A DNA stretch of 64,000 bases from Chiloscyllium plagiosum. Its lineage: Eukaryota. Location of the stretch: contig NC_057753.1 in the NCBI RefSeq assembly GCF_004010195.1, positions 7,188,130 to 7,252,129 on the forward strand, given 5' to 3'. The notes beneath the pieces were generated by a model. It searched no databases. It had not been told where the DNA came from and worked only from the letters and a program-made list of their open reading frames with translations. Made by a program: the position numbers and the translations under genes. Below, one piece after another: positions 1 to 64,000 of this stretch (within the stretch, counting starts at the first letter, position 1; each line of letters opens with the position of its first letter).

Positions 1-2400
1 CCCCTCAAAACTCGAATACTTTACTTCAATCAACGATTAATGGCTCCAAACCACGAAAATGAAACAGGTGATCATGTCGTTCTGTTCTCTAATGTGAGAG
101 AGATGACTGGTGGTGGTTTACCCCTGAGATTCAGGGCACCTCAGACATGGAGAGAGGTTAAGAAAGAGAGTCATTCATGCTGACTTCATGTCTTATGCTA
201 AACTGCCCTGTTGATCTCAATGTGCATTGCAAACAAAGCATCGAACCAACTAAAATAATCGACACTGTCCCAGAAGGTAGTTTGTTAATGCATGTATAAA
301 CAGGAGAGTCATTATATGGCTGAAACCTACATTAAAACAAATAAATATAAAAGGTTTAATTTAGGCAACATGATGACGTTCTACAAAAGCTGTTGAAAAG
401 TGCTTCTGGCCAACAAGAATATTTCATGAGCAGAATATTTCTTTCCTCAGGAGCAAATGCCACAAATCCTGCTTCTGCCGAGATACCACAGTTGGAGATA
501 TCCACTCGGTGGTGTCGCTGTAGTCTGGAACTACCAACAGAAAATATTCAGTTTGTGCGTGCATCTGCTGCTTTAAAGTGATCACAAGATCACAATATTT
601 CTCAAAAGACTCTTTGTTTAAAATAGTGCCAGATGAAAATGATTCACGATTCATGAGATATGCTCCAACGAGGTGGATTCCTGAAGGAAATAAAAAAAAG
701 CTAGTACTTTCCAGGTGACTCAGCCGCACAAGATTCGCTTCAAATTAAGTTCGTTGAGGGGCATCTGTCTTGAATCAGTGCTCACGCAGTTTTGTTCTGG
801 AGCGAGAATTACTCTCTGGCCCGTTAATGTTGCCTCTCTCTTTTCTCTCAAAGGACACATTTCACTCCTGAAACTATTCCACCGAAGCTACATTCCTCTT
901 TTGTCCAGTAGACTGTGGAGGGCATAGTGCACACGATAATGTGGTACAATATCCCTGAGATGTTCCGACTTGACTCCCAAGCCCTCCAATCTCATTGTCC
1001 GGGACATCCCTCTGTCTGTTCAACAAATCCTTGAACAGGATTGTGCACAGTCTTCCCTTAATTCTTATCAATCCGAGAATTCCTTACCAATGTGATCATG
1101 TTTCTTCCCCATGATTTGCATCCTTCAACTCTACCTGCACAGCTTAGCACAGATGTGAATATAGGAATGATTTGAATCTGTAATCCCAGAATAACATCGC
1201 AGTAACTTAATACCTCACGGTACAGAAAAAAAATAAACTCACAAGATTCCTTGAAAATGCTGGCGAGTGTTAGAAAAATGATCTTCAACATTAGGCAGAT
1301 GTTCTTAGAAAATGCCCAAAGAATTCTGACAATTTCTGCTTTTGTTCAGATTATACTGCAATTAGGTAAGCTGTCAGAAAACGGCATACGGAATGATGAA
1401 ATTGATAATCAATTTTAAAAAAAAACTTGCACAAGATTATCTGGACTGCATTTCGTTTTGAAGTCTCGATCAAATTACTTCAGGCATGCAACATTCATGA
1501 TTCTGATTCGGAATCTGATTGCAGTCATAATCTAAACGTCATGCAACTCTTCTGGTTTGATACAACCCTTGTCTGCCTTGACATATCAAGTACACTTTTA
1601 AATACTTCTTTACTGTTCGAAGTATGTCTATCTTTTCTCCAAATAGGGATCGTGAGATCAACGTTCCACTATTTGAGTGATTCTTTTCCCTCACATTTCG
1701 TGTAACTTCTGCGGTTACTTGCTTTCTGTCCATCCTCCCCGCCCTCTAACGGATCCCTTCACCATTTTTTTCCTATCTTCGATGGCTATGTCCCTCATTT
1801 TTTGATATTTCTTTACACTTTATACGTCCCCCCAAATCTACCCTGCTCCAAGGTCATAAAAACCGTCTGCCAATGTACTCCAAAATTACAACTCCAGAAA
1901 CTAGAAATGTTAATCTTTTCTGAACCATTTCAGTTGAAATTATATCGCTCCAAAAGCTTTCAGTACTCTAACGGTGGTCTTATTTTTCTTTGCAACATTT
2001 CAGGATACAGTGTTTTTTTATTCTTCCACACAGACAGTTCTCAACATCTGTAACCAACTACGCTGAAGATTGCTATAATCTAACCTTATCATTCTCAAAC
2101 TGTTTTGGATTCAAGGGATATGGCGGAAGGACAGCGCAATGAATGTTGGATCAGCCGTGATCCCATTGAATGAAAGAACAAACTCGAGGGTAGGAACAGC
2201 CTTTTTTATTAACATTAAATATGGTCGTATGGAACAAGACCAATTTTCGGTGTTGACAACAGAAAATCGGGGGATTAAAACAAAATTTGATGAATTCCTG
2301 TTTGATGGAATAATAAAACTTTTTTGTTCTGTTTTCTGTTATATTTATTCGATTCCCCCATGGAGTTACGGAAAGGGATGTCGGAGATTTTGTGCATGTC

Positions 2401-2497
2401 ATGCCAATGAGGTTTCGAACGATATTTAATACAATGTCACACAAAATGCTCTTGGGAGAAGTGAAGTCCTTGGAATTGAAAGGATAGTGAGATGGGT
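2401..2497 (+). promoter_or_regulatory. Conserved non-coding block upstream of the receptor genes (CCAAT and CTCTTGGGAGA motifs)
   Basis: I count 4 differences in 97 nt versus copy 2 (32155-32251), while the surrounding flank is visibly more diverged; also present at ~59172-59268 (-). Confidence 0.45.
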
Positions 2498-2795
2498 AGT
2501 ATCAGTTTGAACATTGTTACAGCTGACATTTACGTTTGTGGAAAGCTTTTGGGCACATGTCTGAAACTGGAGGGAAATAAAACATTGGAAAACTCAAATA
2601 AAGCATTGGATGTTAGAGAACTGTCACTTCGTAGGTCAGAAAAATAAAACCTTTTATTTAACTCACAGTTTGATCAGGGAGCCGACAATTTAACGGAAAA
2701 CATGGTTATCTCTTAAAAACGTGGTTTGTCTAATTAATTTAAACTAATGTGAGTGATGATATCACATGAATGACTCTCTGGAGACCTGATGCGTT

Positions 2796-2802
2796 TATAA
2801 AT
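2796..2802 (+). promoter_or_regulatory. Candidate TATA box (TATAAAT) ~70 nt upstream of the copy 1 ATG
   Basis: Conserved at the same position in copy 3 (minus strand, ~58867-58873); CATAAAT in copy 2. No transcript evidence. Confidence 0.4.
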
Positions 2803-2868
2803 GTAAGCACCTTGATCATGTACCAGCCACAGATATTCAGCACCGACCGAAGTAATTGATTCTTGAAT

Positions 2869-2938
2869 ATGGGGAAAACATGGATTTGGCTCATGAAAGA
2901 AATATGTTATCCGATTCTAGCAGTTATTTGCATTCCAG
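2869..2938 (+). CDS. GPR139-like class A GPCR, copy 1, coding exon 1 (MGKTWIWLMKEICYPILAVICIP, phase 1)
   Basis: ATG at 2869; 70 nt ending CCAG|GTAAAT donor. The same 70-nt exon is present in all three copies and splices in frame (G+CG=Ala) to exon 2, completing TM1 (YPILAVICIPANSMTILIL). Confidence 0.88.
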
Positions 2939-3199
2939 GTAAATCTTCCTAGTCTGTTTGTTTTTGAATCAGTGTTTTTCTTTCATGCTAATGCCCTATT
3001 CTGTAAAGATCCATTTGCCAATGCCAAAACAGTGTTATCACAACAAAATCAACAACGATTAGTGGGCATTTTCCTACTTCCTCAAAATATTACTGGTGTA
3101 ACAATAGTGTAATATAACTAACGTCTGCAATTTTGTTTTTCCTTAATCCTTGCACTGTCAGATTATAGTGGATAGAATACCGACAGTACTGCAATACGA

Positions 3200-3510
3200 A
3201 ACGGTCAGTAGCTCGTGGTTCGAACTGCTGCCTCACAGCACAACGGACCTGAGCACGATTCCATTTCGTTCCACAGTCTGGATATAGCTGGTTCTGGTTG
3301 CCTCCCACAGTGGAAAACTATGCGTGTTACGTGGATTGGCAGTGATAAATTGCCCATTGTGTGCTGGATGTTTAAATTAGGTGCATAAGCGTTCGATAAT
3401 CCACGGGAAACCTGATGAGACTCATGGGTCTTGATGGGCTGCTCTTTGGAGTGTCAGTGTGCAGTTGTTGGACTGAATGGCCTGTATTCACCTGTAATGA
3501 TGCTATGAAT
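3200..3510 (+). mobile_element. Degenerate HE1-like tRNA-derived SINE in the intron (homologues ~32975-33310 +, ~58160-58460 -)
   Basis: GTGGTT..ACTGCTGCCTCACAGC head, GTGGATTGGC..AAATTGCCC core, TTGTTGGACTGAATGGCCTGT tail. Confidence 0.65.
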
Positions 3511-3939
3511 TACATGGCTTGTGTTCAAATGTTGGCAGTAAGTATCTTCACATGCATTTCAATCATTCATTGATACATTGATATAAATGTGTGTTGATGC
3601 AATAGTGATCTATTTGCTGGATTATTAATGCAGAGACTCAGATGATGTTCTGGACTGTTGCGTACGAATTCCGACACAGTCAGCCTTGCGTTTTGAATTT
3701 CTGAACAATATAGAAATAATGCAATGCTGGCACACACATATATAAGCCTAAATGGTGAATTTGCGGTCGCAGAATTGTATCTGTAGATACATTGTACTCT
3801 GTTAAAAAAGTACGTAACGTGCAGACAATCATTTTTTTAAAAACAATCCATGGAACATTTTATGAATTCCTACTTTGTAATAGAGCCATTCTGACACAAG
3901 GTTTGAATACTTATGGACTCTAACCTCGCACTGCAAATG

Positions 3940-4295
3940 TATTGCCCGAACTGAGATGTCATTGTTTATACGAACACCTTATGTTAACTCGGGAATGTGA
4001 CTTGTAAAAAGTTCTGAGGTTTACATTATAATGAATCGAAAACTGCAAACCTTTCTCAAATATGAAAGACTTAACACCAATCTAGGTTTGTTCAGTATGA
4101 CTCATCAGTGTATGACATTTTGATCTTTTGTGATAAATTCTACGTCCAATGATCGTACTCCATGATGTTCATGATGAAGGAGCAGGGTTTCGAAGGCTTG
4201 TACTTTCAAATAAACCTGTTGTAACAAAGCCGGTGTCGTGTAATTTAAGACAAAAATCATCCACCACAGTCGAACACTGAGATCTCCGCATCATA
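3940..4295 (+). mobile_element. Old Penelope-like terminal fragment with a decayed hammerhead-type motif (homologues ~33760-34100 +, ~57234-57590 -)
   Basis: TGATGAAGGAGCAGGGTTTCGAAGGCTTG...AAATAAACCTGTTG resembles the CTGATGA-stem-GAAA terminal motif of the younger Penelope-like elements here; family assignment is by recognition only. Confidence 0.45.
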
Positions 4296-4520
4296 ATCCA
4301 ATGACGACAAGATATCCATCGCTGATTATTGAGAAAACCATAGTGAGGTAACTAACGTCCGTTATGAAAGTTAAGTACCATCCCCACCTCTTCAGGCCGA
4401 TGCATAACATTATATTTTTCTCGTAATTTAGCTTTGGAGAATGAGACATGTGCAATGAGTGCCAGCTGAGCGCGTGACACCGTCATCCAATGAATGATTT
4501 CTTTTTTCAAAATACTGACC

Positions 4521-5507
4521 ACTTACTAGCGGCGTACCGCAAGGGTCGGTGTTGGATCCACTGCTATCCACTGCTTTCTAAATGACCTGGATGAGGGCTT
4601 AGGAGGATGGTTTAGTAAATTTACGGACGACACGAAGGTAGGTGGAGTTGTGGGTAGTGACGAAGGATGTAGGTTACAGAGAGACATAGATAAGATGTCG
4701 AGCTGGGCTAAGAGACGGCAAATGGAGTTTAATGTGGACAAGGGTGATGTGATACACTTTGGACGGAGTAATCGGAATGCAAAGTACTCAGCTAATGGTA
4801 AGATTTTTGGGAGTGCAGATGAGCAGGGAGATCTCGGTGTCCAGGTACACAGATCCTTCAAAGATGCCACCGAGATTGACAGGGTTGTTAAGAAGGCATA
4901 CTGTGTTTTGGCCTTTATAAATCGAGGGATTGAGTTCCGGAACCAGGAGGCTATGCTGCAGCTCTGGCACGGCCACACTTAGAGTATTGTGTACAGTTCT
5001 GGTCACCACATTATAAGATGGATGTGGAAGCTTTGAAAAGGTTACAGAGGACATTTAATCGGATATTGCCTGGTGTGGAAGGAATGTCTTTGAGGAAAGT
5101 CTGATGTCCTTGAGGCTGTTCTCATTCGAGAGAAGAAGGTTGAGAGGTGACTTAATAGAGACATAGAAGATATTCAGAGGGTTAGGTAGGGTGGACAGGG
5201 AGAGCTCTTTTCCAAGTATGGGAACAGCAAACACGAGGGGACAAAACTTTAAAGTGAGAGGAGACAGATGTCAGAGGTAGTTTCTTTACGCAGAGAGTAG
5301 TAAGGGCATCGAATGCTTTGCCTGCAACGGTAGTAGATACGCCAAGTTTAACTGCACTAAAGTCGTCATTGGACAGGCATATGGATTTACAGGGAATAGT
5401 GGAGGTGGGATGGGCTTCAGATTAGTATGACATGGTGGCGCCACATCGAGTGCCAAAGGGCCTGTACTGCGCGTTAATGTACGATGTTCTATGTTCTATA
5501 TGTTCTA
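4521..5507 (+). mobile_element. 5'-truncated CR1/HER1-like LINE in the intron of copy 1
   Basis: RT C-terminal peptides (KFTDDTKVGG, QMEFNVDK, HFGRSN, VKKAYCVLAFINRGIE) and a (GTTCTAT)n tail; absent from copy 2; flanked by TGACC/TCACC. Confidence 0.9.
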
Positions 5508-5531
5508 TCACCTTCTCATTCTCTCTTTCAG

Positions 5532-6430
5532 CGAATTCGATGACGATTTTGATTCTCTTGAGAGGCGATTGTGGTCTTTCCAAGTGTATCTCGGTTTACA
5601 TGGTGGCTATGGCAACTTCAGATCTATTGGCCATTATCATTAATTCTGTGGTGTATCGCATTTTGAACTATTATTTTCCATTTTCCTTCCTGTCTCACAC
5701 ACCTGTATGCTTATTCATTGTATGCATGAGTGCCATCACTCTCGATCTAACTGTTTGGTTCACCGTTACATTCACATTTGACAGATTTGTGATGATTTGT
5801 TGTCAGGAGTTTAAAAGAAAGTATTGCACAAAAAGAACCGCAATCACATTATTAATAATCGTCTCAGCCCTGATCCTGTTAAAGAATATTCCGGCTTTGT
5901 TTGCATATGAGCCTGAGAAGATCATTGAAAGAGTCCAGTGGGGCTGTAGAACAAAAGCAACTTTCTTAGCTTCACCTCTTGGGATGACGTTTGTCTGGTT
6001 TTACAGCGCCTCTGTTGCTTGGATTCCATTTCTGCTAATATTCGTGTTCAATTCTTTAACCGTCTACCGCATTTTCGTAGCAAATAGAAGGCGTATTGGA
6101 CTTCAGGGACACAGAAATGAGAATCATAGCACTTCAGTGGTCGAGAACCGGAGGAAATCTATCATTTTATTATTCTCTGTGTCAATCAGCTTCATCGTGC
6201 TTTGGTTGACATATTCCCTATGTTTGGCCATCACCAGAGTGTCACACCCTAATTATTACCGAGGCGACTTCACAAACCCTGAATATATCGCAACGGAAAT
6301 AGGAAATATCCTGAAGCTGCTGAGTTGTTTCCTTAATCCATGCATTTATGCAGCAACACAGAACAAATTCAGGGAATCGCTGCTGAATATGATGAAACTT
6401 ATATGGAAACAAATCCTCAGCATATGTTAA
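5532..6430 (+). CDS. GPR139-like class A GPCR, copy 1, coding exon 2 (spliced product 322 aa, intact 7TM)
   Basis: Pyrimidine tract plus TTTCAG acceptor at 5531; open for 899 nt to TAA. Motifs: TM2 MATSDLL, TM3 Cys (PVC) and FTFDRF, ECL2 WGC, ENRRKSIILL before TM6, TM7 NPCIY, helix 8 TQNKFR. The family label is by resemblance to elasmobranch 'probable GPR139' paralogues, not orthology. Confidence 0.9.
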
Positions 6431-7004
6431 AATGTATAATCAGAGTGGTTACTTTCAATGTACAACAACGTAGCTGAGTTTTCGTTTCATTTATTTCTAA
6501 AACAATAGGTTTTTCTTCGACTCTGTTAATGTACATTTTAAAAAAGTTGTCAGCTTATATTTCTTAGTTTTGCTGTGGGATGATTTATTCTGAATATTTT
6601 TTAGTTCTTTATAATTTTTTGTGTTTTTACAAATAATATATTCGTTCAAAGGGAACAAATTTCAACTTTGTGAATCAATATTTTTAAAAAGTATAATGAA
6701 GGCGATAGTGCTGTCTCACCTATGAATTAATATCAAAGGAATCTGAGCACATAACAGTATCCAATTTGACAGTTTTGCCTTTAAGTTTGGACTGGAAACA
6801 ATCCAAGATTACTGTCTTGCTTGACAATTCAACTAATGTGTGTGTTTGTGTAAGAGATGTGTTTGCTTGCGTGTTTGTGTTAATATTTGTGCTTGTTTGA
6901 AATGATTAACTACACTGAACCATGAAGTTTCTTTTTGGCAATGTGAGTAGACAGAATAGCTCTGCAGATTCGAGACAACTTCTTAGTTCTTATTCTGTAC
7001 GGAG

Positions 7005-7220
7005 AGTCAAAAACCTGACTTTCACAGAGCTGAGAGTGCGTTGCTGGAAAAAGCAATGAAGGTAAGGCAGCATCCGAGGAGTGTGAACACTCTGGGTCTG
7101 GTCCGAAACGTCTATTTTCATGCTCTGAGGATGCCGTCTGACCTGCTGTGCTTTTCCAGCAACACATTCTCAACTCTGATCTTAGCATCTGCAGCCCTCA
7201 CTGCCTCCCTGACTTTCACA
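7005..7220. mobile_element. Short Penelope-derived inverted-repeat element in the downstream flank (homologues ~15250-15410, ~36065-36250, ~53465-53650)
   Basis: TGTTGCTGGAAAA...GGCAGCATCC arm and inverted GGATGCTGCCTGACCTGCTGTGCTTTTCCAGCAACAC arm, with CCGAAACGTC remnant and AGCATCTGCAG..CTCACT end. Confidence 0.6.
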
Positions 7221-7544
7221 GCGCGTCATTAAGCAAAACCACTCTGATGAGCCAACACTCAGATGAGACCGAAATTATTGTAGACTGCAAGTAGTCAGCC
7301 AGAAACACAGACAAAATTGAGATAGGAGCTGAAGAATATGGTGAAATCTCTACAGAGATAATCTGAAGACTTGATAAAAATGCGGACGAACATATATGTT
7401 TTATCAAAAGGCTCCTTGATAATTAGTTTCAACTCTTTTACTGTCATCCTTACTGACTGAAAACCTAAAAGAAAAGATTGCACGTTGTGTTTTGCGTGCA
7501 CATTCTTTTGAATTCCTATTGGATATTTGCTGTGGGTGACTTTA

Positions 7545-9349
7545 GAACAAAGTAAAAAGAACAGAGAGATTTTACAGCCCAGGAACAGACCCTTCGGACC
7601 GCCAAGCCTGAGACGATCCAAATTTATTGTCTTAACCTGTCGGTCACTTCCTATGCATTTGTATTCCTCTGCTCCCCACCTATTGAATCATCTGTCCAGA
7701 TGCATATTAAATGAATCTGCCGTGCCTGCCTCTACCACCTCTGCTGTTCCAAATGCCCACCACCCTCTGTGTGATACACTTGCCGCGTGTATCCCTCTTA
7801 AACTTTCCACATCTCAGCTTGAAAGCGAGACCTCTCGTTACTGAATTCTTCACCCTGGGAAAAAAAAGCTTGTTTCTATCCACCCAGTCTGTACCCTTCA
7901 TGATTTTGTAAACCTCAATCAGATCCCCCCTCAATCTCCTTTCTTCGAGTGAAGATAAACCTAACCTACTCAAACTCTCTTCATAGCTCGAACCTTACAT
8001 ACCAGGCAACATCCTCATAAACTTTCTCTGTACCCTCTCCAAAGCCCCCACATCCTTTTGGTAATTTTGGTGACCAGAACTGTACGTAGTATTTGAAAAT
8101 GCAGCCGAACAAATGTCTTGTACAATTTTAACACGACTTGCCAGCTCTTATGCTCAATACCTCGTCCAATGAAGGCAAGCATGCTATAAGACTGCATGAT
8201 CACACCATCCACCTGTACAGCAACCTTCAGGGTACAATGAACCTGCACTGCTAGATCTCTCTGCCCAATAACTTTTCGCTATGGTATTAGACTTGCCTAA
8301 ATGCATCACTTCACATTTGTCTGGATTGAAAGCCATTTGCCACTTTTCTGCCCAACCCTCCAGTCTATCCATATTCTTCTGTATTCTCTGACAGTCCCGA
8401 ATGTTTTCTGCTATACCACCAATCTTGGTGTCGTCTGCAAACTTGCTGATAATACCAACAGTGCCCTCTTCTCGATCATAACGTATATTATACACAACAG
8501 TGGCCTCAATACTGACCCCTCTGGAACACCACTTGTCCGCTTTCTTCATTTCGAGAAACTCTCTTCAACTACGACTCTCTGTCTCCTGTGTCTCAACCAG
8601 ATCTTTATCCTCCTAGCTAGAACACCCTGCAGGCCATGTGATATCGCTTTTTCCATTAGTCTGCAATGGTGAACCTTATCAAACGCCTTACTAAAGTCCA
8701 TGTATATGACATCAACATCCCTTCCTTCATCTAACAACTTGGTCACTTCCTCGAAGAACTCTATCAAGTTAGTAGGGCACGATCTTCCCTACACAAAGCC
8801 ATGTTGCCCATCACTGATAATCTCATTCCTTTCCAAATATAAATGGATCCTATCTCTGAGTACGCTCTCCAGCATCGTCCCAACAAGGACGTCATGTTCA
8901 CTGGTGTGTAGTTACCTGGAATATGCCTACTACCCTTCTTGTTCAGGGGGACAAAATGAGCAATCTTCCAGTCCATCAGCAACGCACTGGTGTTTAAGGA
9001 TGCAATAAAGATTTATGTCAGGACCCCAGCTATTTTCTCCTTTGCCTGCCTCAGCAACGTGGGATAGATCCTATCCTGGCCTGGCGATTTAGGCACGTAA
9101 AAAAAACCGAGCATACCGAACACAACTACCCTATTTATGCCAACGTGATCGAGACTAATCCAACTTTTATCTCTAATCTCAAGATTCGACAAATTTCTCT
9201 CCTCATTGAACACTGATACAAAGTTATCATTCAGAATCTCACACATTATCTCAGGTCCGGCACGCAGCCTTCCTTCATTATCTTTTAGTGGACCAATCCT
9301 TTCCTGAGTTACCCGTTTGCTTCTGATATAAGAATAAAATGCTTTGTGA
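7545..9349 (-). mobile_element. CR1-like LINE ORF2 fragment, frameshifted, running into the gap
   Basis: KAFYSYIRSKR, YMDFSKAFDKV, SKFADDTKIGG, LEERRLRGDLIEVYKIM in fragmented minus-strand ORFs. Confidence 0.9.
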
Positions 9350-9849
9350 NNNNNNNNNNNNNNNNNNNNNNNNNNNNNNNNNNNNNNNNNNNNNNNNNNN
9401 NNNNNNNNNNNNNNNNNNNNNNNNNNNNNNNNNNNNNNNNNNNNNNNNNNNNNNNNNNNNNNNNNNNNNNNNNNNNNNNNNNNNNNNNNNNNNNNNNNNN
9501 NNNNNNNNNNNNNNNNNNNNNNNNNNNNNNNNNNNNNNNNNNNNNNNNNNNNNNNNNNNNNNNNNNNNNNNNNNNNNNNNNNNNNNNNNNNNNNNNNNNN
9601 NNNNNNNNNNNNNNNNNNNNNNNNNNNNNNNNNNNNNNNNNNNNNNNNNNNNNNNNNNNNNNNNNNNNNNNNNNNNNNNNNNNNNNNNNNNNNNNNNNNN
9701 NNNNNNNNNNNNNNNNNNNNNNNNNNNNNNNNNNNNNNNNNNNNNNNNNNNNNNNNNNNNNNNNNNNNNNNNNNNNNNNNNNNNNNNNNNNNNNNNNNNN
9801 NNNNNNNNNNNNNNNNNNNNNNNNNNNNNNNNNNNNNNNNNNNNNNNNN
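9350..9849. other. Assembly gap (500 N)
   Basis: Run of N. Confidence 1.
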
Positions 9850-10329
9850 AGAAGGAGAAGGAATCGGCATGAAAGTGCTTCATTGGGTCCGCAGCAGCTT
9901 TTTTGCGTTCCAACCTAAAGCTTGAACAGAGCATTAAAAAAAAAACAGCTTGCCAAAACCAAACTAATCCGTGCCCTGAACTTTGAGAACTGGCCACTCC
10001 GTTCTCATTGCACAAGTGTCTAAATAAAAGCAAATATATGAAGACATTTCAGAACCTCTATGTTTATGCCACTCTGCATTAAAAAAAAAACAACGCGTAT
10101 AGAATACCATTTTAAAAGGGGCAGCATCGTCACAAGAGATATCTGAACTTTGCAAGTTAAACACTTACTTGGCAGGTGGAGTAAAGAGCATAAAGGAGTT
10201 AAAATGAGACATGACGTCCGGTCTCAAATATTACATTTCCATTTCCTTTTAACACCGGTCCCATTGTGGTTAGTTTTATGTTGCACTCTGATTCAGAGTG
10301 CTGAATTTCGCGTTGAAACCCAAAAATGT

Positions 10330-10622
10330 CGGTTAGTGACGTCATTACCTGTGATAATGCCATTTCCAGTGGTGACATAATTTTCTGTGGTGATGTCATT
10401 TCCCATAGTTGCGTCATTTCATGCTCTTTTTCTCAAGGGCTGGAATGTGAGAGCCTAGTCACTGTGCTTTTTGGTGATGTTGTCCCAGTCGAAGCGGTGC
10501 CCGTCGTCATGTGTATGTGGTTCATTTCGATCAGTGGCAAGTTGATGTTAAAGTATCCTCAGGGATGGTTATCAGCCTGTTTGTACAATATGGTATTTAG
10601 TGCGGTTCTTGCAAGGTATTTT
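10330..10622 (-). mobile_element. Penelope-like GIY-YIG endonuclease fragment (homologues ~22670-22900 -, ~41872-42170 +)
   Basis: The copy at 41878 (+) translates PCKNRTKYHIVQTGRKPSVRIHEHQFAT...GHRFVWDNI, matching the C-x2-C..YIGQTGR..RIHEH pattern of Penelope endonucleases. Confidence 0.7.
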
Positions 10623-10624
10623 AC

Positions 10625-12820
10625 ATTAAAAAACAGCTGATGAACTTGAAAGACGCGATACAGAAAGCACGCAAAAGTAATGTCATTTACAAAAAAGTGT
10701 GGTGACAATACGTCTGAAAACAAACTTTCGAGCTCAGCAAGCAAACTTACATCCAGAAGTTAGTTTGGGTTTAACGAAGGACAAAATTAAAGCTGAAATT
10801 GTCAGGGAATTACTTAGGTGTGTCAGAGAAATAGACATTAGGGGCAGAGGAAGAAAAACAGAAATTGCAATTGAGGGAAGTAGATTGAGGAGATAAACAG
10901 AGAGTGAGAGAGAAGAAAAAGAGACAGAAAAGAAACAGAGAGAAGATTCTAAACTGAGCAAAGAGAGAGAGAAGAAAGGGAGAGAGATATAGAGAGTAAA
11001 GAAATGTACTCTGTACATTCTGATGCGGAAGATTCTAAAGCTTTCTTTTTTTCATTTGAAACGTTGGCTCAGATGATGGAACGGTCCGAGGATGTATGGT
11101 TAATGACAATTCATATACAACTGGTTGGCACAGCTATTGAGGTATTTATTTCGCTGTCAAATGAGAAGTCAATGGACTTTGAAGAGGTTAAACAGTCTAT
11201 TTAAAGTGTTCATCAATTGGCAGTGGAAGCATACAGACAACGGTTCACAAACATAACGAAGGAAACAGGTCAGACTTACGCTGAGTTTGAAAGAATTAAA
11301 CATGGTTATTTTGCTTGTTGAGTAATTGCTTTAAAAATTGATAAGACCACTGAGTGTCTGCGAGAGATTATTCTGGGGGATGAGTTTAAAAACTCACTTT
11401 CAAAGCTGGTAAGAATTCATGTGGAGACACAGAATGTTCAGGAAATGGGAATGGCAGCAGAATTAGCAGATGAATGCATGTTGCTTCAGAAAACAAAATT
11501 CCGATCAAAATTTCGACCTGTGAGGGATAGAAGTTAGGAGAAGGGAGATACTAAATTACATAAACAAGAGTGGAGAGCACTGGTAAGATTTTTAAAACGA
11601 TGCACATTAGGAGCGAAAGGAGGGGAAAGACAGCAGGTGTTTCCACAATGGTAAAGTGGGACATTTAAAGTCACAGTGCTGGTCAGGAAAGAAACGTGCT
11701 GTGAAAAAAAAAGATGTGATAAGCGAAGATAAGCCAGAGGCATTAGTGAAGGTACTAAAATAACTCCAAGACGAGCCAAGGATCTGCAGGAGAGTGCACA
11801 GCCTAGGCAGGGGCTCAGTGTGCAGTTAGTACCTGATCTCGAAAAAGTGGTCGACTTTGCGGCGAAAGTTTATTCCAAAAGAACGGGGAAGGAATAAAAA
11901 AAAATAATTTTCAGAGATGCAGGATCACACCAGTCATTAATCGTGAGAGATGAGCAAATATGCATTGTTTCTGATCTGTTAGCCTTGAGTGTGGTAATTT
12001 GTGGGAGAGATGGACAGAGACCGAGCGTTCCCCTATGTAAGATCCGGTTGGAGTACCAACTTAAGTCTGAGGAAGTCACAATGGGAATGATTGACAGATT
12101 GTCAGTTTCAGGATTTCAGTTTTTTCTTGGGAATGATTTGGCAAGATCCAAGGTGGGAATGACACCCCATTGTATGGAAAAGTCCAAGAAAGTCCAAGAA
12201 ACTGAGGTGTTAAAACAGAAATATCCTGGTATTTTCCCAGACTGTGTGGTAATTTGATCTGACTATCATAAGAAACACAATGAAGCAAAAAGTAGAGAAA
12301 GATGAAGGAGTTGAAGTTAAGTTAGCACACACCCTGTTTGATGTCATGGTGCCGTAAAAGGCAGAGGATTAGACGGGAGTGTTTAGCCCTGTAAGGCTAA
12401 GAGACTTGCAGTAGCAAGACAAGATGATGAATGGTTTTATATGTGTATGCCCACAACGAAAAGAGGCAAAACGTTTTCTGGAAGATTATAATCTGGAATA
12501 TAAAATCCGAAGACAGAAATGGAGATGACGGCTGGTTAGTGCAGAAGGGAAATGTGCCGAAGTGCACCAGAGCACTGGGAGCAGACAAACTGAAGGTGTT
12601 ACATGTAGCACACGAACTACCTACTCGTGGTCACCTTGGGGTAGGAAATGCTCAGGCGAAGGTATATATTTGTTTTTTCATTGGCCTGGACTGACCAAGG
12701 CTGTGGTAATCTTTTGCTGAACGTGTCATATATAACAAATGGCAGGTAAGCCACAGGCAGTAACAAAACCAGCGCCTTTGTTATCAATTCACTCATTTGA
12801 AGAACTTTTCACGCAGGTTA
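10625..12820 (+). mobile_element. Gmr1-like Gypsy LTR retrotransposon relic (gag, zinc knuckle, protease, integrase N-terminus), copy a
   Basis: AFFFSFETLAQMMER..W capsid segment, RDAGSHQSLI protease site, FFLGNDLA, VLHVAHELPTRGHLGV integrase HHCC start; many stops. Confidence 0.8.
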
Positions 12821-15760
12821 CCATTCTTTCCCTCACAGATTTTGATACCTCCTGCTGAGTTCCAACAGTGATTTGAGTTATTGTTTCAATACTATTTACA
12901 ACCAGTTCCTTCGCATGAACCTGGTTACATGTCTTTCCCAGTCTGTGAGTTCATGGAAACCAAACTTCGGCCATCATAGCTATTCTTCTCAACTGGATGA
13001 GAAAAGTCAGGTTTCATGAGTCAATTCTGCTGTTGCACCTTTCCAAAGAAAAGAGAAATATCATAATTTTTAAAATATGCTAAGAAATTGCAGATTACAT
13101 GAAATGTACGTCATCTGTAGTGTTGAACATTGCCTTATTAGTTTTACCAAACAGTAATCATTTCCATCGACCTATTGCTGTTGTATGGACATTTTGTTTC
13201 AGCACGACTGTGCAGTTCAAATTATACAAGGAGTCATTAAGTAGATTACTGACATTTTATCAAGCTTGTGCCATTTGCTTACATTCAGACTGGTCCTGAA
13301 AGCCGGTTCTGAACTTTTGCCACTGACGTGTTTAATTTGCAAATCCATAATTCGCGAATTAGTCATTTTCCCATCGTGTAATGTTAAACGTTCCCCACAA
13401 TGCCAAACTTAGGCCTGTGCATTCATAATATGGCAAACTGCAAGAACAGAACGGGCACACTTCTGATCAATTGTAACATACTTCTGCAATTCTATGATGC
13501 ACATGAATTGCTCCAGCAAAGAACACATTGTACGCTCGATATAAAGCATTTAGCTCATGACTTTGATCAAGGTTGCATAGCTGTGTCCTTTGTTCATTGT
13601 CATACAAAATAATAGTCCACCATTGCCAAGTCTGTTTGACCCCTCAAACGAAGACTCATAAGACTTCAGTCTTGCCTTGCTGCTTTACATGAATCCAGAC
13701 CAGGATTGTTGTCAAGGATTAACCAGGCTTCATTGCATTGGAGAGAGATCATTTGCAAAGGGCCCCTACAGCACAATAACTCTGCGACAGACTCTGGTAG
13801 TAGTCAAGAGGATTGGGCACAGTCATTCAGACACTCAAGAAAATGTTTGGACCCAACTGCTGTATGTCCAATGGAGTTGGATTAAAGGCCAAACTTTGGT
13901 GCCAATGTCTACTTATCTATGAACCAAGGGGCTATGTCATCTATCGCCGAAGTCAGTCATGACTCTAAAAACACTAAAAATCTCTCATCCATCTAAACTG
14001 CATTGAATAAACGAATATTCAAAACAAGGTCTCCTCGACGACAGTTCTGCTGGCTCTCGTGACAGCCTTGTGAACCTCCACTTCACGTCCACTCTGGCAA
14101 GTGCACTCTAAGCGAGTGAGAACAAAACCATTCTCTAAGCGTGGTCTCAAAGAGTCCCTTTAAAACTGCAGTTTCGTTTAAAGATTACAGCCAGGCCTAA
14201 AACAAACAATGCTAAATTGAAACTTTCCCTTTCATGGTTTATAGCAACAGCAATTGAAGGTATGAACAGATGAACTCCTGAGACTTCACGTTTTGTTTAA
14301 CAGAAGTGGGAAAAAATGTAAGCATTCCACTCTTGACCTCTCCGTCAAACACAGCCCTATTAAAGTCATGTAATAACTGAAAATACCTTGATTGATTTAT
14401 CTCGTTTTTAAAAAAAAAACTGCGTAATTGAGTCATATAGCATGGAAACAGATCCTAACATCCAATTACTGCAGTCGGCAATGTTCTGAATTAATTTTCG
14501 CCTGCTGCACAAACGCTGTCTGAACTGTTTTGTGATTTCAGCATTTGCAACTTTCGGATACTTGCCTCAACACTCCAATATATTCCAACAATCAGCGATT
14601 AATGTATCCAAAGCATGAAAATGAAATAGTTGATCATAACGTTCTGGTCTCTAATGAGAGAGAGATGACTGGTGGAGGCTTTACCCTGAGATTCAGAACA
14701 CCTCAGACGTGGAGAGAGGTTAGGAAGGAGAGTCATTCATGCTGACTTAATCTGCTCTGTTGCTGTCAAAGTGCATTTCAAACATAGCTTCGAACAAACT
14801 GAAATACTCGACTCTATCCCAAAAGTCAGTTTGTGAAGACATGTACAAGGAGAGTGCACTAAATGATTGAAACCTACAGGAAAGTAAATAATTTTTTAAA
14901 TGATTCATTTAGGCAAACATAATGACGTTCTATAAAAACTACTGAAAGTGCTTCTGGCCAGCAGGAACATTTTATGAGCAGAAGATTTCTTTTCTCTGGA
15001 GCAAATGCCACAAATCCTGCTTCTGCCAAGATATCACAGTTGTAGGTAGCCACTCGGTGGTGCCGCTGTAATCTGGAACTAACAACAGAAAATATTCAGT
15101 TTGTGCGTGCATTTGTCTATTTACAGTCATCACAATATCACAACATTTCGCAAAAGGCCGTCCTCTTTGTTTAAAATAGTGCCCGATTAAAATGATTCGC
15201 GATTCACGAGATATCACGAGAGAATCAAAGACTTGAATTTCAGAGATATGAGAGTGTGTTGCTGGACAATCGCAGGACTCCTGAAGAAGGGCTCCGGCCC
15301 GAGAAGTTGATTGTTCTGCTCCTCGGATGCTGCCTGACCTGCCGTGCGTTTTCCAGCAACACATCTCAACTCTAATCTCAGTATCTGTAGACCTCACTGT
15401 CTCCCTGACTTTCACTGAACATCATTCACCAAAATCACTCCAAGGAGCCAACCCTCAGATGAGACCGAAATTGCTGTACAATGCAGATGTCTCTCAGAAA
15501 GTCAGAAAAAAAATCGAGAGAAGACCTGAAGAATGTGGTGAAATCTCTATAGAGACAAATCTGAAGACTTGGTAAAAATGTGGACCAAAATACATGTTTT
15601 ATCAAAACACTCCTTGATGATGAATCTTCGATTTCCTACTGGATATTTGATGTGAATGACTTTATGTTATTAATGTTTCCTTTCAATTTGTACAGATAGC
15701 CTATCCTTTTAAAGGTAACGTTTTCAGCCTCAGGAGTCAAAGCTTAAAAAATGTAATGGG

Positions 15761-15858
15761 TACATGGATGGGTACTTAATCTAGGTTAGAAGTTCGGCAC
15801 AACATCGTGGGCCGAAGGGCCTGTTCTGTGCTGTATTGTTCTATGTTCTATGTTCTAT
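15761..15858 (+). mobile_element. Very short CR1/HER1-type 3' tail insertion flanked by a ~46-nt direct duplication
   Basis: GGGCCGAAGGGCCTGTTCTGTGCTGTATT(GTTCTAT)3 tail; 15715-15760 repeated at 15859-15904; only a single copy at the homologous site ~51013-51058. Confidence 0.8.
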
Positions 15859-16114
15859 GTAACGTTTTCAGCCTCTGGAGTCAAAGCTTAAAAAAAGCAA
15901 TGGGCTTCAGCAATAAAATCTGCCTAATAATTAATAGAATTCATGACAGATACTAAAATAAAATGCACCAGTTTGACGTTATAACAAAAATACTCAAAGC
16001 TTTTACTATGAGAAACGTGCATTCATTACTTGAATATGGGGCATGATTATCCTGAAAAATGACATTGAAGCTTATTGAAGAAAATAAGCTAATTGAAGCT
16101 TATTGAAGAAAAGA

Positions 16115-16725
16115 AGGCTGCAGAAGGATCTAGACAGTTTGGAGCAGTGGTCCAGGAAATGGTTGATTGAACTCAATGTGAGTAAATGCGAGGTCTTGCA
16201 CTTTGGGAAAAAATTGAAGAAAATTATAGGCCAATTAGCCTAACCTCGGTTGTTGATAAAATTCTAGAATCCATCATTAAGGATGAGGTTTCTAAATACT
16301 TGGAAGAGCAGGGTCGGATTAGAATAAGTCAATATGGATTTTGTGAGGGGAGGTCATGCCTGACAAACCTGTTGGAGTTCTTTGAAGAGGTGACAAGTAG
16401 GTTAGACCGCGGAAACCCAGTGGATGTGGTCGACCTGGACTTCCAAAAGGCCTTTAATAAGTTGCCACGTGGGAGGCTGCTGAGCAAGATCAGGGCCCAT
16501 GGTGTTCGAGGTGAGCTACTGGTATGGATTGAGGATTGGCTGTCTGACAGGAGGCATAGAGTTGGGATAAAAGGTTCTTTTTCGCAATGGCAGCCGGTGA
16601 CAAGCGGTGTCCGGCAGGGTTCAGTGTTGGGGGCCACAGCTGTACACATTATATATTAATGATCTGGATGAAGGGACTGGGGGCATTCTTGCGAAGTTTG
16701 CCAATGACACAAAGTTAGGTGGACA
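16115..16725 (+). mobile_element. CR1-like RT fragments (rearranged)
   Basis: NYRPISLTSVV, GRSCLTNLLEFFEEVT, LDFQKAFNK, VTSGVRQGSVLG, AKFANDTKLGG. Confidence 0.9.
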
Positions 16726-16779
16726 AAGAGAAACATTGAATATAAGAACATGTTTAGAAGAAGGATTGTCATTAGTGAA

Positions 16780-19000
16780 CATTACTCCCCAAGACTGTGG
16801 TCACACTTCAGTGCCAGGATGAGGGAAGTCTCGAATCGAGCTGAAAGGACTCTTCTTGAGAAAGGTAAACAGCCAGATGTCGTGGTAAACATCGATGGGA
16901 ATGACATAGTTAGAAAAGGTTGAGGACGGGAAAAGTGAATATAGACAGTTAGTTTAGAAGCTAAAATGCAGGACAAGCAGAGTAGCGCTGTCAGGATTGC
17001 TACATGTACCATGGTCGTGAGGCTCGGAAGAGAGTGCGTGTGCAGTTGAACACGTCGCTGCAGAGCTGGTTTTGGAGGGAGGGCTTCAGATGTGTTCACC
17101 ATTGCGATAAATTCTGTGTATGGTGGGACGTGTTGCACCTGAACCGGAGGGCACCAGTATCTTTGGCGGGAAATTTGCAATAGCTCTTCAGGAAGGTTTA
17201 AACTAGTTCAGCAGGGGGATGGGAACCGGAGCTACGTATGAAAGGTTGGGGGTAGCTGGTGAACAGGCAGTGACAGCGAGAACATAGTCTGTGAGGGAGG
17301 ATAAACACTTGACAGGTCAACGTTGTAGTCAGTGTGTTTGATTGTAGTATGTTATCTTAACACAAAAGAGTTATCAATATGGATGATGAACTTAGACCAC
17401 AGGAGTAGGAATGGTTTTTGGATGTTGTGCAGTTTACATGCTTCAAAATTAATAGGGAGGGAGGAAAAGATGTGCTGGAGTGGAATTGCTAATCAGAGGT
17501 AGTATCACAGCTGCAGTAAGGGAGGTTGTCGACGAGAGTTTTCTTATTGAGTCGGTATGGATGAACGCCAGAAAAAGGAAAGAAACACTCAATTTGTTGG
17601 GAGTTTTCCACAGCTTCCCAATATCAACAGAGAAATGGAGGAGCAGACTGGATGACAGATTTTGGAAATGGGCGAAATTAACAGGGTTGTTCTAATGGTT
17701 GACATCAACTTCCTTAATATTGATTAGCACCTCCTGAGGGAAAAGAAAATTGGATGGAACAAATTCTGTCAGCTGTGTCTGTGAAGATTGCTTCACTCAG
17801 TGTGGAGATAAGACGATTAGAGTGGAGGCCACAGTAGATTTAATGCTTGGAAACGAGTCAAGTCAGGTGGCATATCTCGGAGTTGGAGAACATTTCGGTG
17901 ATCGTGATCACAACTCCTTGATCATTATAATAGTCATGGTGAGGGATAGGAGCAGACATTATGGGAATGTATTTAATAGGGGTGGGGGGATGGAGAATTA
18001 CAATGCGGTTAGTTCTGGGTCCTCAGCTCTTTGTGATTTTCACAAATGACTGGGATGAGGAAGTGGAAGTGTTCATTCGTACGTTTACCGGTAACAAGAA
18101 AGGTGGTGGATTTGTGGGTAGTGTCTTGGCCTGTGTTGATTTGACAATGGGACATTGAAAGGAAGCAGACCCTGTCAGATTAGTGGAATATGTCAATCAA
18201 ACTGTAAAAGAGAGAAGTGATTCATTTTGGAAGTTCGGATTTGAATGCAGGTTACAGATTTGAAGGCAGGATTTTGGCAGTGTTGGGCACAGAGGGGTTA
18301 TGTGGTACATGTACACGGATCCCTCAAGGTTGCCACTCAAGTTGATCGGGTTCTTAACAAACGTGAACGCTTTGGTGTCTTTTATTGGCAGGGGACTGAG
18401 TTTAAGAGCCACGATGTTATGCTTCAGCTCGATGTAACCCTCATTATGTAACACCTGGAATATTGTTTTCAGTTCTGGTCGCCTCATGATAGGAAGGATA
18501 TGCACCTGTAGAGAAGTTTCAAACGAGATTTACTAAAATGCTGCCTGGACTGGAGAGCATGTCTGATGAAGATAGTTTAGGGAGCGAGAATTTTTCTCAT
18601 TGGAGCGAAGAAGGATGAGAGATGATTTGATGGGTGTGCACGAGATGATGAGAGGCATAATCAAAGTGTGTAACCCAAGAGTTTTTCCCAGGCCAGAAAT
18701 AGATATCACGAGTGTGCATAATCTTACATTGATTGGCAAAAGGTTTTTGGCGAGATGTCAGAAGTAGGTTCCTTTTGCACGGAAAGTGGTGTGCCCGTGG
18801 AATGAACTGCCAGCAGTGCTAATGGAGTCAGATGCATTTGGGATGTTGAAACGACTCTTGTATACGATCAGGGAGGATAGCAAAATGAAGGGTACGTCAA
18901 TCAGTTTGATTGTACAGTGGGATGAAAGCTCAGCCCATGATAGAGGGCCGAAGGGCCTGTACTCTGCAGTACTGTTCTATGCTATCTTTTCTGTGTTCAC
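16780..19000 (+). mobile_element. Old CR1-like LINE with ORF1 esterase, APE endonuclease and 3' end (internally deleted); inverted homologue ~48380-50560
   Basis: PDVVVNIDGNDI and LHLNRRG (SGNH esterase-like ORF1), GDINF and VGEHFGDRDHN (endonuclease), GGGCCGAAGGGCCTGTACTCTG tail. Confidence 0.75.
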
Positions 19001-20389
19001 AGGACGGTCAGACAATCAAGTCGACTCCACATTCAAAATGTTTATTTCTGACCATCAATCCCACAAACGTTTATGCGCTTGTGCTTGCGCGTGCTCCTTC
19101 TACATTTGTATCTTGAAGCCCTCAGAAATACGCCGAGCGATGTATTGAAACATTTAATGTTTAGGCCTCATCCATTCTCTGCAGCAGTAAATGATCAGGC
19201 TCACCAATCTCCGAATGAAAAACGTCATCCTCAGTCATGTAGTAAATGTCTTCGTTCATGCTCTTGGACTGTAATCCGTGGTTTCACTTCACAGTTACAT
19301 GATGAGAAAACAATTTCTGCTCACTTTACTCTCATTCACGACAACAATTTTGTCTGCTCTAAATACGAAAATCTCATGTTTGATTCAATGCCAGCATGTT
19401 TTTGTCACTGCCTAAAACTAAACTTGTGGTGCACCATGTTCTGCAAATGCTGCAGGTCTTGTTGAACATACAAATGCGTTGTTTGGGATTCGCTTACGGT
19501 GAAATAATAGATACAGCTGATTATCAACCCTGACACAAGCAGATACAAAGAATAGCATTCGTTTGCTGTCCGTGGCGCCGACACATAGCGACTCCCGGTG
19601 AGTGACCTACATCGGAACTTATCATAACATTGCCGATAAATATTCCACTCTTTTAAACGTAAATCTCATATAATATGTGTGCCTCAAGATGAACCCTATG
19701 CTCTGGATGTCTTGGCTTACTCTTATCATCCTGTATGCTAACAAACAAATTCTTTTACTGTACCTGGGCACACGTTGTCACAATAATTTAAATAAATCAG
19801 TTGAATTTTATCTGTTGAAACGTGTAAAACAGTCTTGAAAAAATCAGAATGTACTAAGTAAGCTTTGAAACTGCCAGCTCACTCTGATTTTGGATGCATC
19901 AAACACTTCTTACTGAAGTCATAAGACTCACATCTTTTCATTTTTGAAAATATCTTTCCATCAAATAAACCAAGGCATTGAAAGTTGAGGTGCAATTTCA
20001 TTAACTGCAGAATTAAAAAAAAATAATTTTGCTTTGAATGCAATTGGGGAGATTTTGAGAAGATGATGAACGAAATTATGAATGTTGGGTGCTGGTGTCA
20101 ACTAAAAAATAAACAGAATTCTTATATGCCTCCTGTGCACAATATTATTTCATTTCTGAGCGATTTTAACAGTGATTACCTCTGCAACATTCTACCATTG
20201 GAAAGCAAATGGGGAAAAGTACGAAAAACACAGGGGTCACGATGCACATTAAACTCGAGTCAACAATGCATCTGTTGCCTCATGCGTCCGATCATCAGTT
20301 TATGTCGCGGTGAATGAAAAGGTTTTCTCTTAATTTTATTTTTAAAAAACCTTCATACGAAGGTGGAGAAGGTAACAAAGATCATAAAA

Positions 20390-20960
20390 CTTCATGAATA
20401 TTTTTTGCCAGGAGATTCTGACAGACGGATTGACATGCATTTGGAGAAACAACGACGAATTAGGAAGAGTCAACACAGGTTTATTCATGGAAAATTGTGA
20501 CTCCAACATTTCATTGTCTTTTTGACACGATGTACCGAAAGATACATAAAGGCAGGGCAGTAGGACATGTGCATGTGGACTTTCGTTAAGCCTTTGACAA
20601 GGTTGCGCATGGTTGGCTACTTAACCAAGTGAGATGATATCGAAATCAAGGAGAGCTTGACAATTGAATGGAATTTTGATTTGACGGTCGGAGACAAAAT
20701 GGGGTAAGTGGGAATTGTTTTTTTTTCAGATTGGTGGCCTGTAATCAGATGTGTGGGTACGTGGTGTTTCCACTGTTGCTTGACTTTTGTGTAAACGATT
20801 CGGATGCGAATTTAGGATTCATGGTCAGCAAGAAATCCTGACCAATTAGGCCAATTAGTTGAGTGGTGGCAGGTGGAGTTTAATTTAGATAAAGATGTTT
20901 TCGTTCGTTTTGGCAACAGAAGGAATGGCAGGGCTTACACAGTTAATGCTTAGGCCTTTC
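20390..20960 (+). mobile_element. Decayed CR1-like RT fragment; longer homologue ~45560-47060 (-)
   Basis: GACTTTCGTTAAGCCTTTGACAAGGT (DF.KAFDKV) and TGGCAGGTGGAGTTTAATTTAGATAAA (WQVEFNLDK). Confidence 0.65.
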
Positions 20961-20967
20961 GGTTGAT

Positions 20968-22487
20968 ACATTAGGATTGTTTGTTTGTCCGAATTCTGTC
21001 CCTTACAGATTGAAATCGACCTTGGAAGCCAAATTTAATTATTCAACCAAGCCGCCATTTCGTCAGTTAATCTTACCGTTTTAACTTTCAGCTCTTCAAC
21101 ATGATTTCCCACGACTTCAGGAAGTGATTTTTTGAACTGCAACAACATAATATTGTCTCCAAAAGCGTCATAGTTTTGCTGTATCTTTAATGCCTATATC
21201 CACCTATTAAAATTACTTCGTTCTATCCTTTAAATATCAATGTAGGTTTGACTATTGTCCCTCCGTACCTTACTGAAATGCTGCCTGTAGGTTTCTGGAA
21301 AAAGCTCATTTGCTCCTAAAATGGCCGTCTTCATGTCCTCATACGGCCCAAATACCTCCTCTGATAGTGATGCAAATAGCTCACTCGCTCAAACCGACAA
21401 GCAAAATCCACATGGTCACTGTCCAGTTCATTTGTTTGGCCACCATATCAAAAGAGATAGAAAAAGGTTTCTACCTCCTTCTGGACCAATGGAGTCCATG
21501 ATTGAATACATTTGAATAAATTCCCAACAGGTCTTTTGCTACCATGGGTTTTCTCATCAACCTCTCTTCCACACTAAGCTTACCTTCAACCTTCATCACC
21601 ATTCTTTTAAGCTGACTTTCCTGTCTAAATGTCAATTTCTGCAGTTCAAGCTCTCTTTCTCTTTCTTTCCTTTCCTCCGTGTAGCTTTCTTTTCTTATTC
21701 GGCAAAGACATTTCGTTTGAACTGTAGAAGCCATTACTACATCAAGTACTGCTTAAAACAAACGACTGCAATGCCCAGCACAATAGACTCCAACAGCCAC
21801 CACTCGCCGATTTTGATTCCTTCGACCCTTATACCAAATTAAAATCTGAAAGCAAATCCGGCGATGATACCCCAGTCTTCACGTAGCAGTCAGACCCCCT
21901 CACAACAGTTCAAAAAGGTAGCCCAGATCCAAACATTTCTGTTTTTTTTAAGCGGTTGTGTAATGGATATTCCAGGACTGATGCAGCTCGCTCAAACATT
22001 AAGTTTTAAACAAAACACAATTTATTTACGCACAAACAAAAGAAAGTCAAATTTAGAATCGCGTGAATATTTGGAACTCATTCGACTCTGTCACAACTTA
22101 ATGATGCACTTTCAAATTCTTGAAACGTCCAAATAACTCTCTATGGCCAAAAGGGACATTCAAACTCAGGTTCTTGCAGGAAAGATGTCAGAAGGAGCAG
22201 CAATCGGCATGAAATTGCTTCACTGGGTCCTCAGCTGCTTTTTTGCGTTCCCATCTAAAGCTTGAACAGTACATTAAGAAAGACAGCTGGCCAAAACCAA
22301 ACTAATCCGTGCCCTGAACTTTGAAAACTGGCCACTCCGTTATTCATTGTCCAAGTGTTTAAATAAAAGTTGAACGATTTTTCAAGCAAATTTATCCAGA
22401 CATAATGGATCCTCTGTTTTCAAGCACACTTTGAAATAAAAAAAAACGTGGACAGAATACAATTGGAAAAGGGGCAGCATCGTCTCA
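20968..22487 (-). mobile_element. Second Gmr1-like Gypsy relic (candidate 5' LTR 21876-22487 plus gag), divergent from copy b
   Basis: Minus-strand gag peptides (ERERELELQKLTFRQE, then a W-V-L-L capsid segment); LTR-like segment starting TG, followed by CTGGGG; partial homologue of the LTR at 9850-10134. Confidence 0.65.
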
Positions 22488-22904
22488 AGAGATATCTTAA
22501 CTTTGCAAGTTAATCACTTACTTGTCAGTTGGAGTGAAGAGCATAATTGTGTTGAAATGAGACCTGTTGTCAGGTCTCAAATTTCACATTTCCATTTCCT
22601 TTTAATACTACTCCCACTATGGTTAGTTTTGTATTTCACTATGACTTAGAGTGCTGAATGCGTGTTGGAAATCACCCAATGCCGGTTGGTGTCGTCATTA
22701 CCTGTGATTACGCTATTTCCTGCGGTGACATCATTTTCTGTGGTTGTCCCAGTCGAAGTGGTTCCCGTTCTCACATATCTGTAAAGATGATAATGAGAGT
22801 GGTTCTTGACATTTTGTGGCAAGTTGATGTTCATGTATCCTTGTGGCTAGTTTCTTCCTGTTGGTTTAATGTGATATTTAGTGCGGTTTTGCCAGGTATT
22901 TTAC

Positions 22905-23225
22905 ATAAAAAAGCAGCCAATGAACTTGGAAGACCCGATACAAAAAGCAAGCAAAAGAAATTTCATTTACAAAATAGTTAGGTGACAAAAGGTCTGAAAA
23001 AAAAACTTCCAGCTCAGCGAGCAAACTTACATCCAGAAGGTAGTTTGGGATTTATCGGAGGACGAAAGTAAAGATGAAATTGTCAGGGAATTGCTTTGGT
23101 GTGTCATAGAAACAGACATTAACGGCTGACGAAGATAAACATAAATTACAATTGAGGAAAGTGGAATGAGAAGATAGGGAGAGAAAATGTGAGAGAAAAG
23201 GGATGGAGAGAAGGTTCATCGCTGA

Positions 23226-23256
<31 letters not shown>

Positions 23257-25275
23257 AGAACGGGAGAAAGAAAGAGAGTGAGAAGAAAGGGAGACAGAAA
23301 GGGAGAGAGAAGCAAGGGAGAAAATGATGGAGAGATGAAATGGAAAAACAGAAAGAGCGAGAGTTTGAACTTGAGAAGTTGTGGCTTCGTCAGCAAAGAC
23401 AAATTAACAGGATGGAGATTAAAAGAGTCGGCAGTAATATGTAAATATGTCACTACTCTGCTAAATTTTAATGCCGAAGACTTTGGAGCTTCTTTTCTTT
23501 CATTTGAAACTTTCGCTCGGATGATGGAATGGCCGGAGGATTTATGGCTAATGGTAATTCACATACAACTGTTTGGCACAGCTCGTGAGGTATTTGTCAC
23601 GCTGTCAGATGAGGTGTCAAGGGACTATGAAGAGGTTAAACAGTCTATATTAAGTGTTCATCAATTGTCATTGGAAGCATACACACAATGGTTCACAAAC
23701 ATAACGAAGGAAACAGGTCAGACTTACCTTAAGTTTGAAAGAATTAAATATGGTCATTTTGCTCGGTGAGTACTTGCTTTAAAAATTGATAAGACCACTG
23801 AGTCGCTCCGAAAGATTATTCGGCTGAATGGTTTTAAAATCTCACTTTTAAAGCTGGTAAGAATTCACGTGGATGAACAGAAAGTTCAGGAAATAGGAAG
23901 GGCAGCAGAATGAGCAGCTGAATACACGTTGCTTCAGAAAACAAGATTGCGAACAAAATTTCGACCTGTGAGGGATAGACGTTAGGAGAAGGGAGATCCG
24001 AAAAATACTTAACCAAGTGTGGAGAGCACTGGTAAGATTTTTGAAAAGATGCCCAATAGGAGCGAAAGGATGGGTAAGACATCAAGTGTTTCCACTGTGG
24101 TAAAGCGGGACATGTACGTTCGCAGTGCTGGCCAGTCAGGAAAGCTGCTGTGAAAAAAAAAGAAGTGGTAAGTGAAGCTAAGCCAGAGGCATTCGTGAAG
24201 GTATTAAAATAACCCCAAAAAGAGCCGAGGAGCTGCAGGAGAGAGCACAGCCTAGGCAGGGGCTCAGTATGGAGTTAGTACCTTATCTCAAAAAAGATTT
24301 CGCCTTTGTGGCTCATGTTTATTCCGAATGAACGGGGAAGAAATACAAAAAAAAAACCTAATGTTCAGAGATGCGGGTTCTCATCAGTCATTGATCGTGA
24401 AAGATGAGCAAATACGCAGTCTTACTGATCTGTAAGCCATGAGTGTGTAATCTGTGGGATAGATGGACGGAAACTTAGCGTTCCCCTATGTAAGATCTGG
24501 TTGGAATATCAACATAAGTCTGAGGAAGTTACAATGGGAGTGATTGACAGAGTGTCAGTTTCAGGATTTCAGTTTGTTCTTGGGAATGATTTGGCAAGAT
24601 CCAATGTGGGAGTGACACCCCATGTTGTGGAAACGCCCAAGAATGTCCAAGAAACTGAGGAGTTAAAATAGAAATAACCTGGTATTTTCCCAGACTGTGC
24701 AGTAATTAGATCTGACTATCATAAGAAACTCCACGAAGCGAAAAGTAGAGAAAGATGAAGGAGTTGAAGTTAAGTTAGCAGACACCCTGATTGACGTAAT
24801 GGTGCAGGAAAAACCTGAAGAGGCCGATGATCAGACGGGATTGTTTCGACCTGGAAAGCTAAGAGACGTGCAATAGCAAGACAACATGATGAAAAGTTTA
24901 ATATGTGTAGGCGTACTACAAAAAGAGGCAAAACATTTTCTGGGAGGTTGTAATCTATAATACAGAATTCCAAGACAGAAAATGAGACCACGGCTGGTTA
25001 GTGCAGAAGGGGAATGGGCCGAAGTGCACCAGAGCACTGGGAGCAGACAATCTGACGGTGTTACATGTGGCACACGAACTCGCTACTCGTGGTCAGATCG
25101 GGGTAGGAAATGCTCAGGTGAAGGTACAATATTATTTCATTGGCCTGAACTGCACAAGGATGTGGTAACCGTTTGCTGAAGGTGTCATACATACCAAATG
25201 ATAAGGCACAAACGGTAATAAAACCAGCATCTTTGTTGTCAATTCATTAATTTGAATAATTTTTCACGCGGGTTA
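22905..25275 (+). mobile_element. Gmr1-like Gypsy relic, copy b
   Basis: ORF 23203-23769 (coiled coil plus capsid), CFHCGKAGHVRSQC zinc knuckle near 24086-24128, RDAGSHQSLI, LGNDLA, HWPELHKDV integrase zinc-binding region. Confidence 0.82.
23229..23256. repeat. (GA)n microsatellite inside the gag coiled-coil region
   Basis: Run of AG dinucleotides within a purine-rich tract (~23160-23360). Confidence 0.85.
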
Positions 25276-25403
25276 CCACTCTTCCCCCCACAGATTCGGA
25301 CACATTCTGCTGAGTCCCAACACAGATTTCTGTTTTTGTTTCAATATTATTTACAACCAGTTCCTTTGCATGCCCCTGGTTTCGTCTCTTTCCCTATCTA
25401 TGG

Positions 25404-25521
25404 AGGAGAAAGTGAGGGCTGCAGATGCTGGAGATCAGAGCTGAAAATCAGTTGCTGGAAAAGCGCATCAGGTCAGGCAGCATCCAAGGAACAGGAGATT
25501 CGACGTTTCGGGCATAAGCCC
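25404..25521 (-). mobile_element. Short Penelope-derived terminal element (truncated hammerhead motif)
   Basis: GGAGAAAGTGAGG..TGCAGATGCTGGAGATCAGAG...CGACGTTTCGGGCATAAGCCC; absent from the homologous site near 12940. Confidence 0.7.
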
Positions 25522-26439
25522 TATCTCTGGAGCCCAATCTTCGGCCATCATAGCTGTTCTTCTCAACTGGATCAGGAAACTAAGGTTTTCTTAGTCAATT
25601 CTGCTGTTTGCTGCATTTTAACAGATGTTTCTACGAAAAAAATCAACGTTTCAAAACATTTATTTAATATTTTGAAATATTTTGTGGATTTTGTGCGTGG
25701 AAGGAAGGGCCAAAACAGATGCAACGGAGAACGTCTATATTTTTAGGTTTGCACGAATATTTTTCTGTAAATGATCAAAAGCAGAAAGCGACAGCAAAGA
25801 AAGCACAGCATCTGTGCAGACAGAAACAGAACTCAAGGTCATTAGATTTGTAATGCGAACATTGCATCTTTCTCTCTCCACGACCTCGCCATACCTAATG
25901 AGTTTCTCCAGCTTATCTTTAATTTCGGTTGTTCTCGATCTCCAGCATTCATAGTTTTGATTTATTTTATGTCAGTGTCTCGGGACTTATATTCAGTCCC
26001 GAGACAGACTTCAAGAGAAAGACAGCAATTAATTTGCGAATATCTAGTGCAGAAATAGATTTGTCTCAGATAATTTCTGTCATTCTCTGCATCTTCATAA
26101 TAGCTCGTCAGTTAACTGTTGAACCAACACCGATAATCTCTAAGAAACTGTGTTAAATCTTGTAGGCCCGATTTAGGCTTCGTATTAAGCTTCGATTTAG
26201 ACGTTTCCGAATTAGATTGGAAACTTGTTAGTAATTGAGCGAATTTAACGTCACTGGCCACGCCGTTCGATCGAGGATACTGATCGTGGGGCTTGCACAA
26301 CGAGAGAGTAGCATAAAGCAGGTTACTTCCACTGAGTTCTATGGGACGTGGAATGTCATGAGATTTATGGAAAATTGTCTGTGATGTTTCGTGAGGTGCA
26401 CCTCAACAAACGGATTATCTCACTGCAAAGTTATTCTCA

Positions 26440-27038
26440 GTGATATGGACGAGGCTCGGTATCACCAAAATATTTTGAAAAGGCAGCCTGACCCGAACTG
26501 TTCCTCATTTTAAACGCTGATGTGTTTTGGATATTCCAGGTGTGAGGCAGCTTGTCAAACCACTCGGCTTTAAGCAAAACATAACGTATTTAAGTACTAC
26601 AATTGAAACAAAAACGAAAGAATACATTATTTAGAATAACGAGCTAAACGATATGAAAAAACAAGTAATTCAATATAACAACTTAAATATGGAGTGGTTA
26701 GAATTCCCACATAGCCCATAAACACACCCATGGCAAAACGTAAATTCAAATTTAGGTTCTTACAGGAAGGAGAGATGTCAGAGAGAAACGTCAATCCGTG
26801 ATCATCTGCTGAAGCATGGAATCCTTTGCACAGTTGCAGCTTCTGCGCCTGCTAACAACAGCTTCTATGCTATAACTAAGCCAAACCGGACAAACTATGA
26901 ACAGGGAGAACCAATTACTTCCATGAGGTTGCTAAACCGGGCTCTTCCTAAAACGTATACAGACATCTGCCATTCCGAAATCCCTCGAAAAAGAAACCCA
27001 ACGGTAAATTACCCTTACTAAAGTGACACCATTGTCCT
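26440..27038 (-). mobile_element. Probable solo LTR related to the LTR at 21876-22487
   Basis: Shares AAAAGG(C/T)AGCC..GA, GGATATTCCAGG..GCAGCT, AGGTTCTT.CAGGAA blocks in the same order with no flanking gag/pol; the start of a homologue is seen at ~63865-63940. Confidence 0.5.
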
Positions 27039-28080
27039 TCCGTTTAGCAATTATGTTAGGCAGTAATGAGTGCAAACTTACATGGAATTAAAGTTGTTAA
27101 ATGGTGCATTAGCAACGCAACTTAGCTAATACATATTCAGCTTCCTAACTTACCTAATATGTTGAGCAAGGTAGCTGAGAAGAATTGTCAATAATGCAAC
27201 ATAGAGAAGGTACATGGTGACCTCAGCTCGCTCCTTGCCCTGAAAATCCACTCAGATGAACACCAGTTCCCAAGATCTCATGACACAGTCCATGCACGCC
27301 TTTTTCAGAAAGCTGCATGTCCACACATCGAAACGCACTTTAAGTGGCAGAAATCTGTGAAATCAAACTCAAAGCTCAGCGAAAGCTTAAAAAATACTTG
27401 AACTGTCAAACGTTCACTCTTTATTTTAGAAGACCCACATGCAGCGTTTATGGCTAAAACAAATAAGAGAGGTACAAACCAAAGGATCCCGGCACTCTCC
27501 AAGTCGATTCAACCTTTACAAAGAAAAAGTGTAATACCATAAATCTTACAATATGCTGAGAAATTGCAGATTACATGAAATGTACGTCGTCAGTCATGCT
27601 GAACATTTGCCTTACTAGTTTTACCAAACATTTATCGTTTGCATCATTCCATGGCTCTATTTCTGTTGCATGAACATTTTGTTTTAGCTAACCTCTGCAG
27701 TTCAAATCATACAAGGAGCCATTAAGAAGATTACTGACGTTTTATCAAGCTTGTACAATTTTTTTACATTCAGACTCGTCGTGAAAGCTCTTTCTGACCT
27801 TTTGCCACAGACCTGTTTAATTTGCTGATCCTTAATTCGAGAATTAGTCGTTTTGTCCCATCATGCAATGTTAAACGTTCCCCACAATGCCACACGCAGG
27901 CCTGAGCATTTATAATATGGCAAACTGCAAGAACAGACCGGGCACACTTGTGATCTACTTACAACACACTTGTGCAATTCTAGGTTCCACGGGAAATGCT
28001 CCAGCAAGGAACACATTGTGCGCTGGAGGAAATGCATTTAGCTCATGACTTGGACTAAGGTTGCATCCCTGAACCCTTTG

Positions 28081-28212
28081 AGGAGAAAGTGAGGTCTGCA
28101 GATGCTGGAGATCAAAGTTGAAACTTTATTGCTGGAACAGCACAGCAGGTCAGGCAGCATCCAGGGAACAGGAGATTCGACGTTTCGGGCACAGGCCCTT
28201 CTTCAGGAATCT
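28081..28212 (-). mobile_element. Short Penelope-derived terminal element with a complete hammerhead motif
   Basis: Same family as 25404-25521; the flank CATCCCTGAACCCTTTG is duplicated on both sides (28064-28080 and 28221-28237); absent at the homologous sites ~13590 and ~62870. Confidence 0.75.
28173..28212 (-). ncRNA. Minimal type I hammerhead ribozyme motif
   Basis: Minus strand: AGAUUC-CUGAAGA-A-GGGC(CUGU)GCCC-GAA-ACGU-C-GAAUCU, giving a 6-bp stem I, 4-bp stem II, loop-less palindromic ACGU stem III and a GUC cleavage triplet. Confidence 0.6.
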
Positions 28213-28939
28213 TTTCAGCTCATCCCTGAACCCTTTGTTTATTATCAAACACAATGCTAGTCCACCGTTGCCTGGGCTGTTTGCCTCCTCAAACAAAGAC
28301 ATTTGTCTCCTAAGACTTCAGTCTTGCCTTGCTGCTTCGCATGAACCCAGAGCATGATTGTTGTCAAGTTTTCACTCAGCTTCATTCTCGTCAAGAGAGA
28401 GATCCTTTGTACAGGGCTCCACAGCACAGTATGTTTGTGACAGACTCTGGCAGTAGTCAAGAGTAATGGGAACCGTCAGTCAGTCAGACACTCAAGACGT
28501 TCCATGTCAGGATGTACACCAATCGAATAAGCTTGGAACCAACTGTTGTATGTCCAATGGTGTTAGAGGGAAGGTCAACATTTAATGCCAATGTCTACTT
28601 ATGCTTGAACCGAGGGGCTATGTCATCTAGCGCCGAAGGCAGTCATGCCTCTACAAACATTAAAAACTATCTCTTGAATGTATTCAGTGACGTGACCGCC
28701 ATTGCCTGCTGTAGGAGAGAACTCCACATGTTCACTGTTCTCTAATAGAAGAAATGTTCCCTCATCTCAGTCGTACCAAATATCCTGAGACTTCGACACC
28801 TGGTGAAAGAGTCACGAACCAGGGGAAGGATGCTCCTGTATCGGTTAGTCCAGCAACGTTAAAAATGTATACCTTGCAGTCAGATAATCTCTCATCCTTC
28901 TAAGCTGTATTGAATAAACGAGCACCCAACTCCATTAGA

Positions 28940-29237
28940 GGGCGGCACGGTGGCACAGTGGTTAGCACCGCTGCCTCACAGTGCCAAAGACCCGCATTCA
29001 ATTCCTGCCTCAGGCGACTCTCTATGTGGAGTTTGCACATTCTCCCCGAGACTGCGTGGGTTTCCTCCCACAATCCACAAATGTGCAGGTTAGGAGAATT
29101 GGCCATGCTAAATTGCCCGTAGTGTTAGGTGAAGGGGTAAGTGTAGGAGAATGGGTCTGTGTGTGTGCGCTTTGGCGGGTCGGTGTGGACTTGTTGGGCC
29201 GAAGGGCCTGTTTCTACACTGTAAGTAATCTAATCTA
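28940..29237 (+). mobile_element. HE1-like tRNA-derived SINE, full length
   Basis: GGGCGGCACGGTGGCACAGTGGTTAGCAC A-box head, TGTGGAGTTTGCACATTCTCCCC core, GGGCCGAAGGGCCTGT tail shared with CR1/HER1, (TAATC)n end; absent from the other cassettes. Confidence 0.88.
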
Positions 29238-32200
29238 TCCTCGAGGACAGTTCTGCTGTCTCTCGTGACAGTTTTGTGAACTTCCACTCTGGCAAATGTA
29301 TTCTATCTCAGCGAGTGAGAACAAAACCACTCGTGATAGTCTAAGCGTGGTATCACAGAGCACTTTTAAAACTGTAGTTTCGTTTAAAGATTACAGCCAG
29401 ACCTAAAACAAACAACGCCGAGTTGAAACTGTCTCTTTAATGGTTTACGGCAACAGCAATTGGAGGTATAACCAGATGAACTCCTGAGACTTCACGTTTT
29501 GTTTAACAGAAATGGGATAGAATGCAAACATTCCACTCTTGAGGTGTATATCAAGCACAGCCCCATTAAAGTCATTTAATTACTGAATATATATTGACTG
29601 ATTTATCTCTTAATAAAAAGCGTGATAGATTCATATAGCATAGAAACAGATAGTAGGATCCAACTAGATCAGTCGACAATATTCCAAACTAAATTTCACT
29701 TGCTGCACAAATGCTGTCTGACCTTTCTGATGCAAAGGAATACTTGCCTCAATACTCGAATACTTTACGTCACTCAACAATTAATGGTTCCAAACCACTG
29801 GGAATGAAACAGTTGATCGTACTATCCTGTTCTCCAATGAGAGAGAGAGGTGACTATTGGTGGATTTACCCTGAGATTCAGAACAGCTCAGGCGTGGAGA
29901 GAGGTTAGAAAGAAGAGGTTTTCATGCTCACGTCACCTGGTGTGCTAATCTACTCTGTTGTTGTCAATGTGCATTGCAAGCAACGCATCGAAACAACTGA
30001 GTTAATTGACGCTATCCCAAAAGACAGTGTGATAATGCATGTGTAAACAGGAGAATGTATTAAATGGCAAAAACCTACATTAATACAAAAACATGGCATT
30101 TTAGATCTGTTAATTTAGGCAAACGTAATGTCGTTCATCAAAATTTCTTGAAAGGAGATTCTGGCCGGCAGGAGCATATTATGAGCAGAAAATTACTTTT
30201 TGAGGAACAAATGCCACAAATTTTGCTTTTGCCTCGATACCCCACTTGTAGATATTCACTCCGTAGAATCGCTGTAATCTGGAACAACCAGCAGAAAATA
30301 TTCAGTTTGTGCATGCATTTGTTGGTTTAAAGTGATCACAAGATCACAATGTTTCGCAAAATATCGTCCTCTTTGTCCAAAACAATTCCAGATGAAAATG
30401 ATTAGCAATTCACAAGATATGCTCCAACGAGGTGGATTCCCGAAGGAAACAGACAAAAGCAAGGACTTTCCAGGTGACTCAGCCACACAAGGTTCGCTTC
30501 AAATTAAGTTCGTCGAGGGGTATCTTTCTTGAATCATTTCTCAAGCAGTTTTGTTCTTGAGTGAGAATTATTCCCTGGCTCATTATTGTTACCTCTTTAC
30601 TTACTCATCAGAGAACACCTTTGACTCCAGAAGCTGTTCCACGTACTTCATATTCCTCTTTTGTCCAGTAGGTTGTGGAGAGCACATTGCACAGGATAAT
30701 GTGGTACAATATCCCTGAGATGTTCCGACTTGATTCCCAAGCCCTCCAATCTCATTGTCCAGGACATCCCTCCGTCTGCTCAACAAATTCTTGACCAGGT
30801 TTGTGCACAACATTTTCCGAAGTTCTTATCAATCGGAGTATTCCAAACCAAAATGAATAAGTTTATTTCCTATAATTTTCATCCTTCAACACGATCTTCA
30901 TAGTTTACCACAGAAGTGAATATAGGAATGATTTGAAGCTGTAATCCCCAAATAGCATCGCAACAACGTACGGTCTGAAGGTCCAGAAGAAAATTAAACT
31001 CACCAGATTCCGTGAAAATGCAGTCGAGTGTTTGAAAAATGTTGTTCAGCATTAGGCAGCTTTTCGTTGGAAATACCTCATGAAATCTGACAATTTCTGT
31101 GTTCGTTAAGATTCTTTTGCAATTGGATAAGCTGATAGAAAACGGAATACGGAAACATTGAACTGATAATCAAAGAAGGAAAACAAAACTTGCATAAGAT
31201 TATCTGAACAGCATTTCGTTTCTAAATCTCTCGATGAAATCACTGGAGGAATTCTGCATTATCTTCATGATTCTGTATCTGATTGCAATCATCATATGAA
31301 TGTCAGGCAACTATCATGGTTTGATACAACCCTTGTATGCCTTGATATATCCAGTGCACTCTAAAATACTTCATCACTGTTAGAAGTGTGTTTATCTTTT
31401 CTAAACTTAGTGATAGTGAGATCCCACTATCCTTCCATTGATTCTATTCCATCACATTTCCTATAACCCTGCTGTTACTTGCTTTCTGTCCATTCTCCCC
31501 GCCCTGTAACGGATTCCTTCACCAAAGGGAACATTTTTTTTCCTGTCTTCGCTAGCTATGTTTCTCATTTTTTAAATAATTCTTTACGCTTTATATATCC
31601 CCTGAATCTTTCCTGCTCCAAGGAAAGAAAATCCGTCTCCCAATTTATTCACATAAATATAACCCTATAAACTAGAAAATATGATGGTTAAACTTTTCTG
31701 AATCCTTTCAGTTGCAATTTGCTTGTTTCAAAAGCTTCCAGAACTGTAGCTGTGGTCTTATGTTGTTTTTTGTAACATTGCAGGAGACATTGTTTTCTAC
31801 TCTTTCATACAGACAGTTCCCAACATCTGTAACCAACTACACTTTTCAAACTGCCCTGGAATCAAGGCATAAGGGGGGAAGGCCAGTGCAATGAATGCTG
31901 GATCAGCCGTGATCCTATTGAATGAAAGAGCAGACTCGAGGGAACGAAGAGCCGATTCCTGTTCATTTTACTTATGGTCATATGGAATAGGGTCCACTTT
32001 CGGGATTGACAGCACAAAATCGGGGGAGTAAAACAAAATTGTACGAGTAGGGTTTTGATGGAATAATAAACTTCTTTTGTTCTGTATTACTGTTATATTT
32101 ATTCGAGTACCCCATGGAGTTGCAGACATGGCTATCAGAAGTCTTGTTCATGACATGCCAATGAGGTTTCGAACGATATTTAATGCAATGTCACACAAAA

Positions 32201-32616
32201 TGCTCTTGGGAGAAGTGAAGCACTTGGAATTGAAAGGACAGTGAGATGGGTCGTTTCAGATGGACCCCGTTACAGCTAGCATTAAAGTTTGTCGAATGCG
32301 TATGTGAGCAACACTGAAACTAAAGGGAACGAAAAGTGAAGCATTGGAAAAGTGAAGCATTGAATCTCAGATAACTGAAAGTCAGTAGGTCAGTAAAATA
32401 AAACATTTGATTGAACTCACAGTTTGAGCAGGGAACAGACAACAGAACAGAAAATATCTCCAAAGAAAAACGTTTGTCGAATTCATTCAAACTAACGTGA
32501 GTGATGGTATCACATGAATGACTCTCTGGAGACCTGAAGCATTCATAAATGTAAGCATCCTGGTCATGCACCAGCCACAGATATTTAGCACTGGCAGAAG
32601 TCATTGATTGTTGAAT

Positions 32617-32686
32617 ATGGTTAAACCATGGATTTTGTTCATGAAAGAAATGTGTTATCCGATTCTAGCAGTCATTTGCATTCCAG
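32617..32686 (+). CDS. GPR139-like GPCR, copy 2, coding exon 1 (MVKPWILFMKEMCYPILAVICIP)
   Basis: ATG at 32617, 70 nt, CCAG|GTAAAT donor; homologous to 2869-2938. Confidence 0.88.
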
Positions 32687-34124
32687 GTAAATCATTCTAG
32701 TTTTTCGTTTTTGTGTAAGTGTTTTTCTTTCATTGTTAATGCCCTACTGAGAAAAGAACTAATTGACAATGCCAATGTTTTATAACACAATGTTACCAAA
32801 AGCAAAATCAACAATTGTTTGTGGACACTTTCAACTCTTCATACTTTCTCAAAATATTACTACTGTAATAATAATAACGTAATATAACTGACGTTTGCAA
32901 TTTTCATTTTCCTTAATCCTTACACTATCAGACTACAGTGGATAGAATACCGATGTTACTGGCACACAAAAGTCTCAGTAGGTACGTGGTTAGCACTGTT
33001 GCCTCACAGCATCAGGGAACTGAGCACGATTCCATTTTATGGACAGTCTGCATGTAGTTTGTACGTTATCCCCGTGTTTTTGTGAGCTTCAGCCACTGGA
33101 CCTGGTTTGCTCCCACCGTTGAAAACCGTGAATGTTAGGTGGATTGGCCATTATAAATTGCCCACCGTGGGCAGGACGTGGAAAGTAGGTGCATCAGCCA
33201 TCAGTAATCCAGGGATAGCCTGATTCGGGTCACGGGTCTGGTTGGGCTGCTCTTTGCAGCGTCAGTGTGCAGTTGTTAGACCGAATGGTCTGAACTACCA
33301 TGTAATGATGCCACGAATTAATGGCTTATGTTGAAATGTTGATAGTCTGCATCTTCACAGTTATTTCAATCATGCATTGGAACACTGATATAAAAGTGAG
33401 GGGTGGGATATAGTAGTGATATAGTCGCTGGACTATTAATGCAGACAACCAGATGATGTGCTGAACTGTTGTTTACGCATCCCGCCACAGTCAACGATGG
33501 ATTCTGAATTTGAGAAAATTTATTGAATTAATGCAATGCTCGCACACGCACATAAAAGTCTATTGGGTTAATTTGCATTTGCAGAATTGTATTTGTAGAC
33601 ACATTCTGTTCTATTCAAAGAGCACGTAATCTGTAGGCAGCCATTTCGTTTTTGATAATCCATGGAACTTTTTATGAATTTACACTTTGAGAATAGAACT
33701 ATTCAGATACAAGGTTGGAAAACGTAGGGACTCTAGCCTCACACCATTTATGCATTGTCTAAGCTGAGGTGTCACTTTTTTGTGAACACCCGAAGTTAAC
33801 TCGGGAATGTGACTTGAAAAAAGTTCTGGCGTTGACATTTTAATGAATCGAAAACTGTAACCTTTTCTCAAAGATGAAAGACGTAACAGCAATCTGGGTG
33901 TGTTCAATATGACGCTTCAGAGTATGACATTTTGATAATTCGTGATCGATTCTTTCACCTATGATCCTACTCCATGATGTACGTGATGAAGGATCAGAGA
34001 TCTGAAGGCTTGTACTTCCAAATAAATCTGTGGTAACAAAGCTGGTGAAGGGTGCTTTTTAATTTCGTTCACCCTCATCGAAACTGACATCTGCACATCA
34101 TAATCCAATGATAACCAGGTATCA

Positions 34125-34345
34125 GGGGAGAAAGTGAGGACTGGAGATGCTGGAGATCAGAGCTGAAAATGTGTTGCTGGAAAGACGCAGCAGGTCATTC
34201 AGCATCCAAGGAGCAGGAGAATCGACGTTTCGGGCATGGCCTTTCTTCAGGAAGGCTCATTCCTGAAGAAGAGCTCATGTCCAAAACGTCGATTCTCCTG
34301 CTCCTTGGATGCTGCCTGACCTGCTGCGCTTTTCCTGCAATACAT
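34125..34345. mobile_element. Penelope-derived inverted-repeat element in the intron of copy 2
   Basis: Arms ~34170-34253 and ~34260-34345 are reverse complements, each with a CTGAAGA...AAACGTC motif; absent from copy 1. Confidence 0.75.
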
Positions 34346-34578
34346 AACCGGTTTTCCACCTTACTCAGGTCACGAACGTTCATAATGGATGTAAACTACC
34401 ATCCTTACCTCGTTAGGTTGACAAGGAATTGCATATGCATAACAATGTATTTTGTCTCTAAACTTCACTTTGGAGAATGAAACATGGGCAATGTATGCCA
34501 GCCAAGCCAATGACACCACAACTCAATGAACGATTCCTTTTTTTTTTGAAGTGCTGAACCTCCCTGTCTCTCTTACAG

Positions 34579-35477
34579 CGAATTCGATGACGATTTTGAT
34601 TCCCTTGCGACGCGACTGTGGTCTTTCCAAGTGTATCTCGGTTTACATGGTAGCTATGGCAACTTCCGATCTATTGGCCAGTATCATTAATATTGTCGTG
34701 TATCGCATTTTGAACTATTATTTTCCATTTTCCTTCTTGTCTCACACGCCTGTATGCTTATTCATTGCATACCTGATTACCATCACTCTCGATCTATGTG
34801 TTTGGTTCACCGTTTCATTCACGTTTGACAGATTTGTAATGATCTGCTGTCAGGAGTTTAAAAGAAAGTATTGCACAAAAAGAAACGCTATCACATTATT
34901 AATAATCGTCACAGCCCTGATCCTGTTAAAGAATATTCCGGTGTTGTTTGCATATGAGCCTGAGAAGATCGTTCAAAAAGTCCGGTGGGGCTGTAGAACA
35001 AGAGCAACTTTCTTAGCTTCACCTCTTGCGATGACGTTTGTCTGGTTTTACAGCGCCTCTGTTGCTTGGATTCCATTTCTGCTAATATTCGTGTTCAATT
35101 CTTTAACCGTCTACCTCATTTTCGTGGCAAATAGAAGGCGTATTGGACTCCAGGGGCACAGAAATGAGAATCATAGCAATTCAATGCTCGAGAATCGGAG
35201 GAAATCTATCATTTTATTATTCTGTGTGTCAGTCAGTTTTCTAATGCTTTGGTTGACATATTCCCTATGCTTGGTCATTACCAGAGTGTCACACCCTAAT
35301 TATTACCGAGGTGACTTCTCAAAAACTGAATATATCGCCACGGAAACAGGAAATATCTTGAAGCTGCTGAGTTGTTTCCTTAATCCATGTATTTATGCAG
35401 CAACACAGAACAAATTCAGGCAAACGCTGCTGAATATGATGAGACCTATATGGAAACCAATCCTCAGAATATGTTAA
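34579..35477 (+). CDS. GPR139-like GPCR, copy 2, coding exon 2 (spliced product 322 aa, intact 7TM)
   Basis: CTCTCTTACAG acceptor ending 34578; 899 nt open to TAA; same motifs as copy 1 (DRF, WGC, NPCIY). Confidence 0.9.
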
Positions 35478-36530
35478 TAAAAAAAACAGCATGTGTATTT
35501 TGACAACATGACATCGTAGCTGAGTTTTTTTTTCATTTAATTCTAAAACAATAGATTTTTCTTAGATTATGGTAATGGGCATGCAACAAAAACAAGTATT
35601 TCGCTAACATTAATTAGTTTTGATGTGGGACAAATTAGTCTGCATTATTTTCTGTAATTTATAATTTATTTGTATGTTGTTACAGAAAGTATATTTATTT
35701 GAAGGGAAAAACTTACAACTTTGTCAATCAATGTTAAAACAAAAAGAACAATGAAGGTAGGAGTGATGTCTCAGATGTTAATTAACATCAAAGGAATCTG
35801 AACAAATAGCAGGTTTGCTTTTAAATTTAGACTGGTAACAAAACAAGATTACTGTCTTGCTTGACAATTCAGCTAATGTGTGCGTGTGTGTGTGTCTGTG
35901 TGGGGGCCTTTTTTTTGTTAATTTGTCTAATTGTTTAAAATTATTAACTCCGCTGAAACGTGAATTGTTTTGGGCTTTGTAAGTAGTCAGAATAAATCTG
36001 CAGTTCGTACATAACTTCTCAGCTCTTATTCTCCACAGAGAGTCAAAAATCTGACTTTCGCAGAGCTGAGAGTGTGTTTCTGGAAAAAACAACACTGCAG
36101 GTCATTCATCATGCGAGGAGGAGGACAATCGACGTTTCGGGCAGGAGCCCTTCATCAAGGAATCCTGGGATGCTGCCTGACCTGCTGTGCTTTTCCAACA
36201 ACGCACCCACAACTCTGATCTCAGCATCTGCAGACCTCACTGTCTCCTTGATTTTCACACAGCGTCATTCACCAAAACCACTCCAAAGAGCCAACACTCA
36301 GACGAGAACGAAATTGCTGTAGACTGCAAGTATCAATCAGAAACACAGAAAAAATTGAGAAAAGAGTTGAAGAATGGGCAAAATCATGATAGAGACAAAT
36401 CTGAATACTTGATAAAAATGCGAACGAAAATACATGTTTGATCAAAAGAATCCTTGATGCTGAATCTTAACTTCACCTCTTTTACTGTCATCCTCACCTA
36501 TTGAAAACGGAAAAGAAAAGAATCAACGTT

Positions 36531-37030
36531 NNNNNNNNNNNNNNNNNNNNNNNNNNNNNNNNNNNNNNNNNNNNNNNNNNNNNNNNNNNNNNNNNNNNNN
36601 NNNNNNNNNNNNNNNNNNNNNNNNNNNNNNNNNNNNNNNNNNNNNNNNNNNNNNNNNNNNNNNNNNNNNNNNNNNNNNNNNNNNNNNNNNNNNNNNNNNN
36701 NNNNNNNNNNNNNNNNNNNNNNNNNNNNNNNNNNNNNNNNNNNNNNNNNNNNNNNNNNNNNNNNNNNNNNNNNNNNNNNNNNNNNNNNNNNNNNNNNNNN
36801 NNNNNNNNNNNNNNNNNNNNNNNNNNNNNNNNNNNNNNNNNNNNNNNNNNNNNNNNNNNNNNNNNNNNNNNNNNNNNNNNNNNNNNNNNNNNNNNNNNNN
36901 NNNNNNNNNNNNNNNNNNNNNNNNNNNNNNNNNNNNNNNNNNNNNNNNNNNNNNNNNNNNNNNNNNNNNNNNNNNNNNNNNNNNNNNNNNNNNNNNNNNN
37001 NNNNNNNNNNNNNNNNNNNNNNNNNNNNNN
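36531..37030. other. Assembly gap (500 N) at the point where cassette orientation flips
   Basis: Run of N. Confidence 1.
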
Positions 37031-39595
37031 GCACTATCCTGATCAATGATTTGTTGAGCAGATGGAGGGATGGCCTGGACAATGAAATTGGAGAGCTTGG
37101 GCGTCAAGTCATAACATCTCAGGGACATTGTGCCACATTGTCCTGTGCACTATACCCCCCACCGCCTTCTGGACAAAAGAGGAAGATAACGAAGGTGGAA
37201 CAGTTTCAGGAGTGAAATGCGTCCTCTGATGAGAAAGGAGAGAGGCAACAATAATGGGCCAGAGAATCATTCTCGTTCAAAAAACAAAACTGCGTGAGTA
37301 CTGATTCAAGATAGATACCCGTCAACGAACTTAATTTGAAGCGAATCTTGTGCGGCTGAGTCACCTGGAAAGTAATGGCATTTGTCTATTCCCTTCAGGA
37401 ATCGACCTCGTTGGAGCATATCTCGTGAATTTCGAATCATTTTCATTCGGCACTATTTTAAACAAAGATTACAGTCATTTGCGAAATATTGTGATCTTGT
37501 GATGACTTTGAAGCGGCAAATGCACGCACAAATTGAATATTTTCTGTTGTTACTTCCAGACGACAGCGACACCACCGAGTGGCTATCTACAACTGTGGTA
37601 TCTCGGCAGAAGCAGGATTTTTGGCCTTTGCTCCAGAGAAAAGAAATCTTCTGCTCATAAAAGGTTCCTGCTGGCCAGAAGCACATTTCAGTAACTTTTA
37701 TAGAACGTCGTTATCTTTGCCTAAATGAATCATTTTAAAATGTATTTACTTTCATGTAGGTTTCAATCATTTAATGCACTCTCCTTGTACATGTATTCAC
37801 AAACTGACTTTTGGGATAGAGGCGAGTATTTCAGTTTGTTCGAAGCTATGTTTGAAATGCACATTGACAGCAACAGAGTAGATTAACATACCACATGAAG
37901 TCAGCATGAATGACTCTCCTTCCTAACCTCTCTCCACGTCTGAGGTGTTCTGAATCTCAGGGTAAAGCCTCCACCATCCATCTCTCTCTCATTAGAGACC
38001 AGAACGTTATGATCAACTATTTAATTTTCATGCTTTGGATCCATTAATCGCTGATTGATGTAATATATTGGAGTATTGAGGCAAGTATCCGAAAGTAGCA
38101 AATGCTGAAATCACAAAACAGTTCAGACAGCATTTGTGCAGCAAGCGACAATTACTTCAGAACATTGTCGACTGCAGTAATTGGATGTTAGGATCTGTTT
38201 CCATGCTATATGACTCAATCACGTTGTTGTTTTTTTTAAAAGAGATAAATCAATCAACGTATTTTCAGTTATTACATGACTTTAACGGGGCTGTGTTTGA
38301 CATAGAGGTCAAGAGTGAAATGCTTCCATTCTATCCCACTTCTGTTAAACAAAACGTCAAGTCTCAGGAGTTCATCTGTTCATACCGTCAATTGCTGTTG
38401 GCATAAACTCTTAAAGGGAATTTTTCAAATGAGCGTTATTTGTTTTCGGCCTGGCTGTAATCTGGAAACGAAACTGCAGTTTTAAATGGACTCTGTGAGA
38501 CCACGCTTAGATAATCACGAGTGGTTTTGTTTTCACTCGCTAAGAGTGCACTTGCCAGAGTCGACGTGAAGTGGAGGTTCACAAGGCTGTCACGAGAGCC
38601 AGCAGAACTGTCCTCGAGGAGATCTTTTTTTGAGTAGTCGTTTATTCAATGCAGTTTAGATGGATGAGAGATGATCTGACTGTAAAGTAGATTTTTTAAC
38701 GTTGCTGGACTGACCGATGCAGGGAGGATCGTTCTCCTGCTTCGTGACTCTTTCACCAGGTGGCAAAGTCGCAGGATATGGGGTATGACTGAGATGAGGG
38801 AACATTTATTCAGTTAGAAAACAGTGAACATGTGGAGTTCTCTCCTACAGCAGGCAATGGCGGTCACATCATTGAATATATTCAAGAGATAGTTTTTAGT
38901 GTGTTTAGAGTCATGACTGACTTCGAAGATAGATGACATAGACCCTCGGTTCAAGGATAAGTAGACATTGGAACTAAAGTTTAGCCTTCCCTCCAACACC
39001 ATTGGACATACAACAGTTGGGTCCAAACGTTTTCTTGAGTGTCTGACTGATTGTGCCCAATCCTCTTGACTACTACCAGAGTCTGTCGCAGAGTTACTGT
39101 GCTGTGGGGGCCCTGTGCAAATGATCTCTCTCCAATGCAATGAAGCCTGGTGAATCCTTGACAACAATCCAGTTCTGGGTTCATGCTAAGCAGCAAGGCA
39201 AGGCTGAAGTCTTATGAGTCTTTGTTTGAGGGGGCAAACAGACTAGGCAATTGAGGGCTATTATTTTGTATGACAATGAATTAAGGACTCAGCTATGCAA
39301 CCTTGGTCAAAGTGATGAGCTAAATGCTTTATATCCAGCGTACAATGAATTTATTGCTGGAGCATTTCACGTGCAACATAGAATTGCAGACGTATGTTAC
39401 AATTGATTATAAGTGTGCCCGTTCTGTTCTTGCAGTTTGCCTTATTATGAATGCTCAGGCCTAAGTTTGGCATTGTGGGGCACGTTTAACATTGCATGAT
39501 GGGAAAATGATTAATTCTCGAATTATGGATCTGCAAAGTAAACAAGTCTGTGGTAAGAGGTCAGAACTGGCTTTCAGGACCATTCTGAATGTAAG

Positions 39596-39788
39596 NNNNN
39601 NNNNNNNNNNNNNNNNNNNNNNNNNNNNNNNNNNNNNNNNNNNNNNNNNNNNNNNNNNNNNNNNNNNNNNNNNNNNNNNNNNNNNNNNNNNNNNNNNNNN
39701 NNNNNNNNNNNNNNNNNNNNNNNNNNNNNNNNNNNNNNNNNNNNNNNNNNNNNNNNNNNNNNNNNNNNNNNNNNNNNNNNNNNNNNNN
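39596..39788. other. Assembly gap (193 N)
   Basis: Run of N. Confidence 1.
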
Positions 39789-41870
39789 AAAGATTACCAC
39801 ATCCTTGGTCAGTCCAGGCCAATGAAAAAAAAATTGTACCTTCGCCTCGGCATTTCCTACCCCTCGGTGACCACGAGTCGGTAGTTCGTGTGCTACATGT
39901 AACACCTTCAGTTTGCTCCCAGTGCCCTGGTGCACTTCGGCCCATTTCCCTTCTACACTAACCAGCCGTCATCTCCATTTCTGTCTTCGGATTCTATATT
40001 CCTGATTATAATCTTCCAGAAAACGTTTTGCCTCTTTTCGTCGCGGGCACACACAAATAAAACCATTCATCATCTTGTCTTACTCCTGCAAGTCTCTTCG
40101 CCTTCCAGGGCTAAACACTCCCGTCTGATCCTCTGCCTGTTCAAGTTTTTTTCCGGCACCATGACGTCAAACAGGGTGTGTGCTAACTTCACTTCAACTC
40201 CTTCATCTTTCTCTACTTTTCGCTTCGTTGTGTTTCTTATGATAGTCAGATCAAATTACTACACAGTCTGGGAAAATACCAGGATATTTCTGTTTTCACG
40301 CCTCAGTTTCTTGGACTTTCTTGGGCTTTCCATATAATGGGGTGTCACTCCCACCTTGGATCTTGCCAAATCATTCCCAAGAAAAAACTGAAATCCTAAA
40401 ACTGACAGTCTGTCAATCACTCCCATTCTGACTTCCTCAGACTTAAGTTGGTACTCCAACCGGATCATACATCGGGGAACGCTAGATTTCTGTCCATCTA
40501 TCCCACAAATTACCACACTCACCGCTAACAGATCAGAAACAATGCATATTTGCTCATCTCTCACGATCAATGACTGGTGTGATCCTGCATCTCTGAAAAT
40601 TATTTTTTTTTTGTATTCCTTCCCCGTTCTTTTGGAGTAAACTTTAGCCGCAAAGGCGACCTCTTTTTCAAGATAAGGTACTAACTACATACTGAGCCCC
40701 TGCCTAGGCTGTGCACTCTCCTGCAGATCCTCGGCTTGTCTTGGAGTTATTTTAGTAATTTCACTTATGCTTAGCTTCGCTTACCACATCTTTATTTTTC
40801 ACAGCACGTTTCTTTCCTGACCAACACTATGACTTTACATGTCCCACTTTACCATAGTGGAAACAACTGATGTCTTTCCCCTCCTTTCGCTCCTATTGGG
40901 CATCCTTTTAAAAATCTTATCAGTGCTCTCCACTCTTGTGTATGTCATTTAGGATCTCATTTCTCCTAACTTGTATCTCTCACAGGTCGAAATTTTGTTC
41001 GGAATCTTGTTTTCTGAAGCAACATGTATTCATCTGCTAATTCTGCTGTCATTCCCATTTCCTGAACATTCTGTGTCTCCACATGAATTCTTACCAGCTT
41101 TGAAAGTGAGTTTTTAAACTCATCCTGCAGAATAATCTCTCGTAGAGACTCAGTGGTCTTATCAATTTTTTAAGCAATTTCTCAACAAGCAAAATGATCA
41201 TGTTTATTTCTTTCAAACTCAGCGTAAGTCTGACCTGTTTCCTTCATTATGTTTGTGAACTGTTGACTGTATGCTTCCACTGCCAATTGATGAACACTTT
41301 AAATAGACTGTTTAACCTCTTCATAGTCCCTTGACTACTCATTTGACAGCGAGACAAATACCTCAATAGCTGTGCCAACCAGTTGTATATGAATTACCAT
41401 TAGCTAAAAATCCTCGGACTGTTCCATCATCTGAGCCAACGTTTCAAATGAAAAAGGAAAGCTTTAGAATCTTCCGCATCAGAATGTACAGAGTACATTT
41501 CTTTACTCTCTATTTCTCTCTCCCTTTCTTCTCTCTCTCTTTGCTCAGTGAAGAACCTTCTCTCTGTTTCTTTTCTGTCTCTTTTTCCTCTCTCTCTCTT
41601 TAGCTCCTCATTCCACTTCACTCAATTGTAATTTATGTTTTTCTTCCTCTGCCCCTAATGTCTATTTCTCTGAAACACCTAAGTAATTCCTTGACAATAA
41701 TAACATTAATTTTCGTTAAACCCAAACTAACTGCTGGATGTAAGTTTGCTTGCTGAGCTGGAAGGTTTGTTTTCAGACGTATTGTCATCACCTTATTTTG
41801 TAAATGACATTACGTTTGCGTGCTTTCTGTATCGCGTCTTTCAAGTTCATCAGCTGCTTTTTGATTAAAA
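39789..41870 (-). mobile_element. Gmr1-like Gypsy relic, copy c
   Basis: Reverse complement of 10625-12718; VLHVAHELPTRGHRGVGNAEAKVQFFFHWPGLTKDV in ORF 39561-39935. Confidence 0.8.
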
Positions 41871-42356
41871 AAAATACCTTGCAAGAACCGCACTAAATAC
41901 CACATTGTACAAACAGGCAGAAAACCATCCGTGAGGATACATGAACATCAATTTGCCACTGAACGAAATGAACCACATACACTTGCCGACGGGCACCGCT
42001 TCGTCTGGGACAACATCACCAAAAAACACAGTGACTAGGATCCCACTTTCCAGCCCTTGAGAAAAAAGAGCAAGGAATGACGCAACTATGGGAAATGACA
42101 TCACCACAGAAAATAATGTCACCACAGGAAATGGCATAATCACACGTAATGACGTCACTAACCGGCATTGGGTGGGTTCGAACCCGAAATTCAGCACTCT
42201 AAATCAGAGTGCAACATAAAACTAACCACAATGGGATCTGTGTTAAAAGGAAATGGAAATTTAAAATTTGAGACCTGTCAACAAGTCTCATTTTAACTCC
42301 TTTATGCTCTTCGCTCCACCTGACAAGTGTTTAACTTGCAAAGTTCAGATACCTCT

Positions 42357-45100
42357 TGTGATGAATCTGCCCCTTTTACAAGGTTATTCTGTGTGAGTTC
42401 CTTTTTTATTCCAGAGTGTGCATAAACATAGAGGTTCCAAAATGTCTTGATATATTTGCTTGAAAAATCATTCAACTTTTATTTAAACACTGGTGCAATG
42501 AGAACGGAGTGGCCAGTTCTCAAAGTTCAGGGCACAGATTAGTTTGGTTTTGGCAAGCCGTTTTTTTTTAATGCACTGTTCATGCTTTAGGTTGGAACGC
42601 CAAAAAGCTGCTGCGGACGAAGTGAAGCACTTTCATACCGATTCCTTCTCCTTCTCACATCTCTCCTTCAAGAACCTGAGTTTGAAATTCCCTTTTGGCC
42701 AAATCGAGTTTGTGGGACGTTTCAGGAATTTGGAAGAGCATCATTAAGTTGCAAAAGAGTCGATTGAGTTTCCAAATAGTTATGCGATTCTAAGTTTTAT
42801 ATTATTTTGTTCGTGCGTAAATACATGCTGCTTTGTTTAAACTGAGTGTTTGAGCTAGTTGCATCAGTCCTGGAATATCCATTACACAACCGCTTAAAAA
42901 AAAACAGGAATGTTTGGAACTGAGCCAACATATTGAACAGTTGTGAGGGGATCTGGCTGCTTCATGAAGACTGGGGTGACGCAGCTGGATTTGTTTTAAG
43001 ATTTTGATTTGTTATAAGGGTTGTAGGACTCGAATTTGGCGATTGGTCGCTTTTAGTGTCTGCTGGGCTGGGCGTTGAACTTGTTTGTTTTAAGCAGTGC
43101 TAGACGTAGTTATGCCTTTTCCGTCACCAAGAACTTTCTGGGAGTGGAAAAACTGACTTTGTGATTTTCCAAAAGGCGATCAAGGAAAAGCTGCTGGAAT
43201 TGGGAGTCAAGCTGGAGATGAATCTGCCTCCTTCCATGAGGCAAGAAAAGGTAACTAAAAGAATCAGTCAGCATGTGAATTTTCTGGAAACGCCAGCAGA
43301 AGCTTTAGATTTAGCAAAACATTCAGTTGGACATGAAGCAGCTTGAGATAGATGCAAAAGAAATGGAAAGGGAAAAAGACTTGAAACTGTATGAATTTCG
43401 ATTAAGAGCCGAGTTAAGAGAAAAAGAACGAAATGTCCTTGCAGAATAAAAAGCAAGGTACCGGTAGGAAAGGAAATAAAGAGAAAGAAAGCTTGATCTT
43501 CATAAATTAACACTTAGAAAGGAAAGTCAGCTTAAAAGGACAGTCATGAAGGTTGAAGGTAAACTAAATGAGGAAGAGAGGTGGATGAGCAAATATATGG
43601 CCGCCAAAGGCCTGTTGGGAATTTATTCAAATGTATTCAATCATGGACGATATTCGATTAGAAGGATTAGAAGCCTTTTTCAATCTCATTTTACAAGGTA
43701 GCTAAACAAATGAAGAGGCCAGTGACCATGTGGGTTTTGCTGATCCAAACTAAACTTGTCGGTTGAGCTCGTAAGTTTTTTGCATCACTTTCAAAGTAGG
43801 TATTTGCGGCGTATGAGGAGGTGAAGATAGACATTTTAAGTGCGAATTAGGTTTTGCCAGAAACCTACAGACAGCGTTTAAATAACCTCCGGAGGGTCTA
43901 TAGTCAAACCTACATTGAGATTTAAGAGAATAAATGATGCTATTTTGACAGATGGATATGGGCTTTAAAGGTACAGCAAAACCATGTCGCTTTTAGAGAT
44001 AAGATTATTTTGTTGAAGTTCAATAAATATCACTTCTCGAAATATGGGAAATCATGCGGAAGAGCTGAAAGTTAAAAGGGTAAGATTCGCTGAAGAAAAG
44101 ACGAGTTGGTTGAATAAATAAACTTCGCTTCCAACATCGATTTCATTCCGGTAGTAACTGAAATAGGGCAAAAGGAAAATCCAATGTAGCAACAGAAAGG
44201 TAGATCTCGGTGAAGATCACAAAGATAACTTACCACAGGCTGAAAGGGAAAGCCGTGAAGGGGAAATGGAAGTTAAAAATCTCCAGTGCTTTCACTGCAA
44301 TTTAGTAGGCCACTTGAAAGTACAGTGTTGATCTGTGATAAAAAGTATTGGGAAGACAGAAGGTGGAGAGTCGGACAAGCCAGTTAATTCTGTTACTTTT
44401 TGAACCGATAGCAGTGTGGGATCTAAAACGCTGCAGAAGAATGCACAACCTAGTCAGAGTCTAATTAAGGAGAAATTGCCAGGTCATTACGAAGGTAAAC
44501 TTCACTCTCCAATGTCAGCGCAGCAGTTAAAGAGTTTATAATAGGAAGAATACAGGATCCGGTCCATTTTTGATGTTGGACGATGACGGGATATGTACCT
44601 TTGAAGGACTGTTGACAGAAAAAAAAAAATGCAAGTAACGGATTTCACGGTGAGACAAGAAATGCTCAGTTAGAGTGAGGTTAGAGTGCCCAATAAAGAG
44701 TAGAGAAGTTGTGGTAGGAGTTCTGAACAAGCTCTCAGCTCCAGGAATACAGTTGTCCTTGCTGACGATGCAGCTGCATCACAGTCAGGAGTTCTGCCGA
44801 ATTTGGTTGAAAAGCCAATGAAAACTCTGCTGCTGAACTTTTGCAGGATACATATGTTTTTGTTTTTGTTTTACTGTGTGAAAATGACGTCATAAGGTCA
44901 ACGTTTGAAAGAAAAGTGATCAAAGAAGACAGATAAGAACCTTAAAATGGAATTACGTGAGTTATTACTTGATCAAATGCTTGAGACAAAACAGATGCAA
45001 ATGAATGGCAAAGTAGAAATCCTTCGTTCAGAGAAATTAACTGAGTAGCAGCAGGAGGATGAGAAGGTAAACGAATTACCGGAGAGGTCATACACAAACA
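42357..45100 (+). mobile_element. Second Gmr1-like Gypsy relic, longer copy (candidate LTR 42357-42970, gag, zinc knuckle, protease)
   Basis: KEKLLELGVKLEMNLP gag N-terminus, KVAKQMKRPVTMWVLLIQTKLVG, QCFHCNLVGHLKVQC near 44284-44328, NTGSG protease-like site near 44547. Confidence 0.75.
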
Positions 45101-46203
45101 CAGGTTGCAGTAAGTGTGTGGTTGAAGGGTTTTCGGGCCAGTTTGATTACAGCTAATAGATACTGCTTCAGCCCAGAGACTTTCAAGAGTAAGGGGATAA
45201 AAAAACTTCCACAATGGAAATGGAGTGGCAAGTTCTCCCACTGCAACTTTTATCTGGTTTTGGCAGTCAGGTTATTCGCTGAAAGTAGCCTAGGCAGTTC
45301 AGACGTTGCTGGACCCAAAGCAGCAGTTCCATGCTGGTCACCTCTCCCTGAACTCTCTCCTCTAAGACACTGTGTTTGAAAATTATTTTTGGTTCCAAGG
45401 GTGTTTCATTTGGATTTTTGCAAGCGTTTGGAACAGCATTGTTCAGTTGGGCTTCTCTATTGTGTTATCGGACAGCTTAAGTTCTTCGGTAGTCTAATCG
45501 CTTTATTTATGTTCCATTTCCATATGGCTCAGAACTTTGCTGTTTTTCCTGCGTGTGTCCAAATGTCTTTTAAATTTTGTAAGCGTACATGCACCAAAAA
45601 CTTCTTGAGGCCGTTCATTCCATATACAAGCTACCCTCTGTATGAAAGAATTGCCACTCAGATCTATTTTAACTTTTCTGTTCTTACTTTACAATATGAC
45701 ATCTGGTTTTGAAGTGCGCTATCCGATGGAAAAGACCTTTGCTGCTCTTTAGTTCTTTGCCCACAAGTCTTATAAACTATTATAAGTTCACCCCTCAATG
45801 CCCTGTGCTCCAGTGAACAGATCTATCATTTCTTTATACCTCATACTGTCTAGTCGTAGCAGCATGCTTTTAAATCTTAACTGTAGCATCTTCAAGTTAA
45901 TGCTATCATACCAGTTCCAGGGCGACCAGAGCTGTACACAACCCTAAAGAAAAGTAGCTTCCCCATTGTCATGTTCAGTCTCAAAATGACGTCTCAATTC
46001 ATACCTACAACGGTATAAACAATGAAGCCGAGTGTGTTAAATGCCTTCTTCACAACTCTGCCTACCTGTGATGTAATTTTCAACGAAATATGAACCAGAA
46101 ACTCTCGATCTCGATCTCTGTTCCACAATACGATGAAAAGCCTGGACATTAACTGGGTCAATCCTGCCTTTCCTTCTGTTGCCAAAATGAACGCAATCGC
46201 AGT

Positions 46204-46492
46204 GGGCGGCACTTTGGCTCAGCGCCAGAGACCCGGATTCAATTCCCGCCTCAGGCGACTGACTGTGTGGAGTTTGCACATTCTCCCATGTCTGTGTGGG
46301 TTTTCTCCGAGTGCTCCGGTTTCCACCCACAGTCCAAAGATGTGCAGGTCAGGTGAACTGGCCATGCTAAATTGTCCGTAGAATTATGTAAGGGGTAAAT
46401 GTAGGGATATGGGTGGTTTGTGCTTCGGCAGGTCGGTGTGGACTTGTTGGGGCGAAGGGCCTGTTTCCACACTGTAAAGTAATCTAATCTGA
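46204..46492 (+). mobile_element. HE1-like tRNA-derived SINE (head partly deleted)
   Basis: Near-colinear with 28940-29237; inserted into the decayed CR1 and absent from the homologue near 20895. Confidence 0.85.
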
Positions 46493-48379
46493 TCTTTATC
46501 TAAATTAAACTCCACCTGCCACCCCTCAGCTAACTGACCTAATTGATCAGGTTTTCTTTGAATTCTTAGATAATCTTCTTCACTGTCGAATATACAAACA
46601 GTTTTGGTGTCATTCCCCATGACTAACCATGACTCCTAAATTCGCACCCCAATCGTTTTTACAAACGACAAGCATCAGTTGAATCCCCCCATCCCCACAC
46701 CTGATGACAGGCCACCAATCTGAATAAATAAGTGTCGCTTGGCCCACTCTGTTTCCTACAGTCAAACCACCGTTCCAATCAATTGTCAAGCCCTCCCTGA
46801 TTTCGATATCACCTCAATTTGCGAAATAGCCTAACAATGCGCAACCTAGTCAACGGCTTAACCAAAGCCCATATGCAGAACGCCTATCGCCCTGCCTGCA
46901 TATAACTTTCGGTTCATCCTGTCAACAAGTCAATTAAATTCCTGAGACAAGATTTTCCGTGAATATTGCCTATATTGCCTATCCCTAATTCTTCATTGCT
47001 TCTCGAAATGCATGCCAATCCGTCTCTCAGAATCCCGTGGCGCAAATTATTCATGCAATTTTATGATCTTTGTCACCTCCACCGTTTTTATATGCAGGGT
47101 TTTTGTTTAAATTGTTTTTGAAAGAGAGAAATCTCTTCGTTTACTGCAAATAAACTACTAATAGCGTACATGAGGCAACAGATAAATTGTTGACTCCAGT
47201 TCAATATCCATCGTGACCCCTGTGTGATTCGTAATTCTCCCCATTTTGAATCCAATGCTAAAATGTAGCAAAGATAATCACTGTCAAGATGGCTCTGAAA
47301 TGAAATAGTATTTTGCGCAGTAGATTTTATGAGAATTCTGTTTACATTTTAGTTGACACCAACACCCAGCAATCATAATTACGTTCATCATCCTCTCAAA
47401 ATCTCCCCCATTCCATTCAAAGCAAAATTAATTTTTAATGGTGCCGTCAATTATTTTCAAAGACGTAAATACGAGAAAGCTAACATTTCAGTAAGTGCAT
47501 CCAACATCAGAGTGAGCTGCCAATTTCAAATCATACTTGGTACATTCTGAATTTTTCAAGACAGTCTTCCACGTTTCAGAAATGAAAATTCAACTGATTC
47601 AATTAATTTATTGTGACAACGCATGCCTAAGTACAGGAAAATAATTTGTTTGTGAGGCATACAGGAAGGGTAAAGTAAGCCAAGACATGCAGAGCATAAG
47701 CTTCATAGTGAGGAAAATAGATAACATCAAATGTATATTTAAATGAGTGGAATATGTATAATCAATGCTATGATGAGGTCCGATGTAGATCACTCACAGG
47801 GAGTCGCTCGGTGTCGGCGTGTGCTATTCTTTGTGTCTGTTGTGTAAGGGTCGATAATCCGCTGCATCTATCCTTTCTCTGAAGCAAAACCCAAACAACA
47901 CATTTATATGTTCAACAAGTCCTGCAGCATTTGAAGTACAAGGTGCGCCACAATTTCAGTTTTAGGCAGTGAGACAAACATGCTCTCATTGAGCCAAACA
48001 TGAGATATTCGGACTTAGAGCAGACAATATTGTTTTCATGAATGAGAGTAAAGTAAGCTGCAATGGTTTTCTCACCATGTAACTGTGAAGTGCAACCATG
48101 GATTTCAGTACAAGAGCATGAACGAAGATATTTAGTACATGATTGAGGATGACGGTTTTCATTCAGAGAATGGTGAGCCTGATGTTTTACTGCTGCAGAG
48201 AATGGATGAGACCTAAAAAGTAAATGTTTCAAAAACGTAGCTTTGCATATTCCTGAAGGCTCCAGGATACAAATGGTAGAAGGAGCAAGCGGATAAAGGT
48301 TAATGAGATTTATGGTCAGCAATAAACATTTTGAATATGGAGCAGACGTGATGGTCTGAAGGTACTGTAAACACAGAAA

Positions 48380-50560
48380 AGACAGTATAGAACAGTGCAG
48401 CAGAGTACAGGTCATTCGACCCTCGATGTTGAGCCGAGCTTTCATCCGACTCTACAGTCAAACTGATTGGCATACTCTTCATTTTACTATCATACATGTT
48501 CCTGTACAAGAGTCGCTTCAATATTCGAAATGCATCTGACTCCATGACCACCGCTGACAGTTTATTCCATGGACCCACCACTTTCTGTGTAAAATGAACC
48601 TACCTCTGACGTCTCGCCAAAAACCTTTCTCCAATCAATATAAGATTATGCACACTCGTGATATCTATTTCTGGCCTGGGAGAAACTGTTGGACTCCCCA
48701 GTTTGTTTATGCCTCTCATCATCTCGTGCACCTCCTTTTAGCCATTTCTCATCTTCTTCACTCCAATGAGAAAGACCCTCGCTCCCTAACCTACATTCAG
48801 CAGACATGCTCTGCATCTAGGCAGCATTTTAGTAAATCTGCTCTTCACCTTCTCTAAAGCTTCAATATCCTTCTTATCATGTGGCGACCAGAACTGAACA
48901 GAATATTCTAGGTGTTACATAATTAGGGTTACATGGAGCTGCAGCATAACTTCGTGGCTCTTAAACTCAGTCCCCTGCTAATGAAATACACCAAAATATT
49001 CGCCCTTTTATGAACACTATCAACTTGATTGTGAACTTTGAGGGATCCGTGTTCATGAATCACAAAATCACTCTGTTCCCCAACACTGTCAAAACCTGCC
49101 TTCAAACCTGTAAGCTGCATTCAAATTATAACTTGCAAAACGAATCACTTCTCTCTTTTTCAGGTTGAATTAAGTATTCCACTAATCTGACGGGTTCTTC
49201 ATCCTTTCAATGTCCCGTTGTTAAAATACAACAGGCCTCCACATTATCCACAACTCAACCAACTTTCTTTTTACAGGAAAACTAATCAACACTTCCTGTT
49301 CCTGATCCCAGTCACTAATGAAAATCACAAAGAGGTGAGGTACCAGAACTAATAGAATTGTAATTCCTCCTCATCCAATTAAATACTTTCCCATAATGTC
49401 TGCTTCTCTCCCTCACCATGCCATTAATAATGATCAAGAAGTTGTGATCACTATCACCGAAATTCTCACCAACTGAGAGATCTGCCACCTGATTCGTTGC
49501 TAAGCACCAAATCTAAAATGACCTCCCCCTTGTCGGCCCATCTCCACACTGAGTGAGGAACCCTTCACAGACACACCTGACAGAATTTGTTCCATCCAAT
49601 TTATTTTCCCTAAAGATGTGCCAACCAATATTAAGGAAGTTGATGTCACCCATTATAACAACCCTTTTACTTTTGCACCTTTCCAAAATCTGCCATCTAA
49701 TCTGCTGCTCCATGTCTCTGTTGGTATTGGAGATCTGTGGAAACCACCCAACAAATTGAGTTTCTCTTTCCTGTTTCTGAATTTCACCGATACTAACTCA
49801 ATAAACAAACTCTCGTCGACGGCCTCCCTTTCTGCAGTTGTGATACTACCTCTGATTAGCAATTACTCTCCACCACCTCTTTTACCTCCCTCCCCATTAC
49901 TTTTGAAACAAGTAATGTGCAGAACCTCGGAGAACCATTCATACCCCTATGCTCTAAGTTCCTCATTCATATTCCAAACTCTTTTGTGTTAAAATAGACA
50001 CACTTCAATCAAACACACGGACTGCAACGTTGGCCTATCAAGTGTTTATCCTCCCAGGTAGACTCTGCTCTCGCTGTATCTGCCTGTTCACCAGCTGCCT
50101 CCAACCTCTCATCTTTTGTTCGGTTCCCATCTCCCTGCCAAATTAGTTCAAACCTTCCTGAAGAGCTATTGCAAGCTTCCCGGCGAAGATACTGGTGCCC
50201 CTCCGGTTCAGGTGCAACACATTATTCTTGGTAAGGTCCCACCTTCCCCAGAATTTATCGCGATGATGCACATATCTGACGCCCTGCCTCCTACACCAGC
50301 TCTGCAGCCACGTGTTCAGCTTCATACGCACTCTTTTCCTTGCCTCACGCCCGTGGTATATGTAGCAATCCGGACAGCACTACCCTGCTTGTCCTACCTT
50401 TTAGCTTCTAAATTAACTGTCTGTATTTACTTTTCACGTCCACATTCCTTTCTATCTATGTCGTTCTCTCCGATGTGTACCACGACATCTGGCTGCTCAC
50501 CTTTTCCCTGAAGAGTCCTGTGAACACGATCCGAGACATTCCTGACCTTGGCACTGAGGG
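48380..50560 (-). mobile_element. Old CR1-like LINE, paralogue of 16780-19000
   Basis: LNTWLQSWCRRQGVRY..VLHLNRRGTSIFAGK (ORF 50143-50331) and VVIMGDINFLNIGW (ORF 49513-49713). Confidence 0.75.
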
Positions 50561-51105
50561 GTCAATAAACTTTTGGGGAGTATTATTCGTTGTTGACAAT
50601 GCTTCTTCTTTCCGTGCTCTTATATTGAATGTTTCTATGAAAGCACGATTCATTAATGAAATTACCACGGAGTGTTTAGGCATCATGCCTGTATTGCGCT
50701 ATCAACTAATTAAAAAATACTGCCTGTATCATTTGGTCAATAAACTACGCTTTATTCAGTACTGCATAATAACCAGGATAGCAAGAAATAACCTTTTTTT
50801 CGAAGTTTAGCTTCTTAGAACTTGCGTAGCATCAGGTTTCAAAGTCATTTTGCGGAATAACCATGTCCCATATTCACGTAAATGTTTTGCAGTACATCCA
50901 CGTTTGATACAGTAAAAGCTTTGATTGTTTTTGTTATGACATTAAACTGGTGCATTTCATTTTAGCATGTGGAATGAATTGCATTAATTATTAATCAGAT
51001 TTATTCCTGAAAACCATTGTTTTTTTAAGCTTTGACTCCTGAGGCTGAAAATGTTACCTTGAAAATAATATGTTATATGTACAATGTAAAATGAAATATT
51101 AATTG

Positions 51106-53124
51106 CAAAAGTGTCAAAAAATGAAACAAGCGGGCTAAAAGGGGTCATGAAATAGCTTTACCAACCAGGATTAATGAAAATCACAAAGCTTTTTTATTCT
51201 TATATCAGAAGCAAGCGGGTAACTACAAAAGTGTCAAAAAATGAAACAAGCGGGCTAAAAGGGGTCATGAAATAGCTTTACCAAGCAGAATTGATCAAAT
51301 CACAAAGCATTTTTATTCTTATATCAGAAGCAAGCGGGTAACTAAGGAAAGGATTGGTCCACTAAAATATAATGAAGGAAGGCTGCGTGCCGCACCTGAG
51401 ACAATGTGTGAGATTCTGAATGATTACTTTGCATAACTGTTCAATGAACTTGATGAATCTTGATATTAGAGATAAAAGTTGGATTAGTCTCGATCACGTT
51501 GGCATAAATAGGGTAGTTTTTTCGGTTAATCGAGTTTTTTTTCAGGTGCCTAAATCGCCAGTCCTGAAAAGGATCTATCCCACGTTGCTGAGGCAGGCGA
51601 AGGAAGACATAGCTGGGGTCCTGACATATATTTTTATAGCATCCTTAAACACCAGTGCGGTGCTGATGGACTGGAAGATTGTTCATGTTGTCCCCCTGTA
51701 CAAGAAGTGTAGTAGTCATATTCCCGGTAACTGCACATCAGTGAACCTGACGTCCTTGTTGGGACGTTGCTGGTGAGCGTACTGAGAGATAGGATGCATT
51801 TATATTTGGAAAGGAATGAGATTATCAGTGATGGTCAACATAGCTTTGTGTAGGGAAGATCGTGCCCTACGAACTTGATAGATTTTTTCGAGGAAGTGAC
51901 CAAGTTGTTAGATGAAAGAAGGGATGTTGATGTCATATACATGGACTTTAGTAAGGCGTTTGATAAGGTTCACCATTGTAGACTAATGAAAAAGGCGAAA
52001 TCACATGGCCTGCAGGGTATTCTAGCTAGGAGGATAAAGATCTGGTTGAGCAACAGGAGACGGAGAGTCGTAGTTGAAGAGAGTTTCTCGAAATGAAGAA
52101 AGGTGACAAGTGGTGTTCCACAGGGATCAGTATTGGGGCCACTGTTGTGTATAATATACGTAATGATCGAGTAGAGGGCACTGTTGGTATGATCAGCAAG
52201 TTTGCAGACGACACAAAGATTGGTGGTGTAGCAGAAAACATTAGGGACTGTCAGAGAATACAGGAGAGTATAGATAGACTGGAGAGTTGGGCAGAAAAGT
52301 GGCAAATGGCTTTCAATCCAGCCGAATGTGAAGTGATGCATTTAGGCAAGTCTAATTCCGTAGCGAATTATACAATGAATAAAATAATCTTGGGAAAAGT
52401 TATTGGGCAGAGCGATCTGGCAGTGCAGGTCCATTGTACCCTGAAGGTTTCTGCACAGGTGGATAGAGTGATCAAGCAGTCATATAGTATGCTTGCCTTC
52501 ATTGGACGAGCTATTGAGCATAACAGCTGGCAAGTCATGTTAAAATTGTACAAGACATTGGTTCGGCTGCATTTAGAATACTACGTACAGTTCTGGTCAC
52601 CAAAATTACCAAAAGGATGTGGGCGCTTTGGAGAGGGTACAGAGAAAGTTTATGAGGATGTTGCCTGGTATGGACGGTACGAGCTATGAAGAGAGTTTGA
52701 GTAGGTTAGGTTTATCTTCACTCGAAGAAAGGAGATTGAGGGGGGACCTGATTGAGGTTTACAAAATCATGAAGGGTATACACAGGGTGGATAGAGATAA
52801 GCTTTTTTCCCAGGGTGAAGAATTCAATAACGAGAGGTCTCGCTTTCAAGCTGAGAGGTGGAAAGTTTAAGGGGGATACACGCAGCAAGTGCATCACACA
52901 GAGGGTGGTGGGCGTTTGGAACAGCAGAGGTGGTAGAGGCAGGCACGGCAGATTCATTTAATATGCATCTTGACAGATGATTCAGTAGGTGGGGAGCAGA
53001 GAAATACAAATGCTTAGGAAGTGACCGACAAGTTATGACAATACATTTGGAACGTCTCAGGTTTGGCGGTCCAAAGCGTCTGTTCCTGGGCTGTAAAATC
53101 TCTTTGTTCTTTTTACTTTGTTCT
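51106..53124 (+). mobile_element. CR1-like LINE ORF2 fragment (paralogue of 7545-9349) with a 120-nt tandem duplication at its 5' end
   Basis: ORFs 51875-52096, 52093-52689 and 52619-52870 carry CR1 RT motifs; the insertion is absent at the homologous site (~15662) of the gene-less cassette. Confidence 0.9.
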
Positions 53125-54262
53125 AAAGTCACCCACAGCAAATATCCAATAGAAATTCAAAAGAATGTGCACGCAAAACACAACGTGCAATCTTTTCTTT
53201 TAGGTTTTCAGTAAGTAAGGATGACAGTAAAAGAGGTGAAACTAAGATTAATTATCAAGGAGTCTTTTGATAAAATATGTATTTTCGTCCGCATTTTTAT
53301 CAAGTCTTCAGATTTGTCTCTACAGAGATTTCACCATATTCTCCAGCTCTTTTCTCAACTTTTTTTCCTGTGTTTCTGACTGACTACTTGCAGTCTACAA
53401 GAATTTCGGTCTCATCTGAGTGTTGGCTCGTCAGAGTGGTTTTTCTCAATGACGCTCTGAAATTCAGGAAGGCAGTGAGGTCTGCAGAGGCTGAGATCAG
53501 AGTTGAGAATGTGTTGCTGGAATAGCACAGCAGGTCAGGCGGCATCCCAGGAGCATAAAAATCGACGTTTCGGGCCAGAGCACATCATCAGTGTTCACAA
53601 TCCTCGGATGCTGCCTGACCTTCAGTGCTTTTTCCAGCAACACACTCTTAGCTCTGTGAAAGTCAAATTTTTGACTCTCTGTACAGAATAAGAACTAGGA
53701 AGTTGTCTCCAAAGTGCAGATCTATTCTATCCACTCACATTGCCAAAAAAATCTTCATGGTTCAGCGTAGTGAATCATTTCAAACAAACACAAATATTAA
53801 CACAAACACACAAAAAAACAAATCTCTCACGCAAACACACACACAAACACACACACATTGCTAGAATTGTCAAACAAGACAGCAATCTCGGATTGTTCCC
53901 AGTCCAAACTTAAAAGCAGAAGTGCCAAATTGCCTCCTGATATGTGCTCAGATTCCTTTGATATTAATTCATAGGTGAGACATCACTTCCGACTTCATTA
54001 TACTTTTTAGAAATATTTATTCACAATTTGTAATTTGTCCCCTTTGAATGAATTTGCTATTTGTAACATCACAAAAAAGTATAAAGAACAGAAAAATATT
54101 CAGAATAAATTGTCCCACAGCAAAACTAAGTAATGTAAGTTAACAACTTTTTTTAAATGTACATTAACAGAGTCGAAGAAAAACCTATTGTTTTAGAAAT
54201 AAATGAGATGAAAACTCAGCTACGTTGTTGTACTTTGAAAATAAGGACTCTGTTTATACATT

Positions 54263-54792
54263 TTAACATATGCTGAGGGTTTGTTTCCATATAGGTTTCA
54301 TCATATTCAGCAGCGATTCCCTGAATTTGTTCTGTGTTGCTGCAAGAGGTGAAGCTAAGAAAGTTGCTCTTGTTCTACAGCCCCACTGGACATTTTGAAC
54401 GATCTTCTCAGGCTCATATGCAAACAAAACCGGAATATTCTTGAAGAGGATCAGGGCTGAGACGATTATTAATAATGTGATTGCGGTTCTTTTTGTGCAA
54501 TACTTTCTTTTAAACTCCTGACAGCAGATCATCACAAATCTGTCAAATGTGAAGGATACGGTGAACCAAACAGTTAGATCGAGAGATATGGCACTCATGT
54601 ATACAATGAATAAGCATACAGGTGTGTGAGACAAGAAGGAAAATGGAAAATAATAGTTCAAAATGCGATACACGACAATATTAATGATAATGGCCAATAG
54701 ATCTGAAGTTGCCATAGCCACCATGTAAACCGAGATACACTTGGAAAGACCACAATCGCCTCTCAAGAGAATCAAAATTGTCATCGAATTCG
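54263..54792 (-). pseudogene. GPR139-like GPCR, copy 3, exon 2 with in-frame 369-nt deletion of TM5-TM7 (spliced product 199 aa; pseudogene or truncated receptor)
   Basis: Intact CTTACAG acceptor; exon is 530 nt versus 899 nt in copies 1 and 2. The translation jumps from FLASPL to AATQNKFR, losing 123 codons, with no stop or frameshift. Confidence 0.85.
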
Positions 54793-54816
54793 CTGTAAGA
54801 GAGAATGAGAAGGTCA

Positions 54817-55818
54817 TATAACATATAGAACATAGAACATAGTACATTAAAGCGCAGTCCAGGCCCTTTGGCCCTCGATGTTGCGCCGCCCTGTCATACT
54901 AATCTGAAGCCCTTCCCACCTACACTATTCCATGTCAATCCATATTCCTTGTCCAATGACTACTTAAATGTACTTAAACTTGGCGTATCTACTACCGTTG
55001 CAGGTGAAGCATTCGTTGCCCTTATGACTCTATGAGTAAAGAAACTACCTCTGACATCTGTCTCATCTCACTTTAAAGTTTTGTCCCCTCGTGTTTGCCG
55101 TTCCCATACTTGGAAAAAGGCTCTCCCTGTCCACCCTATCTAACCCTCTGAATATCTTGTATGTCTCTATTAAGTCACCTTTCAACTTTCTTCTCTCTAA
55201 CGAGAACAGCCTCAAGGCCCTCAGCCTTTCCTCAAAAGACATTCCTTCCACACCATGCAACATCCTATTAAATATCCTCTGCACCTTTTCAAAGCTTCCA
55301 AATCCTTTTTATAATGTGGTGACCAGAATTGTACACAATACTCAAAGTGTGGCCGTGCCAGAGCTTTGTACAGCTGCAGCTTAGCCTCCTGGTTCTGGAA
55401 CTTAATCCCTCGATTTATAAAGGCCAAAACACAGTATGCCTTCTTAACAACCCTGTCAATCTCGGTGGCAACGTTCAAGGATCTGTGTACCTTGACACCG
55501 AGATCTCCCTGCTCATCTGCACTCCCAAGAATCTTACCATTAGCCGAGTAGTTTGCATTCCGATTACTCCGTCCAAAGTGTATCACCTCACCATTGTCCA
55601 CATTAAACTCCATTTGCCACCTCGCAGCCCAGCTCCGCATCTTATCTATGTCTCTCTGTAACCTACTACATCCTTCGTCACTGTCCACAAATCCACCAAT
55701 CTTAGTGTCATCCGCAAATTTACTTAACCATCCATCTAAGCCCTCATCCAGGTCTTTTATAAAAATGTGGAACAGCAGTGGATCCTACACCGACCCTTGC
55801 GGTAAACCGCTAGTAAGT
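54817..55818 (-). mobile_element. Same CR1/HER1-like insertion in the intron of copy 3
   Basis: ORFs 55221-55688 and 55063-55284 encode CR1 RT/C-terminal peptides (EYCVQFWSPHYKKD, LERRKLKGDLIETYKI); TGACC on both sides. Confidence 0.9.
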
Positions 55819-56148
55819 GGTCAGTATTTTTTTAAAAAATCATTCATTGGATGACGGTGTCATGGGCTCAGCTGGCACTCATTGCACATGTCTCATTCTC
55901 CAAAGCTAAATTACGATACAAATATAATATTATTCATCGGCCTGAAGAGGTACGGTGCTCCCGCGAGGAGGTTGAGCAATTCATCAACTTCACCAACACA
56001 TTCCACCCTGACCTTAAATTTACCTGGACGCTAAATTACGATACAAATATAATATTATTCATCGGCCTGAAGAGGTACGGATGGTATTTAACTTTCATAA
56101 CGAACGTTAGTTACCTCAGTAAGGTTTTCTCAATAATTAGCGATGGAT

Positions 56149-57233
56149 GCACCACTCCCCACCTCTTCCTCCGCGACATTGATGACTGCATTGGCGCCAC
56201 CTCGTGCTCCCGCGAGGAGGTTGAGCAATTCATCAACTTCACCAACACATTCCACCCTGACCTTAAATTTAGGTGGACCATCTGTGACACCTCCCTCCCC
56301 TTCCTGGACCTCTCCATCTCCATCAGTGACGACCGACTTGACACTGACATTTTCTTCAAACCCACCGACTCCCACAGCTACCTGGATTACACCTCTTTCC
56401 ACCCTACCTCTTGCAAAAATGCCATCCCGTATTCCGAATTCCTCCGCCTCCGCTCAAACAGTTAAGGAGGTAAAATTCTGATGAAGGGCTTTTGCCCGAA
56501 ACGTCGATTTTGCCTGTCCTCGGATGCTGCCTGAATTGCTGTGCTCTTCCAGCACCACTGATCCAGAATCTGGTTTCCAGCATCTGCAGTCATTGTTTTT
56601 ACCTCGTTGATTTTAACCCTACTGCGAATCCTCTTGCAAGGATGCCTGCCTTGAAGACGTTTTCCTCCTCTCTCTACAAGAATCTCAGGGAGTCTCTCTC
56701 TCATTGCAACTCCCAGGTCATTTCCTCTCTCCATGCTTCAGGCTCTCTGCCTTTATTCCTGATGGAGGGCTTTTGCCCGAAACGTCGATTTTGCCCGTCC
56801 TCGGATGGTGCCTGAACTGCTGTGCTGTTCCAGCACCACTGATCCAGAATCTGGTTTCCAGCATCTGCAGTCATTGTTTTTACCTCGTTGATTTTAACCC
56901 TACTGCGAATCCTCTTGCAAGGATGCCTGCCTTGAAGAAGTTTTCCTCCTCTCTCTACAAGAATCTCAGGGAGTCTCTCTCTCATTGCAACTCCCAGGTC
57001 ATTTCCTCAGCCCTGAAGCTCTTCCCTGACCGATCACCTTCATCTCCTTCCCCACTGACATATTGTACTCTATGCTACTCTATCCCCACCCCCACCCTCC
57101 TCTAGCTTATCTATCCACGCTTCAGGCTCTCTGCCTTTATTTCTGATGAAGGGCTTTTGCCCGAAACGTCGATTTTGCCTGTCCTCGGATGCTGCCTGAA
57201 TTGCTGTGCTCTTCCAGCACCACTGATCCAGAA
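56149..57233 (+). mobile_element. Young Penelope-like element fragment (RT plus tandem terminal repeats) in the intron of copy 3
   Basis: LFLRDIDDCIG..FINFTNTFHPDLKF..SLPFLDL..FFKPTDSHSYLDY.S.HP..CKNAIPYS is a Penelope-type RT/thumb; three repeats start at 56478, 56759 and 57143; absent from copy 1. Confidence 0.85.
56472..56511 (+). ncRNA. Minimal hammerhead ribozyme motif (further copies with cores at 56759-56786 and 57143-57170)
   Basis: AAAAUU-CUGAUGA-A-GGGC(UUUU)GCCC-GAA-ACGU-C-GAUUUU; predicted cleavage after C56505. Confidence 0.6.
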
Positions 57234-57863
57234 TATGATGCGGAGGTATCAGTGTTCGACTGTGGTGGATGATTTTTGTCTTAAATTACACGACATCAGC
57301 TTTGTTACAACAGGTTTATTTGAAAGTACAAGCCTTCGAAACCCTGCTCCTTCATCATATACATTATGGAGTAGGATCATTGGACGTAGAATTTATCACA
57401 AAAGATCAAAATGTCATACACTGATGAGTCATACTGAACAAACCTAGATTGGTGTTAAGTCTTTCATATTTGAGAAAGGTTTGCAGTTTTCGATTCATTA
57501 TAATGTAAACCTCAGAACTTTTTACAAGTCACATTCCCGAGTTAACTTTAGGTGTTCGTATAAACAATGACATCTCAGTTCGGGCAATACATTTGCAGTG
57601 TGAGGTTAGAGTCCATAAGTATTCAAACGTTGTGTCAGAATTGCACTATTCCAAAGTAGTAATTCATAATATGTTCCATGGATTATTTTTTAAAAATGAT
57701 TGTCTACACATTACGTACTTTTTGAACAGAGTACAATGTATCGACAGATACAATTCTGCGGCCGCAAATTCACCCTGTAGGCTTATATTATGTGTGTGCT
57801 AGCATTGCATTATTTCTATATTGTTCAGAAATTCATAACGCAAGGCTGACTGTGTTGGAATTC

Positions 57864-58123
57864 GTACGCAACAGTCCAGAACATCACCTGAGTCTCTGTA
57901 TTAATAATCCAGCAAATATATCACTATTGCATCACCACACCTCAGATTTATATCAATGTATCATGCATGATTGAAATGCATGTGAAGATACTTACGTACG
58001 CAACAGTCCAGAACATCATCTGAGTCCCTGCATTAATAATCCAGCAAATATATCACTATTGCATCAACACACATTTATATCAATGTATCAATGCATGATT
58101 GAAATGCATGTGAAGATACTTAC
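57864..58123. repeat. ~130-nt tandem duplication in the intron of copy 3
   Basis: 57864-57995 repeated at 57996-58123; single in copy 1 (~3538-3665). Confidence 0.9.
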
Positions 58124-58730
58124 TGCCAACATTTTAACACAAGCCTTGTAATTCATAGCATCATTACAGGGGAATACAGGCCATTCAGTCCAACAACTGC
58201 ACACTGACATTCCAAAGAGCAGCCCATCAAGACCCATGAGTCTCATCAGGTTTCCCAGGGATTATCGAAGGCATATGCACCTAATTTAAACATCCTGCAC
58301 ACAATGGGCAACTTATCACTGCCAATCCACGTAACACGCACAGTTTTCCACTGTGGGAGGCAACCAGCACCAGCTATATCCAGACTGTGGAACGAAATGG
58401 AATCGTGCTCAGGTCCGTTGTGCTGTGATGCAGCAGTTCGTACCACGAGCTACTGACCCTTTCGTATGGCAGTACTGTCGGTATTCTATCCACAATAGTT
58501 TGACAGTGTAAGGATTAAGGAAAAACAAAATTGCAGACGTCAGTTATATTACATTATTATTACACCAGGAATATTTTGAGAAAGTGGGAAGATTGGAAAA
58601 TGCCCACAAATCATTGTTGATTTTGTTGTGATAACACTGTTTTGGCATTGGCAGAAAGATCTTTCCACAATAAGGCATTAGCATGAAAGGAAAACAATGA
58701 CTCAAAAACAAACAGACTAGGAAGATTTAC

Positions 58731-58800
58731 CTGGAATGCAAATAACTGCTAGAATCGGATAACATATTTCTTTCATGAGCAAAATCCATGGTTTCCCCAT
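58731..58800 (-). CDS. GPR139-like GPCR, copy 3, coding exon 1 (MGKPWILLMKEICYPILAVICIP)
   Basis: Minus-strand ATG at 58800, 70 nt, intact CCAG|GTAAAT donor. Confidence 0.8.
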
Positions 58801-61800
58801 ACTCAAGAATCAATTACTTTGGTCGGTGCTGAATATCTGTGGCTGGTACATGATCAAGGTGCTAACATTTATAAACGCATCAGGTCTTCAGAGACTCATT
58901 CATGTGATATTATCACTCACATTCGTTTAAATTAATTAGACAAACCACGCTTTAAAGAGATAACCATGTTTTCTGTTAAATTGTCGGCTCCCTGATCAAA
59001 CTGTGAGTTAAATAAAAGGTTTTATTTTTCTCACCGACGAACTGTCAGTTCTCTGACATCCAATGCTTTATTTGAGTTTTCCAATGTTTTATTTCCCTCT
59101 CGTTTCAGACATGTGCCCAAAAGCTTTCCACAAACGTAAATGTCAGCTGTAACAATGTTCAAATCGATACTACCCATCCCACTGTCCTTTCAATTCCGAG
59201 GACTTCACTTCTCCCAAGAGCATTTTGTGTGACATTGTATTAAATATCGTTCGAAACCTCATTGGCATGACATGAACAAGATCTCCGACATCCCTTTACT
59301 TAACTCCATGGGGTAATCGAATAAATATAACAGAAAACAGAACAAAACAGGTTTATTATTCCATCAAACAGGAATTCATCAAATTTTGTTTTAATCTGCT
59401 GTCAACGCCGAAAATTGGTCTTGTTCCATACGACCATATGTAATAAGAAAAAAAAGGCCGTTCCTACCCTCGAGTTTGTTCTTTCATTCAATGGGATCAC
59501 GGCTGATCCAACATTCATTGCGCTGCCCATCCGCCATACCCCTGATTCCAGTACAGTATGAGAATGATAAGGTTAGATTATAGCAATCTTCAGCGTAGTT
59601 GGTTACAGATGTTGGGAACTGTCTGTGTGGAAGAATAAAAAACACTGTATCCTGAAATGTTGCAAAGAAGAATAAGACCACCGTTAGAGTACTGAAAGCT
59701 TTTGGAGCGATATAATTGTAACTGAAATGGTTCAGAAAAGATTAACCACAAACTTTTCTTGTTAGTCGAGTTGTAATTATGGCAGACGGTTTTCTTTTGT
59801 CCTTGGAGCAGGGATGATTCGGGGGGACGTATAAAACGTAAAGAAATATCAAAAAATGAGGGACATAGCCATCGAAGACAGGAAACAAATGGTGAAGGGA
59901 TCCGTTACAGGGCGGGGAGGATTGACAGAAAGCAAGTAACAGCAGAAGTTGCACGAAATGTGAGGGAAAAGAATCACTCAAAGGATAGTGGAACGTGGAT
60001 CTCACGATCCCTATTTGGAGAAAAGATAGACATACTTCGAATAGTTAAGAAGTATTTAAAAGTGTACTTGATATGTCAAGGCAGACAAGGGTTGTATCAA
60101 ACCAGAAGAGTTGCATGACGTTGAGATTATGACTGCAATCAGATTCAGAATCTTGAAGAGAATGTTGCATGCCTGAAAGGATTTGATCGTAACTTCAAAA
60201 CGAAATGCAGTCCAGATAATCTTGTGCAAGTTTTTATTCTTTACTTGATTATCAATTTAATCATTCCGTATGCCGTTTTCTGACAGCTTACCTAATTGCA
60301 GTAGAATCTTAACAAACGCAGAAATTGTCAGAATTCTTTAGGCATTTTCTTAGAACATCTGCCTAATGTTGAAGGTCATTTCTCAAACATTCGACTGCAT
60401 TTTTAAGGAATCTTGTCAGTTTATTTTTTTTTCTCTGTACCGTGAGGTATTAAGTTACTGCGATGCTATTTTGGGATTACAGATTCAAATCATTCTTATA
60501 TTCTCTTCTGCGCCAAGCTGTGCAGGTAGATTTGAAGGATGCAAATCATGGGGAAGAAACATGATCACATTGGTAAGGAATTCTCGGATTGATAAGAATT
60601 TAGGGAAAACTGTGCACAAGCCTGGTCAAGGATTTGTTGGACAGACGGAGGATTGTCCTGGACAATGAGATGGGAGGGCTTGGGAGTCAAGTCGGAACAT
60701 TCCCGGGATATTGTACCCCATTATCCTGTGCTCTATGCCCTCCAAAGTCTACTGGACAAAAGAGGAATATTGCTTCGGTGGGATAGTTTCAGGAGTGAAA
60801 TGTGTCCTCTGATGAGAATGGAGAGAAGCAACATTAATGGGCTAGAGAGTAATTCTCGCTCCAGAACAAAACTGCGTGAGCACTGATTCAAGATAGATGC
60901 CCCTCAACGAAATTAATTTGAAGCGAATCTTGTGCTGCTGAGTCACATCGGAAATACTAGCTTTTGTCTATTTCCTTCAGGAATCCACCTCGTTGAAGCA
61001 TATCTCCTGAATCGCGAATCATTTTCATCCGGCACAATTTTAAACAAAGAGGACGGTCTTTTGCGAAATATTGTGATCTTGTGATCACTTTAAAGCAGCA
61101 GATGCACGCACAAACTGAATATTTTCTGTTGGTAGTTCTGAATATTTACAGCGATACCACCGAGTGGATATCTCCAACTGTGGTATCTGGGCAGAAGCAG
61201 GATTTTAGGCCTTTGCTCCAGAGAAAAGAAATATTCTGCTCATGAAATGTTCTTGTTGGCCAGAAGCACCTTTCAATAGCTTTTGTCGAACGTCATTATG
61301 TTTGCCTAAATTAATCAATTTAAATTTATTTGTTTAATGTAGGTTTCAGCCATATAATGAACTCTCTTGTTTATACGTGCATTAACAAACTAACTTCTGG
61401 GATAGTGTCGATTATTTTAGTTGGTTCGATGCTTTGTTTGCAATGCACATTGAGATCAACAGGGCAGATTAGCATAAGACATGAAGTCAGCATGAATGAC
61501 TCTCCTTCCTAACCTCTCTCCATGTCTGAGGTGTTCTGAATCTCAGGGTAAAACCACCACCAGTCATCTCTCTCACATTAGAGAACAGAACGACATGATC
61601 ACCTGTTTCATTTTCGTGGTTTGGAGCCATTAATCGTTGATTGAAGTAAAGTATTCGAGTTTTGAGGGAAGTATCAGAAAGTAGCAAACGCTGAAATCAC
61701 AAAACATTTCAGACAGCATTTGTGCAGCAAGTCAAATTTAGCTGAGAACATTGCGACTGGACACATTGGATTGTAGAATCTGTTTCCATGCTAAGTTCCA

Positions 61801-64000
61801 ATCACGCTGTTTCTTTTTTAGAGATAAAACAAACAAGGTATTTTCAGTAATTACATGACATTGATGGGTCTGTGTTTGACATACAGGTCAAGGGTAAACT
61901 GCTTGCATTCTATCCCACTTCTGTTAAACAAAACGTGAAGTCTCAGGAGTTCACCTGTTTATACCTTCAGTTGATGCTGCCATAAACGTTCACAGAGAAA
62001 GTTTCAAATGAGCATTCTTTGTTTTACGCCCGACTGTAATCTGTCAGCGAAACTACAGTTTTACAAGGGTTCATTGAGACCACGCTTAGAGAATCACTAG
62101 TCATTTTGTTCTCACTCACTGAGAGAGAGTGCACTTGCCAGAGTGGACGTGCAGTGGAGGTTCACAAGGCTGTCACAAGAGACAGCAGAATTGTTCACGA
62201 GGAGAGACTGTTTTGAGTGGTCGTTTATTCAATAAAGTTTAGAAGCATGAGAGATGATCTGACTTTAACGTCTCCATTTGAACATTGCTGGACTGACCGG
62301 TGCATGGAGCATCGTTCCCCTGGTTCTTTCATGAGGTGTCGAAGTCTCAAGATATGGGGAACGACTGAGATGAGGGAACATTTATTCAGTTAGTGAACAG
62401 TGAACATGTGGCGTTCTCTCCTACAGCAGGCAATGACGTCCACGTCACTGAATATATCCAAGAGATAGTTATTAGTGTTTTTAGAGTCATGACTGCCTTA
62501 GGCGATTGATGACATAGCCCCTCGGTTCAAGGATAAGTAGACATTGGCCTCCCCTCCAATACGTACAACAGTTGACTGCAAAGTATTTGAATTGGTGTAC
62601 ATCCTGACATGGAACAACTTGAGTATCTGACTGACTGTGCCCAATCCTTTTGACTACGACCAGAGTCTGTCGCAGAGTTATTGTGCCGTTCGGCCCCTGT
62701 GCAAAGGATCACTCTCTTGAATACAACGAAGACTGGTGAAACCTTGACAACAATCCTGCTCTGGGTTCTTGTTAAGCAGCAAGGCAAGACTGAAGTCTTA
62801 CGAGTCTTTGTTTGAGGGTGCAAACACACTACGCAATGGTGGACTGGTATTTTGTATGGCAATGAACAAAGGACTCAGGGATGCAACCTTGGTCAAAGTC
62901 ATGAGCTAAATGCATTTCATCCAGCACACAATGTGTTCCTTGCTGGAGCACATCATGTGCAACGTAGAATTGCACATTTATGTTGCAATTAGGTCAAAAT
63001 TTGTCGTGTCTGTTCTTGCAGTTTGCCTTATTATGAATGCTCAGGCCTATGTTCGACATTGTGGGGAATGTTTAACATTGCATGATGGGAATGAAGACTA
63101 ATTCTTGAATGAAGGATCATCAAATTAAACAGACAAAAGTTCAGAACCTGCTTTCAGGACCAGTCTGAATGTAAACAAATAGTACAAGCTTGATAAAACA
63201 TCAGTAATCTTCTTAATGACTCCTTGTACAATTTGAACTGCAGTGTTTCGCTTTAAACAAAATGTCTATACAACAGAAATAGAGTTATAGAATGATGCAA
63301 ATTCTTAATGTTAAGAAAAACTAATAAGGCAAATGTTTAGCACTACAGATGACGTACACTTCATGTAATCTGCAATTTCTCAGCATACGTGCAAATGTAT
63401 GATGTTACTCTTATTCTTTTTAAAGGTGCAATCGACTTGGAGATTACCGGGATCCTTTGGTTTCTCCTTCTGTTATGGTTTTTTTTTAGTCAGAAACACT
63501 GCATGCGGATTTGTTTAAAATAAAGACAACTTTTTCAGTTCAAGTTAGTTTTTAAAAAATCTTTCTCTGAGTGTTGAGTTTGATCGCACAGATTCCTGCT
63601 AATTTAAGTGCAATTAGATCTGGAGACATGGCGCCTTCTGCAAACGCCGTGCATGGACCGTGTCAAGAGATATTTGGATCTGGTGTTCAACTGAGTGGAT
63701 TTGCAGGGCAAGGAGCGAGCTGCGGTCACAATGTACCTTCTCCATGTTGCATTATTGACAGTTCTTCTCAGCTACCTTGCTCAACATATTAGGTAAGATA
63801 GGAAGATGAATATGTATTAGCTAAGTTGAGTTGCTAATGCACCATTTAACAACTTTAATCGGAAGGACTATGCTGTCATTTTAATAAGGCTATTTTAAAC
63901 TTGGGTTTCTTAGTTAAGAGATTTCGCAAAGGCATAGGTGTTCAAAGTTTGTGAGAAGATTTGTAGCTCGGGTGCTCGTTGTTGTGGTTCTGTTCGCCGA

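Follow-up and report, generated by a model that had tools for sequence, protein, structure and literature searches.

The 64,000-nt stretch of the Chiloscyllium plagiosum genome analysed here (the window) almost certainly carries a genuine tandem array of class A G-protein-coupled receptor (GPCR) genes, correctly placed in a receptor family that, judged from protein sequence, is expanded across sharks, rays and chimaera. Because its members combine a fixed G-protein face with a diversifying ligand pocket, this family most likely acts as a repertoire, and we put the probability that it is ligand-diversified at roughly 0.8. The window itself is an ordinary stretch of the family. The interest sits in the family: a large, old group of GPCRs with a fast-evolving pocket, masked by the automatic name ‘probable GPR139’ and directly testable.

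In the window, two class A GPCR genes of two exons each are intact and a third has a 369-nt in-frame deletion. Gene A consists of a 70-nt exon 1 (2869–2938, + strand) encoding a very short N-terminus and the start of TM1, a phase-1 GT-AG intron (2939–5531, +) and an exon 2 (5532–6430, +) that runs from the end of TM1 to the stop codon of an intact 322-aa receptor; annotated shark homologues begin at a Met matching its start. Gene B (exon 1, 32617–32686; exon 2, 34579–35477; both +) also encodes an intact 322-aa receptor, with 86% identity to A. In gene C, on the minus strand (exon 1, 58731–58800; exon 2, 54263–54792 as assembled), the deletion has its junction near 54343, with 3-nt microhomology measured against B's state, and removes residues 174–296, about TM5–TM7, leaving a predicted 199-aa product with TM1–TM4 only. 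None of 15 listed contig joints, of 53 from organism A, corresponds to this deletion.

Assignment to class A is supported by Pfam 7tm_1 scores of 65.9 bits for A (E 5e-18), 62.9 for B and 32.2 for C against a curated cut-off of 30.5, and by the presence in A and B of N1.50, D2.50, C3.25, D-R3.50, P5.50, W6.48 and NPxxY, with T in place of P6.50 as the exception. A folded model of gene A (mean pLDDT 60) shows seven long helices and a helix 8, and every one of the 49 Foldseek matches listed is a class A GPCR; ranking receptors by this model was dropped because of the pLDDT of 60 and because GPR139 entries appeared only at ranks 11 and 34. Pfam 7tm_1 was found in all 52 family members tested. No olfactory, V1R or TAS2R Pfam family appeared in these 52 at E≤0.01, and membership of the OR, TAAR, V1R/ORA or T2R families was rejected, their Pfam models being unmatched at the same threshold.

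A LINE fragment at ~4520–5480 in the gene A intron, presumably CR1-type, is common to C and absent from B, and organism A contigs without it exist (joint 4471→5520). The gene C intron carries a unique insertion (55952–57230) with a 281-bp tandem repeat and no Pfam match, which we take to be Penelope-like. A putative TATA-like box ~70 nt 5′ of the gene A ATG (2796–2801, +) is kept in C and has one change in B. In 200-column windows, A and B are 0.74–0.87 identical upstream, compared with 0.89 over the promoter plus exon 1; apart from exon 1 and the TATA region next to it, no clear conserved element emerged. Candidate upstream motifs of the olfactory homeodomain or O/E-like type were set aside, as they are not kept in all three copies.

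A gene-less cassette and a fifth cassette ending in an unsized gap complete the array within the window. Searches by tblastn with the A, B and C proteins detected neither a further copy nor the remains of one in the window (next matches at E≥0.24), and Rfam gave 0 matches there. Self-homology blocks of at least 300 bp cover 86% of the non-N window, far beyond chance. The sole complete unit (38082–61668, −; 23,586 bp) comprises an upstream block, gene C, a downstream block and a spacer with LINE and LTR-retroelement remnants. In the gene-less cassette (14565–15700, +), the upstream block is fused to the downstream block at 15214/15216; this jump from A position 661 to ~7000 reflects the loss of ~6.3 kb, which took the promoter and both exons, and the unit with the deleted gene measures 15,182 bp. 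The fifth cassette starts with an upstream block (37031–38081, −) that runs into the gap and is the sister of the gene-less copy, 7.4% apart. Since it extends beyond the gene-less breakpoint, the ~6.3-kb deletion is not common to it, and its ATG, if present, is predicted ~1.8 kb inside the gap.

This layout bears out two claims of the preliminary description, namely three paralogous two-exon GPCR genes in cassettes (two intact, one truncated in frame, with the gene deleted from one further cassette) and a birth-and-death array. The copies fall into three tiers of divergence (19–22%, 14–15% and 5–10%). The cassette length of ~25–30 kb in that description has to be corrected: it reflects the distance from ATG to ATG (29,748 and 26,183 bp, spanning gaps and a deleted unit), whereas the only complete unit is shorter. 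The array probably grew by unequal crossing-over of a 23.6-kb unit, each unit bearing one two-exon class A GPCR. At least three rounds would correspond to the three tiers; the youngest would have duplicated a two-cassette block, and genes would have been lost by internal deletion.

Two 500-N gaps interrupt the assembly, one at 9350–9849, where ~8.6 kb of the unit is missing, and one at 36531–37030, the site of an orientation switch and possibly of a fifth gene. The absence of ~8.6 kb at a 500-N gap marks the gaps as placeholders across which order and orientation are not established, and it is only across the second of them that the right half appears inverted. In principle, the youngest duplication (A with C, and the gene-less copy with the gap copy) could be two divergent haplotypes misplaced side by side. 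The two arms run collinearly with a 500-N gap as their only meeting point, organism A contigs carry gene C's base at 32 of 39 sites differing from gene A (a selected list, 39 of the 40 sites shown from 327 found), and the largest share of gene A's words in any sequencing run is 0.41. Nevertheless, we consider this explanation very improbable. The arms differ by 5–10% plus a 1.3-kb insertion, and the usual allelic distance is far below 5–10%. Moreover, organism A contigs in one run include both near-A and near-C pieces, the near-A pieces showing 3 differences where A and C differ by 17 and 2 where they differ by 19. The older tiers stand regardless, and three cassette lineages remain. Uncollapsed haplotypes, which the preliminary description had raised as a concern, are thus excluded for the 14–15% and 19–22% tiers and unlikely for A/C. 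Summed contig depth in organism A is 140–590 over exon 2 versus 27–80 over the unique 3′ flank, which hints at further close paralogues and gives no copy number.

Beyond the window, 1,077 of 2,756 candidate clusters match at E≤1e-10. The best 120 of these 1,077 are all from sharks, of 10 species, and by hand count include 30 from Pristiophorus, 28 from Heterodontus, 26 from Heptranchias and 10 from S. canicula; 17 of these 28 Heterodontus copies and all 10 of the S. canicula copies lie on the same apparent contig within their species. Among 18 high-scoring 50%-representatives checked, 17 came from sharks, rays, skates or chimaera. In the trees, which contain no GPR139 (0 of 391 fetched proteins matched GPR139 motifs), the shark family groups with an amphibian/sturgeon gene with support of 100/100, one gene per species being seen for this relative, and a second conserved clade (clade I) has the same support. 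The trees give three vertebrate lineages of the low-copy, GPR139-like orphan kind. The window genes cluster with C. plagiosum P0001 at 100/100 support, in a carpet-shark subclade that likewise has 100/100, nested within a chondrichthyan expansion that RefSeq auto-names ‘probable GPR139’, and species-specific subclades occur within the shark family. The genes therefore sit in an expanded clade and not, as the preliminary description had allowed, in a low-copy conserved one. Its proposal of a lineage-expanded repertoire stands, with the expanding lineage widened from one species to all cartilaginous fishes. The family may have been low-copy in early jawed vertebrates and then radiated in cartilaginous fishes.

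By their sequences, the window genes belong to the GPR139-related orphan group, which comprises GPR139/142 and non-mammalian orphans. Human GPR139 is the best solved-structure match of the shark family profile (E 6e-17 versus 1e-12 for the next) and ranks first for all profiles (shark 6e-17, clade I 3e-26, amphibian clade 6e-17). A chemokine-receptor reading, which arose from a single-sequence search with gene A, was discarded, as it falls behind GPR139 once a profile is used. In common with GPR139/142, the family has the TM1 ‘G.PAN’ start, W3.41, N at 5.58, an acidic residue at 7.36 and W6.48, and N7.39 of these receptors is present in A and B. Like GPR139, family genes are also split into two exons by a phase-1 intron within TM1.

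The differences are equally clear. C3.25 and the ECL2 cysteine are invariant in the shark family and absent from GPR139, and residue 6.50 is T, not P. The Trp/Phe pocket of GPR139 consists of F3.33, H5x43, W6.48 and N7x38, with R6.51 (Nohr 2017). Genes A and B keep the pocket W and N, but F109(3.33), H187 and R244(6.51) are all replaced, with A/T at 3.33, Y for H and Y for R; the amphibian relative keeps F3.33, W6.48 and N7.39, whereas A and B lost F3.33 and R6.51. Gene A scores 22.8 bits to GPR139 versus 121 to a salamander relative and 110 to a coelacanth relative, and shark GPR139 and GPR142 exist separately, so orthology to GPR139 was rejected. According to one study, the bamboo shark carries one GPR139 and one GPR142 of its own, which fall in a different orthogroup with ≤3 genes per species (PMC13689627). 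The earlier label ‘GPR139-like’ is thus apt in that the nearest solved receptor is GPR139, and misleading in that the genes are not orthologues and lack part of the amino-acid pocket. Low-copy non-mammalian orphans that sit beside GPR139/142 in fish and coelacanth have been called ‘GPR210A/B’ (Rinne et al. 2019, PMC6504862) and, in a table, ‘Orphan 139-like’ and ‘NMOGPR’ (Furlong and Seong 2017, PMC5207463).

The case for a repertoire comes from the pocket. In the shark family, tree-aware rates are 1.42 at pocket sites versus 0.75 at other TM sites (1.9-fold, p=2e-5) and 1.04 at outer non-pocket sites (p=0.021); pocket sites are numbered from motif anchors, and confidence in the folded model is low. 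In the two low-copy controls the order is reversed, the pocket being slower (0.36 versus 0.54; 0.19 versus 0.53). Pocket/other-TM entropy ratios are 1.70 for the shark family (n=111), 0.70 for clade I (n=62) and 0.15 for the amphibian/sturgeon clade (n=23), at mean identities of 62%, 59% and 73%. These contrasts set paralogues against orthologues, and the fast pocket rates may partly reflect relaxed constraint. Among the 111 shark proteins, R3.50, N5.58, R6.30 and C3.25 are kept in 100% and Y7.53 in 99%. Between A and B, five consecutive pocket-lining codons (3.29–3.33) differ, each by one non-synonymous change (p about 0.011 for a run of five changed codons anywhere). Ligand diversification of this kind would let many differently tuned receptors for external molecules feed one signalling path; by descent, the likeliest ligands would be amino-acid derivatives or short peptides.

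Alternatively, the array could be largely neutral amplification in a recombination-prone region, in which redundant copies drift and decay and pocket constraint is relaxed. Two of four readable cassettes are broken, the dN/dS range of 0.40–0.48 is fairly high, and A-like and C-like pieces occur as mosaics in other animals of organism A. Neutrality is nevertheless quite improbable, as the signalling motifs are near-invariant across the 111 proteins, the pocket evolves faster than outer non-pocket sites, and the family is old, being found in sharks, batoids and chimaera. The intact copies show purifying selection (dN/dS 0.45 for A/B).

What a ligand-diversified repertoire would sense is less certain. 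At slightly less than even odds, we favour a chemosensory repertoire that would act in sensor cells of the periphery, whether olfactory, taste, skin or gut. The multigene cluster with birth and death is typical of chemosensory families, and so is the hypervariable pocket with a conserved intracellular face, which immune sensor families share. Tandem clusters, pseudogenes, species-specific subclades and a variable pocket with a fixed G-protein face are likewise found in OR, TAAR, V1R/ORA, T2R, FPR and MRGPR repertoires; the shark family differs in its class A branch and its two coding exons. Sharks are famed for chemical senses, yet the known catshark chemosensory repertoire numbers only 65 genes in an excerpt of PMC6368271. 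It is possible, though doubtful, that the family supplies the main chemosensory repertoire so far missing for cartilaginous fishes, as a further vertebrate chemoreceptor family. If so, it originated from a GPR139-related amino-acid/peptide sensor, rivals or exceeds the known shark OR, TAAR, V1R and V2R sets, and each expressing cell of the nose, taste buds or skin would carry a single receptor type. Counting against the chemosensory reading, the olfactory neurons of the catshark are almost all microvillous cells of the Go/TRPC2 type (PMC10116579), which fits V2R dominance. In PMC11979771, the top 50 genes by abundance and specificity in catshark ‘brain and olfactory epithelium’ contain no GPCR; known V2Rs are likewise missing from that top 50, so this is weak evidence. 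In a ~2% sample of single-cell run X21, 0 of 13.0 million reads fell on the exons or 3′ flank and 756 on repeats, weak evidence against expression; a search with gene A exon 2 likewise listed no RNA dataset, which counts as a blank only.

The same fast-pocket, birth-and-death signature would suit immune or barrier sentinels on granulocytes, mast-like cells or nociceptive endings, sensing microbial or damage-derived peptides or metabolites in the manner of mammalian FPR and MRGPR arrays. Cartilaginous fishes reportedly lack MAS1 and its relatives (PMC8455134), which would leave a sentinel role vacant, and exon 2 shows signs of gene conversion (Fisher p=0.002). We regard this role as rather unlikely: gene A's chemokine-receptor matches drop behind GPR139 with a profile, and four supplementary files of a single-cell immune atlas of the bamboo shark contain no ‘GPR139’ or ‘receptor 139’ string, weak evidence given possible listing by LOC number (PMC11372145).

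Receptors for co-diversifying endogenous peptides or pheromones, with neuroendocrine or reproductive roles, are quite unlikely. GPR139/142 have a common origin with the protostome receptors for MIP/sex peptide, FMRFamide, proctolin and myosuppressin (PMC8514136), POMC peptides also activate GPR139 (PMC5430874, in part), and the family keeps the C3.25–ECL2 cysteines that GPR139 lacks. Endogenous-ligand receptors, however, conserve their pocket, as is seen in both low-copy relatives, and the family N-terminus is very short. We know of no matching peptide expansion.

Chemoreceptors are known from the same deep receptor group, as nematode srw/srx and similar families have this function. These invertebrate expansions fall in the FMRFamide/sex-peptide group (PMC8514136, in part), and the shark expansion is independent of them, within the vertebrate lineage. 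Weak Srx matches in 7 of 52 family members (best E 2e-5) and Srw/Srx matches in 10–50% of members of Atlas look-alike clusters are leads only. A metagenome scan for family DNA reduced 597 pattern matches to two distant loci (22–26% identity), which were unused.

We found no description of the chondrichthyan expansion in the literature outside subscription papers, and RefSeq names its members automatically. The main text of Rinne et al. 2019 (PMC6504862) lacks the word ‘shark’ and describes no expansion; the family was not found in eight supplementary files of PMC13188829 or the first 12 of 24 of PMC8455134, a review that states, in the part available, a paucity of GPCRs in cartilaginous fishes. 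The low-copy amphibian relative, with its GPR139-like pocket, offers an ancestral reference for a passage from nutrient/peptide sensor to repertoire, and may aid the ligand question for human GPR139/142.

The three receptor genes, each in a copied cassette, were rebuilt with a GT-AG phase-1 intron, and every one of their products scores above the Pfam 7tm_1 threshold. On the forward strand, gene A (exon 1 2869-2938, exon 2 5532-6430) and gene B (exon 1 32617-32686, exon 2 34579-35477) encode 322-aa proteins sharing 86% identity. Gene C, on the reverse strand (exon 1 58800-58731, exon 2 54792-54263), encodes only 199 aa because 369 nt are gone in frame (residues 174-296, about TM5-TM7); with just four synonymous and two non-synonymous codon changes on its branch in the retained part, this deletion looks recent, judged from the assembled sequence. 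In a gene-less cassette, the upstream block joins the downstream block directly at 15214/15216, and ~6.3 kb including the whole gene is absent. Its sister, visible only at its start (38081->37031), continues beyond that deletion breakpoint into a 500-N gap, so a fifth, unseen receptor gene is possible there. The 64-kb window holds no further receptor remnants. The preliminary description of two intact, one in-frame truncated and one wholly deleted copy is thus borne out. So is its birth-and-death array; the array is real, and its mechanics are ordinary.

Self-homology blocks of at least 300 bp cover 86% of non-N bases, making the stretch almost wholly self-similar, and the sole complete cassette unit measures 23,586 bp, shorter than the ~25-30 kb first proposed. 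In the block common to all five cassettes, B differs from the others by 19-22%, a middle tier lies at 14-15%, and the A/C and gene-less/gap cassette pairs are 5.5-7.4% apart, which points to late duplication of one two-cassette block. The head-to-tail arrangement suggests that the array grew by unequal crossing-over. Of three N runs (500, 500 and 193 bases), one 500-N gap is the only place across which inverted orientation is visible and the other conceals ~8.6 kb, so cassette orientation is provisional. Contigs from two further animals (organism A, either this species or one near to it) interleave near-A with near-C pieces. This gives some weight, though little, to reading A and C as divergent haplotypes rather than duplicates; uncollapsed haplotypes, a concern raised earlier for all copies, do not explain the two older tiers. 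Values of dN/dS are 0.45 (A/B), 0.48 (A/C) and 0.40 (B/C). The A/B synonymous distance (0.14) is below the distance in the flanks (0.20-0.27), and B-specific changes are scarcer in exon 2 (21:21) than in flanks (837:308; p=0.002), suggesting gene conversion in exon 2.

The proposed lineage expansion is upheld by a search with gene A exon 2, which matched 1,077 of 2,756 candidates at E<=1e-10. The best 120 of these 1,077 belong without exception to 10 shark species; almost all carry the automatic name 'probable G-protein coupled receptor 139'. Among these listed matches, the closest is from Chiloscyllium plagiosum (91%), many members come from contigs of identical length, as expected of gene clusters, and a hand count of clusters at 90% identity gives, as lower bounds, at least 30 for Pristiophorus, 28 for Heterodontus and 26 for Heptranchias. 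An unindexed search for gene A relatives returned 90 representatives at E<=1e-30; 17 of 18 above 143 bits are from sharks, skates, rays or Callorhinchus (30 of 150 listed were looked up). Rinne et al. 2019 (PMC6504862), in a main text that does not mention shark, gave the name GPR210 to low-copy non-mammalian orphans near GPR139/142, and 'Orphan 139-like' and 'NMOGPR' entries for such orphans appear in PMC5207463. Searches of open-access literature turned up no description of a chondrichthyan expansion of GPR139-related receptors, and 'GPR139' is absent from the text of PMC13113109. The array belongs to a GPCR repertoire that is large, old and, it seems, undescribed.

Outside the chondrichthyan family, one relative, encountered a single time in each species, is represented by 20 clusters from amphibians and by a sturgeon (25 matches among 1,675 candidates). 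A conserved gene, clade I, is found in sharks, teleosts, coelacanth, amphibians and reptiles (145 matches, best 120 listed), and further relatives comprise a lamprey/coelacanth lineage and amphioxus. The former, represented by proteins P0256 and P0266, counts as the third GPR139-related orphan lineage among vertebrates. An IQ-TREE run on 53 sequences, hand-picked from ~430 fetched and with supports recomputed, placed the chondrichthyan family and amphibian/sturgeon gene in one clade (100/100) and the conserved gene in another (100/100). Chondrichthyan monophyly relative to the amphibian gene was not recovered in this tree and was recovered, with support 0.93, in a 115-sequence FastTree. The trees contained no GPR139, whose relation was judged by search scores: gene A scores 22.8 bits to GPR139 versus 110-121 bits to other orphans, and GPR139 is the top solved-structure match for all three clade profiles. 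Bamboo shark also has a single GPR139 and a single GPR142 in a gut-atlas orthogroup table (PMC13689627 supplement). The score gap and these separate genes lead us to reject A, B and C as GPR139 itself and, on sequence grounds, to class them as GPR139-related orphans. Two clade I proteins, P0277 and P0375, from zebra shark and a tree frog, are named 'transmembrane protein 183A isoform', which suggests that the conserved gene sits in or beside TMEM183A in these species and provides synteny by which the clade might be named.

Diversification was assessed at 22 pocket positions standard for class A receptors, set beforehand and numbered from motif anchors. Pocket entropy was 1.70x that of other TM sites in 111 of 120 shark proteins (9 excluded for length), 0.70x in 62 clade I proteins of similar overall divergence, and 0.15x in 23 amphibian/sturgeon proteins. 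Tree-aware rates in sharks agreed: the pocket evolves at 1.42, against 0.75 for other TM sites (p=2e-5) and 1.04 for outer sites away from the pocket (p=0.021), and the order is reversed in both control sets. A caveat is that shark paralogues are here set against orthologues in the controls. Shark signalling positions are near-invariant alongside the variable pocket, and the repertoire bears a clear diversifying-pocket signature. Between A and B, five consecutive codons (3.29-3.33) differ, all non-synonymously (p about 0.011). Nohr et al. 2017 (PMC5430874) report that F109, H187, W241 and N271 are required for GPR139 Trp/Phe responses, with R244 a contact in modelling. Only W and N of that pocket survive in A and B. 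Across the shark family, position 3.33 is T/A/V and position 6.51 is A/T/S; the amphibian relative retains F3.33 (100%), W6.48, N7.39 and a basic 6.51. We infer that a low-copy GPR139-like sensor has probably multiplied and been retuned. The amphibian/sturgeon relative (P0211, P0405-P0424), with a near-invariant pocket (F3.33, W6.48, K6.51, N7.39) and N replacing D at 2.50, may itself be an uncharacterised receptor for amino acids or peptides.

We place a chemosensory role first, at a probability of about 0.45, because repertoire size and pocket pattern fit it, because the known shark chemoreceptor set is small, and because invertebrate members of the same deep receptor group expanded as chemoreceptors. 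Published accounts describe the small shark set (PMC6368271), its 34 V2Rs (PMC10116579) and the deep group joining GPR139/142 with protostome receptors (PMC8514136); Srx/Srw matches to the family are weak and serve as leads only. Immune or barrier sensing, though rather unlikely, is a strong rival because MAS-related receptors are reported absent from cartilaginous fishes (PMC8455134). Recognition of endogenous peptides or pheromones is improbable, and neutral drift of copies about as improbable. No reads fell on exons or the 3' flank in ~2% of single-cell run X21 (tissue unstated).

A decayed LTR-retroelement remnant was copied with the cassette (spacer blocks 9850-14565, 22190-29747 and 38082-43118) and includes an Integrase_H2C2 match at 39789-39968 (E 8e-7). 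Pieces resembling gag and protease, located around 23170-23769 and 40259-40684 and presumably of Gypsy/Gmr1 type, have no Pfam match. LINE reverse-transcriptase fragments lie at 16186-16659 (RVT_1 E 3e-17) and 55221-55784 (RVT_1 E 0.0095), and one of them, within the introns of A and C, ends ~50 bp upstream of the splice acceptor. Stretches without counterpart in other cassettes (25403-27086, 44201-46622 and 15629-16728) contain, where read, SINE/LINE pieces and no long ORF. The gene C intron holds a 132-bp tandem duplication (57863-58123). Its second copy carries 5 bp that gene A lacks and organism A contigs contain, which may mark an intragenic unequal crossover. Two-copy tandem repeats at 51106-51344 (120 bp, 95%) and 56478-57008 (281 bp, 97%) are recent local duplications.
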